From Candidatus Onstottus arcticum (GTDB taxonomy: Bacteria > Acidobacteriota > Blastocatellia > UBA7656), in assembly GCA_038040485.1 (NCBI GenBank), contig JBBPIE010000013.1:84209-148208 (forward strand): a stretch of 64,000 nucleotides of DNA, written 5' to 3'. The notes below the pieces were generated by a model. The model was not told where the DNA came from. It searched no databases and saw only the letters and a program-made list of their open reading frames with translations. How positions within the stretch are numbered: the first letter of the stretch is position 1; each line of letters opens with the position of its first letter. Below are positions 1 through 64,000 of this stretch, piece after piece. The translations under genes and the position numbers were made by a program.

Positions 1-368
1 CCAGCGGGCTTCCGGCTGAAGAGGTCGCACGCGTCATCCACAACTCGAGCGAGTTGATCGACCCGATCGCCCGCACTCACCTCAAGCCCGAGTTGTTGAA
101 GGCGATGGAGACCGGGCTTGCCGACGCGCTTCACAACGTTTTTCTGGTTGGAACGTTGTTCGCGGTGATCGCGCTGGTGTCGGGCTTCTGGCTTCCGCGC
201 CGGGACCTTATTTCAAGCGAAGATGCGAGGCAGGCGGTTCAACCCTCGACGATGGGACCGAGGGAGGAGATTCCGTCATCCGCTGCCGATTTCGAGCGCT
301 TGCTGATGGCTGAGATGACGGTCATGGATTCCGAGAATGAGCCTGCGGCGGTTGAGACGGCCGACTAA
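1..368 (+). CDS. C-terminal fragment of a membrane transporter (MFS-like), gene continues upstream of window
   Basis: Open frame from position 3 with no stop until 366-368; hydrophobic helix LVGTLFAVIALVSGFWLP typical of a last TM segment; acidic C-terminal tail. Confidence 0.35.
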   Translation, partial: SGLPAEEVARVIHNSSELIDPIARTHLKPELLKAMETGLADALHNVFLVGTLFAVIALVSGFWLPRRDLISSEDARQAVQPSTMGPREEIPSSAADFERLLMAEMTVMDSENEPAAVETAD

Positions 369-379
369 AGCGCGCCTGT

Positions 380-452
380 GGGGGAAGCCCGCCGTGGAAT
401 CCCCTCGCCGCCCTCGATCCAGAAAGAGGGGAAGCCACGGAGAGCTTCCCCC
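380..452. terminator. Hairpin (18-nt arms GGGGGAAGCCCGCCGTGG / CCACGGAGAGCTTCCCCC) between convergent genes, overlapping the GDPD stop
   Basis: Inverted repeat read directly from the sequence; lies between the transporter stop (368) and the GDPD stop (452). Confidence 0.4.
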
Positions 453-1360
453 TACAAGCGTCTTCTCATATCGAGCAGCAGCGTTGGTTTGTCAGTCTTA
501 ATCGCGTCCGCGCCCAGCAGGCGCATCGCCTCAGCGACGTCCGGCGTGTTCACCGTCCACACCCACACTTCGACGCCGGCCTCGTGGGCCTGCTCGACTA
601 TTTCTCTCGAGAACTTTTTGTAGGAAACCGAGATCGAGTGAGGCTTGAACTTCAGCACCTGCTTCAGCGAGACCTCGTATGGAACCGACGCGCCAAAGTC
701 AGGATTGATCTGAAGCTTCAGACGCGGGCCGAGCGCCTCGCGCAGCTTCTCAGCCAGCTCCATGCCATGCGCTTCCAACACGACGCGATCAAGCTCGGGA
801 AATCTCTTGAGAGTGGCGACGGTCTTCTTGAGCATCTCGTCGCATCGCCCGCAAGGCTTGATCTCGATGTTGAGCAGGCCGGTCTTCTGGTTGGCAAGCA
901 ACTCATCAAGCGTGGGCACGTGACGACCGCCGGTGTCTTCGCCCACCGGGGTGAGCGTTGATTTGGACAGCTCGGAGTATGTGAGGTTCGAAACAAGTCG
1001 CGTGCGCTGAGGCGGAGCCAGGCCCTCGACTCTGCCGAAGTAATCGTCATGATAGACAACGACTACTCCGTCGCGGGTCAATCGGATATCAGTTTCGATT
1101 CCATCGGCGCCGATCCTGGCCGCTCGCTGAAACGCTTCGATAGTGTTCTCGGTAGACTCCTGCGCGCCGCCGCGATGCGCGATGACAAGGGGCCTTCCGG
1201 GCTGTGATTGAGCTTCGCCGACGGGCACCGAAACCTGCGCCGCTGAGATCGACACCAGCGCTACAAGCAGCACGGATGCGGTTACACCAACAAAGCGCGC
1301 CGATATGGTTGGGCAATCGCCGCTTGTCCCAGCCCGCCTAAGGCTCTGCATCTGGAGCAT
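452..1360 (-). CDS. Glycerophosphodiester phosphodiesterase (GDPD family), secreted
   Basis: HRGG...ENT...AF...GADGIETD...DGV-V-HD motifs of the GDPD family; N-terminal signal peptide. Confidence 0.8.
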   Translation of the reverse strand: MLQMQSLRRAGTSGDCPTISARFVGVTASVLLVALVSISAAQVSVPVGEAQSQPGRPLVIAHRGGAQESTENTIEAFQRAARIGADGIETDIRLTRDGVVVVYHDDYFGRVEGLAPPQRTRLVSNLTYSELSKSTLTPVGEDTGGRHVPTLDELLANQKTGLLNIEIKPCGRCDEMLKKTVATLKRFPELDRVVLEAHGMELAEKLREALGPRLKLQINPDFGASVPYEVSLKQVLKFKPHSISVSYKKFSREIVEQAHEAGVEVWVWTVNTPDVAEAMRLLGADAIKTDKPTLLLDMRRRL

Positions 1361-1835
1361 CGAATCGCTTCCTCAGTCTTTCGTAGGTCGCGTTGAGATC
1401 TTCGGGGAGCACGCGCGTCTCGCCGACCACCGAAATGAAATTCGCATCGCCGGTCCAGCGCGGCACGATGTGAAGGTGAAGATGATCGGCGATACCGGCG
1501 CCCGCGCTGCGGCCGAGGTTGATACCCATGTTGAATCCGTCGGGATGATACTCGGTTTGCAGGGCCGTCTGTGCGCGCTTGGCAAGCTCCATCATCTCTG
1601 CCGTCGTTGCCAGGTCAGTGTCGGCAAGCCACGCAATATGTTCGTACGGCACTATCATCAAGTGGCCGCTCGTGTAAGGAAAGAGATTGAGGATGATGAA
1701 GTTCTTCTGGGCTCGATGGACAATCAGGTTTTCGCGATCAGTTCCCAGCTCCTGCACACGGCAGAACACGCAGCCGATCTCGGCCTCAATCGAAGCGACG
1801 TACTTGTAGCGCCAGGGACTCCAGATGTGTTCCAT
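1338..1835 (-). CDS. HIT-family (histidine triad) hydrolase
   Basis: HLHLHIVPR histidine triad near the C-terminus; CxxC pair near the N-terminus; 165 aa. Confidence 0.8.
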   Translation of the reverse strand: MEHIWSPWRYKYVASIEAEIGCVFCRVQELGTDRENLIVHRAQKNFIILNLFPYTSGHLMIVPYEHIAWLADTDLATTAEMMELAKRAQTALQTEYHPDGFNMGINLGRSAGAGIADHLHLHIVPRWTGDANFISVVGETRVLPEDLNATYERLRKRFDAPDAEP

Positions 1836-1837
1836 GT

Positions 1838-2010
1838 TAGTTCGTAGTCCGTAGTCCGTAGTCCGTAGCTCGTAGTTCGTAGTTCGTAGTTCGTATTTCG
1901 TAGTCCGTAGTTCGAGGCTCGTAGTGCGTAGTTCGTAGTTCGTGGTTGCACTCGTTGATGAGCCACTGCGGTCTGGCCACGGACTACGGACTACGGACTA
2001 CTGACTACTC
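1838..2010. repeat. Tandem octamer array (GTAGTYCG, about 13 units) plus a downstream inverted copy (GGACTACGGACTACGGACTAC); large hairpin in the sppA-HIT intergenic region
   Basis: Direct reading of the sequence: array at 1838-1946, inverted arm at 1981-2010. Confidence 0.8.
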
Positions 2011-2011
2011 C

Positions 2012-2938
2012 TCACTTCCACAGATACTCGAACTGCAACGCGGCGCCGGGTGCTTGAAGTCTGTTGCCCGAGATAATTTCCCCGACGTCGGTCTTGGTGA
2101 GCAGGTCGAGTATCGAGCCGCGACGCGGCTTTGGCGGCGTGACGACTTGGGGTTCGCCTTTTATGTCGACAAGCTTTGCCGTTGCCTTCAACGCCGCGTC
2201 GTAGTTGCCAAGCTCGTCGATCAGCTTCTCTCGAAGCGCTTCTTCGCCTGTGTACACGCGTCCGTCCGCAAGTTCGGTGACGCGCTCGCGCGAAAGTCCG
2301 GCGTCCTTCCGTCCTTCGGCTACCGTGTTGACGAACTGGGAGAACATCTGGTTGATCAGCGCTTGAAGATACGCGCGCTCTTTGGGTGTGACCCCGCGCG
2401 TGGGGCTTCCGACATCTTTGAACTCACCGCTCTTGATCACCTCGGGCTGCATCTGAGCCCACTTGAGCAGATTGCCGTAGTTCACCCACTCAGCGATCAC
2501 GCCGATCGAGCCGGTAATCGTGCCGGGGTTCGCGATGATGCGGTCCGCCCCGCAGGCTATATAGTAGCCGCCCGATGCCGCCACCGAGCCCATCGAGACG
2601 ACAACTTTTTTCTTCTTCTCCTCGCGCAGCCACTTTACTTGATCGCTTATCTCCTGCGAAGCGGCGACTCCGCCGCCGGGACTGTCGATTCGAAGCAAGA
2701 CGGCCTTGACCCGCGAGTCGTCGCCGTACATCTTTAGCTGTTCGTTGACCGTCCTCGAATCAAAAATCACACCTTCGATATACACGACCGCGATTCGATC
2801 GCCTCCCAGCCCTCCCCAGCCCCCATCGCGAGAGAGCACCAAAGCCGCGAGCAGAATGATGGCAACAAAGAAAACGAAGCCAAAGCCCGCGATGATCAGG
2901 ACCGTGGTGAGATTGAAACGCTTCATAATGCTCTCCAT
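2012..2938 (-). CDS. sppA: Signal peptide peptidase SppA (36K type, ClpP/crotonase fold)
   Basis: N-terminal TM anchor; SMGSVAASGGYYIA and TGSIGV motifs typical of SppA. Confidence 0.85.
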   Translation of the reverse strand: MESIMKRFNLTTVLIIAGFGFVFFVAIILLAALVLSRDGGWGGLGGDRIAVVYIEGVIFDSRTVNEQLKMYGDDSRVKAVLLRIDSPGGGVAASQEISDQVKWLREEKKKKVVVSMGSVAASGGYYIACGADRIIANPGTITGSIGVIAEWVNYGNLLKWAQMQPEVIKSGEFKDVGSPTRGVTPKERAYLQALINQMFSQFVNTVAEGRKDAGLSRERVTELADGRVYTGEEALREKLIDELGNYDAALKATAKLVDIKGEPQVVTPPKPRRGSILDLLTKTDVGEIISGNRLQAPGAALQFEYLWK

Positions 2939-2941
2939 AAA

Positions 2942-2996
2942 CGATCAGCCACCAACGATCAGCTCATTGCTCTTGCTGATCGGTGATGGCTGATCG
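2942..2996. terminator. 22-bp-stem hairpin (CGATCAGCCACCAACGATCAGC / GCTGATCGGTGATGGCTGATCG) downstream of rpsA and upstream of sppA
   Basis: Near-perfect inverted repeat with an 11-nt loop in the 88-bp gap between the rpsA stop and the sppA start (both genes on the minus strand). Confidence 0.45.
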
Positions 2997-3026
2997 CTTC
3001 GAACCGCGATGGGCGCGAGCGGCGAA

Positions 3027-5006
3027 TTACTCCTCGCCCTCGTTGCCTTCGGACGGCCTCTGTAGATTCTTGAACATATCGCCGAGCGTCGCCATCCCTG
3101 TGCCCGTCTCGTGATAGCTGCGCTCCTCAGTAGGTTCGTCTTCCTTGCCGACCGCGCGCGCCGACAGCCCGATCTTCTTCTGCGAAGGATCGAGCTTGAG
3201 TATCTTGAACGGAAGAACCTGACCGACCTTAACCGCGTCTTCGGGCTTCTCGACGCGGTTATCGCTCAACTCGGAGACGTGGCAGAGTCCTTCGATCCCC
3301 TCTTCAATCTCGACGAACGCGCCGAAGTTGGCGAATCGCACGACCTTGCCTTTGACGACATTGCCAGGCCGTTGGGTCTCGAAGAATCGATCCCACGCAT
3401 TGGGTTCGAGATCCTTGATCGACAAGCTCAGCCGTCGCCCTTCCACGTCGATGTTGGTTATCACCGCATCGACCTGCTGTCCCTTCTTGAGCACGTCCGA
3501 CGGATGTTTGATCCGCTTTGTCCACGAGATGTCGGATACGTGCACGAGACCATCGATGCCATCCTCGATTTCGACAAAGGCGCCAAAGTCGGTAAGAGAG
3601 CGAACTTTGCCGCTTACGCGCGAACCGATGTGGTAACGAACCGGCAGCGTCTCCCACGGGTCTTGCGTTACCTGCTTGAGCCCGAGACTTATGCGCCGGC
3701 TGTTGGGATCGGCCTCCAGCACCACGGCTTCAACGTCCTGACCGATCGACAGAAGCTTCGACGGATGCTTCAGCCGTTTGGACCAGGTCATCTCCGTTAC
3801 GTGAACAAGCCCTTCTATGCCGGGCTCGATCTCGATGAACGCGCCGTAGTCGGTGAGGCTGACGATCTTACCGCGGATATGCATTCCGCGCGGAAAGCGT
3901 TCAGCGACGCTTTGCCAGGGATCCGGCAGAAGCTGTTTGTAGCCGAGGGAGATTCTTTCTCGTTCGGGGTCGAACTTCAGAACTTTGACTTGGAGAGTGT
4001 CTCCGACTTTTATGATGTCGGTAGGCGACTGAATTCGGCCCCAACTCATGTCGATGATATGCAGCAGCCCGTCGATCCCGCCGAGGTCGATAAAGGCGCC
4101 GTAGTCGGTGATGTTCTTGACTGCGCCTTCAAGTACAACGCCCTCTTCGATGTTGGCGAGCGTCTCGGCTTTCTTCTTGCCGGACGACTCTTCAAGGACC
4201 GCCTTGCGAGACACGACGACGTTGCCGCGTTTGCGATTGAGCTTGATTACCCGGACTTCGATTTCCTGGTTGATGAAGCTCTCCAGGTTGCGAACCGGGC
4301 GAACGTCTATCTGGGATCCCGGCAAGAAAGCGCCAATGCCTTCGACATCGACTTTCAGTCCGCCCTTGATCCGTTCGATGACCCGGCCCTTGATGTTCTC
4401 GTGGGTCTGATGCGCATGGCGAAGCCGGTCCCACGACTGGACCTGGACTGCCGCCGCTCGAGACAGCACAGCGTATCCGTCCTGGTTTTCGAGGCTCTTG
4501 ATGAGCACATCGACCTGGTCGCCTCGACTTACCACGAGGTTTCCCTGGCGGTCGACAAACTCCTCGCGGGCGACAACGCCTTCGGACTTGTATCCGATAT
4601 CGACAAGGACAAACTGCTCGGTGATTCCGACAACGAGACCGCGAACGATTTCGCCTTCTTGCTTGGAGGCCGCGCTTTCTTTCTCGTAGGTCTCCAGCAT
4701 CGAGCTGAAGTCCTGCGCGCCGCCCGTTTCCGAATCGGCAGCCGGATCAGGTGATGCGCTGCTTGGCTCCGAGCTGGCGGCCGCTTCGGGCGCGGGGCTG
4801 GCGGTTGCTTCGGACGCGGAGCTGGCCGCTACGCCAGTGTCAGGATTGTGATCCGAAGGTTGAACTTGTTGGCCGCTATCAGCCGCAGCTTCAGGCTCCT
4901 GAGCTGCGGGGTCTGGGCCGGTGCTGTTCTCGAGCGGGGCCGCCTCTTCCCTGGCGCCGTCGGCCGCCGCGCTCACACCGGACTGGTTTACATTCTCTGT
5001 CGCCAT
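3027..5006 (-). CDS. rpsA: 30S ribosomal protein S1 with a roughly 110-aa low-complexity A/S/P/E-rich N-terminal extension
   Basis: Multiple S1 domains (repeated GxV..i.dfGaFV...gieGL.H.Se.s motifs); long size typical of RpsA. Confidence 0.9.
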   Translation of the reverse strand: MATENVNQSGVSAAADGAREEAAPLENSTGPDPAAQEPEAAADSGQQVQPSDHNPDTGVAASSASEATASPAPEAAASSEPSSASPDPAADSETGGAQDFSSMLETYEKESAASKQEGEIVRGLVVGITEQFVLVDIGYKSEGVVAREEFVDRQGNLVVSRGDQVDVLIKSLENQDGYAVLSRAAAVQVQSWDRLRHAHQTHENIKGRVIERIKGGLKVDVEGIGAFLPGSQIDVRPVRNLESFINQEIEVRVIKLNRKRGNVVVSRKAVLEESSGKKKAETLANIEEGVVLEGAVKNITDYGAFIDLGGIDGLLHIIDMSWGRIQSPTDIIKVGDTLQVKVLKFDPERERISLGYKQLLPDPWQSVAERFPRGMHIRGKIVSLTDYGAFIEIEPGIEGLVHVTEMTWSKRLKHPSKLLSIGQDVEAVVLEADPNSRRISLGLKQVTQDPWETLPVRYHIGSRVSGKVRSLTDFGAFVEIEDGIDGLVHVSDISWTKRIKHPSDVLKKGQQVDAVITNIDVEGRRLSLSIKDLEPNAWDRFFETQRPGNVVKGKVVRFANFGAFVEIEEGIEGLCHVSELSDNRVEKPEDAVKVGQVLPFKILKLDPSQKKIGLSARAVGKEDEPTEERSYHETGTGMATLGDMFKNLQRPSEGNEGEE

Positions 5007-5547
5007 TAGATTGCTACGCCTCCTCGACTCCCGTATTGAACGTCATCGGATTTGTGTTATCGACCGATGTTGCGATTTTTGCTTTGATAGTATGCTTCAA
5101 CGGTCAGTATCGTTCAAGCCTTCTAAGCGTTGGAAGATGGAACGAAGACATCGCCGCCCCCCGGCTTTTGAGCGGTCGCTTTTCAGGAAGACCGCAAGGT
5201 GCTCGCGCTTAATATTGAAGGGCGAGCACGACAGCTTAGCTTGAGGTGTCGCTGATGCAACGGAACTCTCTTTCGGCTGAGAGAGCGCGGCAGGAGTTTC
5301 GGCGCACGTGGCTGTCTATTCCTCGCTTCGTTAAGCTTAAAGGCAAGGCTGAACTCTACACTTAGGGCTAGGGTGTGTCAAGGATTGCAAAAGCGCGTCA
5401 GGCAGGTCGACTACGATTGCCTCAACGACGGGATCCGAGGAATATCGAGCATGGCCAAAGTTACACGTCTGGGGAGTTTTGCGATTGCGTCGCCTAACCA
5501 TTGAACTCGCGCGCCCTCGCGTATAGGATCGGCTACAAGACTCTCAA

Positions 5548-6459
5548 ATGAAAGGTTTGGTGCACATGATGAGCCAACTAACACCCCCCTACCCTCTGAT
5601 TTATGATGGACTCTGCGAAGGTCAAGTCATTCCCTTTCTCGGTTCAGGAGCTTCGCTTGGTGGTCGAGAGAAGGACGCGAAGTGGGAGGAAGGCGTAGCA
5701 ACATATCTTCCGACAGCAAGCGAACTAGCGGACTATCTGGCCGACAAGACGGTGTTCCCTAAAGGCGAACCGCGCGACCTCGCGAAAGTGGCCCAATACT
5801 CGAACGCTGTTGGTGGACGCAACTGGCTCGACCAAAAACTGTACAACATCTTTAAGGTCAACTATCAACTCACATCGCTGCACAACTTTCTCGCCGGCCT
5901 GCCCTCACCGCTTTTGATTGTCACCACGAACTATGACGACCTCATTGAGCGTGCTTTTGAAATCAAAAAGCGTGCATATGATCTGGTAATCCATACGACT
6001 CACCCGGACTACAGTGGCAATCTCCTGTGGTGGCCGCACGGCAAACGAAAGCCGCGCGAGGCGGTACCGAATGAATTGGACATTGATCTCAGCGCGGTCG
6101 CAGTGATCTATAAGATGCACGGTGCAGTCGATCGCCGCGATCCAGCGCGCAGTCAGTATGTCATCACCGAAGATGATTACATCGACTTTCTCACTCGCAT
6201 GACTTCAGACAGCGCTATTCCCGCAATATTTTCTCAGGCATTCCAACAACGGCCCTTTTTGTTCCTTGGCTACGGTCTGCGGGACTGGAACCTGCGAGTA
6301 GTCTTGAACAAAATCGAGAAGGATATGCAGAGACCGGGAGATATCACCTCTTGGGCAATTCAGCATGATCCCTCCCCGTTGGAGCGGTTATTTTGGCAAA
6401 AGCGAGATGTGCAGGTCTATGACATGACGATTGAGGAGTTTGTGGCGAAACTCCTCTAG
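5548..6459 (+). CDS. SIR2-like (SIR2_2 family) protein, putative NAD+-consuming effector
   Basis: FLGSGAS, TTNYDDLIE, MHGAV and LFLGYGLRD motifs matching the SIR2_2 (PF13289-type) signature; GC visibly lower than the flanking genes. Confidence 0.8.
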   Translation: MKGLVHMMSQLTPPYPLIYDGLCEGQVIPFLGSGASLGGREKDAKWEEGVATYLPTASELADYLADKTVFPKGEPRDLAKVAQYSNAVGGRNWLDQKLYNIFKVNYQLTSLHNFLAGLPSPLLIVTTNYDDLIERAFEIKKRAYDLVIHTTHPDYSGNLLWWPHGKRKPREAVPNELDIDLSAVAVIYKMHGAVDRRDPARSQYVITEDDYIDFLTRMTSDSAIPAIFSQAFQQRPFLFLGYGLRDWNLRVVLNKIEKDMQRPGDITSWAIQHDPSPLERLFWQKRDVQVYDMTIEEFVAKLL

Positions 6460-6489
6460 CATTACGAACCAAAATACCGGGATGCAACG

Positions 6490-9117
6490 ATGACGATGTC
6501 GGAAGCTCAGCGCGGCTCACCTTACCTGGGTCTCATACCATACGACGAACAAGACGCGCCCTTCTTCTTTGGGCGCGAGAAAGAGACGCGGATCATCACG
6601 GCTAACTTGTTCGCCTCGCGGCTGACGCTGTTGTATGGCGCGAGCGGAGTCGGCAAGTCGTCGGTCCTGCGGGCTGGCGTCGTCCACCAATTGCGCCCAC
6701 GCAAAGACGTCCTTGCAGTGGTGTTCAGCGACTGGCAGAACGACCCGCTCACGAAGCTCAAGACCGCGGTTGCTAAGGCATCGTCGGACGCCACCGACAA
6801 GAGTGATCCGCTGCCGGATTCCTCATCGCTGGCCGAATACCTGGCAGGGTACAGCGCAAGACTCAATGGCCGCTTGATGATCATCCTCGATCAGTTCGAG
6901 GAGTATTTCCTCTATCACGCGCAACAGGACAGTCAAGGCACGTTCGACGTCGAGTTTCCGCGCGCGGTCAATCGCCCGGGCTTGCGTGTCAATTTTCTCA
7001 TCTCCATACGCCAGGATGCCTTGGCGGAATTGGATCGTCGTTTCAAAGGGCGCATCACCAATCTCTTCAACAACCGCCTGGAAGTCAAACACCTCAGCCG
7101 CGAAGCAGCAAAAGCAGCAATTGAGAAACCCATAGATGAATACAATAGCCGTTACGTGACAGAAGGCGAGGAGTTCAGCATCGAACCGGATTTGGTCAAC
7201 GAGGTTCTGATCGAGCTTCAGGAGGACGGCGCCTCTCAAGCACCTCACAAGCAAGTTGACTTCAGGAGCGGGAAACGCGAAGCGCTCATTGTAACCCCCT
7301 ACCTGCAACTGCTAATGGCCCGCATATGGGAGAAGGAAATAGAAAACAACTCGCGCGTCCTGCGGTTGAAGACGCTAAAGGGCCTCGAAGGTTTGCGGAA
7401 CATAGTTCAGGTTTACTTGAACAATGCAATGGATGCGCTATCTCCCAGGGAGCGAGAGATCGCGGCGGATATGTTCGACTACCTGGTCACTCCATCGGGG
7501 ACAAAGATCGCATACATGGCATCCGATCTGGCCATAAAGACCAAGAGCGGGCCGGAGCAGCTTAAGCCCGTGATGGATAAACTCTCCACCGATTTTCGTA
7601 TTTTGCGCTCAGTAGACCCGCCGCTCGACCGACCAAACGAGTTACGTTATGAGGTGTACCACGACGTGCTTGCGGTTGCGGTTTTAATTTGGCAAGAGGA
7701 ATACCGGCGGAACCAGGTGGATGCCGAAGCCAAGAAGAAGGCGAAAGAACAACAGCGCCAAGCCGAGGAGAAAGCAAGGGCTGAAGAGCAAGCAAAGGCT
7801 AACGCAATCCTGCGGCGATGGCTTTGGGCGCTGGCGTTCATGACTCTGTTGGCGATGAGCGCTTCGGTGATCGCGTATAAGCAATCCAGGAATGCACGTG
7901 CTAGTGAGCAGAAGGCGCTGGATGCTCAGAAGAACGCCGAGGAAAAACGGGAGTCGGCACTTCAGGTGCTCAGATTTTATGACGATGTCATACCTGTTTC
8001 CGATGGCTTGCTTTATGGAGGCAATCAGCGGGTGACCTTGGATCGGCTGGAAAGATCGCTGCAAGAGCATAAAGATAAGGGCAACCTCAGCGGAGAAGGA
8101 ATAACGCTCGCCAAGATCGGTGACTTTTACCATTTGCTCAACAAGGATACCGCGGCGCAGGAGTACTATGAACGCGCCTTGCCGATCTTAGAGAATGTTC
8201 TTGGAAAGGATCATCTTTACGTAGCCACCATCCTGGATAAATTGGCGACAGTTTACCTCAATCAGGGCAACTCGCTGAACTACTCCAAAGCTGAGCCGCT
8301 TGAAGAGAGGGCATTAATGATTCTGAAGCAAGCCCTGGGAGCGGAGAATGTCGACGTAGCCACTGCGCGCAACAATCTGGGGCTCATCTACCTCAACTGG
8401 GGCAAGTACGCCGAGGCCGAGCCGCTTTTCAACGAGGCAATCGATATTGACCTGAGGATTCATGGGAAAAACGATGTTGAGGTAGCCAATGGCCGAAACA
8501 ACCTGGCCCTGCTCTACCTCAAGCAGGGCAGGTATGCAGAGGCCCAGTCTCAGTTTGAGCAGGCACTCGACATCTGGAAGAAGAATCTAGGCGAGGAGAA
8601 TACGACTGTAGCGGATGGTCTCACCAACCTGGCTGAGGTCTACCGCAAACAGGGGCAGTACATTGAAGCGGAGCCGCGCGCAAGAAGAGCATTTGAGATT
8701 TGGGAGAAGCAAGCCTCGGCGCCCGACGATCCCGATTTGGCTCAAAGCTTAAACATCCTGGGAATGATCTATAGCGATGAAGGTAGATTCTCCGAAGCCG
8801 GGCCGCGTCTCAAACGAGCCTTAGCGATCCGTGAGAAAGCTCTTGGGCTCGAACATGAAAAGCTGGCAATCAGCCTCAACGCGCTGGCAGTGCTTTCTTA
8901 CAGGCAAGGCAAGAACGCCGAAGCAGAGCAGTTTTTCAAGAGAGCCCTCAAGATTCGCGAGAGCGCGCTGGGGCCAGATCATCCCGATGTGGCGGAGACC
9001 CTTCGAGACTATGCGACGCTGCTGCGCTCGAGCGGTAGGGAAGCTGAAGCTGCAGTCATGGACGCCCGTGCAGAAGCCATCCGGACCCGGCACGCAGAAG
9101 AGAATCGAAGAAACTGA
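6490..9117 (+). CDS. nSTAND-type P-loop NTPase with an internal TM helix, a charged coiled-coil and C-terminal TPR repeats
   Basis: N-terminal SPYLGLIPYDEQDAPFFFGREKE motif followed by Walker A GASGVGKSSVLRAG; K/E/A-rich segment, hydrophobic helix WLWALAFMTLLAMSASVIAY, then at least six TPR_10/12-like repeats; 30-bp gap after the SIR2 gene. Confidence 0.75.
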   Translation: MTMSEAQRGSPYLGLIPYDEQDAPFFFGREKETRIITANLFASRLTLLYGASGVGKSSVLRAGVVHQLRPRKDVLAVVFSDWQNDPLTKLKTAVAKASSDATDKSDPLPDSSSLAEYLAGYSARLNGRLMIILDQFEEYFLYHAQQDSQGTFDVEFPRAVNRPGLRVNFLISIRQDALAELDRRFKGRITNLFNNRLEVKHLSREAAKAAIEKPIDEYNSRYVTEGEEFSIEPDLVNEVLIELQEDGASQAPHKQVDFRSGKREALIVTPYLQLLMARIWEKEIENNSRVLRLKTLKGLEGLRNIVQVYLNNAMDALSPREREIAADMFDYLVTPSGTKIAYMASDLAIKTKSGPEQLKPVMDKLSTDFRILRSVDPPLDRPNELRYEVYHDVLAVAVLIWQEEYRRNQVDAEAKKKAKEQQRQAEEKARAEEQAKANAILRRWLWALAFMTLLAMSASVIAYKQSRNARASEQKALDAQKNAEEKRESALQVLRFYDDVIPVSDGLLYGGNQRVTLDRLERSLQEHKDKGNLSGEGITLAKIGDFYHLLNKDTAAQEYYERALPILENVLGKDHLYVATILDKLATVYLNQGNSLNYSKAEPLEERALMILKQALGAENVDVATARNNLGLIYLNWGKYAEAEPLFNEAIDIDLRIHGKNDVEVANGRNNLALLYLKQGRYAEAQSQFEQALDIWKKNLGEENTTVADGLTNLAEVYRKQGQYIEAEPRARRAFEIWEKQASAPDDPDLAQSLNILGMIYSDEGRFSEAGPRLKRALAIREKALGLEHEKLAISLNALAVLSYRQGKNAEAEQFFKRALKIRESALGPDHPDVAETLRDYATLLRSSGREAEAAVMDARAEAIRTRHAEENRRN

Positions 9118-9144
9118 GATCGGATAATTCGGCGCGTGCCGCCT

Positions 9145-10149
9145 TTAAGGGATTGTCGGGGGCGGCACCTGGATTAATGGCTTCTCCCCCCCTCCGCAGC
9201 CGATGATACAGAAGGTCCCGAAAGCAATGGCTGCCACTACCAGAAGTTTGTTTCGCGGTGTCCAAAATCCCGGAATCGTAATATGCCCGGTCCATCGTGG
9301 AACAGTTGAGCCTGGAGCATTCGCAGTGATGTCCGACGAGTTTGGCGAGCCGCCAGCAGTGAATGTTACGGTAACCACCCCTTCAATATCGTCAGTCGGT
9401 CTTGTGATACTCTGTGACCCGATTTTGCCGATGTTCTTTTTGACGGTTATCAGGACCGGTTGGCCGCGCACCGGCTTGCCATTGCAGGTGTACTGCAAGT
9501 TGATATTTTGAGCGGTCCCGCGTTGCACTCTAAGGCGGTCGGGCGCCGGTCCGGTTACGCGCCGATTACCGTCGATTGTTACTGAACGGATCGCGCAATT
9601 GATCTGGCTTGATTCAGCCTCGAGTCTTACCGTGCCGCTCCCAGCGTCGATTACCGGGTGACCGTTCCGAACCGCAATGCGAAAGCTTGCTCCGCTGGAG
9701 GATGTGTACGCAGAGCCGCAAGTCTCGATGTAGGCGATGGCCTCTTGCTGTAGTTTGACCATCATATCCCCGACGAGGAGCGTGGCGATCAGGACGGGGC
9801 GTTGAGGATCATCCGTGGGCATAGTCAATTGCGTTGCGAGCCTCACTACTGCGCCTGGTGTGAGTCTGACCTGGCCGATTGAGTCCAGCATCACACACGC
9901 TGTTGAATCGTCGGACGCTCGCAGCAACTCGCCGCCCCAGATCGGCTGCTCCCCATAAGCCGCGCGGCCGTTGATCGATATCTCGCCTAGTGAATAGACC
10001 TTGCCGATAGGAGCGAACGCGACGGCACGAACCCGAAATGGTTTGCCAATGCTGAGGTCGTCTGCGCGAGCCACTCCACTCGCACTAAGGCTCACGATCA
10101 ACGTCGCAACCGAGACCAGCCGAGATAATCGAAGACGCTGTTTCGTCAT
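9145..10149 (-). CDS. Secreted protein with FecR-like domain and C-terminal hydrophobic segment
   Basis: Signal peptide; GE.L...DDSTA.V.LDS.G.VRL.PGAVVRL pattern resembles the FecR domain; 4-bp overlap with the upstream vWA gene. Confidence 0.4.
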   Translation of the reverse strand: MTKQRLRLSRLVSVATLIVSLSASGVARADDLSIGKPFRVRAVAFAPIGKVYSLGEISINGRAAYGEQPIWGGELLRASDDSTACVMLDSIGQVRLTPGAVVRLATQLTMPTDDPQRPVLIATLLVGDMMVKLQQEAIAYIETCGSAYTSSSGASFRIAVRNGHPVIDAGSGTVRLEAESSQINCAIRSVTIDGNRRVTGPAPDRLRVQRGTAQNINLQYTCNGKPVRGQPVLITVKKNIGKIGSQSITRPTDDIEGVVTVTFTAGGSPNSSDITANAPGSTVPRWTGHITIPGFWTPRNKLLVVAAIAFGTFCIIGCGGGEKPLIQVPPPTIP

Positions 10150-13061
10150 CTCCGTTTCCCCTTTCGCTCCGCGGCCCCTCGCAAATTGCTGCCTGATCCG
10201 CCAGTTCCGGTAAGAGTTCCTCCAGGGTCAGGTGCTCCGATACTGCCGGCTGGATTCATGCGCTTCAGCGGTGGCAAAACAAGCGTCGTGTCAGATGTTT
10301 GGCGAACCGCCTGATTGTTGGCTTGACCGCAAGGGAACTCACAGCACGTAGCAGTGTTGTCCTGTCCCTTGCCACGAACTGTCACCTTAACAAACCTGGT
10401 CTTGGGGTGCTCATTCGCGTTCGAGAACCTCTGGATAACCTTTAAGCTCTGGCCCGCTCGTTTTGTCGCAGCCGTCGGAGGCGGTGGATTGACGGCTTGC
10501 GTGATCACGCCCGCAAGGGATGCAGTGTCATTGTCTACCGGAACCGTTATGCACTTTCCATTGTCAACGAATGCGAATGCGAAAACCGCTTCCACAATAT
10601 CCAACGGATTAGAGTCAAAGACGTAGAAGGTGACTTCGAATATGTCACCCGAACGAGTCAGTGTCGGAGCCGGATGATCTTGCGTCCCATCTGAATTGAT
10701 CAGAATTACCTGCGGCACTATGTGGGCGAGAATGTTGAGCGAAACTTCCCCGGCATCACTGCTGAATTTGAGCCTGCCCTGAATGAATTCCGGCAAAAGA
10801 AGTTTTGGCGAAGAGGTAAACCCGGGGACGAATCCGGGAATGGCAGGCTTGAATGTTAAGTCAAACGTCTGCGTATCGCCTGGCGCAATTTCCATTGGAA
10901 ACTCTTTTTGCGGACCTTGAGGCACAACGGAGAAAACCCCGCTCTTGTCTTTTTTCTCCTTGTTGCCCACCATTCGGAAGAGCTTGAAGTCCAAGTTGGC
11001 AAGCAAGACACAGCCGGTATTCGTGATCGTAAATGACAACGATCGACTTTCGCCCACATTGATGTCTCTAAAGTTAAGGGAGCTCGTGCTCAACACCGCT
11101 TTTGCGGAACCAGAGCAGATGGTTAGTTCCGATGTGTTTCCGTTCGAGTCTGTGAGGGTGGCTGTGTAGAAGCCGCTCGGAGAAACCGGCAGCCCGCTTG
11201 CGCTGAAACTGTTGCCGACAAGAGGCGCGCTGCCAAGGAAGATCACATTATCCAGAACAACTTTGTCCGTCGTACGTCTGAGATTGGCAGCGAATATCTC
11301 GACCGTCCCGCCACCAAGAGGAGGGCTGTTGATTTGACCTGCTATCGTCACCGTTGCAATAGCGGCGTTTCCATTGGAAGCATTCTGTACAACAACGGTG
11401 TCCGGGAAATTAAGGAGCGTGTTAGGCCCTTCATCCGCGTCTCCAACATCGTTGAGAGTTGGTCCGTCGCAAACGCTCGCAGGCTCGTTCGCCGGGAAAG
11501 GCTCGGAGCTGCCCAGGTCGATCGGAGTTTCGCTACCGGAAATATCGTTCATCGAGATCGTGTTTCCAACGTTGTGAGTTACGGCGTTGAATACACCGGG
11601 CCGTGGATCGAGCACACAGATACCTGCCTGGATGTTGTTCTCGAGTTTGTTGAGCTCGATCCGATTGAATCCCGTGTTATCGGAGGGGCAGACCGGCTGG
11701 ATGACAATTCCTGCGTGAAGGAACCCTGTGATTCTTAGGCCGCGCACGACGTCGCGGTTGGAGCGGATCATTATTCCATCGTCGAGTTGGAACTGCCCAT
11801 CAATCGACACCCTCCGATCACAAACGATCGCCTCGTCTTGCGATGTCTCCGCGCAAGTCACCTTAACCGGGATTGAAGGCGCGCAACCTGCTGCGCACCC
11901 GCAGATGGTGATGTCGGGCGCGGTGAGCGGAGGCAACGGTTGGCTCGGACGGATCGTCATCCCGGAGCTGAACGTTATTGTTGTGCGTCCGCCGTTGGCG
12001 TTTGCCGTCTCGATCGCCTGGCGCAGTGAACGTGGGCTTCCCTCCACGAACGGGGTACCTGGAGCGGTATCAGCAGTGGTAGCCACAGTGAGGCTGCGCA
12101 ACGCGATGTTGCCCCTGAGCGCCCTCCGAACGAAGTCCGCAAATTGTTTCACCTGACATCCGCACTCCTCCTCAAAGGTCGCCGTGTCGACTACACTGTG
12201 TTTCGTTTTGGGTTTGTTGCACTCGGTTGGGACGATGACCTCTACTACGCCGGGTAGATCGGCGGGCGGAGAGGGGAAGGCTAAACGTTCGACGAGTAGT
12301 TTGGCATCTTCGAGCTCTTTGGTCTCGGTCGGAACGCCAATTAAGATCACGTCCAGCTCGGCCTCACCTGCCCTTACGCGCGCTAACTGGGATGCCAGGA
12401 CGCCGTTAACACGGTCGTCGTCATTGTTGCTAGGCTCGCCGTCGGTTGACAGGATGAACACACGGCGAGCGCCTGAACCTGCAACCTGGTCGGCTTGCGA
12501 GATCGCTTTGCCGAAGTCAGTCTCGCCGGCTGGGCACGGGGGGATGTTGCTGTCGAGATCCGGACAAACCACCAGCGGTTTGATCCGGTCGGCTGCGGAC
12601 ATGGCATCCGCGTCTGAGCCTATCCGCGGCGTGAGGGGCAGGATGATCGAAGCCTCGCCATCGAACAGTACCGCGCCCACCGAAACCGAGCCGTCGCGAG
12701 GTATCACTGAAGGGTCGAGCAGCGCGCGCCGTACTCCCTCGATTTCAACGTTGTAGGTTTGCCCTCGCCCATCGCTGCTGGTGCCCTCGTGCGGACCCTC
12801 GATCTTGTTTTGCATGCTTCCCGAGCGGTCGATGATGAAGACAAGATTGGTAAGCGCTTGCGTGTCCGGACAGTCTGGAGGTTGCTCCGCTGCATGATAC
12901 CCACCGAGCCGCGGGCCCATCATCGTCACCGCGAGCCCCATCGAGATTGACAATCCAACGCAAGCGATCAATCGAAAACCTCGCAACTTGTTTCGCGTGC
13001 GACCGCGGCTTGTTTGCGCCTGTGGCAAGGCGCCGGCGATCGGGGAATCGAGCATACTCAT
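10146..13061 (-). CDS. Large secreted vWA-domain protein with parallel beta-helix-like repeats and C-terminal beta-sandwich domains
   Basis: MIDAS motif LVFIIDRSGSMQ; N-terminal TM/signal; GIVI, NRIELN..AGICV and NTISMNDISG repeats suggest a beta-helix. Start placed at ATG 13061 (MSMLDS), which has a GAGGAGG Shine-Dalgarno 8 nt upstream; the ORF track extends to 13244. Confidence 0.7.
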   Translation of the reverse strand: MSMLDSPIAGALPQAQTSRGRTRNKLRGFRLIACVGLSISMGLAVTMMGPRLGGYHAAEQPPDCPDTQALTNLVFIIDRSGSMQNKIEGPHEGTSSDGRGQTYNVEIEGVRRALLDPSVIPRDGSVSVGAVLFDGEASIILPLTPRIGSDADAMSAADRIKPLVVCPDLDSNIPPCPAGETDFGKAISQADQVAGSGARRVFILSTDGEPSNNDDDRVNGVLASQLARVRAGEAELDVILIGVPTETKELEDAKLLVERLAFPSPPADLPGVVEVIVPTECNKPKTKHSVVDTATFEEECGCQVKQFADFVRRALRGNIALRSLTVATTADTAPGTPFVEGSPRSLRQAIETANANGGRTTITFSSGMTIRPSQPLPPLTAPDITICGCAAGCAPSIPVKVTCAETSQDEAIVCDRRVSIDGQFQLDDGIMIRSNRDVVRGLRITGFLHAGIVIQPVCPSDNTGFNRIELNKLENNIQAGICVLDPRPGVFNAVTHNVGNTISMNDISGSETPIDLGSSEPFPANEPASVCDGPTLNDVGDADEGPNTLLNFPDTVVVQNASNGNAAIATVTIAGQINSPPLGGGTVEIFAANLRRTTDKVVLDNVIFLGSAPLVGNSFSASGLPVSPSGFYTATLTDSNGNTSELTICSGSAKAVLSTSSLNFRDINVGESRSLSFTITNTGCVLLANLDFKLFRMVGNKEKKDKSGVFSVVPQGPQKEFPMEIAPGDTQTFDLTFKPAIPGFVPGFTSSPKLLLPEFIQGRLKFSSDAGEVSLNILAHIVPQVILINSDGTQDHPAPTLTRSGDIFEVTFYVFDSNPLDIVEAVFAFAFVDNGKCITVPVDNDTASLAGVITQAVNPPPPTAATKRAGQSLKVIQRFSNANEHPKTRFVKVTVRGKGQDNTATCCEFPCGQANNQAVRQTSDTTLVLPPLKRMNPAGSIGAPDPGGTLTGTGGSGSNLRGAAERKGKRR

Positions 13062-13787
13062 AATCCAAGCCTCCTCAGTTGAACTGCGTGGGCTGATGCG
13101 ACTATAGGGACCGTCCCGGGACTCGGCTATGCGCATCACCAAAGCAACGCAGTTGTCAAACGAAGCACTCCTGCCTTTGACGCAAAGGCAAACCGTCAGC
13201 TTTGTAACTGTGCCTATCCTTAATTGACGAAATCTGCCGGGCAATCAATGCAAATACCCGCGCGGAAGCGGGACCTCCCCAGGGACGTGCGCGACGACCG
13301 GTCCATTTGGAGTGGGCAGGGCCGCTCCTCGAGGAAGGACCAAAAAACGCGCGTCGTCTTCCAGTGCACCGCGGGCAACGCAACTTGTCGGCTCGCGCGA
13401 AAAGCTGACGCGCACCCAAGATTGGTTTTGACCTTGCGACCGCAAAACACCTCAGGTATACTCGCGACCTCACGTATCAAAAGGAGTTAAGCCGTCGACT
13501 ATTATCCAAGCTCGGTCGCGAACGATAAGCCAGAAGCCTAAGCAAATTCACTTTGATTATTAAATCGATCGACTTTGAGTTATTATGCCGTTGATTCTGT
13601 ATTCGCAGCGCAGGAAGCCTCGAAGGGCAACCCCCTTGCAAATCATTTTCTGAGCCAACCGACATTTCGCCGCAGGCTCGCCGGCTGATGTTGGGATGAA
13701 GATACGCTCGTTCAGTCTTGCCTCGCACGGTCCGCAACGCAGCACCCGAGACCGTGCGCATTAGAGAAACTAGAGGTTCCCTTCGTT

Positions 13788-16700
13788 ATGGTTCGTGGGT
13801 TCTTCCTGACTGCCATCGCATTGCTGCTTTTCACAACGCCTAATGCGTTCGGCTCCGCTATTGCCGGCCGAGCGGCGGAGGCTGCGCCTTACACACTTGT
13901 GCTCGTCGATGGCAGCTCGAATGCGGAACTTGCCGCGGCGCGCGATTTTATCGTCGCACAGGGCGGCACGATCGCCGTTGTACTTCCGCCGCACGCGATA
14001 CTGGGATGGGTTTCAGCGGAGACGGGCGCGCGGATTCTTGGCAAGCACGGTATCAAGTCGATTCACCGCACCGTGGTGGACCAACGCTCAGCCGGCTTTT
14101 CGGATCGCGAGACCCAGACCGCGATTGGTCTGTTTAACGACATCGTCTCGGGACGGCGCGCGCGCCAGGCCAAGCGAGAAGCAAAAAAACTCTCCGCAAA
14201 GGCACTCCCGGGTCTGACCGACTGCGCGCAGCCGCATCCGGCCATTAACAAGGATGACTTTATTCGCAACCTTCGGCTGATGGGCGCGGAAGACTCAATC
14301 AAGGGAATCCAGTCGACCGTCACGCCTCAGTTCTTCTCCAACAGCGATTCCATGGACGGAACAGTCGCGGTCGCCGTCTTTTTGATCGAGAGCACCGGCG
14401 AGATCGATCCCAATACTTACTCTTGGAGCCAAGCCGATCAGACCACCGCAATCGCGCAAGTCCTCGACGGCCTGAACTGGTGGGTCGAGCAATCAAGGGC
14501 GTTCAACCTCGCCCGCCCGCTTCAGTTTACGTTGGTTCAATACACGGCTTCGAATCCAGCTTGCCAGCAGCCATACGAACCCATCTTGCACCCCGGCCGC
14601 GATGCGAATCTGTGGATAGATCGAATCATGAACAACGTTGGAGCAACGGGGGGTGATACGTTTGTGAAGGTCGCCGCCTTTGATCAACGGCTGAGAGACG
14701 AGAACCGAACCAACTGGGCTTACTCGATGTTTATCGCGTACAACCCGCCCCCGGCGCCGGCGGCTTTCACAGACGGGCGAGCTTCCTGGGCGTACATTGG
14801 CGGCCCGCACGTGAATTCGCTGTTTCGAAGCTTCGGCTGGCCGCTCTCGCGAATTGCTAGTCACGAAGCCGGACACATCTTTTTCGCGTGCGACGAGTAC
14901 TTTCAACCAGGATACCAAACCTGTAGCTGCACCTGTGCGCCTGAGTTGAGACCTGACGCGCTCAACGGCAATTGCCAGGATGCGGCGTGCGGACTCAATT
15001 CTACCGGGTGCATGATGCGGCTCAATGAGTTGTCGCTCTGTCCGTTCACCGTAGCGCAGATCGGATGGACCGGCGCGGTTCCCAAACCCGCGCCGACTGC
15101 TCCTGTAGGAGTCGTCGCAACCGGGTCCTCACCCTCGCAAGTGAACTTGATCTGGTTAGACACATCGACCGTCGAAGACGGATTCCAGATAGAGCGGCGC
15201 GGCGGATCGACCGCCGAGTTCAGCCAGGTCGGCGTTGTAAGCGGTAACACCGTAAGCTTCGCCGACTCCGGCGTGTTGGCGAACACAGCGTACGCCTATC
15301 GAATTCGCGCCTTCAACAACGCGGGCTCTTCACCTTACTCGAATGAAGCCGCGGTAGTGACGCCGTCAAGCCCCTCGGCGCTGTCAATCGCCACAACCAG
15401 CCTGCCGGACGCAACTGTTGGAGTGAGCTACAGCCGGACGCTAGTGGCAAGCGGAGGGCGGCCGGAATACGCATGGCTGGTCGAGAGCGGCGCGCTGCCG
15501 CCGGGGCTTTCGATGTCGCAATCTGGCGGCATCTCGGGCACTCCGTCCACGGGCGGCACCTTCAACTTCTCTTTGCGAGTGACTGACGCCAACGGCGGCT
15601 CGGCTGCAAAAGCGCTTACGCTGGTGGTCAAGCCGGCAGCACCCCTAAGCATCACTTCCACCCAGCTTCCCAAAGCCTCGGTCGGCGCTACCTACAGCCA
15701 GAATCTGGGCGCCTCCGGAGGACAAACTCCTTACACATGGTCGATCCAGTCAGGGAATCTGCCTGAGGGAATGACGCTCAACCAAATCGGGGTGATTTCA
15801 GGAACACCCGAGCGGTCCGGCTCTGCGAGCTTCGTCTTGAGGCTTACTGACGCGACCGCCTCAAGCGTCTCAGCCACACTCTCGATCATCATCAACCCGT
15901 CGGCCTTAATCCTGAACCTGAATACCGCGTCCTTGCCCGACGCAATCGTCGGGCAAGACTATTCACAAACGCTCAATGCAGAGGGTGGCGATCCACCCTA
16001 TCGATTTGAGATCACGAGCGGGCGACTGCCCGAAGGCTTGCGGCTATCGAGTACGGGGGTGGTCTCCGGGAAGCCCACCGCACCCGGCGAGGTCGAGTTC
16101 GACCTTCGCGTCGCTGATCAGAGCGGACAGTCTGTGGCCAAGTCTCTATCGATAGACGTCGATCCGCCCCCTCAGTTCACCATACTGAGTCCGAGCCTCC
16201 TCCCTGTTGCGGCAGTGGGCGTTCCCTATCGACTCGAGTTCAAAGCAACTGCCGGGGCGCCGCCCTATGAATGGATCAAGAAGAAGAAGAAAAAGAAGTT
16301 TGGAGTCTTGCCCGACGGCTTGACGCTTTCAAAAGACGGAGTGTTGTCCGGCACACCGACAACACAGGGTACTTTTAATTTCACCTTGCGAGCGTTCGAC
16401 GCCAACGAAAAACTGGCGTCCAGTCCGTTCACTATTGAGGTTGGTCCGCCTCCGCCTCCGTTGGCGATAAGAACCGAAGCCCTTCCGCAGGCGCTGCAGG
16501 GCCTTCCCTATTCGGCGGCCCTCGAAGCGTTTGGAGGCATAGGTCCTTACACCTGGGAGATTGAAAGCGGAGCCGTGCCTGCCGGCTTAGTCATGAGCGC
16601 TCAGGGCGTTATCTCCGGGACAGCGGCATCGGCCGGCGTAGGAACTTTTACAGTTCGAGCCAAAGATACGCTTGGCACTTCGACTGTAAAATCGCTGTTC

Positions 16701-18401
16701 ATAACCGTAACCCTTCCGCCTCCTCCGCTGGTGATACTGACCGTGTCGCTGCCCGAGACGTCAGCCGAGAAGTTCTATTCCCAAACACTGTTCGCCAGCG
16801 GCGGCGTCCCTCCCTACGCGTGGACCATCTCGAGCGGCAGCCTGGCGGCCGGGTTGAATCTTTCCGCGGGTGGCACGCTTTCCGGGACGCCGACCGGCCC
16901 GGGAACCAGCGTCTTCGTTGTGCGTCTGACGGATTCCGCGCAGCAGTCAGTCACGCGGACGCTGGCCGTCACCGTCAAACCTGCGGACAAATTGGCGCCG
17001 TTCGGCGCGTTCGAGACCCCGGATTACGGCGCAACGCTCAACAACATCGCAACCGGAACCGGTTGGGCTTTGGACAATGTTGGAGTGGCGACTGTCGAAG
17101 TCATTCTAGACGGCCAGAAGGTCAGCGAAGGGGTCTACGGTTTAAGCCGTCCCGATGTCGGCTCCGTCTGGGGTAGCTTCCCCAACGCCGCGCGAGCGGG
17201 TTTCAGCTTCAGTCTCGACACGACCAGGTTCAGCAACGGCCAACACACGCTTGCCGTTCGGGTCCTGGACGCCGCGGGCAACGCAACTTTGATTGGAGCG
17301 CGCCCTGTACTCTTCCAGAATCAGGTTCTCATTGTCGTCACCACCAACGTGACGCGTGGCACGAAGAACCAGCCGTATAGTTTCCAATTGTTGGCGGCCA
17401 ACGGAAAGCCTCCTTACTCGTGGACGGTAAGTTCAGGTTCATTGCCCCCAGGGCTCTCGCTAAATCTTGCGGGCGTAATCTCGGGCACGCCCACCGTTGT
17501 CAACAACTTCACGTTCACAGTGCGCGTGACCGATTCGGTTGGAGCCGCGGCGCTGGCAAGCTTTTCGCTAACCATCTTGTCCGACATCCCGATTCTCAGA
17601 GTTCTAAGCTCGGGTCCGCAGACGCAGGGCCTCACCGGAGTTGCGTACTCTCAACAACTCTTCTTCACAGGCGGCGTGCCGCCCGTTGTCTGGAGTATGG
17701 GAACCGGTTCACTCCCGCCGGGACTGACCCTGGGCGGCGCATCGGGGATAATCTCGGGCACGCCAACGCATGTCGGGACGTTCAACTTCACCGTACGAGT
17801 GACCGACTCCGTGCAGACTACCGATGATTCAGATCCGATCTCGATCACCGTACTCCCGGGCCCGCTTCTTATCCTGACCACCGGCGATCTAACCAAAGGC
17901 ACCAAGGGCACGCCGTATTCGTTTGTGTTGCAGAAAGCCGGCGGAGCGCCGGCTTACACCTGGTCGCTCGCAAGCGGAGCGTTGCCTCCGGGTCTTGCGC
18001 TCAACGCCACGACCGGAGCTATCAGCGGCACGCCGACTCTGGATGGCGAGTTCACATTCACGGTCAAGCTCACCGATTCACTGCTCGTGAACGTCACGTC
18101 GGGGACTTTGAGGATCATCGTCGACCCGGCGCCGCTGGTGATCACCAGCGGGGGCGATCTGACGTCGGGCAAGCTCAACGTCAACTACTCGTTCCAGCTC
18201 CTGTTCACCGGAGGCAGAGCGCCGTACACATGGGCTCTCGCAACTGGAGCGCTTCCAACAGGACTGACGCTGGACACGGCAACCGGACTCATCTCGGGCA
18301 AGCCTACTGCAATCGGCACATTCACGTTCACGGTTAGCTTAACTGATGGCCAGCCGGTAACGGTGCAATCCCAAACGCTCAGGATAGCAATAACGCCGTG
18401 A
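13788..18401 (+). CDS. Giant secreted protein with a putative HEXXH zinc-metallopeptidase domain, an FN3 domain and about 12 He_PIG-type (putative Ig) repeats
   Basis: Signal peptide; SHEAGHIFFACDEY; FN3-like PSQVNLIWLD..YAYRIRAFN; about 95-aa repeats with consensus LP.A.VG..YS..L.A.GG.PPY.W.i.SG.LP.GL.L...G.isGTPT..G.F.FT.RVTD. Confidence 0.7.
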   Translation: MVRGFFLTAIALLLFTTPNAFGSAIAGRAAEAAPYTLVLVDGSSNAELAAARDFIVAQGGTIAVVLPPHAILGWVSAETGARILGKHGIKSIHRTVVDQRSAGFSDRETQTAIGLFNDIVSGRRARQAKREAKKLSAKALPGLTDCAQPHPAINKDDFIRNLRLMGAEDSIKGIQSTVTPQFFSNSDSMDGTVAVAVFLIESTGEIDPNTYSWSQADQTTAIAQVLDGLNWWVEQSRAFNLARPLQFTLVQYTASNPACQQPYEPILHPGRDANLWIDRIMNNVGATGGDTFVKVAAFDQRLRDENRTNWAYSMFIAYNPPPAPAAFTDGRASWAYIGGPHVNSLFRSFGWPLSRIASHEAGHIFFACDEYFQPGYQTCSCTCAPELRPDALNGNCQDAACGLNSTGCMMRLNELSLCPFTVAQIGWTGAVPKPAPTAPVGVVATGSSPSQVNLIWLDTSTVEDGFQIERRGGSTAEFSQVGVVSGNTVSFADSGVLANTAYAYRIRAFNNAGSSPYSNEAAVVTPSSPSALSIATTSLPDATVGVSYSRTLVASGGRPEYAWLVESGALPPGLSMSQSGGISGTPSTGGTFNFSLRVTDANGGSAAKALTLVVKPAAPLSITSTQLPKASVGATYSQNLGASGGQTPYTWSIQSGNLPEGMTLNQIGVISGTPERSGSASFVLRLTDATASSVSATLSIIINPSALILNLNTASLPDAIVGQDYSQTLNAEGGDPPYRFEITSGRLPEGLRLSSTGVVSGKPTAPGEVEFDLRVADQSGQSVAKSLSIDVDPPPQFTILSPSLLPVAAVGVPYRLEFKATAGAPPYEWIKKKKKKKFGVLPDGLTLSKDGVLSGTPTTQGTFNFTLRAFDANEKLASSPFTIEVGPPPPPLAIRTEALPQALQGLPYSAALEAFGGIGPYTWEIESGAVPAGLVMSAQGVISGTAASAGVGTFTVRAKDTLGTSTVKSLFITVTLPPPPLVILTVSLPETSAEKFYSQTLFASGGVPPYAWTISSGSLAAGLNLSAGGTLSGTPTGPGTSVFVVRLTDSAQQSVTRTLAVTVKPADKLAPFGAFETPDYGATLNNIATGTGWALDNVGVATVEVILDGQKVSEGVYGLSRPDVGSVWGSFPNAARAGFSFSLDTTRFSNGQHTLAVRVLDAAGNATLIGARPVLFQNQVLIVVTTNVTRGTKNQPYSFQLLAANGKPPYSWTVSSGSLPPGLSLNLAGVISGTPTVVNNFTFTVRVTDSVGAAALASFSLTILSDIPILRVLSSGPQTQGLTGVAYSQQLFFTGGVPPVVWSMGTGSLPPGLTLGGASGIISGTPTHVGTFNFTVRVTDSVQTTDDSDPISITVLPGPLLILTTGDLTKGTKGTPYSFVLQKAGGAPAYTWSLASGALPPGLALNATTGAISGTPTLDGEFTFTVKLTDSLLVNVTSGTLRIIVDPAPLVITSGGDLTSGKLNVNYSFQLLFTGGRAPYTWALATGALPTGLTLDTATGLISGKPTAIGTFTFTVSLTDGQPVTVQSQTLRIAITP
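16278..16298 (+). repeat. (AAG)n/(AAA) purine-only tract encoding KKKKKKK inside a He_PIG repeat
   Basis: aagaagaagaagaaaaagaag read directly from the sequence; it replaces the x-SG segment present in paralogous repeats. Confidence 0.9.
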
Positions 18402-18416
18402 GTCTCGCCGGGTGGT

Positions 18417-20141
18417 TTACTGGCTCTTGCCGGTGAAGCCCGCGAGCATCACCGCAATCGCGTCGAGGTCTTCGCGAGGCGGGGGGATTGGCGTTTTCGG
18501 GGCCAACAAAGGATCGCGTAATGCCGCGCTCCGTTCCAGGTTGTAGTAGTTGTTGAGCATCAGCGAGAAAGCCAGTCGTTCGCCCGATGCCGTCGTGACG
18601 AAACCCGACATCGTGAAAACATAACGAAGACTCCCGGTCTTCGCGCGAACATTGCCAGCCGCGGCCGTTCCCTTCATTCGCTTCTCCAACGTTCCATCCA
18701 CGCCCGCGATCGGAAGCGCATTCCGATAAGCTTCAGCCAGGCGGTGCCGGCTCATGTACGCGAGAAGCGCAACGGTCGCGTTCGGAGTGATCACGTCGCG
18801 CCGGCTCAAACCCGCGCCCTCCTCCAGCAACACGTCGCCTTCCTTCACTCCGGCCTGCGCGAGAAACTCCTGCATCGACTCAACACCCTTGTCTTCGGTC
18901 GTCAGTTGGGGGTTGAGGGGTTGAGGGTTGGGCTCCGATTTCTCGGTTTGCGCGCCGCCGGCTGCATTCTTCGCACTGCTCTTTTCTTCTGACGCCGAAC
19001 TCATATCCCCCTTCCCCCGGTTCGCTCCGACTTGCAAAAGCAGCAACTGCGCCCACAGGTTTTGCGAAGGCTTAAGCGTCTCGCGAACCATGTCCTTCAA
19101 TGCCATTGATTCGATGGAACAGATCTCGATGAGTTTGCTGAGATCGAGCGGCGTCACGTCACGATATTTCGAGTCGATCGTGCGCGTTCGACCTATCACC
19201 GTGACGCCCCGCCTCGCGAGCGCCTCCTTGAGCATACTCACAAACAAGCTCGCGGGATTGTGAACGGCGTACGAGCCCGTGAAACCCGCGCTGTCCACCG
19301 CCGCGTGTCCCGACACGTAGATGATGTTCTCGCCGACCGGACGATAAACCGATATGCGAGTTTCAGTTCCCTTTGCAGCCGTTTGTGTGCGGTTGATGAT
19401 CGTCACAAGCGAGGTCTGCGGGCCGGTCGATATGCGGCACGGCAAGCCCGCTCGCTCGGCTGGCTTCACAAAGAGATCGATCGAGTTGTCGTTGACCGTG
19501 AGCGCCGACGCTTCCGCGCCGTAGTAGGCTTGAAGATCGTCCCACTCCCAACCCGACCCGAACGGCGGACCGCTGAAGAAGCTCTCATCGCCGATCAGAT
19601 CGCCCTCGACGCGCCTGACTCCAGCGTTCACGATTTGCGCCACCAGCGGATCGAGCGGCTTCCAGTAGTCGCCCTCATTCAGGCGCGCCGCCATCGTCGG
19701 ATCGCCGCGCCCATACACGATCAAGTCGCCCTTCACCGTCCCGTTCGCGTCGGGTCTCGATGAACAATAGACCGAGGTCTTGATTCGAAATTCCGGGCCG
19801 AGCCTGTCGAGGGCGAGCGCCGCAGTGAAGAGCTTGGCGTTGGAAGCGGGGCTGAAGTACTTCTGAGGGTTGTGCTCGAAGACGGTCTTGCCGGAATCGA
19901 GCGAGACGATCTTGACGCCCCACGACGCGGCGGTGAAACGCGGGAGCGCGATGTGAGCCGCGATTCTCGCGCGAAGTGAGTCGAGGGTCTCAGCTTGAAC
20001 CGCAGGTCGCTGAGCTGACTGCGCCGCGCGGTCTTGCGCGGTTGCTGCCCGTAATGCCGCAGGGTCAAGCGGCGTTCCGAGCAAGAGCGTCACGGCTGAA
20101 ACGCAAATCAACGCGGCACGATTCATTGGACTCTTGATCAT
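18417..20141 (-). CDS. dacB: D-alanyl-D-alanine carboxypeptidase/endopeptidase (PBP4, S13 family) with a low-complexity insertion
   Basis: Signal peptide; SPASNAKL (SxxK) motif and overall PBP4-like length; internal G/S/K/E-rich insertion. Confidence 0.7.
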   Translation of the reverse strand: MIKSPMNRAALICVSAVTLLLGTPLDPAALRAATAQDRAAQSAQRPAVQAETLDSLRARIAAHIALPRFTAASWGVKIVSLDSGKTVFEHNPQKYFSPASNAKLFTAALALDRLGPEFRIKTSVYCSSRPDANGTVKGDLIVYGRGDPTMAARLNEGDYWKPLDPLVAQIVNAGVRRVEGDLIGDESFFSGPPFGSGWEWDDLQAYYGAEASALTVNDNSIDLFVKPAERAGLPCRISTGPQTSLVTIINRTQTAAKGTETRISVYRPVGENIIYVSGHAAVDSAGFTGSYAVHNPASLFVSMLKEALARRGVTVIGRTRTIDSKYRDVTPLDLSKLIEICSIESMALKDMVRETLKPSQNLWAQLLLLQVGANRGKGDMSSASEEKSSAKNAAGGAQTEKSEPNPQPLNPQLTTEDKGVESMQEFLAQAGVKEGDVLLEEGAGLSRRDVITPNATVALLAYMSRHRLAEAYRNALPIAGVDGTLEKRMKGTAAAGNVRAKTGSLRYVFTMSGFVTTASGERLAFSLMLNNYYNLERSAALRDPLLAPKTPIPPPREDLDAIAVMLAGFTGKSQ

Positions 20142-20174
20142 CGCTGCGAGGTAACTCTCAAGCCTCGGGCCGCG

Positions 20175-20732
20175 TTACTCGGCGCGCGCCTCGCTGACTA
20201 GTTCTTCAAACAATGGCACGAGATCGCCGGCATACTGTCCGAGGTAGTCTCGAACTCGCTTCACGTCAGCTCCGGCTTTGACAAGCTCGACGACATCCAC
20301 GATGTCTCTGCGCCGTTTCGCCGCCAGTTTCATGTAAATGAGCGCCTCAATTGGAACGATGGCCAGGCCTTCACTCTTTGGGGGATGGTCGAGAACCTCT
20401 TCCAGTTGAGGGCCGAGCGCGGCAGGCGAGAGGTAATCTATGCGAATACCATCGACTTCAATTGGGACGCCGGGCTTGAAAGCCACCAGCGATCCCTGAT
20501 GGTCAAACGCTTCTTCCCCCACCAGAAAATCTACGTCGGTGGTGGCTCGAATGTAGCCGTGAGCTCCGACGGCCAGTCCACCGGCCAACGCGTGGCGAAT
20601 CCCAAGAAGATTCAATTGGGCGGCAGTTTTGAGCGCCGCATCACGCACTCTGGGAGCAACGAAGCGGAAGGTGTCTTTGATGTCCATGAGATCTGCAGGA
20701 CGACGAGGAATCTGTGCATACGACATTTCCAT
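20175..20732 (-). CDS. Nucleotidyltransferase-fold protein (AbiEii/DUF2204-like)
   Basis: GGLAVGAHGYIRATTDVDFLV motif typical of minimal nucleotidyltransferases. Confidence 0.45.
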   Translation of the reverse strand: MEMSYAQIPRRPADLMDIKDTFRFVAPRVRDAALKTAAQLNLLGIRHALAGGLAVGAHGYIRATTDVDFLVGEEAFDHQGSLVAFKPGVPIEVDGIRIDYLSPAALGPQLEEVLDHPPKSEGLAIVPIEALIYMKLAAKRRRDIVDVVELVKAGADVKRVRDYLGQYAGDLVPLFEELVSEARAE

Positions 20733-20966
20733 TGCTGGCTTAGGTCTTCACCAATTTGCAAACGAACTGAGATTGAGTATAGGACCGGCTTACTGGCTGC
20801 GCAATGATTGTCTGGGGAGAGGAGGCTTGCGGTTGCCGCGCCGAATGCTCCAAGGTGATTGCGGCCTCTCAGGCAACCGGATATTCTTCTGACGCTCGCG
20901 AGCCCTTGGATTGTCGTTCGCGTTCCGAGAGAGGAAGCTCATTCCGGCTTGCATTCGATTCGAGCG

Positions 20967-23900
20967 ATGCAAAGACTGAATCTCAAGACAACTCACAAAC
21001 CCGTTAGGGATTACTACGAGGCGCTTCAGCAGTTCTCCAGGATTGGCGTCTCGCACGAGGGCGCAGTCCGAAGCGCCTTTCAATCTCTGCTCGAATCATG
21101 CGGCTCTCAGTTTGGTTGGAAGCTGGTTCCCGAATGGCCGATAAAGAAATCGCGCCTCCGGGTCGATGGCGCTCTCGTTGACGCCTTCAATCTGACACAC
21201 GGTTTCTGGGAGGCCAAAGATCAACACGATGATCTTAAGGTCGAAGTTAAGCGCAAGTTCGCTGCGGGCTATCCCCGAAACAACATCCTCTTTCAAGCGC
21301 CCGAGCGAGCGATCCTCTATCAGGACAGCCGGCACGTACTCGACGAAGACATCACGAAACCCGAAGCTCTCGTAGAAACTCTCAAACGCTTTGTCGAGTA
21401 CACGCCTCCGGCATTCGAGGAGTGGGAAGAGGCCGTCGCGCAGTTTCAAGTCAAAGTGCCGGAGCTTGCCGCGGCGTTGGTTAAGCTCATCGATGAAGAG
21501 AGGAAAACAAATAGCCGGTTCATCGAGGCATTTACCGGGTTCTTGGAGCTGTGCCGTCAGTCGATAAACCCCAATCTTTCGGAACAGGCTGTTGAAGAAA
21601 TGCTCATCCAGCACCTGTTAACCGAGCGCATCTTCCGCACCGTTTTCGACAATGCCGACTTCACTCGCCGCAACGTCATCGCAGCCGAGATTGAAAAAGT
21701 CATAGACGCGCTAACCTCTCATTCCTTCAGCCGCGAGGCGTTCTTAAAGAGCCTCGATCACTTCTATAAAGCGATTGAAACGACTGCCGCGACGATCGAC
21801 GACTTCTCGCATAAGCAGCACTTCTTGAATGCCGTCTACGAGAAGTTCTTTCAGGGATTCTCGGTCAAAGTCGCCGACACGCACGGCATCGTCTACACGC
21901 CTCAGCCAATCGTGAACTTCATGGTTCGTAGCGTCGAGGACATCCTTGAAAAGGAATTCGGCAAGACACTCAGCAGCCGGGACGTCCATATTCTCGATCC
22001 GTTTGTGGGCACAGGAAATTTCATCGTGAGGGTGATTCAGGAAATCAAAAAGACCGCGCTGCCTCACAAGTACAAACACGAGCTTCATTGCAACGAAGTG
22101 ATGTTGTTGCCTTACTACATAGCCTCAATGAACATCGAGCACGAGTATTTCGAGAGGACCGGAACCTACGAACCGTTCGAAGGAATTTGCCTCGTTGATA
22201 CCTTCGAGTTGGCTGAGGGTAGTCAGACACGGCTTTCATTCATGACCGCGGAAAACACGGCTCGCGTGGAACGTCAGAAACGCAGCCCGATATTTGTCAT
22301 TATCGGGAATCCTCCTTATAACACAGCTCAGTTGAATGAAAACGACAACAACAAGAATCGCAAGTACAAGGTCATGGATAAGCGTGTCTCGGAAACCTAC
22401 GGGAAAGATTCAAAGGCTACGCTTGTGAGTAAACTGAGCGATCCTTATGTAAAGGCAATCCGTTGGGCATCAGATCGAATAGGTGAGGAAGGGATAGTGG
22501 CATTTGTGACGAATAGTGGTTTCTTAGATCAGATCGCCTTTGATGGGATACGAAAGCACCTCGAGCAAGACTTTGATGAGATCTACATTTTTGATTTGGG
22601 CGGTAACGTCAGGAAGAACACGAAACTGTCAGGGACCACTCATAATGTCTTTGGTATACAAGTAGGTGTCAGCATCAATCTGCTCGTCAGAAAAAGGACC
22701 GGCCGACCCTCTAACGGCGCGACAATCTACTATGCGCGAGTAGACGAATTCTGGCGCAGAGAAAACAAGTATCGGTATCTCGAGGAGTCAGGGAACAGAA
22801 CTAATATTGATTGGCAGGTCGTTCACCCTGAGGGGAATAATACGTGGCTTACAGAGGGACTTCACACTGACTTCAACTCGTTCCTACCGATAGCAACAAA
22901 GGCGACAAAACAAGCAAAGCGGTTGAATCCTGAGGTCGTCTTCAAGACTTACAGCCTTGGTGTGGCAACAAATCGCGACGAATGGGTCTATGATTTTAGG
23001 CAAACTGATCTAGAGCAGAAGATCCGGACCCTTGTCCAGAATTATACCCTTGAATCTGCGCGATACGCTCAGGAGAGCGAGATTCACAACATTGATGAAT
23101 TCGTGAATAACAACCCCAGATTTCTAAAATGGACTGACAGGCTGAAGGAAGCTCTACAGCAAAGAAAAGTACTTAGATTTGATCCAACACAAATCCGTCA
23201 TTCGCTATATCGCCCCTTCGTCAAAAAGTTTCTGTATTTCGATCATCTTCTCAATCAAAGAAGATACCGGCAGCATATTGTCTTCCCTAACCCCGAGTCT
23301 GAAACCGAAAACCAAGTGATCTGTGTTGGCGGCTATGGTCGAAAGGTGTTTTCTGTTCTGTTGAGTAGTTGCATTCCAGATTTGAACTTTTACGCTGATC
23401 CACAACAATCTTTCCCCGTGTACACCTATGACGAGGACGGCACCAACCGCAAAGAGAACATCACTGACTGGGTGCTTGAGAAGTTCCGCTCGCACTACGA
23501 TGAATCATCAATCACCAAGTGGGACATCTTTCACTACGTCTATGCCCTTCTCCATCATGCCGTCTATCGTGAGCGTTACGCCGCAAACCTCAAGCGGGAG
23601 CTTCCCCGTATTCCGTTCGCTCCCGGCTTCCGAGCCTTCGCAGACGCGGGCGCGCGGTTGGCAGACATCCACGTGAACTACGAAGAGCAGCCGGAATATC
23701 CACTCGACAAGATCGAAGTACCCGGCGCGCAACTCGACTGGCGAGTCGAGAGGATGCGGCTGACGAAAGACAAGACTGAAATCATCTACAACGACTTCTT
23801 GCGGCTGTCAGGGATTCCGCTGGAGTGTTTCGAGTATCGCCTGGGCAATCGCTCGGCGTTAGAGTGGGTGATCGACCAGTATCAAGTCTCAACAGACAAG

Positions 23901-24044
23901 CGAAGCGGCATAACCAACGATCCAAACCGCGCCGACGATCCCGAGTACATCGTCAGGCTGATCGGCCAGGTGATCACTGTAAGCTTGGAAACGGTAAGGA
24001 TCGTTCGCGGGCTGCCCGTCCTCGGGATCGCGCCAGACGCCTAG
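20967..24044 (+). CDS. MmeI-family Type IIL/IIG restriction-modification enzyme (N-terminal PD-ExK nuclease-like region plus N6-adenine methyltransferase plus C-terminal target-recognition region)
   Basis: N-terminal D..(x)n..FWEAKD (D-EAK) arrangement similar to the MmeI nuclease motif; motif I LDPFVGTGNF and motif IV GNPPYN; GC clearly lower than the surroundings. The ORF track offers an alternative TTG start at 20859. Confidence 0.6.
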   Translation: MQRLNLKTTHKPVRDYYEALQQFSRIGVSHEGAVRSAFQSLLESCGSQFGWKLVPEWPIKKSRLRVDGALVDAFNLTHGFWEAKDQHDDLKVEVKRKFAAGYPRNNILFQAPERAILYQDSRHVLDEDITKPEALVETLKRFVEYTPPAFEEWEEAVAQFQVKVPELAAALVKLIDEERKTNSRFIEAFTGFLELCRQSINPNLSEQAVEEMLIQHLLTERIFRTVFDNADFTRRNVIAAEIEKVIDALTSHSFSREAFLKSLDHFYKAIETTAATIDDFSHKQHFLNAVYEKFFQGFSVKVADTHGIVYTPQPIVNFMVRSVEDILEKEFGKTLSSRDVHILDPFVGTGNFIVRVIQEIKKTALPHKYKHELHCNEVMLLPYYIASMNIEHEYFERTGTYEPFEGICLVDTFELAEGSQTRLSFMTAENTARVERQKRSPIFVIIGNPPYNTAQLNENDNNKNRKYKVMDKRVSETYGKDSKATLVSKLSDPYVKAIRWASDRIGEEGIVAFVTNSGFLDQIAFDGIRKHLEQDFDEIYIFDLGGNVRKNTKLSGTTHNVFGIQVGVSINLLVRKRTGRPSNGATIYYARVDEFWRRENKYRYLEESGNRTNIDWQVVHPEGNNTWLTEGLHTDFNSFLPIATKATKQAKRLNPEVVFKTYSLGVATNRDEWVYDFRQTDLEQKIRTLVQNYTLESARYAQESEIHNIDEFVNNNPRFLKWTDRLKEALQQRKVLRFDPTQIRHSLYRPFVKKFLYFDHLLNQRRYRQHIVFPNPESETENQVICVGGYGRKVFSVLLSSCIPDLNFYADPQQSFPVYTYDEDGTNRKENITDWVLEKFRSHYDESSITKWDIFHYVYALLHHAVYRERYAANLKRELPRIPFAPGFRAFADAGARLADIHVNYEEQPEYPLDKIEVPGAQLDWRVERMRLTKDKTEIIYNDFLRLSGIPLECFEYRLGNRSALEWVIDQYQVSTDKRSGITNDPNRADDPEYIVRLIGQVITVSLETVRIVRGLPVLGIAPDA

Positions 24045-24133
24045 AAACAGTTGGCTACCCAAGTCGCTCGTCGATTCACGAATCGTCGTTGGTGAGAATG
24101 ATGCCGCCACCGCCCGCTTGAAAAGGCTTCGTC

Positions 24134-24568
24134 CTAGGATGCTGGCGCGGGCAACAATTCCCTCTCAATCTCCGCGATCAAGAATGGCAGATTGGGCAAG
24201 GTAAAGCTCAAGCCCGGAGCAGGTAGACGATGGTGCCTGATGTCTGGAGGGATGTGCTTGTGATGCGGGTGCGTGCTGCCGAGCGTGACGTCGCCGGGAT
24301 GTGGTTGCGAATCGTACCAGTAGAGCTTCTCCGCGCCGAGCCAGACCTCGTAACCGTAGCTAACGATCCGTAAGACTCCGGCAGCAAGCATCAATCGTTC
24401 ACTCACGACTAACCGCACGCCGCCGGGAAAGATGACTTCGCCACGGACCAGCGCCGTTCCCGCGCCGCGCCGCACGACCAGCAGCGTCGAGTATACAATT
24501 GCCGGGAACTGCTGTGGCAATCCGTAGATGAATTCTTCGTACTCACTTAGCGAGTTCAAGTGGTTCAC
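24134..24568 (-). CDS. Hypothetical protein (His-rich HPHHKH segment), second gene of a two-gene operon
   Basis: ORF only; 26-bp overlap with the upstream small ORF. Confidence 0.3.
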   Translation of the reverse strand: MNHLNSLSEYEEFIYGLPQQFPAIVYSTLLVVRRGAGTALVRGEVIFPGGVRLVVSERLMLAAGVLRIVSYGYEVWLGAEKLYWYDSQPHPGDVTLGSTHPHHKHIPPDIRHHRLPAPGLSFTLPNLPFLIAEIERELLPAPAS

Positions 24569-24848
24569 GGCGTGCGACTCGTTTCAGGACTTCTGAGAGT
24601 GAGGTCTGCGCGGTCAGATTTCGAATCAAGTCCTGATACTCCTGGCGACGGCGCTCCCGGATTTCATAGGCTCCGGCCCAATCGCTCCAATCCAACATCC
24701 AGGCATCATCTGCCGGTTCTTCGCCCGATTGGTAGGCTTCATAAAACGTCTCGGAAAGGATGCCGTACTTGCGCTCGTAGTTTTCCAGGTCGGCTTCGAG
24801 TGCGTGAATATCCCGCACGACTTCGTCTATTGTCATCATTGGCGTCAT
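24543..24848 (-). CDS. Hypothetical small acidic protein, first gene of a two-gene operon (possibly TA-like)
   Basis: ORF only; overlaps its downstream partner. Confidence 0.3.
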   Translation of the reverse strand: MTPMMTIDEVVRDIHALEADLENYERKYGILSETFYEAYQSGEEPADDAWMLDWSDWAGAYEIRERRRQEYQDLIRNLTAQTSLSEVLKRVARREPLELAK

Positions 24849-24982
24849 TGGTTCGCTCCTTGTGAATCAATGCCTGGCTGAGGCGATTATACGGCACGGC
24901 AGGTCGCACGACCAGAACTACAGCACGCCACTGGATTATTGTATTCAGGATGCTTCTTTCGGCGGGTCGAACGGCGAATTGA

Positions 24983-25951
24983 CTAGCCGAGTCGCTGGGC
25001 CAGCTCCCGAGCGAAGTAGGTGAGAATGATATCCGCGCCGGCGCGCTTGATTGACGTCAACGTCTCCAACGCTACGCGCTCTTCGTCGATCCACCCCAGC
25101 CGTCCCGCGGCCTTGATCATCGCGTATTCGCCGGAGACTTGATAAGCAGCCACCGGCAAATCGAATCGCTCGCGCACCGCGCGGATGATGTCGAGATACG
25201 GCAACGCCGGCTTGACCAACAGGATGTCGGCGCCTTGCTCTACGTCAAGCGCAGCTTCCTTCAACGCTTCCCGCGCGTTCGCCGGGTCCATCTGATAGCC
25301 GCGCCGGTCGCCGAACTGAGGAGCCGACTGCGCCGCCTCACGAAAAGGTCCATAAAACCCTGAAGCGTACTTCACCGCGTAAGACATTATGGGAATCTGC
25401 TCGAAGCCCGCGCCGTCGAGAGCCGCGCGAATCGCTTCGACAAAGCCGTCCATCATGTTTGAAGGCGCGATGATGTCCGCACCTGCTTCGGCTTGCGAGA
25501 CCGCCGTTCGAGCCAGCAAGTCGAGCGACGGGTCGTTCAACACTTCGCCGTCTTCGATCACTCCGCAATGGCCGTGATCGGTGTACTCGCACAGGCAATT
25601 GTCCGCGATGACGACGATGTCTTTGACTTCGCGTTTGATGGCGCGAATGGCCTGCTGGGTTATGCCGTCTTCTGCATAAGCCTGGCTGCCCGCGGCGTCT
25701 TTCTTATCAGGCACGCCGAACAGGATGACCGCGCGAATGCCGTCGCGGCGGGCGGCTTCGGTCTCTTTGACCAACTCGTCGATTGAAAAATTGAAGCACC
25801 CGGGCATCGAGCCGATCTCGCGCCTTACGCCTTCGCCCTCGCAGACGAACAACGGATAAACAAAGTCGTCGGGTGAGAGTTTGGTTTCGCGAACGAGCGC
25901 GCGGATTGATTCGGTGCGGCGAAGCCGGCGGGGGCGGCGTGTCAGGTTCAT
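24983..25951 (-). CDS. hemB: Porphobilinogen synthase (delta-aminolevulinate dehydratase)
   Basis: Full-length collinear match to the HemB family, including the active-site Lys region [10 protein letters not shown]. Confidence 0.9.
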
Positions 25952-26074
25952 CTTGAGGACTCCAGGACAAACGGCGTCGACGGCAAATCGTGAACGGGCA
26001 CCGCTGGTTGGCGGACGTTTTGAGCGAGAGGATGCCGTCCAACCGGCGGGCGCTTCGACGAGCCGCCCGCATCC

Positions 26075-26284
26075 CTACTGCTGGGTTTCGACCTCTTCCT
26101 CTTCGCCGGTGCCGAAGTAGAAAGCTACCGAACAGTTCTCAGCGCAAAACTTCTGACCATACTTGCGGAAGGCGCAATTCTCGCACACAGGCTTGAAGCA
26201 CTGAACGCATCTCGCGAGCCTGAACACCTTCGATGCCTTCTTACACTTGATGCAAACTGCCATCGCAAGACGAAAGTATACCAA
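26075..26284 (-). CDS. Small Cys-rich zinc-ribbon-like protein
   Basis: Four CxxC pairs (CIKC, CVQC, CENC, CAENC) within about 60 aa. Confidence 0.3.
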   Translation of the reverse strand: MVYFRLAMAVCIKCKKASKVFRLARCVQCFKPVCENCAFRKYGQKFCAENCSVAFYFGTGEEEEVETQQ

Positions 26285-26438
26285 ACGGGTCAGTGAGGGC
26301 TAGAGTTATTTGCCGGGGGCAGCGACAGCCGGATGAAGTGAACCGCGAGAGCCGATGAAAGTGGCTAGCCGTGAGGTGCAAGCCGCAACGGGCGCGCCCA
26401 CTCGGACGCGCCCGCCGCCTTCCCAAACACCGATTGGA

Positions 26439-27278
26439 TTAAGGCGCGATTGCGAAGCTAAGTTCAGGGTTGAAGCGTGCGATCACTCTCTCCTGATGCG
26501 CCACTATTCCGGCAAACTTAGCGAAAAAGCTCGCAGCGCCCGCCGGGCCGAGCACTTGATGGAAGGGCGATCCCTTGCCGATCTCGGCGAAGCTGTCCAT
26601 GAAGGTCACCGTGGTATAGCCGTAGCCATCGCCGCCAAAAACGGTCTGGCTTACGAAGTAGCCGATCACGTTTGCCTTTTTCATCACCGGCAGAACGTCA
26701 CTTTTCACAAGGTTTTCGAATGCAGTCCCTCGGCCGGGCACAACGCTGATCGAGTTGACCACCGCGAGTTTGGGAGGCCCGGTCATCGTCATCATCTTGC
26801 CCATGTAGCTCAAATCAAGGCGAGCCAGATCGCCAAAGGTGTGGGCGCTCACGACACACCGGCGCGATTTGGTTATGTAGTCACGCCAGGCGTCGTCACC
26901 TAGCGCCTTCCTCAACGGCGACATCGGCTCATCGTATTGAGCGAAGCTTGTGATCGGGGTGATGACCACGTACTCGTACGACTCGCCAAAGACCGCGGTC
27001 TCGAAGACGCTGCGTTCCTTCACGCCGGCTTTCTTGAGCGCAGGATTGACGACGTTCTTCTGCAAGTCCTGCCACTCGGTTACCATATCCGGTTTGACGC
27101 GAACTATAGAAATCGATGACCACTGCTGTGGCTGCGCGTCAGCCATCGGTTTAGCCTTCCTGGCCACGGGTTTCTTAGTCGCGGCCTTTGGCGTCATTGT
27201 TTCCTGCGCGATGGCCAGCACCGCCGCCATCGCTATGCACAAAGCTAGACCTACTATTCTCCAAGCTGTTCTTTTCAT
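26439..27278 (-). CDS. Secreted hypothetical protein with internal duplication
   Basis: Signal peptide; two similar halves (VRVKPDMVTEWQDLQKNVVNPALKKAGV / VPGRGTAFENLVKSDVLPVMKKANV). Confidence 0.4.
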   Translation of the reverse strand: MKRTAWRIVGLALCIAMAAVLAIAQETMTPKAATKKPVARKAKPMADAQPQQWSSISIVRVKPDMVTEWQDLQKNVVNPALKKAGVKERSVFETAVFGESYEYVVITPITSFAQYDEPMSPLRKALGDDAWRDYITKSRRCVVSAHTFGDLARLDLSYMGKMMTMTGPPKLAVVNSISVVPGRGTAFENLVKSDVLPVMKKANVIGYFVSQTVFGGDGYGYTTVTFMDSFAEIGKGSPFHQVLGPAGAASFFAKFAGIVAHQERVIARFNPELSFAIAP

Positions 27279-27596
27279 GGGTTCCTCCAGGTTGTTCAGA
27301 TCTGAGTGACGTTTTCAAATGAGGCCGCGAAAGCGGACCTTCAGGTTTGACAAATCCCGCTCGTGTCGAGCGCGCTATCTTATGTACTTGCCCTGCTCAA
27401 GTCAAGCGGCGGAATGAGACGGGTGCGAGTCAGGTTCTTTTGGTTGAATCCCCGAGGGATGCCGGAATAAAGCCGAGGGGTGAGTCCGCGAACCCGTGGA
27501 GACGCGGCGTGAAGAAGGCGCCTCACCGTCGAAGAGGGTGACGGCCTGTGCCACGCAACGAGACACAGGGTTCGCATGCCGCCACATTCCGGGCGG

Positions 27597-30061
<2,465 letters not shown>

Positions 30062-30141
30062 GGGTTTTCAGCCTAGCGCATTGCCGTTGAAGGTGTCAAA
30101 CGGAGTGGCTTGAAGCTAAAGGCTGTCTTAGAAGTCCACCA

Positions 30142-30492
30142 TCACTTGAGCGGAAGGTGCTGGGTTCGATCGCGCCATTCCGCCGGTTCGCTAGCCCCCG
30201 CAATCAGTTCGAGGTCGGAAATACAACCTCCAACGCTAACATTTAGTTGATGACCATAGATCACACCAGCGAAAGTCACGCCTGGCTGCTGACGTCTCTT
30301 AGCCTCGCGCAAGAGGTCGTCATCTTGTGTAAAGAGAACGCGTTCTAGCTCAGTTGCGCGATCAAGAAGCTGTCGATCATCCATCTGCGCCGCACCGTCC
30401 TCCTGAGCCGTCAGCACGTCTACGCCTTTCAGGTGCAACCCATCAGTTACGGCCCGGCGGACGTGTACGTCCATGTAGAGCCTAATGCTCAT
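30142..30492 (-). CDS. DUF5615-like (PIN-like) putative toxin
   Basis: Small protein paired and overlapping with a DUF433-like gene; general similarity to DUF5615. Confidence 0.5.
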   Translation of the reverse strand: MSIRLYMDVHVRRAVTDGLHLKGVDVLTAQEDGAAQMDDRQLLDRATELERVLFTQDDDLLREAKRRQQPGVTFAGVIYGHQLNVSVGGCISDLELIAGASEPAEWRDRTQHLPLK

Positions 30493-30800
30493 AGCAGGAG
30501 TTTCAGCGTGCGCAGGCGTTTCCTTAGGTCTGACTCCTCATCGTTCGCGGCCATCTGGTTGACCTCAGCCCACCGGCGCTGAATCTCCGCATCAAGCTCA
30601 GTCTGATGCTCGTGATAGTAGGCTAGCGCTGCGTGAATCTGAGCCATGGAGAGATGCGGGTACTGAAAATGAATTTCCTCAGGGCTTGAGCCGTGAGCCA
30701 GTTTATCAAGCACGACCTCGATCACCTTCACCCTTGTGCCAATGATCCAAGCAACTCCCCGCTCGTCCAACTCAACATAAGTGGCGGTCACAGTCGTCAT
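30489..30800 (-). CDS. DUF433-family putative antitoxin
   Basis: About 100 aa with the pattern typical of DUF433; 4-bp overlap with its partner. Confidence 0.55.
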   Translation of the reverse strand: MTTVTATYVELDERGVAWIIGTRVKVIEVVLDKLAHGSSPEEIHFQYPHLSMAQIHAALAYYHEHQTELDAEIQRRWAEVNQMAANDEESDLRKRLRTLKLLL

Positions 30801-30904
30801 TGCTTTCCTGATCCTCGGCGGCGAATCGGCTGTAATCTATCACGATCCAATTCAACACTCCAGCCTGACCATCCGCCCGTTGCGAGTGTGCTAGAATCGC
30901 CGAA

Positions 30905-31654
30905 GTGAACAGGGATCTGATCAAACAGCTTCTCGAAGACGCGCGCGCGGGGCGCATCGACATCGACGAAGCCGCCGACAAACTCGCTCACTTGCCATAC
31001 GAAAACATCGAGTTCGCTCGCGTGGATCATCATCGCGAACTGCGACTCGGATTCCCCGAAGTCATATTGGGTCAGGGCAAAACCATCGATCAAATCGCAC
31101 ACATCGCGGACCGCATCCTCAACCAAAGTTCGAATCTGCTGATCTCGCGAACCACCCAAGAAGTCTTCGAACGAATCTCGCAGCTTGCACCGGACGCCGA
31201 GTTTCATCCCGAGGCGCGAATGATCTCAGTTGCGCGCGATAAGACCGAACGCGGCGACGGAGCTATCGCGGTCATTTCGGCAGGCACGTCCGATATTCCG
31301 GTGGCCGAAGAAGCCGCTGTGACTGCGACAGCGATGGGAAATAGAGTCTCCCGCGTGTACGACGTAGGCGTGGCCGGCATCCATCGATTGCTGGACGCGC
31401 GCAATGATTTCGCTTCGGCTCGAGTGATCGTCGTCGTAGCCGGAATGGAAGGCGCGCTGCCTTCGGTTGTTGGAGGGATGGTTTCAGTTCCGGTGATCGC
31501 AGTGCCCACGAGCGTCGGCTACGGCGCTTCGTTCAACGGGATAGCAGCGCTGTTGGGGATGTTGAACTCGTGCGCTTCGAACGTGACTGTTGTGAACATC
31601 GACAACGGCTTCGGCGCAGGGTTCGTCGCCAGTTTGATCAATCGAAAGAGGTAG
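30905..31654 (+). CDS. larB: PurE-like AIR carboxylase family protein (LarB-type nickel-pincer cofactor biosynthesis)
   Basis: C-terminal PurE-like fold (AVISAGTSD...[15 protein letters not shown]) with the N-terminal extension typical of LarB. Confidence 0.7.
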
Positions 31655-31658
31655 GGAT

Positions 31659-31790
31659 GTCTTTGTCCCTTGTCCCTTGTCCTTTGTCTCTTGTCCTTTG
31701 TCTCTTGTCCTTTGCCTCCCGTTATTTGTCCTTTCTGTCCTTTTCGTCCTTTTAGCCAGTGACCAAGGACTAAGGACAAGGGACTAATGA
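31659..31790. repeat. Tandem heptamer array (TTGTCCY/TTGTCTC, about 10 units) with downstream inverted copy GGACTAAGGACAAGGGAC, between convergent larB and yqeY
   Basis: Direct reading; inverted arms at 31665-31682 and 31767-31784. Confidence 0.75.
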
Positions 31791-31797
31791 CAAATGA

Positions 31798-32277
31798 CTA
31801 TTGACCAGATAGCTTCGCCTTCACCAGATCGCTGAGCGCTTTTCCATCGACTGTTTTTCCTTCAAGCTTCGAGCGTACGACCTTCATCATTGCGCCCATG
31901 TCTTTCATGGAAGCCGCGCCGGTCTCCGCTATGGCCTGTACAACCGCAGCGGTCATTTCTTCTTCGCTTGCCGAAGCAGGAAGGTAAGTCTGAATGATCC
32001 GCGCTTCGTTTTCTTCCTTGACGGCAAGGTCTTCCCGGTTGGCTGCTCTGTACTGTTCGGCCGCGTCACGCCGCTGCTTCAAGATCGTGTTCAGCACGCG
32101 CGCCGCTTCGGTGTCATCGACTCCCGCGGGCAGCTCGGACTGGCGCATCGTAAGCGCAGTCTTCACCATTCGAAGCGCGCTGAGCCGCTCTGCTTCTTTC
32201 GCTTTCATCGCCTCGATGATGTCGCGGCTGATTTGTTCAACGATCGGCATGTGCCGGCGCCTCGCTTTGGGATTCAA
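31798..32277 (-). CDS. yqeY: GatB/YqeY-domain protein
   Basis: Collinear match to the GatB/YqeY family. Confidence 0.75.
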   Translation of the reverse strand: MNPKARRRHMPIVEQISRDIIEAMKAKEAERLSALRMVKTALTMRQSELPAGVDDTEAARVLNTILKQRRDAAEQYRAANREDLAVKEENEARIIQTYLPASASEEEMTAAVVQAIAETGAASMKDMGAMMKVVRSKLEGKTVDGKALSDLVKAKLSGQ

Positions 32278-32810
32278 GCTTCGTGACCGAGTTGTCTGCT
32301 CTTTTCGACTGGAGCTCCGGCCTCCAACCAGTCACCGCACTCTTCGGACTCATTGATCGGATTTGCCCAAACCAGAACTCCCAATTCTCTTACCTGACTG
32401 GCTGCTGCCGCAAACGCTCTTCGCGCCGTTTCGTCCAATGAAACAACGATTCCGTCGGCATCTAACGCCGCCTCGATTAGGTGAAAGTCCTTCTCTGCAG
32501 CCTGTTGATCTTTCTTCTTGGTAGTAGTCTTGAGGATCCTCGCCCTCAGACTTGCGTTTTGGGCGGGGTCAATTCTCTTTAGCTTTTTCCGCGCGACCAT
32601 CGAAACTCGCCAAGTGCGTGCGAAGTTCGACTGGTGCCTGTCCCATTCTTCGGTGAGTTCGGCAGACATCACGATTCGGTGGCATATTGTAAGAACTGCC
32701 ATTAGGAAGTCTCGGCAATCCTTCGACGCCGGGAACGTCGCATCAGGACCGCCAGAGGACCTTGCCACAGACGCATCAATTACAAGCCTCCGTGACGTCG
32801 GTTTTGCCAT
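32274..32810 (-). CDS. Hypothetical protein, possibly PIN-like nuclease; partner of the upstream AAA ATPase
   Basis: N-terminal RLVIDASVA resembles the PIN beta1-Asp; operon position (4-bp overlap downstream, 3-bp gap upstream). Confidence 0.3.
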   Translation of the reverse strand: MAKPTSRRLVIDASVARSSGGPDATFPASKDCRDFLMAVLTICHRIVMSAELTEEWDRHQSNFARTWRVSMVARKKLKRIDPAQNASLRARILKTTTKKKDQQAAEKDFHLIEAALDADGIVVSLDETARRAFAAAASQVRELGVLVWANPINESEECGDWLEAGAPVEKSRQLGHEA

Positions 32811-32813
32811 TCA

Positions 32814-34145
32814 CTAATCTATCGAACGCGGTTCGGCTGCGTCCAAGTATCCTTGTTCCGCTTGTAGACGAACGTCGCCGAAGTCCTCAGGCCACGCGCC
32901 GAATGCGCCTGCTTCATCGAGGGTCGAGCTTGTAATCCTGGTGGTGCCATCAGCTATTCGGCTGAACCAGTGAAGCGCGACTGAGTTCCCCGCGAGTTCG
33001 CCCTCTGCCACAAGGGTTTGAATACCTAGTATGAGAAGCTCACTGTGCGTTTCAGCAACCACTCGCACTCCTCGATTCGCTGCGCTTGCGAGCACTTGAG
33101 CCATCGCCGACTGTGCCCGAGGGTGAAGATGGGTTTCGGGCTGCTCGATGTAGACGAGTTGGCCTGGCCCTGCTGCATGAAGTGCCACAAGAACAGGAAG
33201 AGTTTGGGAAACACCAAAGCCCACATCAGCAATGTTCACCAAATCACGCGCTCCGCCTCTGGCAACGACGGGAAGTCGTCCAACTTGGAGTTCTACCTTT
33301 GTATCGTCTGTCCGCTTTGCGCTCACCTTCCGGGTTAGTCCGAGCAAAGCCAAGTCCTTACCGAGAGCATTAAGCCGAGACTCGTCGCGCTCATCCTGCC
33401 AGCGTGCGATAACACTCGCAGCATATTTTTCGAACGTTCCTGGGAACAAGGGGCCAGCCGCTGCAACCGGATAGGTTCTTTCTGGATTCCCGCGCAAGCC
33501 CGGTAGATGAGTCAGACGAATCAACGAATCCTCCAGCCAGTCGGCGTAAGAGAGGCGGAGGAAATTATTGGATCCCGCAGTTCCAACCTCGAGAAAAAAC
33601 CGGTTACGGGTGATGGCTAATGGCACTTTCAGTCTTGTGAGGAAGACCTGGTTGAATATCTGTTGAGACGCGGAGGGGGTTGGCAGCGATCTAATTTCAC
33701 GATCGGCCATTCGTGGGGAAAGCGTGACTTCCTCTTGTCCGGCAGTGTAGGTTGCAGACTGGATCGCAACCCCTCTTTTAGCATCCCGTTCAAAAGTCGT
33801 GCAGAACCTTCGCCCATCGTCGATTTCAACCTCGATACGAAATGACTTGGCGAGACTCTCGCTATTCCGCGAGAAAAGCTGTACGGCGGAGTTGAATCTG
33901 ACGTTCGGACCGTCCAGAAGAAGCGGGCCCGGGTCGTAGGTGGCCTCTAGTGTTTGCTTCAACAAGAGTAGCGGTTGCATGATGCTCGATTTTCCCGAGC
34001 TGTTCGCCCCCGCCAGAATAGTAAGCGGCTTGATGTCGATGTGCTGTGGTGTGCTGATGGACTTAAAACCGCCGACGGTGATCCGAGTGATTACTCCTTC
34101 ATTGCCCGTCGTGCCGGTTCGATGGCTTTTGGACCGTTTGGCCAT
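32814..34145 (-). CDS. AAA_21/AAA_15-type (ABC/OLD-like) ATPase
   Basis: Walker A GANSSGKSS; Q-loop, signature and Walker B region LVYIEQPETHLHP; H-loop ETHS; short C-terminal domain similar to DUF3696. Confidence 0.65.
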   Translation of the reverse strand: MAKRSKSHRTGTTGNEGVITRITVGGFKSISTPQHIDIKPLTILAGANSSGKSSIMQPLLLLKQTLEATYDPGPLLLDGPNVRFNSAVQLFSRNSESLAKSFRIEVEIDDGRRFCTTFERDAKRGVAIQSATYTAGQEEVTLSPRMADREIRSLPTPSASQQIFNQVFLTRLKVPLAITRNRFFLEVGTAGSNNFLRLSYADWLEDSLIRLTHLPGLRGNPERTYPVAAAGPLFPGTFEKYAASVIARWQDERDESRLNALGKDLALLGLTRKVSAKRTDDTKVELQVGRLPVVARGGARDLVNIADVGFGVSQTLPVLVALHAAGPGQLVYIEQPETHLHPRAQSAMAQVLASAANRGVRVVAETHSELLILGIQTLVAEGELAGNSVALHWFSRIADGTTRITSSTLDEAGAFGAWPEDFGDVRLQAEQGYLDAAEPRSID

Positions 34146-34284
34146 CAGTCATTTCTCCCTTAGATGACAGCAAGGTAAAGATGACAAGCATACTCAGAAC
34201 GACAGATCGTCGCAAAACCATTTCTATGCTCGGTTCACATTATCGGATCATTACAAGACTGGAAATTGGTGCTGCGGATAGCTT

Positions 34285-36600
34285 TTATCCCGTCTTGCCG
34301 GGTCCGTTGGTTCGGCCTCGCGTTTTTTCCTGCTCCTTGTGCTCGAGATTGTAGAAGTCCAGCATGACATCGCTCTCGCCTCGCAAGTCCCGCTCGAGCC
34401 GGTTTAGCGCGACTCGAACCACGTCGCGGTGATGAACTTTGCGGCGGCTGGGAATGTTGGAAACCTGAATCCATAACTTGTGAATCAAGTTGACGTCGTC
34501 CTCACTGAGGTGCGGCGCGTGAGCTCCCAGATAGACAACGTGCTCGCCTCCGTTGGGCTCGATGACCTTGAAGGCAACCTGGCGGCGGGGCTTCTCGGGC
34601 AGCCGCTCCCACGCGCGCCCAAGCTCGCGAGCCTGCTCCTGCGCGGTCATCTTCGACGACAGACCGGCAACCACTTCCGCCGAGTCCAGCCGCAAAGCCG
34701 TCTGCGTAACCGCGTCGAAGATGTTCGTAGCCGGCACTATAAGCAGGTCAACCGGTCTGCCGTGCTTCTCCGCAAGCGCAACCACCCGCGTAAACAATCG
34801 CTGTTCGTATTCGGTGAACAGCGTTTCGTCCGACAGGTCGCGCTCGCCGCCTCCCGGTCCAGCGAGCAGCCGCGTCGTCATCACAATGATGTCCCGTTCG
34901 TCGGTGTTGGTCTTCTCCAGCACATATTCGAGGTGATCGAGCGTGTTGTAGTCGCGGACTCCGACCAGCACGTTGCCCGGCCGCGCGCCTACCGCGGCAA
35001 GATCGATCGTCTCGTTATGTTGAAGCTGGAACTGGTCGAGCTTGCCAAGCGTCTTGTCGAGCTTGCGCAGGTTGATGCGCTCCGAGATCGTAAAGATCGT
35101 GAAGAACGCCCCGGTGAAAACAATTCCCGAGATCGTGGCTATCGGCTTGGTCAAGAGATTCGTCAACGCAAGCGAGACGAGGACCAGTGCGATAGTCACC
35201 AGCCCCATCGGGACCTCGACTCGCCCGATGCGAATGTTGCCGGGCACTCTCCATTCGCGCTCCTCAGGCCGCTTGAAGCGAAGCACGACCGTAGCAATCG
35301 CGTTGAACGAAAAGCTCCAGATTACGCCGAACGCGTAAGCTTCGCCGAGGAGGAACGTGTTCCCTCGCGACAAGATGATCGTGGCGATCTGAAGAATAGC
35401 GATCAGGTTGATCGTTCGATAGGTCGTTCCGTATTTTTTTTGAGGCGCGCGGAACCATTCGGTCAGCACCCCGTCTTCCGACACGCGATTCAGCACGCCG
35501 TTCGAACCGATGATCGCAGTATTGACCGCGCCTGACAGCATCAGGAATCCGACGATCACCACGAATCCCTGAAACAGCAGGCGGAGCGATTCCGGTCCGA
35601 CGAAGTTCATCGCCAACCCCGAGATCAGGTTCGAGAGGTACTGCGTCCGCTTGTCGTCGGGGATGATAGCGACTGCGAAGAACGAAACGAGCGATGTGAA
35701 CAGCAGCGAGTAGACGAAGATTACCATCCCCGCCTTTTTCAAGTTTTTGAGCTTGGGATACTCGAGTTCGCGGTTCACTTGGGCAAGCGTCTCTTCGCCG
35801 CTCATCGCAAGCACCGAGTGTCCAAACGCGATCAATATGCCGAGCAGCCCGATGAAGCTCGGCGCGTTATCTGCGATCGTGTATCGGTCGCCGCTTGGAA
35901 CAAACCATCGCAAGCCTTGAAGCCAGCCAAGCGCGTGTTCAGGAGCACCGGAGAAATTTAGATTCGATGGAACAGGCAGCGGCGGCATCTGGCCGCCGCG
36001 CATGATCAACGTCAAAGTTCCCCACCCGATCAGCAGCACGACCATCACAGTCGTGACGTACATGATGCGCATCGCGTCGTCGCTGGACTCGTGCACGCCT
36101 TTGATGTTGCGCCACCAGAAATAACAAGTTGCCAGTATCCCGATAACCGCAGCCAGATAGTTGGCATTGTCGGTTGATGGCTGCCACGTGTAGCCGAAGT
36201 ATGTGACCGTGTTGGCAACCAGCGCCACGACATATTGGCCTGCTGCGACGCCTGATATCGGACCCGTCAGGATGAAATCGAAGATCAGCGCCGAGACGCT
36301 GAGCTTCGCCATCGTTCCGCCCATCGCCTCCTTCACGACCCGGTACACGCCCCCACGAGTGAACATCGACGACGACTCGATGTACACCATTCGCACGGCA
36401 TAGCTGAACAGCATCACTCCAAGGATGAACCATGGCGCGGACTTGCCTATGTACTGCTCGGCAAGTCCTCCGGCGTAAAACGCCGATGATCCGAGGTCGT
36501 TGAGTACGATCGCCGCAGCCTTCCAAAACGAGATAAAAGAGAGCATGACCGAGGTGGCTACGACGACGCGCACTCGGGTGGGAGTTGTAGGGATTGGCAT
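34285..36600 (-). CDS. APC-family amino-acid permease fused to a C-terminal universal stress protein (UspA)-like domain
   Basis: About 12 TM segments in the first roughly 480 aa; C-terminal alpha/beta region with a UspA-like pattern. Confidence 0.7.
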   Translation of the reverse strand: MPIPTTPTRVRVVVATSVMLSFISFWKAAAIVLNDLGSSAFYAGGLAEQYIGKSAPWFILGVMLFSYAVRMVYIESSSMFTRGGVYRVVKEAMGGTMAKLSVSALIFDFILTGPISGVAAGQYVVALVANTVTYFGYTWQPSTDNANYLAAVIGILATCYFWWRNIKGVHESSDDAMRIMYVTTVMVVLLIGWGTLTLIMRGGQMPPLPVPSNLNFSGAPEHALGWLQGLRWFVPSGDRYTIADNAPSFIGLLGILIAFGHSVLAMSGEETLAQVNRELEYPKLKNLKKAGMVIFVYSLLFTSLVSFFAVAIIPDDKRTQYLSNLISGLAMNFVGPESLRLLFQGFVVIVGFLMLSGAVNTAIIGSNGVLNRVSEDGVLTEWFRAPQKKYGTTYRTINLIAILQIATIILSRGNTFLLGEAYAFGVIWSFSFNAIATVVLRFKRPEEREWRVPGNIRIGRVEVPMGLVTIALVLVSLALTNLLTKPIATISGIVFTGAFFTIFTISERINLRKLDKTLGKLDQFQLQHNETIDLAAVGARPGNVLVGVRDYNTLDHLEYVLEKTNTDERDIIVMTTRLLAGPGGGERDLSDETLFTEYEQRLFTRVVALAEKHGRPVDLLIVPATNIFDAVTQTALRLDSAEVVAGLSSKMTAQEQARELGRAWERLPEKPRRQVAFKVIEPNGGEHVVYLGAHAPHLSEDDVNLIHKLWIQVSNIPSRRKVHHRDVVRVALNRLERDLRGESDVMLDFYNLEHKEQEKTRGRTNGPGKTG

Positions 36601-36824
36601 GTGACTTTGCGTGAACGCTCGCCTCTCCGCTCGGCCTGAGCTACCCTCGCTCGCGCGAATTCACATCGAATGTACAGGCACTCTTCTCCGAGCCTTTCAT
36701 TTTCACCTTGCATTCGATTGTCTTTGGAAATTCCACAGGTCGGCGGTTCAGCGAGTTCATGTCTAACCGATAGGATACGCCCAAGCATATTGTTGTCAAG
36801 CTAAGCGACTCTCGGGTAGCAGAT

Positions 36825-36945
36825 CAGTTTGAGTTTAGAGTCCCTTGGGAGCGCAGGCATCCCCGCCTGCTGATAGGTGTTGCGCGAGAGCAGGTAGGCA
36901 GGGACGCCCTGCGCTCCCGGGGGACTCTGAACTCAAACAGACCCA
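36825..36945. repeat. Long imperfect palindrome made of two inverted copies of a REP-like unit (GGGAGCGCAGGCATCCCCGCCTGCTG), in a divergent promoter region
   Basis: Arms at about 36825-36878 and 36888-36940; each unit itself contains a 7-bp hairpin GCAGGCA-TCCC-TGCCTGC. Confidence 0.75.
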
Positions 36946-37012
36946 CTACCCGCTCCCAGTCTGTCATTTTCGACCACTCGACGCTAATATACTCCGCCAG
37001 AACCTCGATACG

Positions 37013-37873
37013 ATGCTCGTTGAAAAAATCACAAGCCGGCAGAACCCGCTAGTCAAACGTTTCCGTCGCGTCCGCGTGGGAACCGAGCGCCAGTTTGTTT
37101 TTCTCGAAGGAGTGCGCTTGATCGAGGACGCGCTGCTGTCGGGCGCGCGCTTCGAAACGGTAGCGTTCACCTCGGCCATCGAGTCCACCGAGCGCGGCAT
37201 CGCGCTGCTCGACTCGCTTCAGCAAGTCCCCTGCCGCGGCGCTCACCTGTCTGCTCAGGTGATGGAAGCCATAACCGGCGCCGTTGCGGATCAAGGCGTC
37301 GCGGCGATCGTCAGCCGCCCGCACTATGACCTCGTAAATGTGTTTGCGAACGGGCCGACGCTTCTGGTGATTGCCGACCGTCTCCAAGACCCCGGCAACC
37401 TGGGCACGATCATCCGTACAGCGGAAGCGGCGGGCGCGGACGCCGTGATCACTACTCACTACACGGTTGAGCCTTGGAATGACAAAGCGCTTCGAGCATC
37501 GATGGGCGCCGCGCTTCGATTGCCGATCGTGACCGGAGTCAGTCTCGACGAACTCGCGCCGCTGTGCCGCTTGCACAAGATCAAGATCGTCGCTTCACGC
37601 CCGTCTTTGCCGCCTCAGCGCGGAGTTAGAAAAGCGCGCGCGGAAAAAAGGCCGCTGACCTACACGGAGGCGAACTTCACGTCGCCGGTCGCGCTCATTC
37701 TCAACAAGGAATCGAGCGGCGCCGAAGAAGCGACCGCCGTTGTCGCCGATGAGTTCGTCAGCATACCAATGGCCGCGGGCGTCGAGTCGCTCAACGTCGC
37801 AGCGGCCGCAGCCGTCCTGCTCTACGAAATAGCCCGCCAGCGCAACTTCTTTGCCGCCGCGCCCCGCCGCTGA
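37013..37873 (+). CDS. SpoU/TrmH-family RNA 2'-O-methyltransferase
   Basis: SPOUT-fold motifs (LVIADRLQDPGNLGTIIRTAEAAGA; C-terminal LNVAAAAAVLLYE). Start set at ATG 37013; the track ORF starting at 36845 runs through the palindrome. Confidence 0.75.
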   Translation: MLVEKITSRQNPLVKRFRRVRVGTERQFVFLEGVRLIEDALLSGARFETVAFTSAIESTERGIALLDSLQQVPCRGAHLSAQVMEAITGAVADQGVAAIVSRPHYDLVNVFANGPTLLVIADRLQDPGNLGTIIRTAEAAGADAVITTHYTVEPWNDKALRASMGAALRLPIVTGVSLDELAPLCRLHKIKIVASRPSLPPQRGVRKARAEKRPLTYTEANFTSPVALILNKESSGAEEATAVVADEFVSIPMAAGVESLNVAAAAAVLLYEIARQRNFFAAAPRR

Positions 37874-37917
37874 CTATAATCGATTGTTCAGAGGCGCTCG
37901 GGAAAACGGTTACCGAA

Positions 37918-39057
37918 ATGGCTCACGACTCCGAAACAGTTCCAAGCTACCTGCAATCCGAAGTCGAGCGCGGCACCTTCCCCGGCGCGCAGTACGTGAT
38001 CGGAGAAGCCGGGAATATCGCCGCTGAAGGCGCCGTGGGGCTTGCGGTCGCCGAGCCCGAACGCATTCCTGCAACACTCGACACAATCTACGATCTTGCG
38101 TCACTGACCAAGCCGCTGGTGACTGCCTTGCTGATCGTGAAGTCTGCCGAGCGAGGATTGATCGACCTTAAAGCTCCAGCAGCGGAATATGTCAGCGAGC
38201 TTAATGTAGACGGCAAGCGGCACCTCACCGTCGAGCAACTGCTTACGCACGTATCGGGATTCCCGAACTGGCGGCCGATTTATCTGGAGGCCAGAGACCG
38301 CGGCGACGTCGCGGCCGCGCTGGCTCGGATTCAAACGCCGAGCCCGGCGCAGCTCCTGTATAGCGACTTGAACTATGTCCTGCTTGGCATCTTGCTCGAG
38401 CGAATCACCGGCGAGCGGCTGGACCGGCTTGGCGAGCGAGAGATATTCGAACCACTCAATTTGAAACGAACAATGTTCAATCCTCCGGGCGAGCTGAGAC
38501 GCGAGATTGCCGCGACAGAGTGCGGGCAGGTCTTCGAGCACGGAAACGCCGACGCGGATCTGGCGGCGCACGGCCAGTTCGAAGCCGGACTTCGAGTTCC
38601 CCCACCCGAAGCATACCGATGGCGCGACAAGGTGATCTGGGGCGAAGTTCACGATGGCAACGCGTATTTTATGGGCGGAGTGGCGGGACACGCAGGTTTG
38701 TTCTCAACGGCTCGCGAGGTGTTTCGGATTGCGAATCAGTTTCTTACGGGCAGCAAACTCTTCAAGCCTGAAACGCTGCCGCTTTTCCGAACGGACTTCA
38801 CACCCGGGCAGGACACGGCCAGATCCCTGGGGTGGATACTGGCGGCGACGCCTGATTGTTCGGCCGGGCCTTCGTTGCTTCCGGCTGGGATGGGTCACAA
38901 CGGCTTTACGGGCGGAAGCGTATGGATGCAGCCGGATAAACAGCGCGTGTTGATTCTTCTGACCAACCGCGTTCACCCGACAGTGCACGCAATCGATATG
39001 AAGACGATAAGACAGCGATTCAACAGCCTCGCGATTCAAGCGCTGGATCGTTTCTAG
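37918..39057 (+). CDS. Serine hydrolase of the beta-lactamase/class-C-related esterase family
   Basis: S-x-x-K motif (ASLTKPL), YSD...N region and HxG near the C-terminus. Confidence 0.75.
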   Translation: MAHDSETVPSYLQSEVERGTFPGAQYVIGEAGNIAAEGAVGLAVAEPERIPATLDTIYDLASLTKPLVTALLIVKSAERGLIDLKAPAAEYVSELNVDGKRHLTVEQLLTHVSGFPNWRPIYLEARDRGDVAAALARIQTPSPAQLLYSDLNYVLLGILLERITGERLDRLGEREIFEPLNLKRTMFNPPGELRREIAATECGQVFEHGNADADLAAHGQFEAGLRVPPPEAYRWRDKVIWGEVHDGNAYFMGGVAGHAGLFSTAREVFRIANQFLTGSKLFKPETLPLFRTDFTPGQDTARSLGWILAATPDCSAGPSLLPAGMGHNGFTGGSVWMQPDKQRVLILLTNRVHPTVHAIDMKTIRQRFNSLAIQALDRF

Positions 39058-39133
39058 TTTCTGGTTTCTAGTTTCTGGTTTCTGGTTCCGATGTTGCACC
39101 AACCAGCAACCAGAAACCAGAAACTAGAAACCG
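39046..39133. repeat. Hairpin with a roughly 26-bp stem built from tandem GTTTCTRG heptamers, overlapping the stop codon of the upstream gene
   Basis: gtttctagtttctggtttctagtttctggtttctggtt ... aaccagaaaccagaaactagaaaccgg; same unit family as the element at 49520-49621. Confidence 0.8.
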
Positions 39134-39136
39134 GTT

Positions 39137-40123
39137 TTGGTTGAAGTGCTAAAGACGTTAGACAAATACATCGTCGAAGAACCAGCTCCGAGCGGTTGGC
39201 TGCAATCGGTTGGCGCGCGCGCCGGCCGCGATCCCCGCTTCAACAAACTGCTGGCGTTTTCGCTGATCGCGCACGTCCTCTTTTACGCTGCATTGATCAA
39301 GCTCGACTCTTGGGCTATTCAACGGGCAATCGCTCAAGGCAAGCGCCAACCCGAGCTTGTTCAGCTCATCGAACTTGCGCCGCCGCGCGACCAGGTGCCG
39401 CTTCGAACCGCCCCCGAGCCGCTGGAACGCGCGGACGTCAATCACCTTCGTTTTGATCCCAAAACGGCGAATGATCTTCAGTTGCTGGCGCGCTCTCCCA
39501 AACCATCCGAGCAGAAAGGCGCGCACGGCAAGCTCCCATCCGCCGATCAAATCGAACGCCGGATGCGAGCCGCGCGTGGAGCGGCCGGCCGCGAGTCGGC
39601 GCCATCAAACTCATCCGGCCAGGCTACGGCGACTTCAGGACTTCAAGCCGGCGGCGTCGCTCAACCCGAACCGGTGACTCAGTCGCCTTCGCCGCAGCCT
39701 GCGCCCGTCACTCCCGCTGCGCCGAAGCTCGATCCGAATGCGGGTGTCATCGGCCCGCGCGAGCAGGCTTCGTCGGGCACGCACCGGGGCGAGAGTTCTC
39801 AGTCGACCGCGCTTGCGCTCCAGGCAGCCGAAGGCCAGTACATGGCTTACGTGCGAGCCAAGATCCGAAAAGCGAACGAGCGCATCATGCCGCGCGACTG
39901 GATAAAAGACATGCTGAGCGACAAGGTCTCGGCGGACTTTTCGGTTGTGGTCAGGCGCGATGGCAACATCCTGTCGACTCGGCTGCTTCGTTCGACTGGC
40001 TACTCAGTTCTTGACGATTCCGCAAGACAAGCTATATTTACAGCGAGCCCCTACGAGGGTTTTCCGCAGGACGCAGGCAACTCCCTCATCTTCACCATAA
40101 CGGTTTACTTCTTCACGTTGTAA
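39137..40123 (+). CDS. TonB-like energy transducer (N-terminal TM anchor, Pro/Ala-rich linker, C-terminal TonB_C-like domain)
   Basis: Domain order and composition; start codon uncertain (TTG at 39137). Confidence 0.4.
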   Translation: MVEVLKTLDKYIVEEPAPSGWLQSVGARAGRDPRFNKLLAFSLIAHVLFYAALIKLDSWAIQRAIAQGKRQPELVQLIELAPPRDQVPLRTAPEPLERADVNHLRFDPKTANDLQLLARSPKPSEQKGAHGKLPSADQIERRMRAARGAAGRESAPSNSSGQATATSGLQAGGVAQPEPVTQSPSPQPAPVTPAAPKLDPNAGVIGPREQASSGTHRGESSQSTALALQAAEGQYMAYVRAKIRKANERIMPRDWIKDMLSDKVSADFSVVVRRDGNILSTRLLRSTGYSVLDDSARQAIFTASPYEGFPQDAGNSLIFTITVYFFTL

Positions 40124-40132
40124 CGAGCTTCT

Positions 40133-42886
40133 ATGCCTAAGCTGTCCGGAACTGCTCGCCTTCGGCTGAGCGTGGCTCTTGCTTTGGTCCTCCTTGCGTC
40201 CGGCTTCGCCGATTCAGTCTTGTTGACGGCAAGCGCGGCGCAAAACTCAGCCGCTTCCTCCAAAACGAAAAACAGCGTCAGTGAAGAGACTTCTCGTCCC
40301 CGCTCGGTCACTGCCAACGAGAAGAGGCCCGCTGAGCCGGTCGTTCGAATCGCGCTGATGACCGACCAGACATCAGTCTCGCTCAGCTCCGATTCAGGTC
40401 TTGTCGTGAGCCGCTCGTCGCCCGGCGCGCGAGACGACAGAATCGCAAACGGACTCCTGGGAGCGCAGGCATCCCTGCCTGCTGCGATCCGCATTGAGCT
40501 GCGCGAACCCTCGCGAGCCGCAGCATCCCGCGCGCCTGCGTATCGCATCGCCGTCGAGTCGACCGACGATCTTCGCCACGCGCGCAAGCTGGCCGGTGAA
40601 CTGACCAGCAAGTTCGGCGAGCAAGCGGCTGTCGCTTTTGACTCAAAAGAAAAAGAGTACGACGTCGTCATCGGACGATTCGAGGAGCAGGCCGGCGCAA
40701 ACCCGTTGCTCGCGCGGCTGCGCCGCTCGGGTTACGCCGACGCCCGAATCGTGAAGGAAACGAACGAACCGGAATCTTTGGGGAAAGACAGCAACTCGAA
40801 GCAGGCCAAAGCGAAATCTCAAAGCGATAAAGATGATCGCTCGACGAGCAAGTCTGCGCGAACAACGCAGATCGCCGCCGTCGAATCCGGCAAACTGATC
40901 GCTGCAAACGACGAGCGCCTCATCGTCTTCGCTGCGAAAGCTTCGAGCGATCGATTCGACAGGGCTGATCGTGAGCCGAAGAAGCCAGGCAATGACGAAC
41001 CCGAGTCCGACGAACGTCGCGAACCGAACTCGCGCGCGAACACCACCGATAAGCCGCTCGCGGTCCGCGTTGGCGACAAAGAGTACCGCGGCGAGATTCA
41101 TCTGGTTATGAACCGGCGGGGCCGGATCAACGTGATCAACGCCGTGTCGATGGAAGACTATCTTCGCGGCGTCGTTCCGATGGAGCTTTCACCGGGACAG
41201 TATCCGGCAATCGAAGCTCTCAAGGCCCAGGCGATAGCCGCGCGAACCTACGCGCTTGCGAATCAGGATCAGCACGGTGATGAAGGCTTCGATTTGTATG
41301 ACGACGCTCGCTCGCAGGTCTACGCGGGGCTGACCTGCGAGCGCGAGCTGAGCAACCGCGCGGTCGAAGAGACTCGCGGGATGATTGCGGTAGTCGTCGA
41401 TGAAGCGGGACACGCCTCGCCGATTCAAGCCTTGTACACTGCGAACTGCGGCGGCAGCACTGAAAACAACGAAGCGGTGTTCGGCGGCGCTCCGCTTCCC
41501 TACCTGCGCGGCGTAGCTTGCGCGCCTGATCGCGCTACCGTTGCCGAACGCGACATTGCGACCAGTCGAATCGCGGATCGCTCTGTTGATAATGAAGACC
41601 GGCCGATTCTTCGCAGCGCCGCGCTTCTCGAAGTGCTCGGCTTTCAGTTGCCACAACGCCTGACAAGCAGCTACCTCCGGAGCTCACCCGATCAGGCTGA
41701 AGTGACAAGATGGATCGAGCGAGCAGCCAGACTGACTCAGAAAGACAAGCCGTCCTTCGGGCGCGGCGACGCGACTCGATTGCCGGGATTCGCGCGGCTG
41801 GTAGCGGCAGCGGTTTACGGCGAAGGACGCGCGAGTTTGCTGTTGCCGCCTGCCGACGTGGATTACCTGCTCGGCGGGCTCGGCGGCGAGAGCCTGCCTC
41901 GGGAATCGCGCGCCGACGTTGCGATGCTGCTGAAGGATGGGGTGCTAGCCGCGCCGTCGCTCGACACTCGCACGCCGCTCACTCGCGCGCAGATTATCGA
42001 GACGCTCGCGCGAGCGCTCAGCCTCAAACCTCAAGTTCCAAATCTCCGATCTCAGATCTCGGATCTGAGATTTGCAACGGCGCAACCGTCAGACAGCGGG
42101 CGGGTCTTGATTGCTTCAACCGCTTTGGCGAGATCCGAACCCCGCGCAAAGGAGCAGCGCGCCGCTGACAACACCGCTATGCAGACCAATCGACTTCCAC
42201 CTTCGAAGAGCGGAACGCGGTCGAGCGAGCTTACGACTCGGGAGATCTCGGCGCGCCAGTCACCACACGCAACGAGTTCACAGCCTAAGTCGATTTCGCA
42301 AACAGATGGCTTTGAGGTCGAAGACAACGCGTGGCTGTTTCGAAGCATGGGCGGCGAGAGCTACGCAGTAGACCGGGTTGCGTTGATCGGCGGCGAGCGC
42401 ATCATTTACCACTTGAACACGCGAGGGCGGATCGATTTCCTGGAAGCGACGCCTTCCGAGCGCGGCGCTTCGAGTGATCGCTTCTCGAGCATCGCGCAAT
42501 GGAATGTGCGATTGACGCGCGACGAGATGGAACGGCGGCTTGCGCGATCTCGAGTCAACGTCGGCAAGCTAGAATCAATCGAGCCGGTCGCGTTCAGCAC
42601 GTCGCATCGCGTGACCGAAGTCGAAGTAACCGGCGACGAAGGTCACGCCCGATTGCGCGGCCGCCAGATCATCGGCGCACTCGGTTTGCGAGAGAATCTG
42701 TTTGTTGTAGACGCGGAAAAGGACTCGCGAGGAGAAGTGACCGCGTTCGTGTTCACCGGCCGCGGCTGGGGTCACGGAGTCGGGTTGTGCCAGACCGGCG
42801 CGTTTGGCCTGGCGAAAGAAGGCTACTCTTACACGGCGATTCTTCAGAAGTACTACACGGACGTGAAAATCCAAAAGGCTTATTAG
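40133..42886 (+). CDS. SPOR-domain plus SpoIID/LytB-domain protein
   Basis: Signal peptide; SPOR-like region (YRIAVEST..EYDVVIGRFE..A..L...GY.DARIV); SpoIID domain (AVSMEDYLRGVVPMEL, AQAIAARTYAL, FDLYDD..SQVYAG); contains an in-frame copy of the REP-like unit at about 40455-40485. Confidence 0.8.
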   Translation: MPKLSGTARLRLSVALALVLLASGFADSVLLTASAAQNSAASSKTKNSVSEETSRPRSVTANEKRPAEPVVRIALMTDQTSVSLSSDSGLVVSRSSPGARDDRIANGLLGAQASLPAAIRIELREPSRAAASRAPAYRIAVESTDDLRHARKLAGELTSKFGEQAAVAFDSKEKEYDVVIGRFEEQAGANPLLARLRRSGYADARIVKETNEPESLGKDSNSKQAKAKSQSDKDDRSTSKSARTTQIAAVESGKLIAANDERLIVFAAKASSDRFDRADREPKKPGNDEPESDERREPNSRANTTDKPLAVRVGDKEYRGEIHLVMNRRGRINVINAVSMEDYLRGVVPMELSPGQYPAIEALKAQAIAARTYALANQDQHGDEGFDLYDDARSQVYAGLTCERELSNRAVEETRGMIAVVVDEAGHASPIQALYTANCGGSTENNEAVFGGAPLPYLRGVACAPDRATVAERDIATSRIADRSVDNEDRPILRSAALLEVLGFQLPQRLTSSYLRSSPDQAEVTRWIERAARLTQKDKPSFGRGDATRLPGFARLVAAAVYGEGRASLLLPPADVDYLLGGLGGESLPRESRADVAMLLKDGVLAAPSLDTRTPLTRAQIIETLARALSLKPQVPNLRSQISDLRFATAQPSDSGRVLIASTALARSEPRAKEQRAADNTAMQTNRLPPSKSGTRSSELTTREISARQSPHATSSQPKSISQTDGFEVEDNAWLFRSMGGESYAVDRVALIGGERIIYHLNTRGRIDFLEATPSERGASSDRFSSIAQWNVRLTRDEMERRLARSRVNVGKLESIEPVAFSTSHRVTEVEVTGDEGHARLRGRQIIGALGLRENLFVVDAEKDSRGEVTAFVFTGRGWGHGVGLCQTGAFGLAKEGYSYTAILQKYYTDVKIQKAY

Positions 42887-42915
42887 GGTAATAATATCGT
42901 TGACATTATTACCCT
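42885..42915. terminator. AT-rich perfect hairpin (AGGGTAATAAT-atcgttgac-ATTATTACCCT) between convergent genes
   Basis: Direct reading; lies between the SpoIID stop and the WD40 gene stop. Confidence 0.5.
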
Positions 42916-42971
42916 TATTAGCTCGTCTTACTGACGTAGAATGAGTGGCTCAATTAGCCGCGCGTTGCGGG

Positions 42972-45900
42972 CTATTGCCCGCTGGGAAGCGTGGGCCACA
43001 ACCTCACCGAGCCGTCTTTCGTGCTGGTAATCATTATGCGATTGTCTGGCGAAAACGCGATCGAATCAAGCGCCTGTTTTGCAGGCTCACTATAGAGCGT
43101 GACCAGCCTGCGATAAGACGCGGTACTCCACAACGTGACCTGTCCGCCGATGTCTCCCGTGGCGAGGACTTTGGAGTCCGCGGAAAACGCCATGCAGGAG
43201 ATGGAACTCTGAAGACCGCCGAGCCAGGCGAGCGGCCCGCCAGGTTCAAGATGTTCCATATCCCACAATTCTACAGATGGGCCGAGCTTCGTATTGCCGG
43301 ATATCGCAAGGAATCTGCCGTCGAGCGAAAAAGTTGCGAGTAATGTGGCGCCTCCTCCCACAGCGAAAGGGCCCTTGAATTGTCTCGGTGCGCCCTGTGC
43401 GTCCGGAGCATTCCTTCCCGAAGCCTTCACCAGAGTCATAATGAGCTGTCGAGAGCGAGCATCCCACATCTCAGCGGTCAATCCATAATCTTCGCTTGAC
43501 CCTATGACAACCATTTTGGAGCTGTCGGGCGAAAAGACTAGCGAGTGAACCGAGAGGATATGAGCATTGTCCAGGGTCGATGCTGTTTTAGAAGCGATAT
43601 CCCACAACTCCACTTTTCCCTTAGTATCAGCGTCGTCAAAACAGGCGAGTGTCTTTCCATCAGGCGAAAACTCCATACCAGATACCTTGCCGCTGTCAGT
43701 CGGAGCTTTAAGAACGAAGGGCTGATCCTGCAAATCTTCGTTCCACAACTCCAAGCCCCATCCGGTGTGGACGCTGTTGTCGTTTTCTTTCGTTTCGATC
43801 CAGTTAAGCGCGACTACGTTCTTTCCATCAGGTGAGACTACGAGCTCCCTAACAGCTTTTCGGCCCTTCTCAGGCGGATTAACGTTGAAAGTGGCCGTCA
43901 ACTTTAGCGGCTGAGTTTGCCATAGTTTTATCGTGCTGGCGCTGCTCAGAATCGCGACAAATCGTCCGCCAGGAGAGTTGCCGACAGTGGGATAGGGTTG
44001 CGCAAACTCAGCGGAAAGTTTCAATTCTTGCCGCGACTCAGCGTCCCACATCCTGACTTGGGCTGTTTCCCTCGTGCCGTCGGTTATGAAGCGTCCCGTG
44101 TCATAGCGAGCGAGCATCAAAACCGACTTACTGTCCGGTAAGATGAAGGGGGTTTTGATGCCTCTATCGCCGCTTTCGACGGCGACGGAATCTCGGGGAT
44201 TGCGCGTGTTCCAGAGTCTCACCTTTCCGGCATCGTTTGCTGCCAACTTCTCTCCGTCGGGAGAAAAGGTTAACGAGGTTATCCAGCCCTCTTGTCCCAA
44301 GAGCGGAGCTATCAACTCAGGAGACTCTCGCTCCCCGGGTCGTGGCGCTTTATATAGCCGCAATGTGTTATGGCCGCCAATGGCAAACTTGTTTCCCTGA
44401 GGAGCGAAAGCCATCACGGTAGGCGAGAATTCCGGAGCGGCAAGAGCATCCGCGAATCCTACCGCGGCCAACGGATCCTTCATCTTTGTGTCAAACACTA
44501 TGAAGCTGTTTCCGATATTAGTCCCCAGGATGATTGTTTTACCATCGGGTGAAAACCTCACTGACTCCCCACCCCCTGGGCTATCCAGGGAAAGCCGTCC
44601 CGAATCGACGTCGAAGAGCCGCAGCGTGCCGTCCCAGCCGACTGTAGCGAGCGTCTTTTCATCGGGCGACAGCGCAAGGTCAATTACGCTTCCTGTGACG
44701 CCAGCAATCTCCATCCGTTTCTTCGACGTTGCAAGATTCCACGCCACAACGCGACCCTCATTGCTGATCTCTCTCGCGCTGCCCGTAAAGAGCGTCTTCC
44801 CGTCGCGCGAGAAGACAAGCGAGGTGATCCGCAAACCATCTCCCGGAAGCACCGCAGGGGCTTCGGTTGACGTGAGTTTGTGCAACATCACCCGCGAGTC
44901 GCCGCTGCAGGCCAGAATGCTGCCGTCGGGCGAGACCGCCAAAACGTTAACAGGAACACCTCCGGTTGGAAGAGTTCTCAACTCTTGCATGGTTGAAGCG
45001 TCCCAGAGCTTGACCGCATGGTCGCCTGCGGTTGCCAGATACTTTCCGTCGGGAGAAAAAACCACGTCTCTTACAATTCCATCGCCGCAGTCCAGCGTTC
45101 CCGCTTCCCTGTGATAAAGCCAGTTTAGATAGCCCCACTCGAAGCTGCGCAAATCCTCCTGATTGGTCGAAGGATCTTCAAGCAACTCCCGCGCGTGCTG
45201 GACGTTCTCGTCGTAGTAAGCCTCCTGCGCGAGATTGATATTCGCCGCGTAAAGCAACTTGCGCGACCGCTCGCCTTCTGCCCTGGCCCTGGCTTCTCCT
45301 TCTTCGGCTCTCTTTTTTTCTCTCCCTGCTTCTGCCGCCGCCGATTCAGCCTTCTCTTCATTATCCTTTGCGATGCGCGCCTGGTAGCCGGCCTGCTCCT
45401 CTGCAAGACCCGCTGCTACTGAGTTCTGATAAGCAGTATCGGCCGCCTTCTCAGCGTTATTCCGCTCCTTATCGGCCCTGTCTCGCTGCTCATTGGCTTC
45501 CACCAAAGCGGCCTCAAGTTGCTGCTTTGATTCATTCGCCTCGACTCTTTTGCTGTTTGCGAAAACAAGCGCACCGAGCGATAAAAGGAACGCGAGAGCG
45601 AAAATGAGAGCTGTCAATCGCGTTCGCTTAATCTCTTTCCTGCGCTGCGCTTCACGGTCGCGCGCTTCTTTGTCGCGCGCCTCGCGGCTTTCGTCCAGGA
45701 AATTCATCGCCGCTTCAAACTCCGGATAATAACGACGCGCCCACGTCTTGTTAGGCTTGCTTCCATCGCGCCAATCCAGCGCAAGCTGCAAATCAGGGTC
45801 GCGATATAATCCCGCTTCTCCCTTCTCGTGCAAGACCGATGTTTCGGCCAGTCGGCGATAGATGCGGGCGGACCGCGCTTCTTCATCGACCCACGCTTTC

Positions 45901-47120
45901 AATCGTTCCCAGTTGCGAATCAAGCTCTCGTGCGAAATGTCTACAAGCGAGTCCACGTTGAGCGGAGTCCCGGCGGGCGGCATAAGAAACGATCTGTCTT
46001 CACGGCGAAAGACTTCGATGACGGCGATCACTTCCGCTTCGCTTGCCTCAGCCAGCGCGCAAAGCTCCTTCAATTCAATCGGGCGGCGTATCTCCCGGTT
46101 GTCCGACCCCTTCTCGGTGAGACCTTTGAATATCTTTTCGGCAATCGCGCCGCTCCGCTCGCCCTTCAGATCGTTGTAAGCTTCATCGGCATGACGAGAA
46201 AGCGCCGCGCTCATCTCTCCTATCGCCTCGTAGTGCTGAAGGTCGATAGGCTCTCTGTCTTGATTCTCTTCCTTCCATCTATTCCACGTTCGCATGAGCG
46301 CGTGCTGAAGGATGGGCAATTGATCGGGATTGTCTCCCATGTCATTCAGCAGCCGATTGACCAGGCGCGGCGCGATGCCGGCTCCGCAGACGGCAGCCGG
46401 TCCCGTGATGGCTTCTCGCCGCTGATCGCGCGTGAGCCGCGGAATCAAGTACTGTCCTTCGTTGATGGCTTCGGGCAGGTCCCAGAACAACGAACAGTCG
46501 CCCAGAAAATCAGAGCGCATTGTTAGCACTACATAAATCGGAACGTCTCTTTGGCGCGCTGCTTCCAGCAACAGCTTAACGAAGGCTGCCGCTTCGTTCT
46601 GGTATCGCTCGCTTGCGGCGACCTGCGCAAAGCGAAACAACTCTTCAAACTGGTCAACTACGACGAGCAGGTGTTCGTGAAGACCGATCTGCGCGAGGCG
46701 AACAGCTTCGACAAGGCCGAGGCTGCCGCGTCGCAAGGTTGACTCGATCATCGTCGCCTGAACTGGCGCGGTTCCGCCGCCTGGAGAGCCGAACAGGCCC
46801 GACTCGTCGATTGCGCGGGCGAGGTTGCCAATCGGATCGTTGCTCGGCCTCAGGATTGCGATTCGCCAATCCGAATCCGCGCTCGTCATGAACCCGCCAA
46901 ACAGCGCGGGCAGCAATCCCGCGCGCACGAGCGATGACTTGCCGCTTCCCGAAGTGCCAACCACAGCCATAAAGCGCGTGCTGACGAGCTTGCGAAGCAA
47001 CTGCTCGCTTTGGCCATCGCGCCCGAAATACAACAGGCTTTCTTGAAACTCGAATGGCCGCAAGCCGGGAAAGGGATTAGAAGGGGTTTCCGTTTGCGTC
47101 ATCATGTAGTCGGCTATCAT
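42972..47120 (-). CDS. nSTAND-type P-loop NTPase with an internal TM helix, a long coiled-coil and a C-terminal WD40 beta-propeller (at least 14 repeats)
   Basis: N-terminal NPFPGLRPFEFQESLLYFGRDGQ motif and Walker A GTSGSGKSSLVRAG; hydrophobic helix LTALIFALAFLLSLGALVFA flanked by R/K/E-rich segments; multiple WD40 repeats (SPDGK.LA..G.D..v.LWD). Confidence 0.8.
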   Translation of the reverse strand: MIADYMMTQTETPSNPFPGLRPFEFQESLLYFGRDGQSEQLLRKLVSTRFMAVVGTSGSGKSSLVRAGLLPALFGGFMTSADSDWRIAILRPSNDPIGNLARAIDESGLFGSPGGGTAPVQATMIESTLRRGSLGLVEAVRLAQIGLHEHLLVVVDQFEELFRFAQVAASERYQNEAAAFVKLLLEAARQRDVPIYVVLTMRSDFLGDCSLFWDLPEAINEGQYLIPRLTRDQRREAITGPAAVCGAGIAPRLVNRLLNDMGDNPDQLPILQHALMRTWNRWKEENQDREPIDLQHYEAIGEMSAALSRHADEAYNDLKGERSGAIAEKIFKGLTEKGSDNREIRRPIELKELCALAEASEAEVIAVIEVFRREDRSFLMPPAGTPLNVDSLVDISHESLIRNWERLKAWVDEEARSARIYRRLAETSVLHEKGEAGLYRDPDLQLALDWRDGSKPNKTWARRYYPEFEAAMNFLDESREARDKEARDREAQRRKEIKRTRLTALIFALAFLLSLGALVFANSKRVEANESKQQLEAALVEANEQRDRADKERNNAEKAADTAYQNSVAAGLAEEQAGYQARIAKDNEEKAESAAAEAGREKKRAEEGEARARAEGERSRKLLYAANINLAQEAYYDENVQHARELLEDPSTNQEDLRSFEWGYLNWLYHREAGTLDCGDGIVRDVVFSPDGKYLATAGDHAVKLWDASTMQELRTLPTGGVPVNVLAVSPDGSILACSGDSRVMLHKLTSTEAPAVLPGDGLRITSLVFSRDGKTLFTGSAREISNEGRVVAWNLATSKKRMEIAGVTGSVIDLALSPDEKTLATVGWDGTLRLFDVDSGRLSLDSPGGGESVRFSPDGKTIILGTNIGNSFIVFDTKMKDPLAAVGFADALAAPEFSPTVMAFAPQGNKFAIGGHNTLRLYKAPRPGERESPELIAPLLGQEGWITSLTFSPDGEKLAANDAGKVRLWNTRNPRDSVAVESGDRGIKTPFILPDSKSVLMLARYDTGRFITDGTRETAQVRMWDAESRQELKLSAEFAQPYPTVGNSPGGRFVAILSSASTIKLWQTQPLKLTATFNVNPPEKGRKAVRELVVSPDGKNVVALNWIETKENDNSVHTGWGLELWNEDLQDQPFVLKAPTDSGKVSGMEFSPDGKTLACFDDADTKGKVELWDIASKTASTLDNAHILSVHSLVFSPDSSKMVVIGSSEDYGLTAEMWDARSRQLIMTLVKASGRNAPDAQGAPRQFKGPFAVGGGATLLATFSLDGRFLAISGNTKLGPSVELWDMEHLEPGGPLAWLGGLQSSISCMAFSADSKVLATGDIGGQVTLWSTASYRRLVTLYSEPAKQALDSIAFSPDNRIMITSTKDGSVRLWPTLPSGQ

Positions 47121-47122
47121 CG

Positions 47123-48685
47123 CTACGCTCCCTTCGCTTTCTTGACTCGTTCGAGAAAGGGCTCCAACTGCTCAGGCGAGAACGCCTCGTAGTTCTTGAT
47201 CACGAGTGAATCGTGATCCCTGACCCGCTCTTTGGAATCGGTTGGCGGACCGCTTATGTAGATCGCTTTCACAGCTAGCGGCTCCGCGCGGCCATATCCC
47301 GCGATCTTGAGCAATTCGCGCTGCTTCATGCGCAGCCAGAGCTCGTTGGCGCGCCCGTAAAAGATCATCACCGCGTCGCACATCAACAGGTTGTCTTTGT
47401 GGTCCTGGATTATCTGGGTTTCATCGCCTTCGGTCGCGGGCAAAGTCACATCTACGCCTTTGTCAAAAAGATAGTCTTCGATGGGTTTGACCGCATCCAT
47501 ATCCTGTCTGTCACAGATCAAATACACGGACGCGGTGTGTCCATTGCTGGCCGCCGACGCGCTGGAGTCAGGTATGGCCTGGCGGTTCAGCTTCTCTTGA
47601 ATAACGGTCTTCAGATCTTCAAGCTTTGTTTCGAGCAGGTCTGTGGCTTTCTGACTGCTGAGTCCCAATCGCAACTTATTGACGAATCTTTGCTGAGACT
47701 CGTCTTGCGCCTTAAGCCCAACCGGCATCCAGATTATTCGCTGCAACCCGTCGCGACAGTTGGCAGACAACTCGTGCTGCAACTCGATCATTGAACGGCT
47801 CTCGCCTTCAGCGATGACGCCGTAGTGCTCGCCGATCAGATGCACCGCAAGCGTACTGCGGCTGAGGTAATTGCCAACCTCTTGCTCGAATGCCGCCCCG
47901 ATCAAGGGCAAGGCTTTGTCGGGAAGCACCTCGTAGCCGCGTAGCTGCAAATCGCGTTTGATCGTGTCCCGTTGTTCTGTAAGGTCGGATGAAGTCTCCG
48001 CCAGGTAGATAGTTGCCTCTGAAGGCGAGGCGGGCGATTCTGCTGGTCCGGAACCGCTGCGCAAAGTCTCAATCAACTGTTTGATGTCATAGGCCAGGTC
48101 GTCCAGCTTTTCCCAATAGCGAATGTCCCGAGCCGGAACGACTTCCGAATTGAACTCGTGAGCACGGTCGCGCATCTGGTCGTACTCGTAGAACTCATAC
48201 CCGAGCGCGCCTTGTAGAACCGGCGGGTGTTGCCCGCGGGAGATGTGGGTCTTCACGACTTTGAAGATTCGCAACTTGTCGCCGACGCGAAGCCCGGCGT
48301 TCATTTCCGCGCGCCGCGAAAATTCATCCAGCTCTCTCAGGCACCATTCGGATTTGACGTACCGAGGCGAAAGGATGGAGACGAGAATCGCCGACTGTCC
48401 GACGCGGTCAATGAGCGTGTCGGCAAAGATATCGTTGCCTTGCAATTTGCGGTCGCGCCAGATTCGCGCCTCCTCGCCAAGCAGTTGAGCAAGACGGACC
48501 CTGAGCCTTTCGTGAAGCGCCTCGACCCATCCCGTCAGTCCCTTGTCGAGAGGCTGATTATCGATGTGCGCGTAGCTGATAAAGATGTCGTGCTTGAAGG
48601 TTGGCATAGCTTCCACATCATCCTTGAAGACATATCGCCGGACTGGACGCCGTAAGATCGCGTTGTCGAGAAACTGCATCCGCAC
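47123..48685 (-). CDS. TIR-domain protein followed by two further TIR/SLOG-like alpha/beta domains; putative NAD+-targeting effector
   Basis: HDIFISYAHIDN...SILVSILSPRYVKSEWCLREL TIR signature at the N-terminus; two downstream segments with a TIR-like beta-alpha pattern (ATIYLAETSSD..., ASVYLICDRQD...); 2-bp gap to the downstream NTPase gene. Confidence 0.75.
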   Translation of the reverse strand: MRMQFLDNAILRRPVRRYVFKDDVEAMPTFKHDIFISYAHIDNQPLDKGLTGWVEALHERLRVRLAQLLGEEARIWRDRKLQGNDIFADTLIDRVGQSAILVSILSPRYVKSEWCLRELDEFSRRAEMNAGLRVGDKLRIFKVVKTHISRGQHPPVLQGALGYEFYEYDQMRDRAHEFNSEVVPARDIRYWEKLDDLAYDIKQLIETLRSGSGPAESPASPSEATIYLAETSSDLTEQRDTIKRDLQLRGYEVLPDKALPLIGAAFEQEVGNYLSRSTLAVHLIGEHYGVIAEGESRSMIELQHELSANCRDGLQRIIWMPVGLKAQDESQQRFVNKLRLGLSSQKATDLLETKLEDLKTVIQEKLNRQAIPDSSASAASNGHTASVYLICDRQDMDAVKPIEDYLFDKGVDVTLPATEGDETQIIQDHKDNLLMCDAVMIFYGRANELWLRMKQRELLKIAGYGRAEPLAVKAIYISGPPTDSKERVRDHDSLVIKNYEAFSPEQLEPFLERVKKAKGA

Positions 48686-48905
48686 TAAGTGAATGCCTTC
48701 ATTTGAATGATCAGGCTTAATCCTGAAATCCGACTGGGCCGCTTGACGTACCCGTTCTACTCTCAGGGTTTGGTCATGTCAATGCGGGTGATGTACTCCA
48801 CCAAAGCGTGTTTGAAGAGTTGCTGGTCGGCGCGCCTTCCAGTGCCTTCATTCTATCTCTTCTGACCCGTCTGCCGGCCGAGCCTCGCAAGCCAAACAGC
48901 GCTTC

Positions 48906-48934
48906 GCCGATCTGATTTTCGATTCATCCACATC
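48906..48934 (+). promoter_or_regulatory. Candidate sigma70-like promoter (TTCGAT, 16 nt, TATAAT) upstream of the pentaheme cytochrome gene
   Basis: TATAAT hexamer at about 48928-48933, 34 nt upstream of the ATG; weak -35 element. Confidence 0.25.
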
Positions 48935-48967
48935 GTCTGTATAATCTGGCGTCGCGCCACGCGGTCT

Positions 48968-49519
48968 GTGCGACCGAGCATCATCACGTTCAATCAAGCA
49001 ATGCTCTCTCTGACTAAACTCATTCTCTTGTCGGTCGCGGTCATCGCAGTCGGCGGCTTCTTTCTGTTACGCGCGACCGCGAGACCCGAGGCGCCTCGCC
49101 AACCAATCAACTTCGATCATTGGCAGCACGTTTCATCAAAGGAAGGACCTGAGCTCGACTGCACATTCTGTCACGAACACGTGGACAAGTCTGCGCATGC
49201 GACGATCCCGAATGCTGAAACCTGCATGACCTGTCACGAGACGATCAAGCCCGACAGCGCCGAAGTGCAAAAGCTCGCGGCATTCTCAAATCGCAAAGAA
49301 CAACCGCCGTGGCAGCGCGTCTACTGGTTTGAGCGCGACGCTAACGTGTTCTTCTCGCACAAGGCGCACAACCGAGCCGGTGTTGAATGCTCATCTTGTC
49401 ACGGCGAAGTAGGCACATCCCATCGAGTGGGACGTGAGGTAAATCAAACAATGGGCTGGTGCATCGATTGCCACCGCCGGCGAGCCGCAAGCGTGGATTG
49501 CTACGTGTGTCATAGATAG
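48968..49519 (+). CDS. Membrane-anchored pentaheme c-type cytochrome (ActA/NrfB-like)
   Basis: Five CxxCH motifs (CTFCH, CMTCH, CSSCH, CIDCH, CYVCH); N-terminal TM helix. Confidence 0.85.
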   Translation: MRPSIITFNQAMLSLTKLILLSVAVIAVGGFFLLRATARPEAPRQPINFDHWQHVSSKEGPELDCTFCHEHVDKSAHATIPNAETCMTCHETIKPDSAEVQKLAAFSNRKEQPPWQRVYWFERDANVFFSHKAHNRAGVECSSCHGEVGTSHRVGREVNQTMGWCIDCHRRRAASVDCYVCHR

Positions 49520-49621
49520 GTTTCTAGTTTGTGGTTTCTGGTTTCTGGTTCCACAGAACAGGTCAAGCGGAGCCGAACGAAAAACCACAAACCAGAAACT
49601 AGAAACCAGAAACTAGAAACC
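49520..49621. repeat. Hairpin with a roughly 30-bp stem built from tandem GTTTCTRG heptamers, between the first and second genes of the ACIII-like operon
   Basis: gtttctagtttgtggtttctggtttctggttcc ... accacaaaccagaaactagaaaccagaaactagaaacc; it ends 5 nt before the ATG at 49626. Confidence 0.8.
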
Positions 49622-49625
49622 GCAT

Positions 49626-51812
49626 ATGAAGCGACGCGAGTTTATAATCCTAAGCAGCGTAGGAGCTACGAGCGCTTCGCTGCTCTCCGCTTGCGGACAT
49701 CCCGAGGAGAAACTAATCCCGGCTCTCATCCCTGACGACCAATACGTGCCGGGGATCGACTACTGGAAGGCTTCAACTTGCGGGATGTGCCCGGCCGGCT
49801 GCGGGATCATCGTTCGAACTCGCGAGCATAAGGCAAACAAGATCGAAGGCAACCCGCTTCATCCGGTCAATCGCGGAGCGTTGTGCGCGCGGGGACAAGC
49901 GGGGCTCGAAGTGCTTTACAACCCCGACCGCATCAAAGGCCCGATGAAGCGCGTCGGCGAGCGCGGCGAAGGCAAGTGGCAAGAGATCAGTTGGGAACAA
50001 GCAATCGGGACGCTGACAGACATCCTGCGCGAGGCAGGCGATCTTAACCGAGCTTTGTTCATAACCAGCGAGGCTGAGGGAGTGACTGCGCGGGTGGCCA
50101 GCCGATTGATGCAGGCTTGCGGGCAGACCTTTGTGGCTGGGAATCCCCAGCAGACAGAACTGCGGGGCGTTTATCCTGACCTCCTGCGCGGTGTAGTGAA
50201 GCACGGCGAGGCTTCACCCGACATCGCAAACGCTACCTATCTGCTTTCATTCGGCGCGCGCTTTCTGGAAACGTGGAAATCGCCGGTCATGCACTCGCTT
50301 GCTTATGGCGCGTTTCGAACCAGTCACGGCAAGGCGCGCGGAAGATTTGTTCACGTTGAGCCGCGGATGTCGCTAACCGCAGCCAACGCGGACGAATGGA
50401 TTCCCGCGGCGCCCGGCTCCGAAGCGCTCCTCGCGCTGGCGATGGTTCAGGTAATCGTTCGAGAAGGTCTGAACAAGGTGGCTGTATCCGACGATTCGCG
50501 AAGGATGCTCGAGGAATTCTCGCCAGAGAATAATGCCGCAATGATCGATGTTCCGGCCGAGAGAATCATTCGGGTCGCCCGCGCATTTGCCGGGGCGCAA
50601 CGGCCTCTGGCGATCGGAGACTTGCCATCTCCTTCCGACGCCGCGGTTCATCTGCTTAACACGATCGTCGAAAACTTAAACAAACCAGGAGGAGTACTGC
50701 TCTTCGACGTTGGAACCAGATCACCTGACCTCCTTGAGACTCAGGCCAACGCGTCGATCCCCGATGAGCAGCTTAAGAAGCAACCCCCTCGCGATAGCGT
50801 TGATGTCATAAGCCAGTTCTTGCAAACAGCAAAACAGCCCTATCAAATAGTCATGAGCCACGGCTTCAATCCAATGTTGGCGAGAAATGGGCGCGAAGAA
50901 CTACTAGCTGCGCGTTTCATCGTCGGCTTTTCGTCATTCATGGACGAGACGAGTGAAGTGGCCGATCTCATTCTCCCAGATCACAGCTACCTCGAGCGCT
51001 GGGACATACACACGTCGAATGGTCCGGATGGGCGAAAGGTTTTGTCGTTGACCCAACCCGTACTCGAGCCTCAACTCAATACCCGGCACACAGCCGATGT
51101 CTTGCTCTCGCTTGCGCGAGAGATCGGCGGCAAAGTCGGCGAAGCGCTGCCGTTCGAGTCCGCGAAGAACATGATTGAAAAGGGCGCGGGTGACCGCTTG
51201 AAGGATTTCGGCGGCGAGAAGGCTGATGCGGCGTGGCTTGAGCTGACCGAGAAAGGACTGGTTTCGGCCGCGCTGCCACCTGCGAAACCCGAAGCTCCTG
51301 AACAAGGCCCTATCTCGCTCGACTCATTTTTTCTAGGTCTGATCCGCCGGAGTTCCAAATCGGCGAGTAGCGTCGAGTACCCGTTGACTCTACTCGTTTA
51401 CGAACATGCCACACTCGGCGACGGATCAGCAGCCAACTTGCCTTCGATCCAGGAACTACCTGATCCACTGACTTCGGCTATGTGGGGGAGTTGGGTTGAG
51501 ATCAACCCGAAGACCGCCGCAATGATGGGCATTGCTGACGGCGATCTCGTTGAAGTGACAACCGGCACCGGCTCGGTTCGCGTTCCGGCGCTTCTGTACC
51601 CAGGGATCAGGCCCGATTGCGTCGCGCTGCCAACTGGTCAGGGCCATTCGAGCTATGGGAGATACGCGCGTGGTCGCGGGGTGGACGCCGGTGTCCTCCT
51701 TCGCAATAACGGAAAGGGTCCTGTGAGATCGAGACTCACCAAGATCGGAGGTCGCGCTCAGCTCATTCGGTTTGGCACTGAGTTGATGGAACACATGGAA
51801 TCGAAGCGCTAA
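49626..51812 (+). CDS. Molybdopterin-oxidoreductase-family (MopB-like) subunit with a Tat-type signal and lipobox (ActB1/PsrA-like)
   Basis: KRREFII twin-arginine motif, LLSAC lipobox, N-terminal 4Fe-4S Cys cluster CGMCPAGCG...C; 728 aa. Confidence 0.8.
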   Translation: MKRREFIILSSVGATSASLLSACGHPEEKLIPALIPDDQYVPGIDYWKASTCGMCPAGCGIIVRTREHKANKIEGNPLHPVNRGALCARGQAGLEVLYNPDRIKGPMKRVGERGEGKWQEISWEQAIGTLTDILREAGDLNRALFITSEAEGVTARVASRLMQACGQTFVAGNPQQTELRGVYPDLLRGVVKHGEASPDIANATYLLSFGARFLETWKSPVMHSLAYGAFRTSHGKARGRFVHVEPRMSLTAANADEWIPAAPGSEALLALAMVQVIVREGLNKVAVSDDSRRMLEEFSPENNAAMIDVPAERIIRVARAFAGAQRPLAIGDLPSPSDAAVHLLNTIVENLNKPGGVLLFDVGTRSPDLLETQANASIPDEQLKKQPPRDSVDVISQFLQTAKQPYQIVMSHGFNPMLARNGREELLAARFIVGFSSFMDETSEVADLILPDHSYLERWDIHTSNGPDGRKVLSLTQPVLEPQLNTRHTADVLLSLAREIGGKVGEALPFESAKNMIEKGAGDRLKDFGGEKADAAWLELTEKGLVSAALPPAKPEAPEQGPISLDSFFLGLIRRSSKSASSVEYPLTLLVYEHATLGDGSAANLPSIQELPDPLTSAMWGSWVEINPKTAAMMGIADGDLVEVTTGTGSVRVPALLYPGIRPDCVALPTGQGHSSYGRYARGRGVDAGVLLRNNGKGPVRSRLTKIGGRAQLIRFGTELMEHMESKR

Positions 51813-51853
51813 CGTTCCCTGCTCGAGTCGAGCCGGGTGATCAGCTAAGGAAA

Positions 51854-52558
51854 ATGACTGAATCTCAAAACAAGAAGCCTCAATGGGCGATGGTGATCGA
51901 CCTCGATCGCTGCACCGGATGTGAAGCTTGCGTTGTGGCTTGCCGTGTCGAGAACAACATCCCAACCGTCGGACCTGAAGAAGCCGCGAAGGGACGCTCG
52001 ATCAACTGGATTCGAGTCGAGCGCTACTTCGAAGGCGAATACCCCGATGTGAAGGCCAGGTTCATGCCGGTCTTGTGTCAGCACTGCGAGGAAGCTCCGT
52101 GCGAGCCGGTGTGTCCGGTCTACGCGACGTATCACACCGACGAAGGTTTGAACGCGCAGGTCTACAACCGCTGTGTCGGGACTCGGTACTGCGCGAACAA
52201 CTGCCCGTACACCGTTCGCTTCTTCAACTTCTTCGATCCGGTCTGGGACGCGCCGCTGGAAAAGGCTTTGAACCCGGAAGTGTCGGTGCGAACCGGCGGT
52301 GTGATGGAGAAGTGCACCTTCTGCATTCAACGCATTCGCAAGGGCGAAGACAAAGCCAAAGACGAAGGCCGCGAGGTGCGCGACGGCGACGTCACGCCGG
52401 CGTGTGTTCAGACCTGCGAGACGAAGGCTATGTACTTCGGCAACATCGCCGATCCGGAGAGCGAAGTTTCGAAGCTGTCGAAGAGCAATCGAGCGACACG
52501 GTTGCTCGAAGAGCTGGGAACAAAACCGCGCGTGATCTATTTGAACAAAGGCGATTGA
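51854..52558 (+). CDS. 4Fe-4S ferredoxin-type iron-sulfur subunit (ActB2/PsrB/NrfC-like)
   Basis: Four Cys clusters (CTGCEACVVAC, CQHCEEAPCEPVCP, CVGTRYCANNCP, CTFC...C). Confidence 0.85.
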   Translation: MTESQNKKPQWAMVIDLDRCTGCEACVVACRVENNIPTVGPEEAAKGRSINWIRVERYFEGEYPDVKARFMPVLCQHCEEAPCEPVCPVYATYHTDEGLNAQVYNRCVGTRYCANNCPYTVRFFNFFDPVWDAPLEKALNPEVSVRTGGVMEKCTFCIQRIRKGEDKAKDEGREVRDGDVTPACVQTCETKAMYFGNIADPESEVSKLSKSNRATRLLEELGTKPRVIYLNKGD

Positions 52559-52730
52559 GCAGAGTGAATACCGGTTCGGGAAAGCGAATTTGTTTACGGC
52601 CAGTTCAAAAGCAGTGATTGATTGCATAGCCAGCGCAAGGCTCGTATGATCGCCTCCATAGCGGCCCAGTCCGATTTATTTGCAGAGCCTGGACTGCGCA
52701 AGATCGAACTGAGCGTCTCTTCAACGCCTG

Positions 52731-54434
52731 ATGCCAAGTATAAGGAGAAACGTAATGCGCGCGCGCAATCGCATCACCATCTTCATCGCAATCCTTTTTG
52801 TAGCAGCAACCGGCGCGCATGCCCAATCCGGCGCGCAAGATCAAAAAGCAACGTGCTCCGTCACGGGCACAGTCACTAAAAGTGGCAAGCCTGCGCGCGG
52901 CGTCAAGGTTGTAGCGGTGCGAAATTCTGCTTACGAGCCTTTGGCAGTTGATCTCACTGACGCAGACGGTCATTACCATTTGAAAGGTATCCCACCGGGT
53001 CCTTGCGAGATTACGCTCGACGCGCCGGCCTCCGCAATCAAGAACCAAAACGAGTCCCTCATGCTGGACGAAGGGGAAAACATCGAAGGCATTGACCTGG
53101 AGATAAGGCCGGGCGGCGTCATCACAGGGCGCGTCACTGAAGCTAACGGGCGACCGATGATTGATGTGACCGTAGGTCTCCCTCCTTCCTGGAAAGCCAA
53201 GACAGATGATCGCGGCATGTATCGCGCTTATGGATTGCCGCCAGGTCGCTACAAAGTGAGCGTAGCTAGAAACCCCATGGATGGCAGCCAAGTTGATTTT
53301 CCGAAGACTTACTATCCGAGCGTCACCAATGAATCGAAGGCAGAAACCGTTGAAGTCGCGACGGGCGCTGAGGTGACAAACATTGATATAAAGGTCAAAC
53401 GACCTTCCAAAGATATCACGAAGACCTATGCAGTCACCGGGCGCATCGTTAATGCGGAAACCGGAAGCCCACTTCCTAAAGTCGATCTCATTTGCCAGGA
53501 GAAACCCAATCTTGAAGATAACCAGGACGTAGATTTCGCGGAATTGTTTAGTTGTGTCGCGGAAAGTGATTCCAAAGGCGAGTTTCGCATGGACGGTCTT
53601 CCTCCTGGAAAATACAAGATCGAAGCGTATACCAAAAGTGATTCTCCGTGGTATGGCAAGGAGTTAGCGTTTGAAATCTCAAACGCAGATATTAAAGGAC
53701 TGGAAATAAGAGTTCATCGCGCCGGAAGCATCGGCGGCGTTGTAGTCCTCGAAGGCGCAAACGATCCGGCAACCATTGCCAGGTTATCGCCCTTGAGAAT
53801 CAGCGCAAGCCCGGCGGACGCGTTCACCGAGACTTCAAACAAAGACGGATCATTTCGCCTCACAGGAGTCAAGCCGGGCAGTCATAGTATTCGTATCCAC
53901 TCAGTCAGTACGAGCGAGGACTTAGAGATCATCGGAATAGAGCGTGACGGAGTTCGGCTCGACAAAGTTGAGGAGATAGTGGAAGGGATTGAAGTCCGAG
54001 ACAGGGAGATTGAAGTCGGACCCGGCGAGAACGTTTCAGGCGTGCGGGTAGTGGTCGCTTGGTATCAAGGCGTTGTGCGCGGGCAAATCAAAATCGAAGG
54101 CGGCACGCTGCCTAAAGGCGCTCGCCTGAACTTGTGGGCTATTCCTGCCAATAAGCTCAAACAAGATGGCTCCTGGCCATACAATAGGACGTTGGCTTTT
54201 TTAAGCCAGATGAGAACGGGGAGCATGGATGCGCGCGGGCGCTTTGTAATTGAGCGTCTGCCGCCAGGTGAGTATGGAATAATCCTCGATGCCTACCTCA
54301 CTCCGCTAAAGAACGATGTCGTTATTGAGCCATCATTGACTCTCACAAGAATCATTTCACTAACCGAAGGGGCGGAGGTTGAAATAACGCTCGTCCTTGA
54401 TTTGAGCAAGAAGCCGCAGGAGAAGCAACAATGA
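52731..54434 (+). CDS. Secreted protein with multiple carboxypeptidase-regulatory-like (CarboxypepD_reg) beta-sandwich domains
   Basis: Signal peptide; repeated (V/I)xGxVxxxxGxPxxxVxV...DGxYx..GLPPGxY pattern. Confidence 0.65.
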   Translation: MPSIRRNVMRARNRITIFIAILFVAATGAHAQSGAQDQKATCSVTGTVTKSGKPARGVKVVAVRNSAYEPLAVDLTDADGHYHLKGIPPGPCEITLDAPASAIKNQNESLMLDEGENIEGIDLEIRPGGVITGRVTEANGRPMIDVTVGLPPSWKAKTDDRGMYRAYGLPPGRYKVSVARNPMDGSQVDFPKTYYPSVTNESKAETVEVATGAEVTNIDIKVKRPSKDITKTYAVTGRIVNAETGSPLPKVDLICQEKPNLEDNQDVDFAELFSCVAESDSKGEFRMDGLPPGKYKIEAYTKSDSPWYGKELAFEISNADIKGLEIRVHRAGSIGGVVVLEGANDPATIARLSPLRISASPADAFTETSNKDGSFRLTGVKPGSHSIRIHSVSTSEDLEIIGIERDGVRLDKVEEIVEGIEVRDREIEVGPGENVSGVRVVVAWYQGVVRGQIKIEGGTLPKGARLNLWAIPANKLKQDGSWPYNRTLAFLSQMRTGSMDARGRFVIERLPPGEYGIILDAYLTPLKNDVVIEPSLTLTRIISLTEGAEVEITLVLDLSKKPQEKQQ

Positions 54435-56260
54435 CTTTGAAGCTCGCGCGGCAAAGCCCGAACATGCTTTTTTCCGGCGTTGAGTCTTGCCGCGCCCTAC
54501 CAGCGTTGTGCTCCTTGCTATTGATGCTCGCTGCCTTCATTGATACAGGGCAATCGCAGGTTTTGCCTGCTCGAAGAAGAGACGCTTCAAATCAACCGTC
54601 TCAAAAACGCGCAGGCTCGATAAGCGGGCGCGTCACGGATGAATCCGGTCGGCCATTTCCTAACGTCGTCGTTAATGTGAGGCCAGTCAATGGAACCATT
54701 GAAGAATACAAACACGTTGGCACCGATGACGAAGGCAGCTTTCAACTGAACGGCCTGCCGTCAAAGTCCTATTTTGTGTGGTGCTCCGCAGCAGGTTACG
54801 TCGAAGATAACAAAGATGGATCGAGCGCCTATCACGTCACAGGCGACTTCGTAACGCTCAAGCTGCGCAAAGGCGGAGTAATAACAGGCGCAGTTACAAA
54901 TTCGTCAGGCGAGCCACTGGGAAAAGCGAAAGTAGTCGCCATTCGGGTGCGCGACTCGGAACGTCGTGCCCTTCGTTTTACCTACGGCGTTGAAACAGAT
55001 GATCGCGGCATCTACAGAATCTACGGGCTCGGATCAGGCTCTTACCTGCTGATGGTCAATCAAATCGGTGAATACCAAGATCAAGACCTCCGCAATAAGA
55101 TTCCCATTTATTACCCTTCGTCCGGGCGCGACGATGCGCAAGAGGTAAAACTGAGTCTCGGCGAAGAAGCGAGCGGGATAAACATAACCTATCGAAGCGA
55201 GCGGGGGCATATCGTCAGCGGCAAATGTTCCGGCGCTGCTCAGGGAGGATCTACTGAAGGAGGTTCTTTGAGGCTCATACACGCTAAGAGCGGGGCAATT
55301 CGGACCACCAGTTGGGCGGGTAACCAAGAGAATCCCTCTTTCGCTTTTTATGGCGTGCCGGATGGAGACTATTATTTGATAGCTCAAGACCGTTCCTGGG
55401 ACCCGGAGGCGGCCTCGCAACCACGGCTGATCTCGGTTAAGGGCACCGATGTGACCGGAATTGAACTCAAGCTTCTTCCGTTTGGCTCGATTGCCGGGCA
55501 TATCGTCATGGAAGTCTCGCCGAAAGCGAAGCGCAAACCGGAGTGCAAACCCGCGCGAAAAGCATCGGTTGAAGAAACTGTTGTTAAAGGCTTGCGCAAT
55601 GACAAAGCCGCTCCCAAAGATCGTTTCGCTTTATTTTTCGATTCTGTTACATCGGGCGCCCCGGACGAAAGAGGCGATTTCTTTCTCGAAAGCCTTCCTC
55701 CGGGACAGTATCGCCTGAAAATGAAGCTAGTCAACGAAGACCTTTATGCGCGCGCCGTGACAATGCCTAAGACCGGCAGACAGCCCGGTGATGCGGCGCG
55801 AAATGACATCGCGCTCAAATCGGGAGAGCACGTAAAGGGAGTAATCATCAACGTTGCGGAAGGCGCGGCCAGCATTCGTGGGCGCGTCGCTGCTTCGGAT
55901 GAAAAAGCGAAATTGCCCGCACGGCTCCGCGCGCACCTTGTGCCTTTCGAGCGTGAGAACGCCGGCAATGCCGAGCGATTCGCCGAAACTGACACCGAGA
56001 GCGATGGCGCATTCGCTTTCGCAAATATCGCTCCGGGTCGCTACTGGCTGCTTGTTCGCCCGATTGCTGACAATGAAAGACAGGAAGCGACCTGGCCGGT
56101 AGCGTGGGACGTGGCGGGCCGCTCTGCGCTTCGCCGCGAGGCAGAGGCTGCAAACATTGCGGTTGATTTGCAGCGCTGTGCGCGCATCACTAATTACCTG
56201 ATGCGCTATCGGCCATCGCTTACGGTGACCAGGCCTGCATCCGGAAAGACAAAGCAATAA
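54431..56260 (+). CDS. Secreted protein with multiple CarboxypepD_reg-like domains (paralog of the preceding gene)
   Basis: Same repeat pattern (ISGRVTDESGRPFPNVVV, GAVTNSSGEPLGKAKV, YRIYGLGSGSY); 4-bp overlap with the upstream gene. Confidence 0.65.
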   Translation: MTLKLARQSPNMLFSGVESCRALPALCSLLLMLAAFIDTGQSQVLPARRRDASNQPSQKRAGSISGRVTDESGRPFPNVVVNVRPVNGTIEEYKHVGTDDEGSFQLNGLPSKSYFVWCSAAGYVEDNKDGSSAYHVTGDFVTLKLRKGGVITGAVTNSSGEPLGKAKVVAIRVRDSERRALRFTYGVETDDRGIYRIYGLGSGSYLLMVNQIGEYQDQDLRNKIPIYYPSSGRDDAQEVKLSLGEEASGINITYRSERGHIVSGKCSGAAQGGSTEGGSLRLIHAKSGAIRTTSWAGNQENPSFAFYGVPDGDYYLIAQDRSWDPEAASQPRLISVKGTDVTGIELKLLPFGSIAGHIVMEVSPKAKRKPECKPARKASVEETVVKGLRNDKAAPKDRFALFFDSVTSGAPDERGDFFLESLPPGQYRLKMKLVNEDLYARAVTMPKTGRQPGDAARNDIALKSGEHVKGVIINVAEGAASIRGRVAASDEKAKLPARLRAHLVPFERENAGNAERFAETDTESDGAFAFANIAPGRYWLLVRPIADNERQEATWPVAWDVAGRSALRREAEAANIAVDLQRCARITNYLMRYRPSLTVTRPASGKTKQ

Positions 56261-56268
56261 GCGGGAAA

Positions 56269-57627
56269 TTGGCCAATAGACCAACAGACGTGAAGATCGA
56301 CCAGGACCTTCTCAGGCCTGTTCTAAATACCGGGCGTGGCTGGTATATCACCGTCGCGCTGAGTGGGGCGGTGTTCCTGGCGGCGCTCGGGGCTTTCGGC
56401 TATCAGGTTTCGAGCGGCATCGGCGTGTGGGGAATCAACCGGCCGGTGATGTGGGCCTTCGACATAACGAGCTTCGTCTTCTGGATAGGCATCTCGCACG
56501 CGGGCACGTTGATCTCGGCGATCTTGCGAGTCACGGGCGCCGAGTGGCGAAGACCCATCACTCGTTGCGCTGAAGCGATAACCGTGTTCGCGCTCATGAT
56601 CGGCGCGATGTTTCCGATCATCCATCTCGGGCGGCCGTGGTTGTTTTATTGGCTGGTGCCTTATCCGAACGAGCGCGGGCTGTGGCCGAACTTCCGCTCG
56701 CCGCTGGCCTGGGACTTCTTCGCGATCAACACATATCTGCTTGGGTCGATCATCTACTTGTACCTGCCGCTGATTCCTGATCTCGCGTTGATTCGCGACC
56801 GGTCGAAAGGTCTGCGCAAGCGAATCTACGGCGCACTGAGTCTTGGATGGCGAGGCACTCAGCTTCAGTGGGCAAGGCTCGAGAAAGCCGTGCAGGTGAT
56901 GGCAGTCATCATCATTCCAGTCGCGGTTTCCGTTCACACAATCGTCTCGTGGGACTTTGCGATGACGATTCGTCCGATGTGGCACTCGACGATCTTTGGC
57001 CCGTACTTCGTCGCAGGCGCAATCTTCTCGGGCATAGCCGCGCTGATTCTCGCCATGGGAGTCATCCGGCGTGCGTTTCATCTCGAAGAGTATTTGCGTC
57101 CCGTTCACTTCAACAACCTCGGGCTGTTGTTGCTGACGATGAGCCTGATTTGGTTCTACTTCACGTTCTCCGAATACCTGACGGTGTGGTATGGCAACGA
57201 GCCGGCCGAGATGGCCGTGTTCCGCTCGAAGATCAGCGGCTCATACTCTCCAATGTTCTGGGCGATGGTCGTGTGCTGCTTTATCATCCCGGCGCCGCTG
57301 CTCGCCTTCAAGCGATTGAGGACGATCCGCGGAACAGTGATCGCCTCGGCGCTGGTAGTAGCCGGAATGTGGATCGAGCGATTCCTGATCATCGTGCCCA
57401 CGCTTGCGAAACCGGAACTGAGCTTCAACTGGGGCTCGTACCGGCCGACCTGGGTTGAAGTCACCCTCGCATGCGGGACGTTGGGATATTTTGTTTTGTT
57501 GTACGCGTTGTTTACAAAGCTGTTTCCGATCATCGCTGTGTGGGAATACAAGGAAGGACTGCCGCTTGGCGAGCACGGAGAGGCAACAGCCGTCAGCTCG
57601 CCTGAAGTGGGATTCGAGAACGCCTGA
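56269..57627 (+). CDS. NrfD/PsrC-family integral membrane quinone-interacting subunit (ActC-like)
   Basis: About 10 TM helices; NrfD-like length and pattern. Confidence 0.85.
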   Translation: MANRPTDVKIDQDLLRPVLNTGRGWYITVALSGAVFLAALGAFGYQVSSGIGVWGINRPVMWAFDITSFVFWIGISHAGTLISAILRVTGAEWRRPITRCAEAITVFALMIGAMFPIIHLGRPWLFYWLVPYPNERGLWPNFRSPLAWDFFAINTYLLGSIIYLYLPLIPDLALIRDRSKGLRKRIYGALSLGWRGTQLQWARLEKAVQVMAVIIIPVAVSVHTIVSWDFAMTIRPMWHSTIFGPYFVAGAIFSGIAALILAMGVIRRAFHLEEYLRPVHFNNLGLLLLTMSLIWFYFTFSEYLTVWYGNEPAEMAVFRSKISGSYSPMFWAMVVCCFIIPAPLLAFKRLRTIRGTVIASALVVAGMWIERFLIIVPTLAKPELSFNWGSYRPTWVEVTLACGTLGYFVLLYALFTKLFPIIAVWEYKEGLPLGEHGEATAVSSPEVGFENA

Positions 57628-57632
57628 AGAGT

Positions 57633-58091
57633 ATGGCTGAACCAAAGATCGCGATTTTTGATACACGAGACGAAGCGCTTGCGGCGTTGCGCGAGCTCCG
57701 GCGCGAGGGCGTGCCCGGCTCGTCGATCACGGTTATGTCTTCGGAGCCGTTGCATCTTGAAACGGACGGGGGGCCGAAGAGCCGGATCGCGGGCTTCGCG
57801 ATCGGCGGCGGATTGATCGGAGCGGCGTTCGCGCTGGTGCTTACGATCTGGACATCACGGCAGGTTGGTCTTGTTACAGGTGGAATGCCGATCGTGTCGC
57901 CTTGGGCGTTTGGAATAATTGTCTTCGAGTTAACGGCTCTCGGCGCAATACTTGCCACCTTTGCACGGATGATCTTCGAGGCCGGATTGCTGAGACGAAA
58001 AGCCTCAACCGATTACGATGATGCGGTAGCGAACGGAAAGGTCGTTGTGTCAATCGCGAGGGGAGATGAAACCACAGATAAACACAGATGA
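57633..58091 (+). CDS. DUF3341-family membrane protein (ActD-like)
   Basis: N-terminal cytoplasmic alpha/beta segment followed by two TM helices with the WTSRQVGLVTGGMPIVSPWAF pattern typical of DUF3341. Confidence 0.65.
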   Translation: MAEPKIAIFDTRDEALAALRELRREGVPGSSITVMSSEPLHLETDGGPKSRIAGFAIGGGLIGAAFALVLTIWTSRQVGLVTGGMPIVSPWAFGIIVFELTALGAILATFARMIFEAGLLRRKASTDYDDAVANGKVVVSIARGDETTDKHR

Positions 58092-58164
58092 ACACGAATG
58101 GAAGTGGTTGAGGTACGTTCTCCTCCCTCTCTTCATCGGTGTTTATCTGTGTTCATCTGTGGTT
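58069..58164. repeat. Hairpin whose arms are tandem decamers (ACAGATAAAC / ACAGATGAAC), between convergent actD-like and acyl-CoA dehydrogenase genes, overlapping the actD stop
   Basis: aaccacagataaacacagatgaacac ... gtgtttatctgtgttcatctgtggtt. Confidence 0.75.
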
Positions 58165-58173
58165 GCATTTCTG

Positions 58174-59331
58174 CTAGGCTGACGCGCCTTCGCGGATTAG
58201 CGCGCGGCCGATCACCATCCGCTGAATCTGGTTTGTGCCTTCGTAGATCTGAGTGATCTTCGCGTCGCGCATGTACTTCTCGATCGGGTAATCCCGGCAG
58301 AAGCCATACCCGCCGAACAACTGCACTGCGTCCGTAGCCACGCTCATCGCTGTGTCGGTCGCGAATACTTTGCACATCGCTGATATTTTCGAGACGTCCT
58401 TGACGCCTGCGTCGACCGCACGCGCCGCGGTGTACACCAGATGCCGTGCGGCTTCGACTTGCGTAGCCATGTCGGCAAGCATGAACTGAATGGCCTGGAA
58501 CGACGCGATCGATTGTCCGAACTGCTGCCGGTTCTTTGTGTATTCGAGTGCGAGGTCGAGCGCGCCTTGCGCGATGCCAAGTCCCTGAGCCGCCACGAAC
58601 GGACGCGCGACATCCAGAGTCATCATCGCGTGCTTGAAGCCTCTGCCTTCCGCGCCGCCAAGAAGTTGATCAGCTCCGACCCGACAGTCCTTGAAGTGCG
58701 TCTCGTTCACCGGCACGCAGCGAATCCCCATCAGGTCCTCGCGTTTGCCGATCTCGAAACCCTTCCACCCGCGCTCGACTATGAACCCCGTCACACCGCG
58801 TGTTCCTCGATCCGGATTCACGGTCGCAAACACCGTGAAGATATTCGCCGCCGCGCCGTTGGTCGTCCACTTCTTGTCGCCGTTGATGACGTAGTGGTCG
58901 CCGTCCTTCAAAGCCACCGCTTTCATGCCCCCGGCGTCCGAGCCCGCATCCTTCTCGGAAAGCGCGAAGGCGATCAGATTCTTGCCCGCCGCTATGTCGG
59001 GCAGGTACTTCTTCTTCTGTTCTTCGGTGCCGGCCAGGATGATCGGAAACGAGCCGAGCGCGTTGACGACGTAAGTGCATCCTATGCCGCCGCAAGCGCG
59101 CGAAATCTCTTCGGAGGCGATACAGAGGTTCAACAGGCCTGAACTTTTGCCGCCGTACTCCTTCGGGATCCACATTCCCATCAGGCCGGCTTCTTTGAGC
59201 GCGTTGATGACGCTCCAAGGGTAATCGCCGCTTCGGTCAAGCTCGGCGGCGATCGGCTTGACGTATTGCTGCGCGATGCTTCGCGCAAGGTCGCGGTAGT
59301 AGAGATTGTCTTTCGTTAGTAGTTCGTCCAA
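58174..59331 (-). CDS. Acyl-CoA dehydrogenase (short/medium-chain type)
   Basis: Collinear ACAD-family pattern, including the catalytic Glu region YEGTNQIQRMVIGR. Confidence 0.9.
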   Translation of the reverse strand: MDELLTKDNLYYRDLARSIAQQYVKPIAAELDRSGDYPWSVINALKEAGLMGMWIPKEYGGKSSGLLNLCIASEEISRACGGIGCTYVVNALGSFPIILAGTEEQKKKYLPDIAAGKNLIAFALSEKDAGSDAGGMKAVALKDGDHYVINGDKKWTTNGAAANIFTVFATVNPDRGTRGVTGFIVERGWKGFEIGKREDLMGIRCVPVNETHFKDCRVGADQLLGGAEGRGFKHAMMTLDVARPFVAAQGLGIAQGALDLALEYTKNRQQFGQSIASFQAIQFMLADMATQVEAARHLVYTAARAVDAGVKDVSKISAMCKVFATDTAMSVATDAVQLFGGYGFCRDYPIEKYMRDAKITQIYEGTNQIQRMVIGRALIREGASA

Positions 59332-59478
59332 GGATGAACCTCCTGTTGGGTAGAAGTATCAATATGCGGCGATGCAAAGCGAAGCTTGAGATTGCGGATT
59401 GTATCGGGCGGGAGTTTGCAGCGTCAAACTAGAGTCCCGGGCTAAATTCGTCTTGACTCTTTTCACCCCGGAACGACT

Positions 59479-59557
59479 AACCGCCAAGTCGCAAAGAACG
59501 CCAGATTTCTCATTGAGTTCTCGTTGCTGATCTTGGCGTTCTTGGCGGCTTGGCGGT
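59479..59557. repeat. Hairpin with roughly 28-bp arms containing tandem CTTGGCGG octamers, downstream of the DUF2268-like gene
   Basis: aaccgccaagtcgcaaagaacgccagat ... atcttggcgttcttggcggcttggcggtt. Confidence 0.7.
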
Positions 59558-59606
59558 TTCCCCTGTCAAGCAACACACAAATAGGACAGTACTCAAGCGA
59601 GAGGGA

Positions 59607-60662
59607 TCAGCGGCCGGCCGCCACCAGCATCACTCGATAGCCTGACATCGCGGCGAGTTCCTCTTCCGCGTGCGCGCGCAACTCGGCGGAACTCATCCTC
59701 ACTATTTGCTCCAGCGTGTAGGTGATCATCATTCGCTTCGCGACCTCGTAGCCCAGCAAGTAGCCGCCTCGCGAGGGAAACCGTTCGTCGTAGCTTTGAG
59801 TGAACCAGCGCTCGTACTCGTCGGGCGGCGCTGACGACCTGATCAAATAAAGGTAGCGGCCGGCGTTTGAACTCAACTCCTTTTGCTGCGCCGCAAGTTC
59901 GTCTTCATTGAAATGCAGATACATCGCCCGTGGCTGACCGTCGTAAGCCTGTTCGGCGCCGGCCACCGCGATCCCTTCGACCAACAGCGGGATATGGGGC
60001 GCGCGAAAGTCCTCGGACGAATCGCCGGACTGCTGGAACAAGAAGCCGAAGTGATAAAGGTGAAAGAACTCGTGCGTGATCGTCATCCGGACTTGCTCCG
60101 GCGTGTAAGTAGCGAGTACCTCGGCGCCCAGGCACAGGGTGTCAGGAATCCCGCGGTCGTTCTGCACCGGCCGCACCGCTCCATCAAACCTGAAAAAGCT
60201 CAAGCCGATGTATACATCGCGTTGATGCTGGTACTCGCGAAAGCGGAAGTCTTTGAAGGTGATAATCCCCACGAGCAGGCTGTCGGTGATCGTGCGGTTC
60301 AGTTCGCGGATGGCTTCAACGCGCTCCGGAACACGGATCAGAAACTCATTGAGCATTGCGAGGCGCCGCTCGGGCTCGGCGCCGCGATAGACTGCTCGCT
60401 CGAAATAGTTGCGGTGCTTCGACCCGATGGTCCGCCTCCAGATTCGGCGCTGGGTTCGCAGCGGTTTGTCATTAGCCTGGTCCCAGAACAAAAGGAAGTC
60501 ATCCACAATGTTGATTACTTTGTGATTGCCGAGAAGCCTTTCGAGAGCTGATCGTCTGAGTGCCTCGTGGTCGGATTGAAGCTCAACTGCGCGTGTTGTC
60601 CCCGCCAGGCAAAGCACGACAACGAATGCTGCTACTAGCGCTTTCGTTGTCTTGCCAGTCAT
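59607..60662 (-). CDS. Secreted putative zinc-dependent peptidase (DUF2268-like, HEXXH)
   Basis: Signal peptide; HEFFHLYH motif. Confidence 0.5.
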   Translation of the reverse strand: MTGKTTKALVAAFVVVLCLAGTTRAVELQSDHEALRRSALERLLGNHKVINIVDDFLLFWDQANDKPLRTQRRIWRRTIGSKHRNYFERAVYRGAEPERRLAMLNEFLIRVPERVEAIRELNRTITDSLLVGIITFKDFRFREYQHQRDVYIGLSFFRFDGAVRPVQNDRGIPDTLCLGAEVLATYTPEQVRMTITHEFFHLYHFGFLFQQSGDSSEDFRAPHIPLLVEGIAVAGAEQAYDGQPRAMYLHFNEDELAAQQKELSSNAGRYLYLIRSSAPPDEYERWFTQSYDERFPSRGGYLLGYEVAKRMMITYTLEQIVRMSSAELRAHAEEELAAMSGYRVMLVAAGR

Positions 60663-60841
60663 CTGACGGCTCCTTTGCCGGTGGTGACCCGCGCCGACTG
60701 ATTGGCCGCTGGTGACTTATGAACGTTGACGATCGGGGAAGTTGCGGCCCGATTAGAATATGCCAAGTCGGGCAAAACACAAAGACATTCCTGCCTTTTG
60801 GCGCGCGTCAGATGTTTGCGGTCAGCTCCGCTGAAGGACAT

Positions 60842-61110
60842 CATACCCACCTCGTGAGAGGTGGGTTCCTGATGCTGTGGCCTACAGAACGTCGCAGCGT
60901 TGCCCTCGCATTTCTGCATACCCACCTCGTGAGAGGTGGGTTCCTGATGCAGTGGCCTTCGAGCGAACCCTCTTTGATCTGTGGCGTCTCATCGTAGGCT
61001 GGAGCATCACCGACCCACCTCTCACGAGGTGGGTATGCAAACAGCGTAGGCGGACGTGCTCTTCTGTAGGCTCGAGCATCACCCACCCACCTCTCACGAG
61101 GTGGGTATGC
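60842..61110. repeat. About 270-bp nested palindrome: two direct and two inverted copies of a 34-bp unit (CATACCCACCTCGTGAGAGGTGGGTTCCTGATGC) with partially palindromic spacers; MITE-like
   Basis: Copies at 60842-60875 (+), 60916-60950 (+), 61004-61038 (inverted) and 61076-61110 (inverted). Confidence 0.8.
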
Positions 61111-61278
61111 GCGAAAAGATGACGCGCTCCCAGGACTTCGGATTCCCTTCGCGCGCGCCCCAGTCTATAATTCCCGCTCTTCAAGGATTTGGTTCCGGGA
61201 CTGGCCTGAACCTTCGGAACATTTCACGAGGAACGCGGCCCCAATGTTATGTGCGATGCCGCAAATCGGAGAACACAT

Positions 61279-62241
61279 ATGAGAAAGATGCTGACTGCAG
61301 GTCTGTTAGCCGGCGCATTGATCGCGATTCCTCATGCGCGAGCCTCGAACGCCAAAGGCACGCTCGCCGAACGGTTGGGGTTTGGGCCGACGGACAAGAT
61401 ACTGATCATCAACGTCGATGACGTAGCCGGCAGCCACGCTGCTAACGTTGCAGCGATCGACACACTCGAGAACGGGCTTGCGACTTGCGCAACCATAATG
61501 GTCCCGTGTCCGTGGTTTCCCGAGATCGCGGCTTATGCGAAGGCGCATCCCGAACGCGACTTCGGCTTGCACCTGACTCACACCAGCGAGTGGAAGACTT
61601 ACAAGTGGGGACCTGTTGCCAGCAAGAGCGAAGTGCCGGGACTCGTCGATCCGCAGGGCTATCTGTGGCCGGACATCATGAACGTGTACAGTCACTCGAC
61701 GCCCGAGCAGGCGTACATCGAGGCTCGCGCCCAGATCAAGAAAGCCCTCGACGCTGGGATAGACGTGACACACCTCGATTCGCACATGGGCACGCTTCAG
61801 TACAACGACGCGTACTTTCAGGTTTATCGCCGGCTCGCCAAAGAATTCAACGTGCCGTTGAGGATGGCGGCACAAGAAGTACTGGCTGCGGCCGGCGGCG
61901 GGCAGCAACGGGCGCAGTTGGATTCAGACGGTATTGTTTGTCCCGACTACTTGATTTATGGAGGCCCGAACAAGGGCGAGTCGGTGACCGATTATTGGAA
62001 GCGAATGTTGAACTCGCTCAAGCCGGGCGTGACCGAGCTGTTTATTCACGCTTCGAAGGCCGGCGAAGAGATCCAGCACATCACCAACTCGTGGAAGGAT
62101 CGCAACACCGAGTATGAGTTGTTCACCCGCGATCCCGAGATTCGGCGGATTCTGGAATCGCAAGGCGTCAAGCGGATCGGCTATCGGGCGCTGCGAGACT
62201 TGCAACGGAAAGCTTCGCAGACGCGAAGCAGCGGCGGGTAG
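61279..62241 (+). CDS. YdjC/ChbG-family carbohydrate deacetylase, secreted
   Basis: INVDDVAGSHAAN...G....IMVPCPW N-terminal motif of the YdjC family; signal peptide; GGAGAA Shine-Dalgarno before the ATG at 61279. Confidence 0.6.
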   Translation: MRKMLTAGLLAGALIAIPHARASNAKGTLAERLGFGPTDKILIINVDDVAGSHAANVAAIDTLENGLATCATIMVPCPWFPEIAAYAKAHPERDFGLHLTHTSEWKTYKWGPVASKSEVPGLVDPQGYLWPDIMNVYSHSTPEQAYIEARAQIKKALDAGIDVTHLDSHMGTLQYNDAYFQVYRRLAKEFNVPLRMAAQEVLAAAGGGQQRAQLDSDGIVCPDYLIYGGPNKGESVTDYWKRMLNSLKPGVTELFIHASKAGEEIQHITNSWKDRNTEYELFTRDPEIRRILESQGVKRIGYRALRDLQRKASQTRSSGG

Positions 62242-62275
62242 TGGGGTCATGTGTGTTGCTAGTAAGGGACAGAAG

Positions 62276-62476
62276 CTAGTGGCTGTCTAAATCGGACTTA
62301 GGAATCATGCGAGGTAGAACCGGGTCGTTTATTTGATGATTCAGCTGCTTTCTCAGCTTCTCGTACGGTACCCTTTCGTCTTCGCCAAACCGCCAAAAAC
62401 GAGGAGGCCAGTTCGAGGACTTGAACGGGTTATTTACTTCTAGCCGCAAGAGTTTTTCATTCGTCGGTTTTTCCAT
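62276..62476 (-). CDS. Hypothetical small ORF in an AT-rich patch
   Basis: ORF only. Confidence 0.15.
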   Translation of the reverse strand: MEKPTNEKLLRLEVNNPFKSSNWPPRFWRFGEDERVPYEKLRKQLNHQINDPVLPRMIPKSDLDSH

Positions 62477-62900
62477 ATCGCATCCTCAGATCGCGTTATG
62501 GTACCTAATCGGGTGGTCAAAAGTCTGTTCACTATTAGACAAGCTTCAGAATAAGCTATGACCCCACTGACCCGCCCCCGGATGGTTCGAGCTGAGACGA
62601 TCATCTATACTCTCGGTGTCTGACTCCACGGAGCCGTCAATCAATGAACTCACATCGAGTCGAAACTACCAATTTCGGAAGACGGATCGCTGACGCTGAA
62701 AAACATCCCATTTCACGCGGGAGATTCGGTTGAAGTCATTATCCTCGCTCGATCTGCGGTGTCCGGATTTCAAAACGGCTACGCGTCAAGAGGAACGCCG
62801 GTGAGCTACCTGGATCCGACCGAACCCGTGGGCGATCAGGAGTGGGAATCGCTGCGATGATCCTCGACTATCAGCACGTAAGACGCTTGGGCAATCTTGA

Positions 62901-63500
62901 ATGAAAACCCGCGCTTTCCATCGAGTTATCGGCCTGCTGATGCTAGCACCGCTGACAGGCTGGGCGATCACCGGAGCGTTCTTCTTCTTAAAGCCCGGAT
63001 ACGCCGGCGCGTACGAGCTGCTTCAAGTAAAGACCTACCCGCTCGAACCTAACAACATCTCGCTGCAAGCCGACCCGTCGTGGCTTGAAGTCCGCTTCGT
63101 CAAAACGATTCTTGGCGAGCATCTGCTGGCTCGTACTTCAAAGGGCTGGTTTCATCTCGACCCGCGAAGCTTGCAATCCAAACCAGAGCCTCCGACGGAC
63201 GAAGTCCGCGCGCTTGTGATCGATGCGGTCTCGGCGAATCCGGCTCGCTATGGCCGAATCTCCGCAATCGAAGGCAGCACCATCACTACCGATACGGGTG
63301 TTAGCATCGAACTCGACTGGAACCGATTGGCGCTTACGCAGCACGGCAAGGACACCGACCGGATCGACCTGCTTTACAAGATTCACTATTTGCAATGGAC
63401 GGGCGTCAAGAGCCTCGATAAGGTTCTTGGGGCGCTCGGCATCATCCTGGTTCTGGTGTTAAGCGGACTCGGCGCGCGACTGTTTTTCACTCGAGGATGA
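62901..63500 (+). CDS. Hypothetical membrane protein (N- and C-terminal TM helices)
   Basis: ORF with hydrophobic helices at both ends. Confidence 0.35.
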   Translation: MKTRAFHRVIGLLMLAPLTGWAITGAFFFLKPGYAGAYELLQVKTYPLEPNNISLQADPSWLEVRFVKTILGEHLLARTSKGWFHLDPRSLQSKPEPPTDEVRALVIDAVSANPARYGRISAIEGSTITTDTGVSIELDWNRLALTQHGKDTDRIDLLYKIHYLQWTGVKSLDKVLGALGIILVLVLSGLGARLFFTRG

Positions 63501-63502
63501 CA

Positions 63503-64000
63503 ATGGCTGAGAAGAAGGTATCGCGGTTCGGCTCGTGGGGGTCGCCGATCACGTCGGACTTGATAGTCGCGGGAACGATCGGTCTCGGCGATCCGGCCAT
63601 GGATGGCGACGACGTTTACTGGATCGAGAGCCGTCCTTCGGAAAAAGGCCGAAGCGTCATCGTGCGTCGGACGCCTGACCGGCAAGTCTCGGACGCAATC
63701 CCGGCAGGCTTCAACGCACGCACGACCGTTCACGAGTACGGCGGAGGCGCTTACGTTGTCGACAACGGCACAGTCTACTTTTCCAACTTCACGGACCAGC
63801 GTATCTATCGGCAGACCGTGGGCTCTCAGCCTGAGCCGGTCACGCTCAGCGAGAAGATGTACTACTCGGACGGCGTGATCGACGGCCGCCGGAATCGGAT
63901 GATCGCGATCCGCGAAGACCACACGGCGCCAGGCCGCGATGCAACCAACACCATCGTGAGCATCAACCTCGCCGGCGACAAAGACGGTACCGTGTTGGTT
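63503..64000 (+). CDS. N-terminal part of an S9-family (prolyl oligopeptidase/acylaminoacyl-peptidase-like) beta-propeller peptidase; continues beyond the window
   Basis: ATG at 63503 with an open frame to the window end; the N-terminal pattern SRFGSWGSPIT...PAMDGDDVYWIESRPSEKGR is typical of the S9 beta-propeller N-terminus. Confidence 0.45.
   Translation, partial: MAEKKVSRFGSWGSPITSDLIVAGTIGLGDPAMDGDDVYWIESRPSEKGRSVIVRRTPDRQVSDAIPAGFNARTTVHEYGGGAYVVDNGTVYFSNFTDQRIYRQTVGSQPEPVTLSEKMYYSDGVIDGRRNRMIAIREDHTAPGRDATNTIVSINLAGDKDGTVLV

Follow-up and report, generated by a model that had tools for sequence, protein, structure and literature searches.

The sppA–HIT junction

In a soil acidobacterium of the class Blastocatellia, the gap between sppA and a HIT-family gene is occupied by a tandem array and its inverted copy, which raises the question of what kind of element this is, how it arose, and whether it terminates transcription. 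We analysed the whole stretch of DNA around it, 64 kb in length and referred to here as the window, together with loci from relatives and other phyla. According to the Pfam matches, the minus-strand gene order around the element (hairpin 1) is rpsA, sppA, HIT, and the junction is composed of the following features:

2012–2938, minus strand: sppA (Peptidase_S49; Pfam), stop codon at 2014–2012
1976–2008, minus strand: short arm of hairpin 1, 4.3 heptamers, AGTAGTC/CGTAGTC in the mRNA sense (Tandem Repeats Finder, inverted repeat)
1948–1975, minus strand: non-repetitive spacer between the two arrays (sequence, fold)
1838–1947, minus strand: long arm of hairpin 1, 15.7 heptamers, TAGTTCG/TAGTCCG on the plus strand (Tandem Repeats Finder, inverted repeat, fold)
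1338–1835, minus strand: HIT-family gene (Pfam, tblastn), ATG at 1835

The true start of sppA is likely the ATG at about 2926, with GGAGAG just before it, while the HIT N-terminus MEHIWSPWRYKY is kept from residue 1 across relatives (tblastn). The short arm, which is the 5' arm in the sppA–HIT transcript, begins 3 nt past the sppA stop, and the long array stops 2 nt ahead of the HIT ATG. The initial annotation had described, within 1838–2010, an array of about 110 bp with some 13 octamers and an inverted copy 35 bp away. The array and its inverted copy were found at these positions, the arms at 1838–1869 and 1976–2007 being 91% complementary over 32 nt, and the gap between the arms measured about 28–31 nt. 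Regarding the repeat itself, Tandem Repeats Finder gave period 7 for both arrays, with 15.7 copies, 83% matches, and the consensus TAGTTCG for the long one, and 4.3 copies, 95% matches, and the consensus ACGGACT for the short one (1979–2008); the unit is thus a heptamer, present in about 16 copies in the long array. In the minimum free energy fold, the short arm pairs with just the 3–4 long-arm units nearest the HIT start (1844–1866), and the remaining units form a large internal loop.

Further hairpins in the window

Besides hairpin 1, the window holds at least five more hairpins with periodic arms. All five further sites listed in the initial annotation were recovered by Tandem Repeats Finder and the inverted-repeat search, with slightly revised coordinates, and one hairpin that had been overlooked was added:

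2942–2998, minus strand: hairpin between rpsA and sppA (the overlooked site), arms GCGATCAGCCATCACCGATCAGC / GCTGATCGTTGGTGGCTGATCGT, incipient 7/14-nt period
5006–3027, minus strand: rpsA (S1), upstream neighbour of the hairpin at 2942–2998
31658–31805, no strand assigned: TTGTCCY-heptamer hairpin, arms 31658–31718 / 31758–31805, period 7/14 with a 14-nt super-period (Tandem Repeats Finder, inverted repeat, Pfam, fold)
39050–39132, plus strand: GTTTCTR-heptamer hairpin, arms 39050–39087 / 39101–39132, period 7 (Tandem Repeats Finder, inverted repeat, Pfam, fold)
49519–49621, plus strand: GTTTCTR-heptamer hairpin, arms 49519–49550 / 49582–49621, period 7 (Tandem Repeats Finder, inverted repeat, Pfam, fold)
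58063–58171, no strand assigned: CACAGATRAA-decamer hairpin, arms 58063–58100 / 58134–58171, period 10 (Tandem Repeats Finder, inverted repeat, Pfam, fold)
59479–59558, minus strand: weaker, weakly periodic hairpin with 8–9-nt units (CTTGGCG), arms 59479–59503 / 59534–59558 (Tandem Repeats Finder, inverted repeat, fold)
42035–42078, plus strand: doubtful extra case, a 44-nt loopless palindrome of ATCTCNG heptamers inside the SpoIID/SPOR ORF 40133–42886, fold z just -3.2

The hairpins have stems of 25–60 bp and loops of 13–106 nt. The element at 31658–31805 separates a convergent AIR-carboxylase-like gene (plus strand) and YqeY (minus strand), with its right arm running 8 nt into the YqeY stop. 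The hairpin at 39050–39132, in which 25 nt of the arms are 100% complementary, has a beta-lactamase-family gene on one side and a TonB-like gene on the other, and its first unit contains the stop codon TAG of the upstream gene. It has both the GTTTCTR unit and its termini in common with the hairpin at 49519–49621, which separates two Alternative Complex III genes, actA (cytochrome c7) and actB (molybdopterin subunit), starting with the final base of the actA stop and ending 4 nt ahead of the actB ATG. The decamer hairpin is located between the convergent actD (plus strand) and an acyl-CoA dehydrogenase gene (minus strand), and its left arm covers the last 28 nt of actD. Finally, the hairpin at 59479–59558 lies 51 nt 3' of the stop of the gene at 60662–59607 and is similar to CTTTGCG-type 8–9-mer hairpins of relatives. 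Look-ups of the exact HIT and ActA proteins returned no record, which the choice of start codon may explain, or the genome being missing from the collection searched. A tRNA scan of the window gave one match, a probably spurious 96-nt "tRNA-Glu" on the opposite strand within a WD40 ORF.

Abundance, position and distribution

Our own detector found four inverted heptamer pairs in the window and none in 20 locally shuffled copies, and 18 tandem arrays against 0–3 per locally shuffled copy. Compared to dinucleotide shuffles, the fold of site 1 had a z score of -6.5, and the other sites gave -9.0, -10.5, -9.5/-8.8, -4.0/-3.4, and -4.4. Almost all arrays are outside ORFs. The elements had been said to lie, without exception, 3' of stop codons, and this holds: stem bases fall between -28 and +51 nt relative to the upstream stop, and no more than 8 nt from it at the heptamer sites. 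The hairpins occupied 29 co-directional, 6 convergent, and no truly divergent spacers, with background spacers at 222/78/67, gene calls in the loci being those of a crude ORF picker. Where the flanking genes are co-directional, the base of the stem falls -8 to +7 nt from the stop codon and 0–16 nt from the ATG. The arms also show a polarity, since the G+T-rich arm comes first in 26 of 30 sites, leaving the A+C-rich arm beside the downstream start.

The relatives of the host organism carry like hairpins. In 305 kb from close relatives, 90 short tandem arrays were found, 64 of which had a period of 7 (55 arrays) or 14 (9 arrays), and 41 of the 55 heptamer arrays had an inverted partner within 250 nt. 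Outgroup Acidobacteria had 21 heptamer arrays in 105 kb (14 paired), while 1.28 Mb from other phyla had 28 (4 paired), so that the density of inverted heptamer pairs in the clade is about 40 times that in the other phyla. Together with the shuffles, these counts bear out the earlier proposal of a real, recurrent family enriched in this lineage. Within the clade, elements of 57–242 bp occur roughly once per 8–15 kb and are built from dozens of different units with no terminus common to all. Some unit families recur at non-orthologous loci: GTTTCTR is present at two window sites, in L087, and in one arm of L081, and the GGTTCCG and CGTGATG families behave in the same way. Most units are devoid of GGG (AGTAGTC, GTTTCTG, TTGTCCC, CGTGATG), the exceptions being GGGGGTT in L098 and TAGGGGC in L105. 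An assembly artefact was rejected because more than 25 independent assemblies have such an element at one and the same junction.

Turnover at orthologous junctions

The sppA and HIT flanks are syntenic in about 25 relatives, which allowed one junction to be followed across the clade. A heptamer hairpin is present in about 22 of the 26 relatives with HIT after sppA (SppA 79–94% identical), and it reaches from stop codon to start codon. At least seven unit types occur there, for example AGTAGTC, CGTGATG, and GTCATTG, and their distribution is discordant with the SppA gene tree. One relative has an empty site, TGAaaggaacATG, and L089 carries a different, non-periodic palindromic element. Between genomes 91–94% identical, BLAST alignments stop exactly at the stop codon and pick up again at the start codon. 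Similarly, the actA–actB junction bears a hairpin in the window, L001, and L002, and is empty in L003 and L004.

Smaller changes involve whole units. A 21-nt (3 × 7) indel in one arm distinguishes L089 from L090, two genomes with 97% identity; L084 has an extra 7-nt unit, a duplication, in one arm; and copy numbers are unequal between the two arms everywhere. The comparison of array copy numbers among relatives suggested in the initial annotation therefore revealed whole-unit changes, in agreement with the slipped-strand expansion proposed there: the arrays lengthen and shorten by replication slippage in 7- or 14-nt steps, each arm independently. Whole elements are, in addition, swapped for other unit families at the same site. 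Allele classes are common to clusters about 80% diverged, for which slippage alone is no explanation. Over the 100–300 nt beside the junction, genomes with the same allele had an identity of 0.96 versus 0.92–0.93 in one pair and 0.89–0.94 in another same-allele pair.

Such replacement could point to non-autonomous mobile elements (MITE/REP-like), with the heptamer arrays as terminal inverted repeats and a transposase encoded elsewhere that inserts or exchanges them at junctions. The same unit families at unrelated loci, the likeness of the termini of the two GTTTCTR copies in the window, the discordance with the SppA tree, and the non-periodic palindrome of L089 are consistent with this, as is whole-junction replacement between genomes 97% and 91–94% identical with breakpoints exactly at stop and start codons. 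We nevertheless consider mobility unlikely. The flanks of the two GTTTCTR copies, GGATC|..|CGGTT and GATAG|..|CGCAT, contain no target-site duplication, and a MITE with such a duplication was rejected on these grounds. Moreover, copies vary in loop and length, the dozens of units have no common terminus, the copy-number changes are 7-nt steps confined to a single arm, and no transposase or RAYT (Y1) was found among the ORFs of the 64-kb window. A degenerate-pattern search for a REP-like family akin to the L089 element, made with a poorly chosen pattern, gave no match.

Relation to known repeats

Several known classes were rejected as identities for the elements. They are not CRISPR arrays, as the initial annotation had also stated, given directly abutting units of 7–10 nt instead of 23–50-nt repeats with unique spacers. 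Integron attC sites were dismissed because RYYYAAC/GTTRRRY cores are absent (GTTTCTR does not match GTTRRRY) and the neighbours are housekeeping genes syntenic in about 25 relatives. Small-ORF coding was discarded on account of stop codons in all frames of the 5' arms. Rfam gave no match at the gathering score in the whole window.

REP/BIME, ERIC, and Correia elements fold in mRNA, where they affect its stability or are cut by RNase III, and mycobacterial interspersed repetitive units (MIRU) are direct repeats of 40–100 bp carrying small ORFs. Like the elements described here, MIRU are repetitive, intra-operon, and abut or overlap the flanking stop and start codons with their ends, but they have neither a hairpin nor a 7-nt period and were dismissed on reading the sequences. 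REP/BIME (REP overview in PMC3733652), ERIC, and Neisseria Correia elements are also alike in that they form imperfect palindromes outside genes, in DNA that is transcribed, either 3' of a gene or within an operon. In contrast, their sequence is conserved and lacks an internal period, and REPs have a GTAG/CGTC tag and a RAYT link, none of which was found here. The description "REP-like" in the initial annotation is hence apt as to location (transcribed, extragenic, 3' of genes) and fails as to a conserved palindrome of 20–40 bp with a terminal tag, since the elements are 57–242 bp long, periodic inside, and of many unrelated sequences, with GTAG present just within the AGTAGTC unit; a REP palindrome was accordingly rejected.

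A closer relationship exists with the short tandemly repeated repetitive (STRR) sequences, the heptanucleotides that Mazel and colleagues reportedly described in heterocystous cyanobacteria in 1990. As in STRRs, intergenic tandem 7-nt units form several unit families per genome; here the units are arranged head-to-tail in 4–16 copies (Tandem Repeats Finder), are almost all intergenic, change by whole units between close relatives (L089/L090, L084), and are dispersed, with GTTTCTR, GGTTCCG, and CGTGATG each at several loci. The Nostoc heptamers include ttgtcag and actgact (PMC2408588), which the clade's CAGTTGT and AGTAGTC and the TCATTGG of L102 resemble. STRRs are mostly described as direct arrays, inverted pairs being few in Nostoc; here, 75% of the arrays are paired. 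The literature searched held no description of STRRs in Acidobacteria. Long heptanucleotide repeats are over-represented in many bacteria, a finding of Mrazek et al. (2007) that PMC4692102 and PMC4679880 report.

The paired architecture is matched in Xanthomonas, whose genomes have 70–75 inverted pairs of GGGAATC arrays each, conserved in type between species and variable in length (Rehm et al. 2015, PMC4692102). These, too, are opposite-strand 7-nt arrays in one intergenic region, capable of forming stem-loops and mostly transcribed, and related species agree in their type (single or inverted pair) but differ in length and sequence. The pairs are said to be "convergent" without exception, which appears to equal the G-rich-arm-first polarity seen here. 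In contrast to the single G-tract unit of Xanthomonas, studied for quadruplexes, the present clade has dozens of unrelated units, mostly without G-tracts; it also differs in the replacement of unit families at orthologous sites, the exact stop-to-start span in operon junctions, and the phylum, Acidobacteriota. The TAACTGA repeats of marine Beggiatoaceae, cyanobacteria, and Bacteroidetes are likewise intergenic heptamer arrays just upstream of starts, with a patchy taxonomy (MacGregor 2015, PMC4679880). However, they consist of a single unit in 2–6 copies, in 169 direct sets versus one indirect (PMC4679880).

A cold-shock protein has been reported to bind heptamer direct repeats, one protein per heptamer (review PMC4679880), and nothing but the 7-nt period is conserved among the arrays described here. 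They might then be arrays of binding sites for a protein reading 7 nt, either a cold-shock or S1-domain protein on RNA or a DNA-binding protein. We regard this as extremely improbable: the units are very diverse within one genome and are replaced at a given site, and pairing with a complementary array, present in three quarters of cases, would mask single-stranded sites.

Termination of transcription

The initial annotation had suggested that the hairpins look like terminator/attenuator or REP-like elements while noting that they are not classic GC-stem/U-tract terminators. The latter point is supported by the sequences and, at site 1, by a terminator and promoter consensus scan that gave no match. 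A U-tract was absent after 6 of the 7 window sites on sequence inspection; UUUU follows the hairpin at 39050–39132 only (tail GGUUUUGG / GGTTTTGG after 39132). Stems and loops of the lengths found here do not match the short GC-rich stem and small loop of an intrinsic terminator either. A lineage-specific terminator or attenuator, whose long RNA stem would halt or pause RNA polymerase without a U-tract, is in our judgement quite unlikely. It would account for the location of every element 3' of a stop and of none in divergent promoter spacers, for the very stable stems, for GGUUUUGG after 39050–39132, and for the two sites between convergent genes (31658 and 58063), which are compatible with the ends of transcription units. 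On the other hand, site 1 and the site at 2942 are within rpsA–sppA–HIT, and the site at 49519 separates actA from actB, whose products belong to a single complex; in both places, the neighbouring genes are expected to be co-expressed. The mRNA strand is not favoured by G–U pairs (76 sense versus 115 antisense; Wilcoxon p = 0.26). Additionally, the rpsA–sppA junction of relatives bears a separate, genuinely terminator-like hairpin with a GC stem and a T-rich tail; therefore, the lineage does possess ordinary terminators.

Proposed origin and effects

We judge it probable that the elements are not intrinsic terminators but heptanucleotide repeat palindromes similar to STRRs, which arise through slippage and appear in the transcript as stem-loops between cistrons. 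In this Blastocatellia clade, tandem 7-nt units together with their inverted complementary array would fill transcribed intergenic spacers, and replacement of whole elements could proceed by recombination, by ectopic conversion from copies of the same family, or by template switching between arms. Once transcribed, an element would form a stem-loop of 25–60 bp, the base of which places the upstream stop next to the downstream start. Its effect on the RNA, if any, would most likely resemble what other palindromic repeats do when transcribed (REP/BIME, ERIC, Correia elements): it would impede 3' exonucleases and/or offer RNase III a double-stranded target, shifting the relative stability of the flanking cistrons. 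Where operon junctions are tight, it may simply be that no form other than the paired one is tolerated, and the elements may be entirely without function. The lack of a sense-strand G–U bias argues against strong selection at the RNA level. Pure neutrality, in turn, is hard to square with a hairpin persisting at one junction down to about 79% SppA identity, and likewise with the G+T-rich-arm-first polarity (26 of 30 sites).

To our knowledge, the excess of 7-nt repeats in bacteria has been recognized since about 1990 through the STRRs and was found to be widespread in 2007 work, and we know of no cause of the period and no function. The clade offers a dense natural data set in which one junction can be traced through dozens of metagenomic relatives. 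It displays a palindromic heptamer architecture retained under complete unit replacement, 7-nt slippage steps between near-identical genomes, and a G+T-first arm order, thereby providing testable handles on polymerase slippage, template switching, allele exchange, and RNA processing. From a practical standpoint, the elements break alignments exactly at gene boundaries and could be mistaken for terminators or regulatory RNAs in the annotation of Acidobacteria.

The stop-to-start span could also suggest translational coupling, in which the stem sets the stop beside the start and hides the start region, so that translation of the downstream gene depends entirely on ribosomes that have just finished the upstream one (hairpin-bridged reinitiation, or "shunt"). 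If so, the clade would have a selected, lineage-wide operon wiring of interchangeable 7-nt modules, a bacterial counterpart of ribosome shunting, in which an A+C-rich arm free of start codons lies beside the ATG, and its signatures would be the G+T-first polarity and the occupancy of junctions despite complete sequence turnover. The close fit of the stem bases to stop and ATG at co-directional junctions, the A+C-rich arm adjoining the start, and the junction hairpin kept across the clade are in line with such coupling, but we find it very improbable. The original spacer was about 7–12 nt, so any insert necessarily abuts both codons; the sense-strand G–U bias is absent; and the same elements lie between convergent genes, where coupling is meaningless. 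All hairpin-bearing sppA–HIT alleles are without a Shine–Dalgarno-like motif before the ATG, and the single empty allele has AAGGA. This argument is weak, given that such a motif is present in about half of the window genes anyway; at first-candidate starts it was found in 15 of 40 cases, against a background of 13%.

Periodic hairpins at gene junctions of the window

The sppA-HIT junction of the window (site 1, minus strand) holds two inverted arrays, which the initial annotation had described as about 13 octamers followed by an inverted copy. The inverted copy was present (1838-1869 against 1976-2007, 91% complementary over 32 nt), but Tandem Repeats Finder (TRF) gave a heptamer as the unit and about 16 copies. 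All further sites proposed there were real according to TRF, inverted-repeat search, and the sequence, and the proposed class of recurrent hairpins with tandem 7-10-mer arms holds once its unit length is corrected to 7. One additional hairpin (2942-2998) was identified.

Periodic hairpins of the window and genes around site 1
1835..1338, minus strand: gene encoding a HIT-domain protein (HIT domain, E 7.5e-16)
1838-1947: long array of hairpin 1 (TRF, period 7, 15.7 copies, 83% matches, consensus TAGTTCG)
1979-2008: short array of hairpin 1 (TRF, period 7, 4.3 copies, 95% matches, consensus ACGGACT)
2938..2012, minus strand: sppA (Peptidase_S49 domain, E 1.9e-51)
2942-2998: additional hairpin between rpsA and sppA
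5006..3027, minus strand: rpsA, ribosomal protein S1, upstream of sppA (six S1 domains)
31658-31805: hairpin of TTGTCCY units, period 7/14, between convergent genes
39050-39132: hairpin of GTTTCTR units, 25 nt 100% complementary, between beta-lactamase-family and TonB-like genes
42035-42078: doubtful hairpin inside an ORF
49519-49621: hairpin of the same GTTTCTR units, between actA and actB of Alternative Complex III
58063-58171: hairpin of CACAGATRAA decamers, between convergent actD and acyl-CoA dehydrogenase genes
59479-59558: weak hairpin of 8-9-mers

In the transcript of site 1, the sppA stop codon is followed by 3 nt, the short arm, ~28 nt, the long array, 2 nt, and the HIT ATG. Its minimum-energy fold (-71.8 kcal/mol, z = -6.5 against dinucleotide shuffles) pairs the short arm with the HIT-proximal heptamers and leaves the middle of the long array as a big loop; the three best sites of the window reached z values of -9.0, -10.5, and -9.5/-8.8. 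A detector requiring a TRF array of period 5-12 and a reverse-complementary array within 150 nt returned four heptamer pairs for the window, and 20 locally shuffled copies gave none. Rfam returned no matches over the whole window.

Orthologous junctions in relatives

The closest relatives by ActA among species-representative genomes were Blastocatellia/Acidobacteriota MAGs (83%, 69%, 57%, and 59% identity). Between actA and actB, a heptamer hairpin occupies the identical place in the first two of these (loci L001, 83%, and L002, 69%) and is built from a related yet distinct unit (GGTTCCG). In L003 and L004, only 8-12 nt separate stop and ATG. A metagenome scan with SppA yielded 40 loci, including 26 relatives in which HIT follows sppA (SppA 79-94% identical). 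In about 22 of these 26, a hairpin with heptamer arms, ~60 to 240 bp long, spans the spacer from stop to start. Among AGTAGTC-type alleles, the stem base is conserved and the interior is variable.

Heptamer units at the sppA-HIT junction
AGTAGTC: the window, L082, L085, L087, L092-L095, L098, L099
AGTGGTC: L081, L103
AGTTGTC: L084
GGTGGTC: L090
CGTGATG: L086, L096, L097, L101, L113
GTCATTG: L102
ATTTGAT: L104

The junction is empty in L088 (TGAaaggaacATG) and contains a short simple hairpin in L100. A Shine-Dalgarno-like motif, present in only about half of the genes of this genome, was found in none of the hairpin-bearing sppA-HIT alleles; the empty allele has AAGGA.

The rpsA-sppA junction always carries some hairpin: incipiently periodic in the subclade of the window (one arm of L084 carries an extra unit of 7 nt), a simple GC stem followed by a T-rich tail in most other clade members, and a full heptamer hairpin in outgroup Acidobacteria. 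Across L086-L102, a GC-rich hairpin that is conserved and lacks periodicity, GACGCGACCC...GGGTCGCGTC, then GTTGTTTTT, sits between rpsA and sppA, ~20-80 nt before the latter (e.g., L087:3167-3217); it has the appearance of an ordinary terminator or attenuator following rpsA. In L105, L107-L111, L114, and L115 (Acidobacteria with SppA at most 60% identical), sppA is followed by an HU/IHF-like gene (MTKAELVEEVAR...) instead of HIT, an order that we take to recall the rpsA-ihfB neighbourhood of E. coli.

Slippage and element replacement

Loci L089 and L090 share 97% identity across 20 kb, and their shared hairpin at 19548 differs by a 21-nt indel, equal to three units, in the left arm alone. This is direct evidence of slippage in whole units, each arm changing independently, and it supports the slipped-strand expansion proposed in the initial annotation. 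At sppA-HIT, the same two loci hold wholly different elements, and even the stop codon differs: L090 has a heptamer hairpin (10915-11015), whereas L089 (10911-11011) has a non-periodic palindrome with 31-nt arms, GTTCAGAGTACCGACTTTAGTCGGGC...GCCCGACTAAAGTCGGTACTCTGAAC. Similar arms were seen at L004:18375, L002:3147, and L097:17537, and this palindrome may represent a separate REP-like family.

Where genomes 91-94% identical carry unlike unit types (L094/L096, L098/L101, L097/L102, L097/L085), BLAST alignments end at the sppA stop and restart at the HIT start; where types are alike (L087/L099, L098/L094), the alignment is continuous across the junction. Unit types were discordant with the SppA tree. 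For example, L094 (AGTAGTC) and L096 (CGTGATG) are the nearest pair of their group (94.1%) yet have unlike units, and CGTGATG alleles with one stem base occur in clusters only about 80% identical. Unit families also recur at unrelated loci. Slippage explains copy-number change; given this discordance and recurrence, whole-element replacement must therefore also occur, possibly through recombination, ectopic conversion, or some form of mobility. Every sppA-HIT unit fits NN(A/C)GT(A/G)(A/G) and resembles the end of sppA (AAGTGA or AAGTAG), which suggests that the arrays may have been seeded from its stop-codon region. The hairpins abut stop and start codons, as would be expected if they grew from a 7-12-nt spacer.

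Probable DNA-level origin and possible roles

A structure selected in mRNA should show its transition mismatches as sense-strand G-U pairs. In 32 hairpins between co-directional genes, we counted 76 sense and 115 antisense G-U pairs, and the sense fold was more stable in only 14 (Wilcoxon p = 0.26); thus, these hairpins show no RNA-specific signature, which fits sequences that arose and were homogenised as DNA. By context, 29 hairpins were co-directional and 6 convergent (background intergenic classes 222/78/67), the single apparent divergent case being a gene-call error at sppA-HIT of L101; the hairpins are confined to transcribed spacers. In our reading, they are probably palindromes of heptanucleotide repeats that arose in the DNA itself, through slippage and element replacement.

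The terminator reading of the initial annotation was not supported. Classic terminators were rejected on stems of 25-60 bp, loops of up to 106 nt, a T-run after one window site only, and a terminator consensus scan that found nothing at site 1. Efficient terminators of any kind are unlikely, since hairpins separate actA from actB and flank sppA on both sides within the rpsA-sppA-HIT row. The hairpins would be transcribed as intercistronic or 3' stem-loops, and any effect they have would more likely, if tentatively, fall on the processing or stability of the mRNA than on termination. Nor do they fit CRISPR, as initially noted, integron attC sites, MITEs with target-site duplications, REPs with a GTAG tag and RAYT, or MIRUs; the window encodes no transposase genes.

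The order of the arms is polar. Of 30 periodic hairpins, 26 have a G+T-rich 5' arm (mean 0.66) and an A+C-rich 3' arm; the binomial p is about 6e-5 for this raw count, and the ratio becomes 20/24 with the seven sppA-HIT allele classes counted once. The set includes window sites 1838-2008, 31658-31805, 39050-39132, and 49519-49621, together with L001, L002, and L081-L109. Because a palindrome reads alike on both strands, the polarity does not depend on the direction of transcription; it was absent from non-periodic inverted repeats of the same DNA (30 vs 26). A symmetric neutral process should produce both arm orders equally.

Distribution and relation to known heptamer repeats

In the window and close relatives (305 kb), 90 short arrays were detected, 55 of period 7 and 9 of period 14, and 41 of the 55 had an inverted partner. 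More distant Acidobacteria with SppA at most 60% identical (105 kb) contained 21 heptamer arrays, 14 with a partner; the 1.28 Mb retrieved from other phyla by the same ActA query contained 126 arrays, 28 of them heptameric, of which four had a partner. Paired heptamer arrays are therefore strongly enriched, roughly 40-fold, in this part of Acidobacteriota. A stricter detector found five pairs in 1.35 Mb of ActA loci, three of them in the two closest relatives. A second periodic-arm family, with 8-9-nt CTTTGCG-type units, recurs in the clade (window 59479-59558; L097:11479-11555, 15396-15494, and 19438-19532; L102:153-256 and 14890-14980) and occurs once in a Calditrichaceae MAG (L058:4946-5078).

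Heptamers are over-represented among long simple-sequence repeats of many bacteria, with polymerase slippage on a 7-nt footprint as the proposed cause, according to Mrazek et al. 2007 as cited in PMC4679880 and PMC4692102. Xanthomonas carries 70-75 inverted GGGAATC array pairs per genome, conserved in type between species and variable in length (PMC4692102); dispersed heptamers, ttgtcag and actgact among them, occur in Nostoc (PMC2408588), and in Beggiatoaceae TAACTGA direct repeats lie shortly before start codons (PMC4679880). The literature searched contained no description of heptamer repeats in Acidobacteria. The present hairpins belong with these already-known repeats. In contrast to them, here many unit families coexist in one genome, three quarters of the arrays are paired, the unit family turns over at fixed junctions, and placement is strictly stop-to-start. 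The Xanthomonas pairs, always 'convergent' by description, appear to share the arm order found here.

Other genes in the window

Several other gene groups were identified. A SIR2_2-domain gene and, after it, a gene for a TPR-repeat nSTAND1 NTPase (5548-9117) form a pair that resembles an anti-phage defence system. A Type ISP restriction-modification enzyme (20859-24568; N6_Mtase, ISP coupler, and Type_ISP_C domains) lies within the only low-GC stretch of the window (0.49 at 22001-24000) and adjoins a TumE-family toxin gene. At 30142-30800 and 32274-34145 are a DUF433/DUF5615 (Mut7-C-like) gene pair, which looks like a toxin-antitoxin pair, and an AAA_21 (AbiEii-like) ATPase, whose small partner had no Pfam match. 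An nSTAND1 NTPase with WD40 repeats (1382 aa) adjoins a TIR-domain protein (520 aa) at 42972-48685; the 96-nt 'tRNA-Glu' called by ARAGORN on the opposite strand within the nSTAND1-WD40 ORF (44136-44231) is probably a false positive. Finally, the Alternative Complex III gene row (48968-58091) is unusual in that actB comes in two pieces, one for the molybdopterin part (49626-51812) and a separate one for the 4Fe-4S part (51854-52558), and in that two large CarboxypepD_reg-domain protein genes (52731-56260) lie between actB and actC/actD.

Follow-up and report, generated by a model that had tools for sequence, protein, structure and literature searches.

A conserved SIR2-nSTAND1 gene pair with a predicted membrane-spanning topology in Candidatus Onstottus arcticum

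Introduction

What does a small SIR2 gene do beside a large STAND NTPase gene in the acidobacterium Candidatus Onstottus arcticum, and could the two act together in immunity? We analysed a stretch of 64,000 nucleotides from contig JBBPIE010000013.1 (the window), for which a sequence-only reading had proposed an NAD+-depleting conflict or defence cassette. The domain calls, the pairing, the NADase type of the SIR2 protein and the transmembrane (TM) helix of that proposal held, whereas recent acquisition, a defence-island setting and the Avs analogy for the TPR array did not. The combination had also been supposed to be uncharacterised and, indeed, our literature searches yielded no experimental work on a SIR2 and TM-nSTAND1 pair. 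The features of the locus are as follows.

5548..6459, + strand: SIR2_2-family protein, 303 aa (maximal ORF); from Pfam, PADLOC and PDB profile search
6490..7818, + strand: nSTAND1 NTPase module, predicted cytoplasmic, residues 1-443; from Pfam, alignments, AF2 and Foldseek
7819..7878, + strand: single TM helix, residues about 444-463, following ...AILRR; from Kyte-Doolittle and homologues
7879..9117, + strand: K/E-rich helix, then TPR_12/TPR_10 array (residues about 540-870), predicted extracytoplasmic part; from Pfam and topology inference
9145..10149, - strand: 334-aa envelope protein, Ig-like; from sequence, alignment of six homologues, AF2 and Foldseek
10146..13244, - strand: large envelope vWA protein, maximal ORF 1032 aa; from Pfam, sequence and TM scan

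Results

The upstream gene encodes one SIR2 domain (Pfam SIR2_2, E 3.9e-28) with no adaptor or sensor domain, and all the motifs that had been read from it are present in the translation: GSGAS (residues 32-36), TTNYDD (126-131), KMHG (189-192) and GYGLRD (241-246). Homologues open with M-x-Q-L-x-P-P-Y-P, which makes the ATG at 5566 or 5569 a likelier start codon than that of the maximal ORF. The proposed kinship with defence NADases was borne out by a PDB profile search, in which ThsA (6lhx) ranked first (E 4e-16) and DSR2 and KomC came next, while the best PADLOC matches were the SIR2 part of ThsA, PDC-S25 and Dsr2. When aligned to ThsA, N128 of TTNYDD corresponds to N112 and H191 of KMHG to H152, and this catalytic Asn and His are invariant across 20 homologues. 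The 303-aa protein is, on these comparisons, a predicted NAD+-consuming effector.

The second gene follows after 30 bp (6460-6489), as first reported, and encodes an 875-aa protein (ORF 6490-9117) composed of an nSTAND1 NTPase, a coiled coil, one TM helix and a TPR array. The nSTAND signature and Walker A motif claimed for it are both in the translation, the N-terminal PYxGLxPYxExDAxFFFGRE motif as SPYLGLIPYDEQDAPFFFGRE (residues 10-30) and Walker A as GASGVGKSS (G50-S58), within an nSTAND1 Pfam match of E 8.2e-43 (residues 11-429). The module also includes Walker B (D134-E138), a helical domain and a winged helix bearing H391-D392; Walker A, Walker B and the winged-helix His-Asp are invariant columns in alignments of 56 and 46 sequences. 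An AF2 model of the module (pLDDT 91.4) has the fold of an NBD, helical domain and winged helix, with Orc1/Cdc6, the ZAR1 resistosome and NLRP2 as best Foldseek matches, and a long helix (residues 392-442) runs from it into the membrane segment. The K/E-rich coiled coil, TM helix and C-terminal TPR array are equally visible, the last matching TPR_12 (E 1.1e-90, 7 stretches) and TPR_10 (E 1.9e-53), so that each of the domain classes named by the sequence-only reading (SIR2_2, NTPase and TPR) has a Pfam match.

The hydrophobic stretch WLWALAFMTLLAMSASVIA at about residues 444-462 (WLWALAFMTLLAMSASVIAY when taken as about 444-463) has a 19-residue Kyte-Doolittle score of 1.86. It is an uncharged, RRxRR-flanked segment of ~20 residues. 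Nearly all homologues taken from the loci have a counterpart to this helix, and so do about 115 of 120 database homologues, in which its position is conserved; the predicted TM anchor is thus real and family-wide. Among homologues, the 15-residue flanks of this helix average 5.6 K+R on the N side versus 2.6-3.1 on the C side, the N side being richer in 66 cases versus 3 for the reverse in one set and in 99 versus 4 in another. The flanks of the window protein itself are charge-neutral (K+R 4 versus 4), and its topology therefore rests on the family pattern. Domains C-terminal to the helix are of extracytoplasmic type (SPOR, CAP, muramidase-like PF11860, SH3, peptidase C39, S8 plus FGE, astacin-like), and peptidase_M15_4 (PF13539) is likewise found there, whereas the variants that lack the helix all carry cytoplasmic-type domains, namely SIR2 (5), HisKA/HATPase (3), receiver (1) and patatin (1). 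WD40 propellers account for 38 of 69 C-terminal domains in the family, with TPR and FGE among the others. From the family charge bias and this correspondence between TM helix and domain type, we predict that the NTPase lies inside and the C-terminal domain outside the cell, with the TPR array as a candidate ligand-binding or partner-binding domain.

To examine the pairing across genomes, we used the SIR2 profile to collect 80 loci from contigs representing one genome per species. Every one of these SIR2-selected loci has an nSTAND1 homologue: 73 have it directly downstream of SIR2 and 3 directly upstream, another 3 have one gene in between, and in the last one the homologue is degenerate. The loci come from at least 10 phyla, and all are from uncultured MAGs. 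The identities of the two proteins co-vary (Spearman rho 0.60, p 1e-8), and the nearest 50%-cluster representatives of the window SIR2 (53-58% identity) are nSTAND1-SIR2 fusion proteins in which SIR2 is the C-terminal part. Comparison of genomes thus supports a functional pair rather than chance neighbours. Ranked by identity, the relatives of the window SIR2 mix different phyla (Anaerolineales 69%, KSB1 63% and Actinomycetota 59%, amid Acidobacteriota at 60-66%), which indicates horizontal spread. The SIR2 and nSTAND1 pair is conserved in many phyla of soil bacteria. Some loci hold tandem paralogous pairs with differing C-terminal domains (L028, L029, L040, L042 and L067), and between the window and locus L081 the vWA (38%), Ig-like (59%) and NTPase (67%) proteins have diverged much further than SIR2 (92%), sppA (91%) and rpsA (88%). 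The tandem pairs and the faster divergence of accessory proteins and NTPase relative to SIR2 are signs of what may be a diversifying receptor repertoire.

The vWA gene had been taken as a mere flank but probably belongs to the system, as it is kept beside TPR-type pairs in three gene orders: convergent to the pair (the window, L081, L082 and L083), co-directional and upstream of it (L058), or co-directional with Trypco1 and CHAT-SIR2 (L084, L086, L098 and L099; L097 has CHAT-SIR2 without Trypco1). The vWA protein, which probably starts near 13061, combines a signal-anchor helix at the N-terminus with a vWA domain whose DxSxS motif is intact (IDRSGSM; Pfam VWA_2, E 3.6e-6, plus a weak Ig-like match) and with a beta-rich, Ig-like C-terminal region. 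Its gene overlaps that of the 334-aa protein by 4 bp, suggesting an operon. The 334-aa protein carries a signal peptide and tandem all-beta Ig-like domains, is anchored by a C-terminal TM segment and has a short PPPxIP tail; its AF2 model (pLDDT 80.6) matches Ig-like domains of S-layer SbsC, intimin and cadherin in Foldseek. This Ig-like family is tiny (43 clusters in 5.8 billion proteins), and the contigs that bear it agree in size with those of the TPR-type nSTAND1 matches. Of 13 TPR-type loci, 11 have the Ig-like gene beside the pair, versus 0 of 74 others, and the vWA and Ig-like genes, which are convergent to the pair in the window, occur together with the TPR subclade at 10 of 13 loci versus 0 of 74 others. 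They are thus probably accessory genes of the TPR subclade, which would make the unit larger than first noted.

Sister loci of the TPR clade contain further death-effector-type modules. In these, SIR2 is fused to a CHAT protease, mostly beside the pore-former Trypco1/Pepco, and Trypco1/Pepco and CHAT-SIR2 are encoded directly upstream of the TM-nSTAND1-TPR gene. Pepco has been shown experimentally to be a protease-activated pore-forming death effector, and 'transmembrane STAND ATPases' are named among the sensors tied to Pepco-linked proteases (10.1101/2025.11.14.688446). Moreover, the window contains a second pair, with a TIR protein bearing a WCLRE catalytic-Glu motif directly upstream of an nSTAND1-TM-WD40 gene; here another NAD-consuming effector therefore takes the position of SIR2.

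The genomic context agrees less well with the original proposal. The pair had been described as lower in GC than its neighbours, which is true relative to rpsA (SIR2 0.518, nSTAND1 0.54-0.555, rpsA 0.59) as a modest dip of about 1-1.5 sd from the window mean (0.570, sd 0.033 in 600-bp windows); the vWA gene, however, has a low GC content of its own (0.564, falling to 0.50-0.53 in places), so that the description is only partly right. Recent horizontal acquisition, which had been deduced from this dip, is not sustained: no mobility genes were seen adjoining the window cluster, the viral contigs searched contained no close relatives of the family, and a relative with about 67% identity in the nSTAND1 N-domain has the cluster in the same sppA-rpsA ... 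He_PIG context. Nor did we see a defence-island setting: most genes in the flanks have housekeeping or signalling functions, and among 143 ORFs there the PADLOC matches were single and scattered. The classic genomic hallmarks of defence are therefore weak, given a stable, syntenic locus in a related genome and absence from viral contigs. With PADLOC v2, neither the SIR2 nor the 875-aa protein fits a complete system, and the Avs models gave no match.

Discussion

We tentatively favour, at just under even confidence, a membrane-spanning NLR-like signalling system whose SIR2 NADase output would hydrolyse NAD+ and lead to arrest or death; we infer the NADase activity, its activation by oligomerisation, the direction of signalling, the nature of the trigger and the role in defence. 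The nSTAND1 ATPase would reside in the cytoplasm, with one membrane crossing and the TPR array on the outer face, where it would probably touch the vWA and Ig-like proteins or a ligand caught by them. A change in the envelope would be relayed through the TM and coiled-coil segment, upon which the NTPase would swap nucleotide and oligomerise at the inner face of the membrane. This oligomer would recruit or arrange the separate SIR2 protein into an active assembly, and NAD+ hydrolysis would cause growth arrest or cell death by abortive infection or another conflict-driven suicide. A cytoplasmic catalytic or oligomerising module, a single TM and an extracytoplasmic repeat or ligand-binding domain also serve outside-in signalling by PknB-type transmembrane Ser/Thr kinases, Toll-like receptors and plant receptor kinases. 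This is a functional analogy only, with no homology, and the predicted parts here are a STAND ATPase and a NADase partner.

Among known systems, Avs5 (SIR2-STAND, AVAST type 5) likewise joins a STAND NTPase, a SIR2 NADase-type effector and a C-terminal repeat sensor, and activation of SIR2 by oligomerisation, seen as filamentation in Avs5 (PMC11897194), is likely a common logic. However, the SIR2 of Avs5 is the N-terminal domain of a single soluble cytoplasmic polypeptide, whereas here it is a separate upstream gene, the NTPase is of the nSTAND1 clade and a TM lies between it and repeats predicted to be outside the cell. Thoeris ThsA, a SIR2-SLOG NADase, is the nearest solved SIR2 relative, with identical catalytic Asn and His motifs, but our protein is without the SLOG domain for gcADPR sensing and has no adjacent ThsB, its partner being a STAND NTPase. 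Pepco (Trypco1/2)-protease modules resemble the sister loci of the same TPR clade, which encode Trypco1/Pepco and CHAT; the window version lacks both, leaving SIR2 as the sole candidate effector, and neither SIR2 nor vWA is mentioned in the Pepco preprint (10.1101/2025.11.14.688446). The bNACHT and nSTAND1 conflict systems (Kaur/Aravind; Kibby et al.; nSTAND1 was named in PMC8195603) share a constant NTPase core with highly variable receptor-type C-termini (TPR, WD40, FGE), and TM-bearing C-terminal regions are a recorded architectural class in them. Their descriptions are of N-terminal effector or adaptor (EAD, Death-like) fusions, in contrast, and do not include an obligate separate SIR2, an NTPase-TM-ectodomain topology or a vWA/Ig-like accessory pair.

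A less probable, though substantial, explanation is non-immune transmembrane signalling, in which nSTAND1-TM-X proteins are envelope or environment sensors, like PknB-type kinases with extracytoplasmic TPR, WD40 or FGE, and SIR2 is a regulatory NAD-dependent deacylase or ADP-ribosyltransferase acting on specific targets rather than a suicidal NADase. Possible settings include envelope stress, the building of surface structures together with the vWA and Ig-like proteins, and behaviour of a social or developmental kind. The stable, syntenic chromosomal context devoid of mobile elements or a clear defence neighbourhood speaks for this, as do the histidine-kinase, receiver and FHA fusions of the family (ordinary signalling wiring), the surface-type accessory proteins and a SIR2 that evolves as slowly as rpsA and sppA. 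Yet this SIR2 falls in the SIR2_2/ThsA-DSR2 branch, in which the characterised proteins are NADases rather than deacetylases, its interleaved relatives indicate horizontal spread, TIR holds its place in the second cassette, and the sister loci and wider family join death-effector-type modules (CHAT and Pepco, patatin, a second SIR2).

The signal might also run from the inside out, although we consider this rather unlikely: SIR2 and the NTPase would sense NAD+/ADP-ribose metabolites or a cytoplasmic invader cue, and the variable C-terminal domain would be an output in the envelope, where it would hydrolyse peptidoglycan, cleave proteins, or remodel or release the complex of vWA and Ig-like proteins. 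Several C-terminal domains of the family are enzymatic (peptidases, patatin, SIR2, kinase), a counterpoint to the receptor reading, so that 'variable output' fits as well as 'variable sensor'. SIR2 and the NTPase are the constant part, SIR2 being the best conserved, which is unusual for an effector and would equally suit a sensor or regulator. Consistent with an inside-out system are the enzymes predicted outside in homologues (S8 plus FGE, astacin-like, C39, PF11860, PF13539), the effector-type domains (patatin, SIR2) of TM-less forms and the C-terminal location of SIR2 in the fusions, the usual 'sensor' place. Against it, the predominant WD40 domains, like TPR and FGE, are classic STAND ligand-binding modules, the window protein ends in a TPR array without an enzymatic domain, and CHAT-SIR2 fusions beside Pepco put SIR2 on the effector side.

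Very improbable is a cytoplasmic sensor whose hydrophobic segment is no true TM or a peripheral tether and whose TPR array binds a phage protein as in Avs1-5, the logic to which the pair was originally likened. TPR arrays are the commonest sensors among characterised antiviral STANDs (PMC13581612) and the charge bias of the window protein is neutral, but the segment is kept in place across homologues, the family bias is strong, TM presence tracks perfectly with extracytoplasmic- versus cytoplasmic-type domains and no Avs model matched; with a TPR array predicted to lie outside the cytoplasm, the Avs analogy does not fit. Finally, fortuitous adjacency of functionally unrelated genes is refuted by co-occurrence at 80/80 loci, an order kept across phyla, fusions and joint divergence. 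Taken as a membrane-spanning system with SIR2 as its output, the pair may constitute a bacterial 'outside-in' immune or death receptor.

A conserved pairing of SIR2 and nSTAND1 genes

From its gene arrangement, the unit in the window appears to comprise four genes, encoding a SIR2 protein, an nSTAND1 NTPase, an Ig-like protein and a vWA protein:

5548-6459, + strand: SIR2_2 protein, 303 aa; Pfam SIR2_2
6490-9117, + strand: nSTAND1-TM-TPR protein (TM, transmembrane helix), 875 aa; Pfam nSTAND1 and TPR_12
9145-10149, − strand: Ig-like protein, 334 aa; signal peptide, Ig-like beta domains, C-terminal TM anchor
10146-13244, − strand: vWA protein, ~970-1030 aa; N-terminal signal anchor, intact DxSxS vWA motif

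The sequence-only reading had placed the first two ORFs at these positions with 30 bp between them, and placement, lengths and spacing match the sequence, while all the motifs it quoted were found in the two translations. Its domain assignments were borne out by Pfam, with SIR2_2 matching the 303-aa protein at E 3.9e-28 (98.8 bits versus a cut-off of 24.5) and nSTAND1 (PF20703) matching residues 11-429 of the 875-aa protein at E 8.2e-43 (147.9 bits versus a cut-off of 27.1), followed by seven stretches of TPR_12 (E 1.1e-90).

The SIR2 protein is a bare domain, without SLOG, adaptor or sensor, and harbours the Rossmann GxGxS NAD-binding loop, whose residues G32, G34, A35 and S36 do not vary in the family alignment. 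A profile search of solved structures identified the Thoeris NADase ThsA (6lhx; E 4e-16) as its nearest relative, followed by DSR2 and KomC. TTN128YDD aligns to ThsA TTN112YD and KMH191G to ThsA KMH152G, and the catalytic residues N128 and H191 (N112 and H152 of ThsA) are invariant across the family. Since homologues open with M-x-Q-L-x-P-P-Y-P, the true start is probably at 5566 or 5569.

Scanning the SIR2 profile (A1) against one genome per species yielded 245 relatives. The loci of the best 80 among them, all from MAGs, come from Acidobacteriota (Pyrinomonadaceae, Blastocatellia, Bryobacteraceae, Thermoanaerobaculia), Chloroflexota, Actinomycetota, KSB1, Gammaproteobacteria, Desulfobacterota, Myxococcota, Planctomycetota, Armatimonadota and a Heliomicrobium. 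The pairing that had been read from the window as a cassette recurred throughout, as an nSTAND1 N-domain homologue accompanies SIR2 in 80/80 of these best loci: directly downstream on the same strand with a gap of ≤250 bp in 73, directly upstream in 3, one gene away in 3 and in degenerate form in 1. Moreover, the closer a SIR2 is to that of the window, the closer its NTPase partner tends to be (Spearman 0.60 for the two identities, p 1e-8). When 1.84 billion cluster representatives were searched exhaustively with HMMER, 572 SIR2 clusters (50% identity) came out at E ≤ 1e-30, the best of which, at 53-58% identity, are 820-1100-aa proteins with a C-terminal SIR2; 14 of the 17 long SIR2 matches carry an N-terminal nSTAND1-like NTPase without a TM helix, and nSTAND1-SIR2 fusions also occur in five of the fetched loci (L034, L041, L059, L038 and L064). 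Because neighbourhood conservation, co-divergence and gene fusion all connect them, we regard the predicted functional link between SIR2 and nSTAND1 as very secure. All-against-all clustering of the 1012 ORFs in the 80 loci disclosed no third family present in more than 11 loci, the commonest other neighbours being an ABC transporter (11 loci) and a CHAT-domain protein (10 loci), so the general module consists of two genes.

Several loci depart from the simple pair. L038 (7425-13898) and L064 (7795-14349) each contain a 'daisy-chain' in which a SIR2 gene precedes a TM-less nSTAND1-SIR2 fusion and then an nSTAND1-TM-WD40 or -TPR gene, such that the TM-STAND has, as its 'upstream' SIR2, the C-terminal domain of the STAND before it. 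A ~470-aa gene with no Pfam match lies between SIR2 and nSTAND1 in three loci from Pyrinomonadaceae (L036 10991-12409, L037 2423-3829, L039 11043-12356). The recurrent CHAT-domain proteins (~1150-1210 aa) lie upstream of the pair in their 10 loci, and that of L036 shows additional weak alpha/beta-hydrolase-type matches. Tandem or multiple pairs with different ectodomains form paralogue arrays in L028, L029, L040, L042 and L067, and one Chloroflexi MAG has three SIR2/nSTAND1 loci. Apparently pseudogenised copies (L047, L060, L062, L070) were left out as evidence of turnover, because several are from long-read MAGs, where a frameshift may stem from the assembly.

The nSTAND1 NTPase is predicted to span the membrane

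In alignments of 56 and 46 nSTAND1 sequences, the Walker A motif is intact (G53, G55, K56 and S58 invariant), as is D134 of Walker B, with F136, E137 and E138 invariant or nearly so; the same holds for R174 and the MHD-like H391-D392 of the winged helix. Structure prediction was based on database proteins. The AF2 model of the NTPase (pLDDT 91.4) features a predicted P-loop NBD, helical domain and winged helix, after which a modelled 50-residue helix (residues 392-442) leads into the TM segment. Foldseek matched the model to Orc1/Cdc6, the ZAR1 and wheat resistosomes and NLRP2, while a PDB sequence search with the NTPase domain returned no match. By analogy with other STAND proteins, nSTAND1 may undergo ATP-dependent oligomerisation.

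The TM helix noted in the sequence-only reading was located after the NTPase, and a hydrophobic helix directly follows this domain in almost all locus-derived homologues; it is strong in 112/120 database homologues and weaker, Gly/Ala-rich in 3 more. The 15 residues on its N side contain on average 5.6 Lys+Arg (typically RRLRR), compared to 2.6-3.1 in the 15 residues on its C side, and the N side exceeded the C side in 66 versus 3 and in 99 versus 4 cases. Because of this charge bias, and because the NTPase is without a signal peptide and needs ATP, the family is predicted to adopt an N-in, C-out topology. The flank charges of the window protein are themselves balanced (4 versus 4), and its topology is therefore taken from the family.

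C-terminal domains of nSTAND1 variants
One-TM variants: SPOR, CAP, PF11860 muramidase-like, SH3, peptidase C39, S8 plus FGE-sulfatase, astacin-like
TM-less variants: second SIR2 (5), HisKA/HATPase (3), receiver (1), TPR-S plus patatin (1)

Overall, WD40 repeats predominate in the C-terminal repertoire (38/69), followed by TPR, several unannotated families and enzymes. The domains of the TM variants are typical of extracytoplasmic proteins and those of the TM-less variants need cytoplasmic cofactors or partners, which supports the predicted topology. The one apparent exception is L056 (WD40), with a weaker TM segment preceded by RRR. A TM helix is also present in the FHA-fused variant P0202; FHA domains are usually cytoplasmic.

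vWA and Ig-like envelope genes accompany the TPR subclade

The vWA and Ig-like genes lie downstream of and convergent to nSTAND1 and overlap each other by 4 bp. The same convergent arrangement with a TPR-type pair, i.e. one whose nSTAND1 protein ends in a TPR array, is found in L081, L082 and L083, the last within unrelated flanks (BipA, GatB). In L058 both genes are co-directional and upstream of the TPR-type pair, and in L084, L086, L098 and L099 they head a co-directional series of vWA, Ig-like, Trypco1, CHAT-SIR2 and nSTAND1-TM-TPR genes, an order that L097 shares without Trypco1. Unlike the two-gene core, the vWA/Ig-like pair is confined to the TPR subclade.

Occurrence of vWA and Ig-like genes
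TPR-type loci (13 distinct): vWA plus Ig-like, 10; Ig-like only, 1 (L096); neither, 2 (L063, L064)
Non-TPR loci (74): vWA plus Ig-like, 0; Ig-like only, 0; neither, 74

The Ig-like family is very small, 5.8 billion proteins yielding 43 clusters, and many of the contigs that carry it have lengths equal to those of contigs with TPR-type nSTAND1 matches. A reverse scan of metagenomes with the Ig-like protein recovered only 6 loci, most of them ending at contig ends. Its model (pLDDT 80.6) is predicted to resemble S-layer and intimin Ig-like domains by Foldseek, the matches being generic and giving no hint of function.

One locus, L089, is syntenic with L099 (amylase ... HslV/HslU) and retains the vWA and Ig-like genes. 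Where L099 has Trypco1, CHAT-SIR2 and nSTAND1-TPR, L089 (7053-13406) has a convergent 778-aa protein that has TPR-like repeats and, at its N-terminus, ~4 TM helices, in what looks like a module displacement. Because L089 pairs vWA/Ig-like with this 4TM-TPR protein, the envelope pair appears to be tied to a membrane-anchored TPR module. Adjoining the vWA gene of the window, at 13788-18401 (+), is a gene for a 1537-aa protein with He_PIG, PKD and Big Ig-like repeats, which is syntenic in L081 (73% identity).

Genomic setting and uneven divergence

A mobile or defence-island context, a possibility raised in the sequence-only reading, did not emerge from the surroundings. The cluster is syntenic with L081 (sppA, rpsA, the pair, Ig-like, vWA, He_PIG protein) and no integrase, transposase or tRNA flanks it. 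In other genomes the flanks comprise ABC transporters, sigma-54 activators, LpxA-like genes, kinases and similar. PADLOC analysis of 143 randomly chosen flanking ORFs, run without a background control, produced scattered single matches only (type III MTase, Cas12f/TnpB-like, Csx1, ThsB-like, mad2/3), and neither the SIR2 nor the nSTAND1 protein matched a complete PADLOC system. Scanning viral contigs with the SIR2 profile gave no close relatives, only two distant SIR2s (23-25% identity). Over the long term, horizontal spread of SIR2 is suggested, because relatives from different phyla interleave by identity.

The lower GC that had also been noted for the pair is real, at 0.518 for SIR2 and 0.54-0.555 for nSTAND1 versus a window mean of 0.570 (sd 0.033, 600-bp basis), but the dip is small and the flanking vWA gene is itself low in places. 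The strongest compositional anomaly of the window, much deeper than that at the SIR2/nSTAND1 genes, lies at ~21600-23400 (GC 0.44-0.49 versus a mean of 0.57).

Relative to the syntenic L081, divergence is uneven across the proteins, from 38% identity (vWA) to 92% (SIR2).

Protein identity, window versus L081
vWA: 38%
Ig-like: 59%
NTPase: 67%
TPR: 68%
rpsA: 88%
SppA: 91%
SIR2: 92%

At the DNA level, window 5568-7150 is 89% identical to L081 9081-10661 (SIR2 and the first ~660 nt of nSTAND1), compared to ~80% for the rpsA/sppA region, a contrast that could reflect localised recombination or unusually strong constraint. Between rpsA and SIR2, L081 encodes an XRE-type HTH_3 protein of 157 aa (7968-8441, −), of which window 5007-5547 holds no trace, the intergenic region of the window being ~1.1 kb shorter. 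An Rfam scan of the window gave no match, and promoter and terminator predictions around the cluster were not above shuffled expectation.

A parallel TIR cassette

The window holds a second cassette (42972-48685), in which a TIR gene is followed after 2 bp by an nSTAND1-TM-WD40 gene:

47123-48685, − strand: TIR protein, 520 aa; TIR_2 at E 1e-14, SEWCLRELDEF catalytic-Glu motif
42972-47120, − strand: nSTAND1-TM-WD40 protein, 1382 aa; nSTAND1 at E 8e-98

The 1382-aa protein follows the plan of the SIR2-linked nSTAND1, with the NTPase, a coiled coil, a TM helix (preceded by RRKEIKRTR), a second coiled coil and WD40 repeats, although the N-domains of the two share only 24% identity. Neither protein is matched by PADLOC v2. 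SIR2 and TIR, different NAD-consuming enzyme families, thus share their position relative to TM-nSTAND1 proteins, and this interchange matches the effector swapping that is typical of immune systems. A 96-nt tRNA-Glu(ttc) called by ARAGORN at 44136-44231 (+), within the nSTAND1-WD40 ORF but on the opposite strand, is probably spurious, as Rfam has no tRNA there.

Relation to known systems

In Avs/AVAST systems including Avs5 the effector is fused N-terminally to the STAND in one polypeptide, whereas here the NTPase begins at residue 11 and SIR2 has an ORF of its own 30 bp upstream. No Avs family model was matched, PADLOC giving only a generic TPR match and a weak mad8 match. Thoeris combines ThsA, bearing a SLOG (or TM) sensor domain, with an adjacent TIR ThsB, unlike the 303-aa SIR2-only protein between rpsA and nSTAND1; the TIR gene of the window is 38 kb away and belongs to a pair with another nSTAND1. 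DSR1/DSR2 add a large C-terminal sensor region to SIR2 (>1000 aa in total versus 303 aa here), and the PADLOC match was confined to the SIR2 part of the Dsr models. For SIR2-HerA, Pfam and PADLOC scans found no HerA among the neighbours. The vWA-MoxR ternary systems (Kaur et al. 2020) have, beside the vWA gene, a MoxR AAA+ ATPase together with VMAP or iSTAND as the third component, whereas neither MoxR nor VMAP occurs among the neighbours in the window or in the sister loci of the TPR clade, and the window vWA protein carries an N-terminal signal anchor. Since the defining features of Avs, Thoeris, DSR, SIR2-HerA and vWA-MoxR ternary systems are not those of this locus, we place it outside all five; its working mode would be most like that of Avs5, but split and membrane-spanning.

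Sister loci with a CHAT protease have it fused to SIR2, and Trypco1 is present in most of them. Pepco/Trypco-protease modules, in which a small Trypco1/2 gene adjoins a caspase-like or trypsin-like protease gene, are present in L084-L087, L098 and L099 and absent from window 5007-13244. A preprint lists 'transmembrane STAND ATPases' among the sensors linked to Pepco-associated proteases (10.1101/2025.11.14.688446).

The name nSTAND1 is due to Kaur et al. 2021 (PMC8195603), Kaur et al. 2020 do not mention SIR2, and Kibby et al. describe bacterial NACHT proteins with TM-containing C-terminal regions. A 2026 STAND survey (PMC13581612) counts nSTAND among the known clades and, in the part of its text available, does not discuss the SIR2 plus TM-nSTAND1 architecture. 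In agreement with the sequence-only reading, which held the combination to be experimentally uncharacterised, the full-text literature searched contained no paper on the SIR2 and TM-nSTAND1 pair, although papers may exist elsewhere.

Discussion

The best-supported reading, to which we give roughly even odds, is that this locus encodes a membrane-spanning NLR-like receptor that activates a predicted SIR2 NADase. At the TPR array, an event on the envelope side, possibly one that involves a vWA/Ig-like complex, would make the NTPase oligomerise at the membrane's inner face, and the oligomer would in turn activate SIR2. Ordinary transmembrane signalling with a regulatory SIR2 is a less probable account that nonetheless deserves serious weight. 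An inside-out system, in which SIR2 and the NTPase sense and the C-terminal domain, an enzyme in some homologues, acts, we consider unlikely. A cytoplasmic Avs-like sensor is highly improbable: Avs/AVAST sensors are soluble and cytoplasmic, whereas here the NTPase and the TPR array lie on either side of a conserved TM helix.

Extending the receptor reading to the family of predicted membrane-spanning STAND ATPases, which counts at least 572 SIR2 clusters at 50% identity, we tentatively raise the possibility that these are the first described bacterial 'outside-in' NLR-like receptors, whose diversified ectodomains survey the envelope and trigger destruction of cytoplasmic NAD+. The ectodomains would be WD40, TPR, FGE and peptidoglycan-binding modules, and triggers might include a phage that adsorbs or penetrates with its tail, bacteriocins, contact-dependent attack, or damage to a surface complex that the receptor guards, here the fast-evolving vWA/Ig-like pair; NAD+ would be destroyed by the dedicated SIR2 partner or, in the second cassette, by TIR. 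To our knowledge, every prokaryotic STAND/NLR-like immune protein characterised so far is soluble and recognises invader molecules intracellularly. If the C-terminal domain is truly outside, bacteria also couple NLR-type switches to sensing in the periplasm or outside the cell, permitting detection before genome injection or of non-phage threats. Should the 'outside-in' reading be true, one bacterial system would combine surface sensing of the Toll-like or receptor-kinase type with NLR-type oligomerisation and NADase effectors. With this family, the effector repertoire would also gain a split SIR2 (and TIR) NADase that acts in trans, and natural swappable ectodomains would become available for studying how a transmembrane signal passes to a STAND oligomer; under a non-immune reading, the family would be a new class of transmembrane signal transducer. 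Its members abound in soil phyla that have received little study (Acidobacteriota, Chloroflexota, Actinomycetota) and whose immunity is largely unexplored.

Follow-up and report, generated by a model that had tools for sequence, protein, structure and literature searches.

Two nSTAND1 NTPase modules paired with NADase-type genes carry a conserved, predicted transmembrane helix ahead of their repeat sensors

STAND NTPases with a hydrophobic helix between the NTPase module and the C-terminal repeat sensor raise the question of whether these two parts lie on opposite sides of a membrane, and of what the enzyme encoded beside them would then do. Two such proteins are encoded in the 64-kb stretch of DNA from an Acidobacteriota genome analysed here (the window), which contains two separate modules built on a common plan, each a NADase-type gene together with an nSTAND1 gene, the former being upstream and co-directional. 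In the first module, a gene for a SIR2-family NADase-type effector of 303 aa (5548..6459, + strand; Pfam SIR2_2, E=3.9e-28) ends 30 nt before the gene of an 875-aa nSTAND1-TM-TPR protein (6490..9117, + strand; Pfam nSTAND1 at residues 11-429, followed by seven TPR_12 matches). In the second, a gene for an effector combining TIR and DUF4062 (TIR-like) domains, 520 aa long as an ORF (47123..48685, - strand; Pfam TIR_2, E=9.9e-15, and DUF4062, E=1.7e-4), is separated by a gap of 2 nt from the gene of a 1382-aa nSTAND1-TM-stalk-WD40 protein (42972..47120, - strand; Pfam nSTAND1 at residues 16-428, E=8.2e-98, followed by WD40). The SIR2 and TIR genes belong to separate operons with about 40 kb between them. 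Both pairs are flanked by housekeeping genes, and a tight defence island was not seen around them; other defence genes within the window are a Type ISP R-M system and an NsnB/AriA-like ATPase. The window also encodes a TonB C-terminal domain protein (39137-40123), which indicates that the host is a diderm.

Both NTPases belong to the nSTAND1 clade according to Pfam (PF20703), where the TPR protein scores 147.9 bits and the WD40 protein 328.9 bits (cut-off, 27.1), while the NACHT score of 18.6 bits falls under its cut-off. The NTPase module of the TPR protein, predicted to be cytoplasmic (residues 11-429; 6520..7776, + strand), shows an N-terminal PYxGLxPY..FFGRE motif, a Walker A motif GASGVGKSS and a Walker B motif ILDQFEE, and its Walker A/B columns are invariant in 61 homologues. 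The corresponding predicted cytoplasmic module of the WD40 protein (residues 16-428; 45837..47075, - strand) carries GTSGSGKSS and VVVDQFEE, with G55, S57, G58, G60, K61, S62, S63, D156, Q157, F158, E159 and E160 invariant among 77 homologues. The TPR protein is 100% identical to a database homologue (P0121) annotated as coming from an Acidobacteriota MAG. AlphaFold models reached a mean pLDDT of 88 for the TPR protein and of 84.6 for residues 1-700 of the WD40 protein.

Regarding the partner genes, the SIR2 protein retains the GSGAS, TTNYDD and HG motifs and matches the ThsA-type (E=1.6e-23) and Dsr2-type (E=3.5e-9) SIR2 models of PADLOC, scoring far under the cut-off of the NCBIfam Dsr2 model; only its SIR2 part matches ThsA, and a SLOG domain was absent according to the Pfam and PADLOC models. 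The TIR partner consists of a canonical TIR domain (FISYA and SEWCLRELDEF, the motif expected of a TIR, with its presumed catalytic Glu), a putative DUF4062 domain in the middle and a third, TIR-like domain. Its DUF4062 match reaches 22.2 bits, under the Pfam cut-off of 24.7; among 65 orthologues, TIR_2 is matched by 49 and DUF4062 by 52 (E<=1e-3, best 1e-9), and the positions S298-x-x-[D/E]301-x-Q303 are kept in 61, 45 and 58 of them, respectively, when the orthologues are compared among themselves. Homologues of this protein begin approximately five residues ahead of the D-I-F-I-S-Y motif, and the true start of the gene is probably the ATG at 48607 (Met27).

Membrane spans were defined by a Kyte-Doolittle 19-residue mean of at least 1.6 together with a summed Hessa apparent free energy of at most 2. 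Exactly one window of 20-22 residues passed in each STAND protein, located after the NTPase and ahead of the repeat array at the two peptides singled out in the initial annotation, with no other span or signal peptide; the same scan detected no hydrophobic segment in the SIR2 or the TIR-DUF4062 partner. In the TPR protein, the predicted transmembrane helix WLWALAFMTLLAMSASVIAY (residues 444-463; 7819..7878, + strand) has a mean of 1.86 and a free energy of -0.28 kcal/mol (next-best window, 1.05 and +10 kcal/mol), and in the WD40 protein, the predicted helix LTALIFALAFLLSLGALVFA (residues 502-521; 45558..45617, - strand) has values of 2.58 and -3.18 kcal/mol (next-best window, 1.51 and +8 kcal/mol). 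The uncharged stretch measures 20 aa in the former and 22 aa (residues 502-523) in the latter, the median among 304 homologues being 23 aa, and the flanks of both segments are as highly charged as had been proposed, with 33-49% D/E/K/R.

The absence of the segment from relatives had been named in advance as the observation that would speak against a transmembrane helix, and the homologues point the other way. Exactly one such segment follows the NTPase in 183 of 209 database homologues, 14 being scored as having none (4 of these 14 have borderline Gly-rich segments), and its position is kept in 66 of 68 genome loci from Acidobacteriota, Bacteroidota, Cyanobacteria and Proteobacteria, in 54 of 55 metagenome loci of the SIR2-linked subfamily and in about 130 of 134 representatives of 50%-identity clusters. 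The layout had been described as atypical, which is correct in relation to the characterised soluble STAND proteins (Avs, bNACHT), but within both nSTAND1 subfamilies a transmembrane segment is the rule (approximately 90-97%). What is conserved is the position and not the sequence. In the AlphaFold models, pLDDT drops to its minimum within the hydrophobic part or directly behind it, with flanking domains above 90; the segment of the TPR protein falls below 50 within a long helix (392-455/460-508), and that of the WD40 protein is part of a single continuous helix (468-636). These observations support the view that the segments behave as true transmembrane helices, and from them we infer membrane insertion itself. 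Simple hydropathy scales do give false positives, but a buried structural helix of a soluble protein can hardly be credited here, since AlphaFold packs the segment on no domain and is least confident in or beside it, hydrophobicity, length and charged borders persist although the sequence itself is free to vary, variants with 2, 4 or 6 TM occur at the same position, and it is lost exactly where the C-terminal domain is of a cytoplasmic type.

Beyond the helix, each protein continues into a helical stalk predicted to be periplasmic. In the TPR protein this comprises residues 464-512 (7879..8025, + strand; AlphaFold helix 460-508), with 33% charged residues and a 7-residue Ala/hydrophobic periodicity (z = 3.2-4.4 vs shuffles); in the WD40 protein, the Ala/Glu/Lys/Arg-rich residues 522-636 (45213..45557, - strand; AlphaFold helix 468-636) are 39% charged and 24% Ala, with an Ala periodicity of 7 residues (z = 4.3 vs shuffles), would extend about 17 nm if helical throughout, and show an AxxxxxxA pattern that recurs in the family consensus. 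The coiled-coil that had been suggested is thus borne out in part: the helix after the membrane segment has the 7-residue periodicity (z = 4.3 and 4.4 for the two proteins), and the charged stretch before it has no such periodicity. The stalks lead to a TPR sensor array (residues 513-875; 8026..9114, + strand), also predicted to be periplasmic, and to a WD40 beta-propeller sensor region (residues ~675-1382; 42975..45098, - strand; WD40 and propeller Pfam families), for which a periplasmic location is predicted from the family-wide evidence on topology.

That evidence comes from two sources, the distribution of charge around the helix and the nature of the domains that follow it. Across 304 homologues, the number of K+R in the flanks averages 6.27 on the N-terminal side and 3.41 on the C-terminal side, with more on the N-terminal side in 274, equal numbers in 22 and fewer in 8. 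The WD40 protein follows this bias (8 vs 3 in 15-residue flanks), and the TPR protein taken alone is neutral (4 vs 4), so that its orientation rests on the family. The helix is kept in all 23 homologues with C-terminal domains of periplasmic type (PG_binding_1, VanY, GH25, Amidase_2, Peptidase_M74, CAP, SPOR, muramidase, SH3_3, astacin, CarboxypepD_reg or FGE-sulfatase) and is absent from all 6 that end in HisKA+HATPase_c, GAF+HD, pentapeptide+TIR or SIR2 (Fisher p = 1e-5, for sequences that are not independent). One exception, homologue P0137, has FHA-type domains, normally cytoplasmic, after the helix. Because of this charge bias and the way in which presence of the helix follows the kind of domain at the C-terminus, an N-in/C-out bitopic inner-membrane protein, with the NTPase module in the cytoplasm and the repeat sensor in the periplasm, is the favoured topology. 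Of the two options offered earlier, opposite sides of the membrane or a membrane tether, the former is thus preferred.

Some of these homologues end in potentially wall-lysing domains (GH25 lysozyme, Amidase_2, VanY, Peptidase_M74, muramidase), which would suit signalling from the inside outwards, the NTPase acting as the sensor and the periplasmic C-terminal domain as an effector or targeting device such as a lytic cell-wall hydrolase. This direction seems highly doubtful, as the periplasmic part of both window proteins and of most of the family is WD40 or TPR without an enzymatic domain, and a cytoplasmic effector gene is always present, even beside the Amidase_2 variant. Amidase_2 itself has the PGRP fold, which serves as a peptidoglycan sensor in animals. 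The C-terminal repeats of STAND proteins, in turn, sense ligands (Leipe et al. 2004; Apaf-1, MalT, Avs).

The helix could also be a membrane tether or oligomerisation helix, with NTPase and sensor both in the cytoplasm and sensing phage proteins there, as the characterised bacterial STAND sensors Avs and bNACHT do (summarised in PMC10907252). The neutral flanks of the TPR protein and the FHA domains of P0137 would fit such an arrangement, as would two WD40 homologues that lack the helix (P0201 and P0204), which suggest that WD40 sensors of the nSTAND1 family can also act in the cytoplasm. Nevertheless, it is improbable: a stretch of 20-26 hydrophobic residues charged at both ends would need a second span to bring its flanks to the same side, and none is present; the positive-inside bias is strong across the family (274 vs 8); and the helix always accompanies peptidoglycan-binding or hydrolase, CAP and SPOR domains and never HisKA, GAF-HD, TIR or SIR2 C-termini.

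The relationship first suggested for the two modules, a paralogous duplication with swapped effectors and swapped sensors, is not supported. The two NTPase modules align with only 23% identity, each has far closer counterparts outside its own phylum (identities reaching 73% and 56%), and they belong to two old subfamilies. A survey of the same domain order with the upstream genes recorded showed that the layout is widespread and that the effector is constant within each subfamily: in the WD40 protein's subfamily, 63 of 64 loci have a co-directional upstream gene for a TIR-DUF4062 homologue (475-530 aa), and in that of the TPR protein, 66 of 66 loci have a SIR2_2 gene upstream. This link holds across sensors, Amidase_2 forms occurring with TIR, and CAP, 6-TM and HisKA forms with SIR2. 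WD40 and TPR sensors were both found in each subfamily, which together with the fixed effector makes the pairing of SIR2 with TPR and of TIR with WD40 in this window incidental. The idea of a modular, diversifying system is thus retained for the sensor end and not for the effector end. The nSTAND1 NTPase as such forms about 47,000 clusters at 50% identity (E<=1e-3), the layout is carried by thousands of bacteria, and relatives occur in 182 plasmid records. One relative on a Runella plasmid (40% identical) lies behind STAS/anti-sigma-antagonist/kinase genes and has no NADase, indicating that related nSTAND1 proteins serve other signalling contexts.

Five features were observed here: the order of the domains, a hydrophobic helix that is conserved, a bias in the charges around it, its association with the type of C-terminus, and a fixed pairing of effector and NTPase. 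On this basis we lean, with modest confidence, towards reading the two modules as bitopic inner-membrane nSTAND1 receptors whose periplasmic sensors activate a co-encoded NADase. For the direction of signalling, the ligand, the activation of the NADase and the immune role, we infer the following sequence of events. The first gene would provide a soluble NAD-consuming effector (SIR2, or TIR plus the TIR-like DUF4062), and the second a protein with an NTPase of about 430 aa in the cytoplasm, one TM helix, and a stalk with heptad-periodic Ala carrying the TPR or WD40 sensor in the periplasm. The sensor would bind a ligand reporting an event at the envelope, for instance damage to peptidoglycan, an attack by other bacteria or the proteins of phage entry. 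The signal would pass through the stalk and the TM helix, whereupon the NTPase modules would be released to oligomerise at the membrane in an NTP-dependent manner. The resulting assembly would switch on the co-encoded NADase, presumably by protein-protein contact and not through a nucleotide second messenger, so that NAD+ is depleted and growth stops (abortive infection or dormancy).

Envelope-sensing, NAD-depleting immunity is the most likely function, and the same topology could instead serve a non-immune purpose, with receptors for envelope stress, development or kin recognition whose NADase regulates metabolism or dormancy. The partner-switching cluster around the Runella relative, the histidine-kinase or GAF-HD outputs of some homologues and the housekeeping genes around both pairs are in line with such a role; in addition, neither the two STAND proteins nor the TIR partner are matched by any known defence-system model of PADLOC, and systems of this kind have been tied to multicellular lifestyles by Kaur et al. 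(PMC7159879). This reading is unlikely and still deserves weight. Against it, the constant partners, SIR2 and TIR/DUF4062, have known bacterial roles in NAD+ depletion or signalling in phage defence, the sensors are heavily shuffled on a constant NTPase-effector core, as is typical of conflict systems, relatives occur on plasmids, and the Type ISP R-M system and the NsnB/AriA-like ATPase lie nearby.

If the immune reading with a periplasmic sensor holds, both operons may, as a tentative proposal that we rate somewhat below an even chance, exemplify a very large and unrecognised class of transmembrane NLR-like receptors in diderms, whose WD40, TPR and peptidoglycan-binding ectodomains survey the periplasm and wall and signal inward via a STAND switch to NAD+-destroying enzymes. 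They would then be a bacterial counterpart of outside-in receptors such as TLRs and PGRP-LC, sensing attack at the envelope before the cytoplasm is entered. To our knowledge, all characterised bacterial STAND/NLR-like immune sensors (Avs, bNACHT) act in the cytoplasm, where they recognise phage proteins once the genome has entered, and we know of no kingdom in which a STAND NTPase signals from the outside in across a membrane. NLR-type switches would in that case also serve such signalling, the many kinds of ectodomain in the family (WD40, TPR, PGRP-like amidase, PG_binding, SPOR, CAP, FGE/C-lectin) would amount to a catalogue of envelope-level danger sensors, and SIR2+nSTAND1 and TIR-DUF4062+nSTAND1 would be two very common types of candidate NAD-depletion defence operons. 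Their hosts belong to phyla of soil and water (Acidobacteriota, Bacteroidota, Cyanobacteria), which are poorly covered by current defence catalogues, and the hypothesis is directly testable because the operon is present in cultured strains, an intact copy being carried, for example, by Sediminibacterium goheungense DSM 28323.

Among known systems, Avs and bNACHT couple a repeat sensor to a STAND oligomerisation switch and a cell-killing effector, which in some of them is SIR2 or TIR, and the modules in the window share this logic. Avs and bNACHT, however, are soluble in the cytoplasm and carry the effector as an N-terminal fusion on the same polypeptide, unlike the proteins described here, which have a TM helix, a predicted periplasmic sensor and an effector encoded as a separate gene; the window proteins were not assigned to these systems, as no PADLOC model matches and their NTPases start at residues 11 and 16 with no N-terminal effector. 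Thoeris pairs ThsA (SIR2 or TM + SLOG) with ThsB (TIR). The SIR2 partner resembles Thoeris and DSR proteins in its matches to the ThsA-type and Dsr2-type models and its TTNYDD and HG motifs, but an identity with Thoeris was rejected, there being no SLOG on the SIR2 protein and no ThsA/ThsB pairing, with SIR2 and TIR in separate operons; each NADase-type partner is paired instead with a membrane STAND protein. The predicted topology matches the type II single-pass arrangement of the receptor kinases PknB/PknD and Drosophila PGRP-LC, in which an N-terminal cytoplasmic module is joined through one TM to a C-terminal extracytoplasmic ligand-binding domain. The ectodomains are a beta-propeller in PknD, peptidoglycan-binding PASTA domains in PknB and an Amidase_2/PGRP domain in PGRP-LC, and homologues P0066 and P0068 carry an Amidase_2/PGRP domain as PGRP-LC does. 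In the nSTAND1 proteins, a STAND NTPase takes the place of the kinase or RHIM motif, making this an architectural analogy only, with no sequence relationship. Zorya, an envelope-sensing defence, also links an envelope-anchored sensor to cytoplasmic effectors, but its sequence and its mechanism, a MotAB-like motor, are unrelated.

nSTAND1 NTPases in bacterial conflict systems have been described by Kaur, Burroughs, Iyer and Aravind (eLife 2020, PMC7159879; eLife 2021, PMC8195603). As presented in general terms in these articles, such systems resemble the window modules in their central STAND NTPase, C-terminal WD40/TPR repeats and association with TIR-type effectors, but they mostly carry N-terminal effector-associated/Death-like adaptor domains or occur in EACC1-caspase systems, whereas the window proteins have no N-terminal adaptor and their effector is a separate upstream gene. 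Searches by term in the text of both articles found neither a TM helix between nSTAND1 and repeats nor a periplasmic sensor, and the membrane topology of this layout seems to be previously undescribed. The EACC1 "membrane-associated two-gene system" (Kaur 2020, System 4), composed of a 5' EACC1 single-TM gene and a 3' caspase-containing gene, was considered and rejected, as the upstream genes here are SIR2 and TIR-DUF4062 without a hydrophobic segment and no caspase/CHAT domain was detected in the window proteins with Pfam. DUF4062 has been reported as a TIR-like NADase in phage defence, in Swarozyc (bioRxiv 10.64898/2026.05.01.722283) and Evangelion (bioRxiv 10.64898/2026.06.25.731849), neither preprint mentioning a transmembrane partner. 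Unlike in those systems, the putative DUF4062 domain is joined here to a canonical TIR and a third, TIR-like domain on a separate polypeptide, and the partner is nSTAND1 and not NACHT; the combination of DUF4062, STAND NTPase and WD40 echoes the eukaryotic DUF4062-NACHT-WD40 proteins (TEP1, NWD1/2). The nearest published statement of the periplasmic-sensor idea is that of Dore et al. (PNAS 2024, PMC10907252), whose annotation of NACHT/nSTAND1 C-type-lectin targets gives TM segments to some of them, and who predicted some sensors to be periplasmic. Their scope was DGR targets with CLec domains in single genomes of multicellular bacteria, and the present analysis extends beyond it to a single-TM rule across the family, to WD40/TPR sensors and to fixed SIR2 or TIR-DUF4062 operon partners.

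The two effector and STAND pairs of the window, which comes from an Acidobacteriota metagenome-assembled genome, each comprise an effector gene directly upstream of, and co-directional with, the gene for a STAND protein. In the first pair, a SIR2_2 effector gene (5548-6459, + strand, 303 aa) is separated by 30 nt from the gene of the TPR protein (6490-9117, + strand, 875 aa), which matches Pfam nSTAND1 at residues 11-429 and then TPR_12 seven times; database homologue P0121, on a 162-kb contig, shares 100% identity with it. In the second, a TIR_2 and DUF4062 effector gene (47123-48685, - strand, 520 aa) lies 2 nt from the gene of the WD40 protein (42972-47120, - strand, 1382 aa), with nSTAND1 at residues 16-428 and WD40 propellers after it. 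Both hydrophobic peptides quoted in the initial annotation were found between NTPase and repeat sensor at the places it had given, residues 444-463 of the TPR protein and 502-521 of the WD40 protein. Convergent genes adjoin the 3' end of both pairs and a divergent intergenic region precedes the TIR pair, so each pair looks like a two-gene operon; scanning both operons for promoters and terminators gave counts not above shuffles and was uninformative. The listed TIR ORF begins with GTG, and its orthologues begin approximately five residues before a D-I-F-I-S-Y motif, which makes the ATG at 48607 (Met27) the probable true start, with a 494-aa product and 48607-48685 (- strand) lying upstream of it.

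The neighbourhood between and around the pairs is mostly housekeeping, such as ribosomal protein S1, CTP synthase, ALAD, TonB, and SpoIID. The GC content of the pairs (0.54-0.57) is only slightly lower than that of their neighbours (0.58-0.61), at most a faint sign of horizontal acquisition. Non-housekeeping neighbours include a Type ISP restriction-modification enzyme (20859-24044, + strand; Type_ISP_C at E=4e-100, coupler domain, and N6_Mtase), whose 22-24 kb segment has a GC content of 0.487 vs ~0.57 for the window and was therefore probably acquired horizontally. They also include an NsnB/AriA-like AAA_21/AAA_15 ATPase (32814-34145, - strand) matching the PADLOC models NsnB (E=6e-56), HEC-03B, and AriA; together with two small co-directional ORFs downstream (32274-32810, without a PADLOC match, and 31798-32277, - strand) it possibly forms a further defence module. 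Convergent to the TPR protein gene are two overlapping co-directional genes (9145-10149 and 10146-13244, - strand), one of which encodes a 1032-aa protein with VWA_2 and 'choice-of-anchor D' domains and the other a 334-aa protein without a family match. A 1537-aa protein (13788-18401, + strand) with about ten He_PIG Ig-like repeats and PKD- and fn3-like domains is a large product, probably secreted or exposed at the surface.

Similarity of the SIR2 protein to defence sirtuin models (ThsA- and Dsr2-type) is confined to the SIR2 domain, and the protein retains the motifs GSGAS, TTNYDD, and HG. Canonical FISYA and SxWCxxE motifs are present in the TIR protein, with the Glu conserved in 36 of 65 orthologues; its middle domain is DUF4062-like with a conserved S-x-x-[D/E]-x-Q motif, and its third shows TIR-like strand/Asp motifs, a three-domain reading taken from sequence motifs only. 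DUF4062 has been presented as a TIR-like NADase in phage defence by 2026 preprints on Swarozyc (bioRxiv 10.64898/2026.05.01.722283) and Evangelion (bioRxiv 10.64898/2026.06.25.731849). Both effectors are devoid of a hydrophobic segment and for that reason should be cytoplasmic.

The initial annotation had explained the two pairs by paralogous duplication with swapped effectors and sensors, an explanation that the homologues do not bear out. The aligned NTPase modules share 23% identity over ~310 residues, whereas relatives in other organisms reach 73% (WD40 protein) and 56% (TPR protein), which places them by sequence in two old subfamilies and, with a fixed effector for each subfamily, excludes a recent duplication. 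In the WD40 protein's subfamily, the immediate upstream gene is co-directional at 64/64 genome loci and is a homologue of the TIR protein at 63/64 (350-570 aa, mostly 475-530 aa); TIR_2 was detected in 49 of 65 upstream genes and DUF4062 in 52 of 65. An apparent effector-STAND fusion at one odd locus (L077) was rejected as an ORF-calling artefact with an out-of-frame Arg/Pro-rich extension. SIR2_2 is found in the upstream gene at 66/66 loci of the TPR protein's subfamily, a few of these genes having an additional cyclase, TIR, CHAT, or HTH domain. The effector is bound to the NTPase subfamily whatever the sensor: the variant with an Amidase_2 sensor has TIR-DUF4062 upstream, and SIR2 precedes the CAP, six-span, and TM-less histidine-kinase variants. 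WD40 occurs in about 40/62 and TPR_12 in 20/62 tails of one subfamily, and WD40 in 31/46 tails of the other. As WD40 and TPR sensors both occur in both subfamilies, the sensor is the modular, diversifying part, and the combinations of SIR2 with TPR and TIR with WD40 in the window are incidental. At a relative's locus (L161:1-6070), an nSTAND1-WD40 gene is followed directly, on the same strand, by an nSTAND1-TM-VanY gene (P0072), hinting that a single effector may serve several membrane sensors. In a plasmid collection, 182 records carry relatives of the NTPase module; 97 of them are Streptomyces, where the relatives bear the annotation helix-turn-helix protein, and other hosts include Nostoc, Tolypothrix, and Rhodococcus.

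We favour, with moderate confidence, the reading of each module as a transmembrane STAND receptor with a cytoplasmic NADase, mechanism and immune role included. The periplasmic repeat domain would bind a ligand signalling envelope attack, the stalk and span would relay the signal, and the NTPase modules would form oligomers at the membrane's inner face; the co-encoded NADase would then be switched on and NAD+ depleted. What the analysis shows is the architecture with its conservation, the charge bias, the association of span and domain type, and the operon linkage; insertion and orientation in vivo, signalling direction, ligand, effector activation, and the immune role are inferred. The same topology might instead serve a non-immune envelope-signalling role, which we consider unlikely. 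It is favoured by a 1063-aa nSTAND1 homologue (40% identity) on the Runella rosea plasmid NZ_CP030852.1 (L167:552-7198), which has no NADase gene and is preceded by genes for a STAS domain protein, an anti-sigma-factor antagonist, and an ATP-binding (RsbW-like) protein; the NTPase family is thus also used in another setting, that of partner switching.

The receptor reading places the sensor in the periplasm of a host that is diderm, as the TonB C-terminal domain protein encoded within the window attests. Two independent lines make this N-in/C-out orientation, with cytoplasmic NTPase and periplasmic stalk and sensor, quite probable. The first is a positive-inside bias: across 304 single-span homologues, K+R within 15-residue flanks average 6.27 before the span and 3.41 after, with N > C in 274 and N < C in 8. 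The WD40 protein itself has 8 vs 3, and the TPR protein 4 vs 4, its orientation leaning on its family. The second is the association with C-terminal domain type. The span is present in 23/23 homologues ending in a normally extracytoplasmic domain (PG_binding_1, VanY, GH25 lysozyme, Amidase_2, Peptidase_M74, CAP, SPOR, muramidase, SH3_3, astacin, CarboxypepD_reg, or FGE-sulfatase) and absent in 6/6 with obligately cytoplasmic modules (HisKA+HATPase_c, GAF+HD, pentapeptide+TIR, or SIR2), giving a Fisher p = 1e-5 over sequences that are related to one another; the exception is one protein in which FHA-type domains follow the span, and variants with 2, 4, or 6 spans replacing the soluble tail also exist. 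A membrane tether that leaves the sensor in the cytoplasm is, on these two lines, improbable. NTPases are not known to work in the periplasm, so that a cytoplasmic NTPase with a periplasmic stalk and sensor is the only sensible orientation. Signalling in the opposite direction, as inside-out control of the periplasmic domains, is given slightly less credence than the tether. Many WD40-type homologues (alignment A4 of post-TM tails, L001-L080) share a conserved C-x4-RN-x4-EW-x12-TC end, absent from the WD40 protein of the window, whose two Cys could form a periplasmic disulfide.

Insertion of the segment as a membrane helix would agree with its hydrophobicity. The best 19-residue windows have Kyte-Doolittle means of 1.86 (TPR protein) and 2.58 (WD40 protein) with Hessa free energies summed over the segment of -0.28 and -3.18 kcal/mol, respectively; the next-best windows reach 1.05 with +10 kcal/mol and 1.51 with +8 kcal/mol. 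The charge-free stretches measure 20 and 22 aa. In AlphaFold2 models built with family alignments, the NTPase and TPR domains are confident and the segment falls within very long isolated helices (392-455 and 460-508 in the TPR protein; a single 169-residue helix, 468-636, in the WD40 protein). The pLDDT of the TPR protein's hydrophobic stretch is <50; confidence in the WD40 protein is lowest just past the segment (residues 527-548), the segment itself scoring ~76-85. In neither model does the segment pack against any domain, which speaks against its being buried in a core.

The family is very large: the NTPase module alone, used as query, retrieved 46,983 clusters (50% identity) with E<=1e-3, of which 11,397 reached E<=1e-30. 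Homologues lacking the segment, named beforehand as the evidence that would speak against a span, were looked for, and the segment proved to be kept. Among 209 database homologues, all having the NTPase complete and a tail of 120 aa or more, exactly one TM-like segment follows the NTPase in 183, several in 12, and none in 14, including 4 with borderline Gly-rich hydrophobic stretches. Exactly one, at residues ~490-530, is found in 66/68 complete genes of reference genomes covering Acidobacteriota, Bacteroidota, Cyanobacteria, and Proteobacteria, cultured strains among them. Orthologues come, for instance, from Sediminibacterium goheungense DSM 28323 (L017), Mucilaginibacter hurinus ZR32 (L042), Chryseosolibacter histidini (L027), and Chryseotalea sanaruensis (L047). 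A metagenome sample of the TPR protein's subfamily (55 complete genes) gave at least one segment in 54 and exactly one in 44, and about 130 of 134 further cluster representatives carry it. Variation in the segment's sequence is free, yet it stays in the same position, with a similar length (median 23 uncharged residues) and charged borders, a pattern typical of a membrane anchor. A false-positive TM call is scarcely credible against this conservation and the unpacked helices of both models, which also rule out a buried-helix artefact. The membrane-spanning reading of both STAND proteins is supported, with the charge bias and domain-type association adding to it; the supposed rarity of the layout stands against characterised STANDs only and fails within these subfamilies, where the segment is usual. 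Several SIR2-linked nSTAND1 relatives (P0187, P0223 at L166:4001-6166, L098, L114, L136, L155, and L156) have 2, 4, or 6 spans after the NTPase and no soluble sensor; their 'sensor' may be an integral membrane domain.

The regions flanking the span differ in character. The stretch before it has ~49% charged residues with no heptad periodicity seen, and the helix after it is 33-39% charged with Ala/hydrophobic residues periodic at 7 residues (z of 4.3 in the WD40 protein, 4.4 in the TPR protein, and a median of 6 across the WD40 protein's subfamily), visible in the family consensus as AxxxxxxA. This periodicity fits a coiled-coil-type stalk, which if fully helical would measure ~17 nm in the WD40 protein and ~7 nm in the TPR protein.

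Membership of both proteins in nSTAND1 is firm by Pfam. The family name comes from Kaur et al. (PMC8195603), who treated nSTAND1 as part of conflict systems based on adaptor domains or on EACC1-caspase genes (PMC7159879); the window modules are not of the EACC1 type, and text terms in the body of these two papers, figures aside, retrieved neither an nSTAND1-repeat span nor periplasmic sensors. The wider literature, searched by text terms (nSTAND1, PF20703, STAND with transmembrane and periplasm, DUF4062), does not describe the topology, with earlier mention possible in figures or supplementary tables. The nearest published idea to a periplasmic STAND sensor is that of Dore et al. 2024 (PMC10907252), in which TM segments are annotated in some DGR-targeted STAND proteins and periplasmic C-type-lectin sensors are predicted in individual cases. 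No PADLOC model matches either STAND protein or the TIR partner, the remaining matches being domain-level for SIR2 (ThsA, Dsr2, PDC-S25) and weak for TPR/mad8. Unlike Avs and bNACHT, the window proteins have no matching model, no fused effector, and a predicted span in place of solubility, and neither identity was retained; Thoeris was rejected on the absence of SLOG and of a ThsA/ThsB pairing, and the modules were not assigned to the FxSxx-COOH system, as similarities to NCBIfam FxsC_Nterm and FxSxx_TPR were sub-threshold only. A sequence search for relatives with a solved structure returned none; in fold, the NTPase portion is similar to ORC/Cdc6 and to a STAND-like ATPase from an archaeon. 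By architecture, the closest analogues are the PknB/PknD receptor kinases and the type II receptor PGRP-LC. In the searchable literature, neither the layout nor either operon type has been described or tested before: the NTPase family and the effector chemistries are known, and what is new is the outside-in layout that spans the membrane, in operons of two conserved types.
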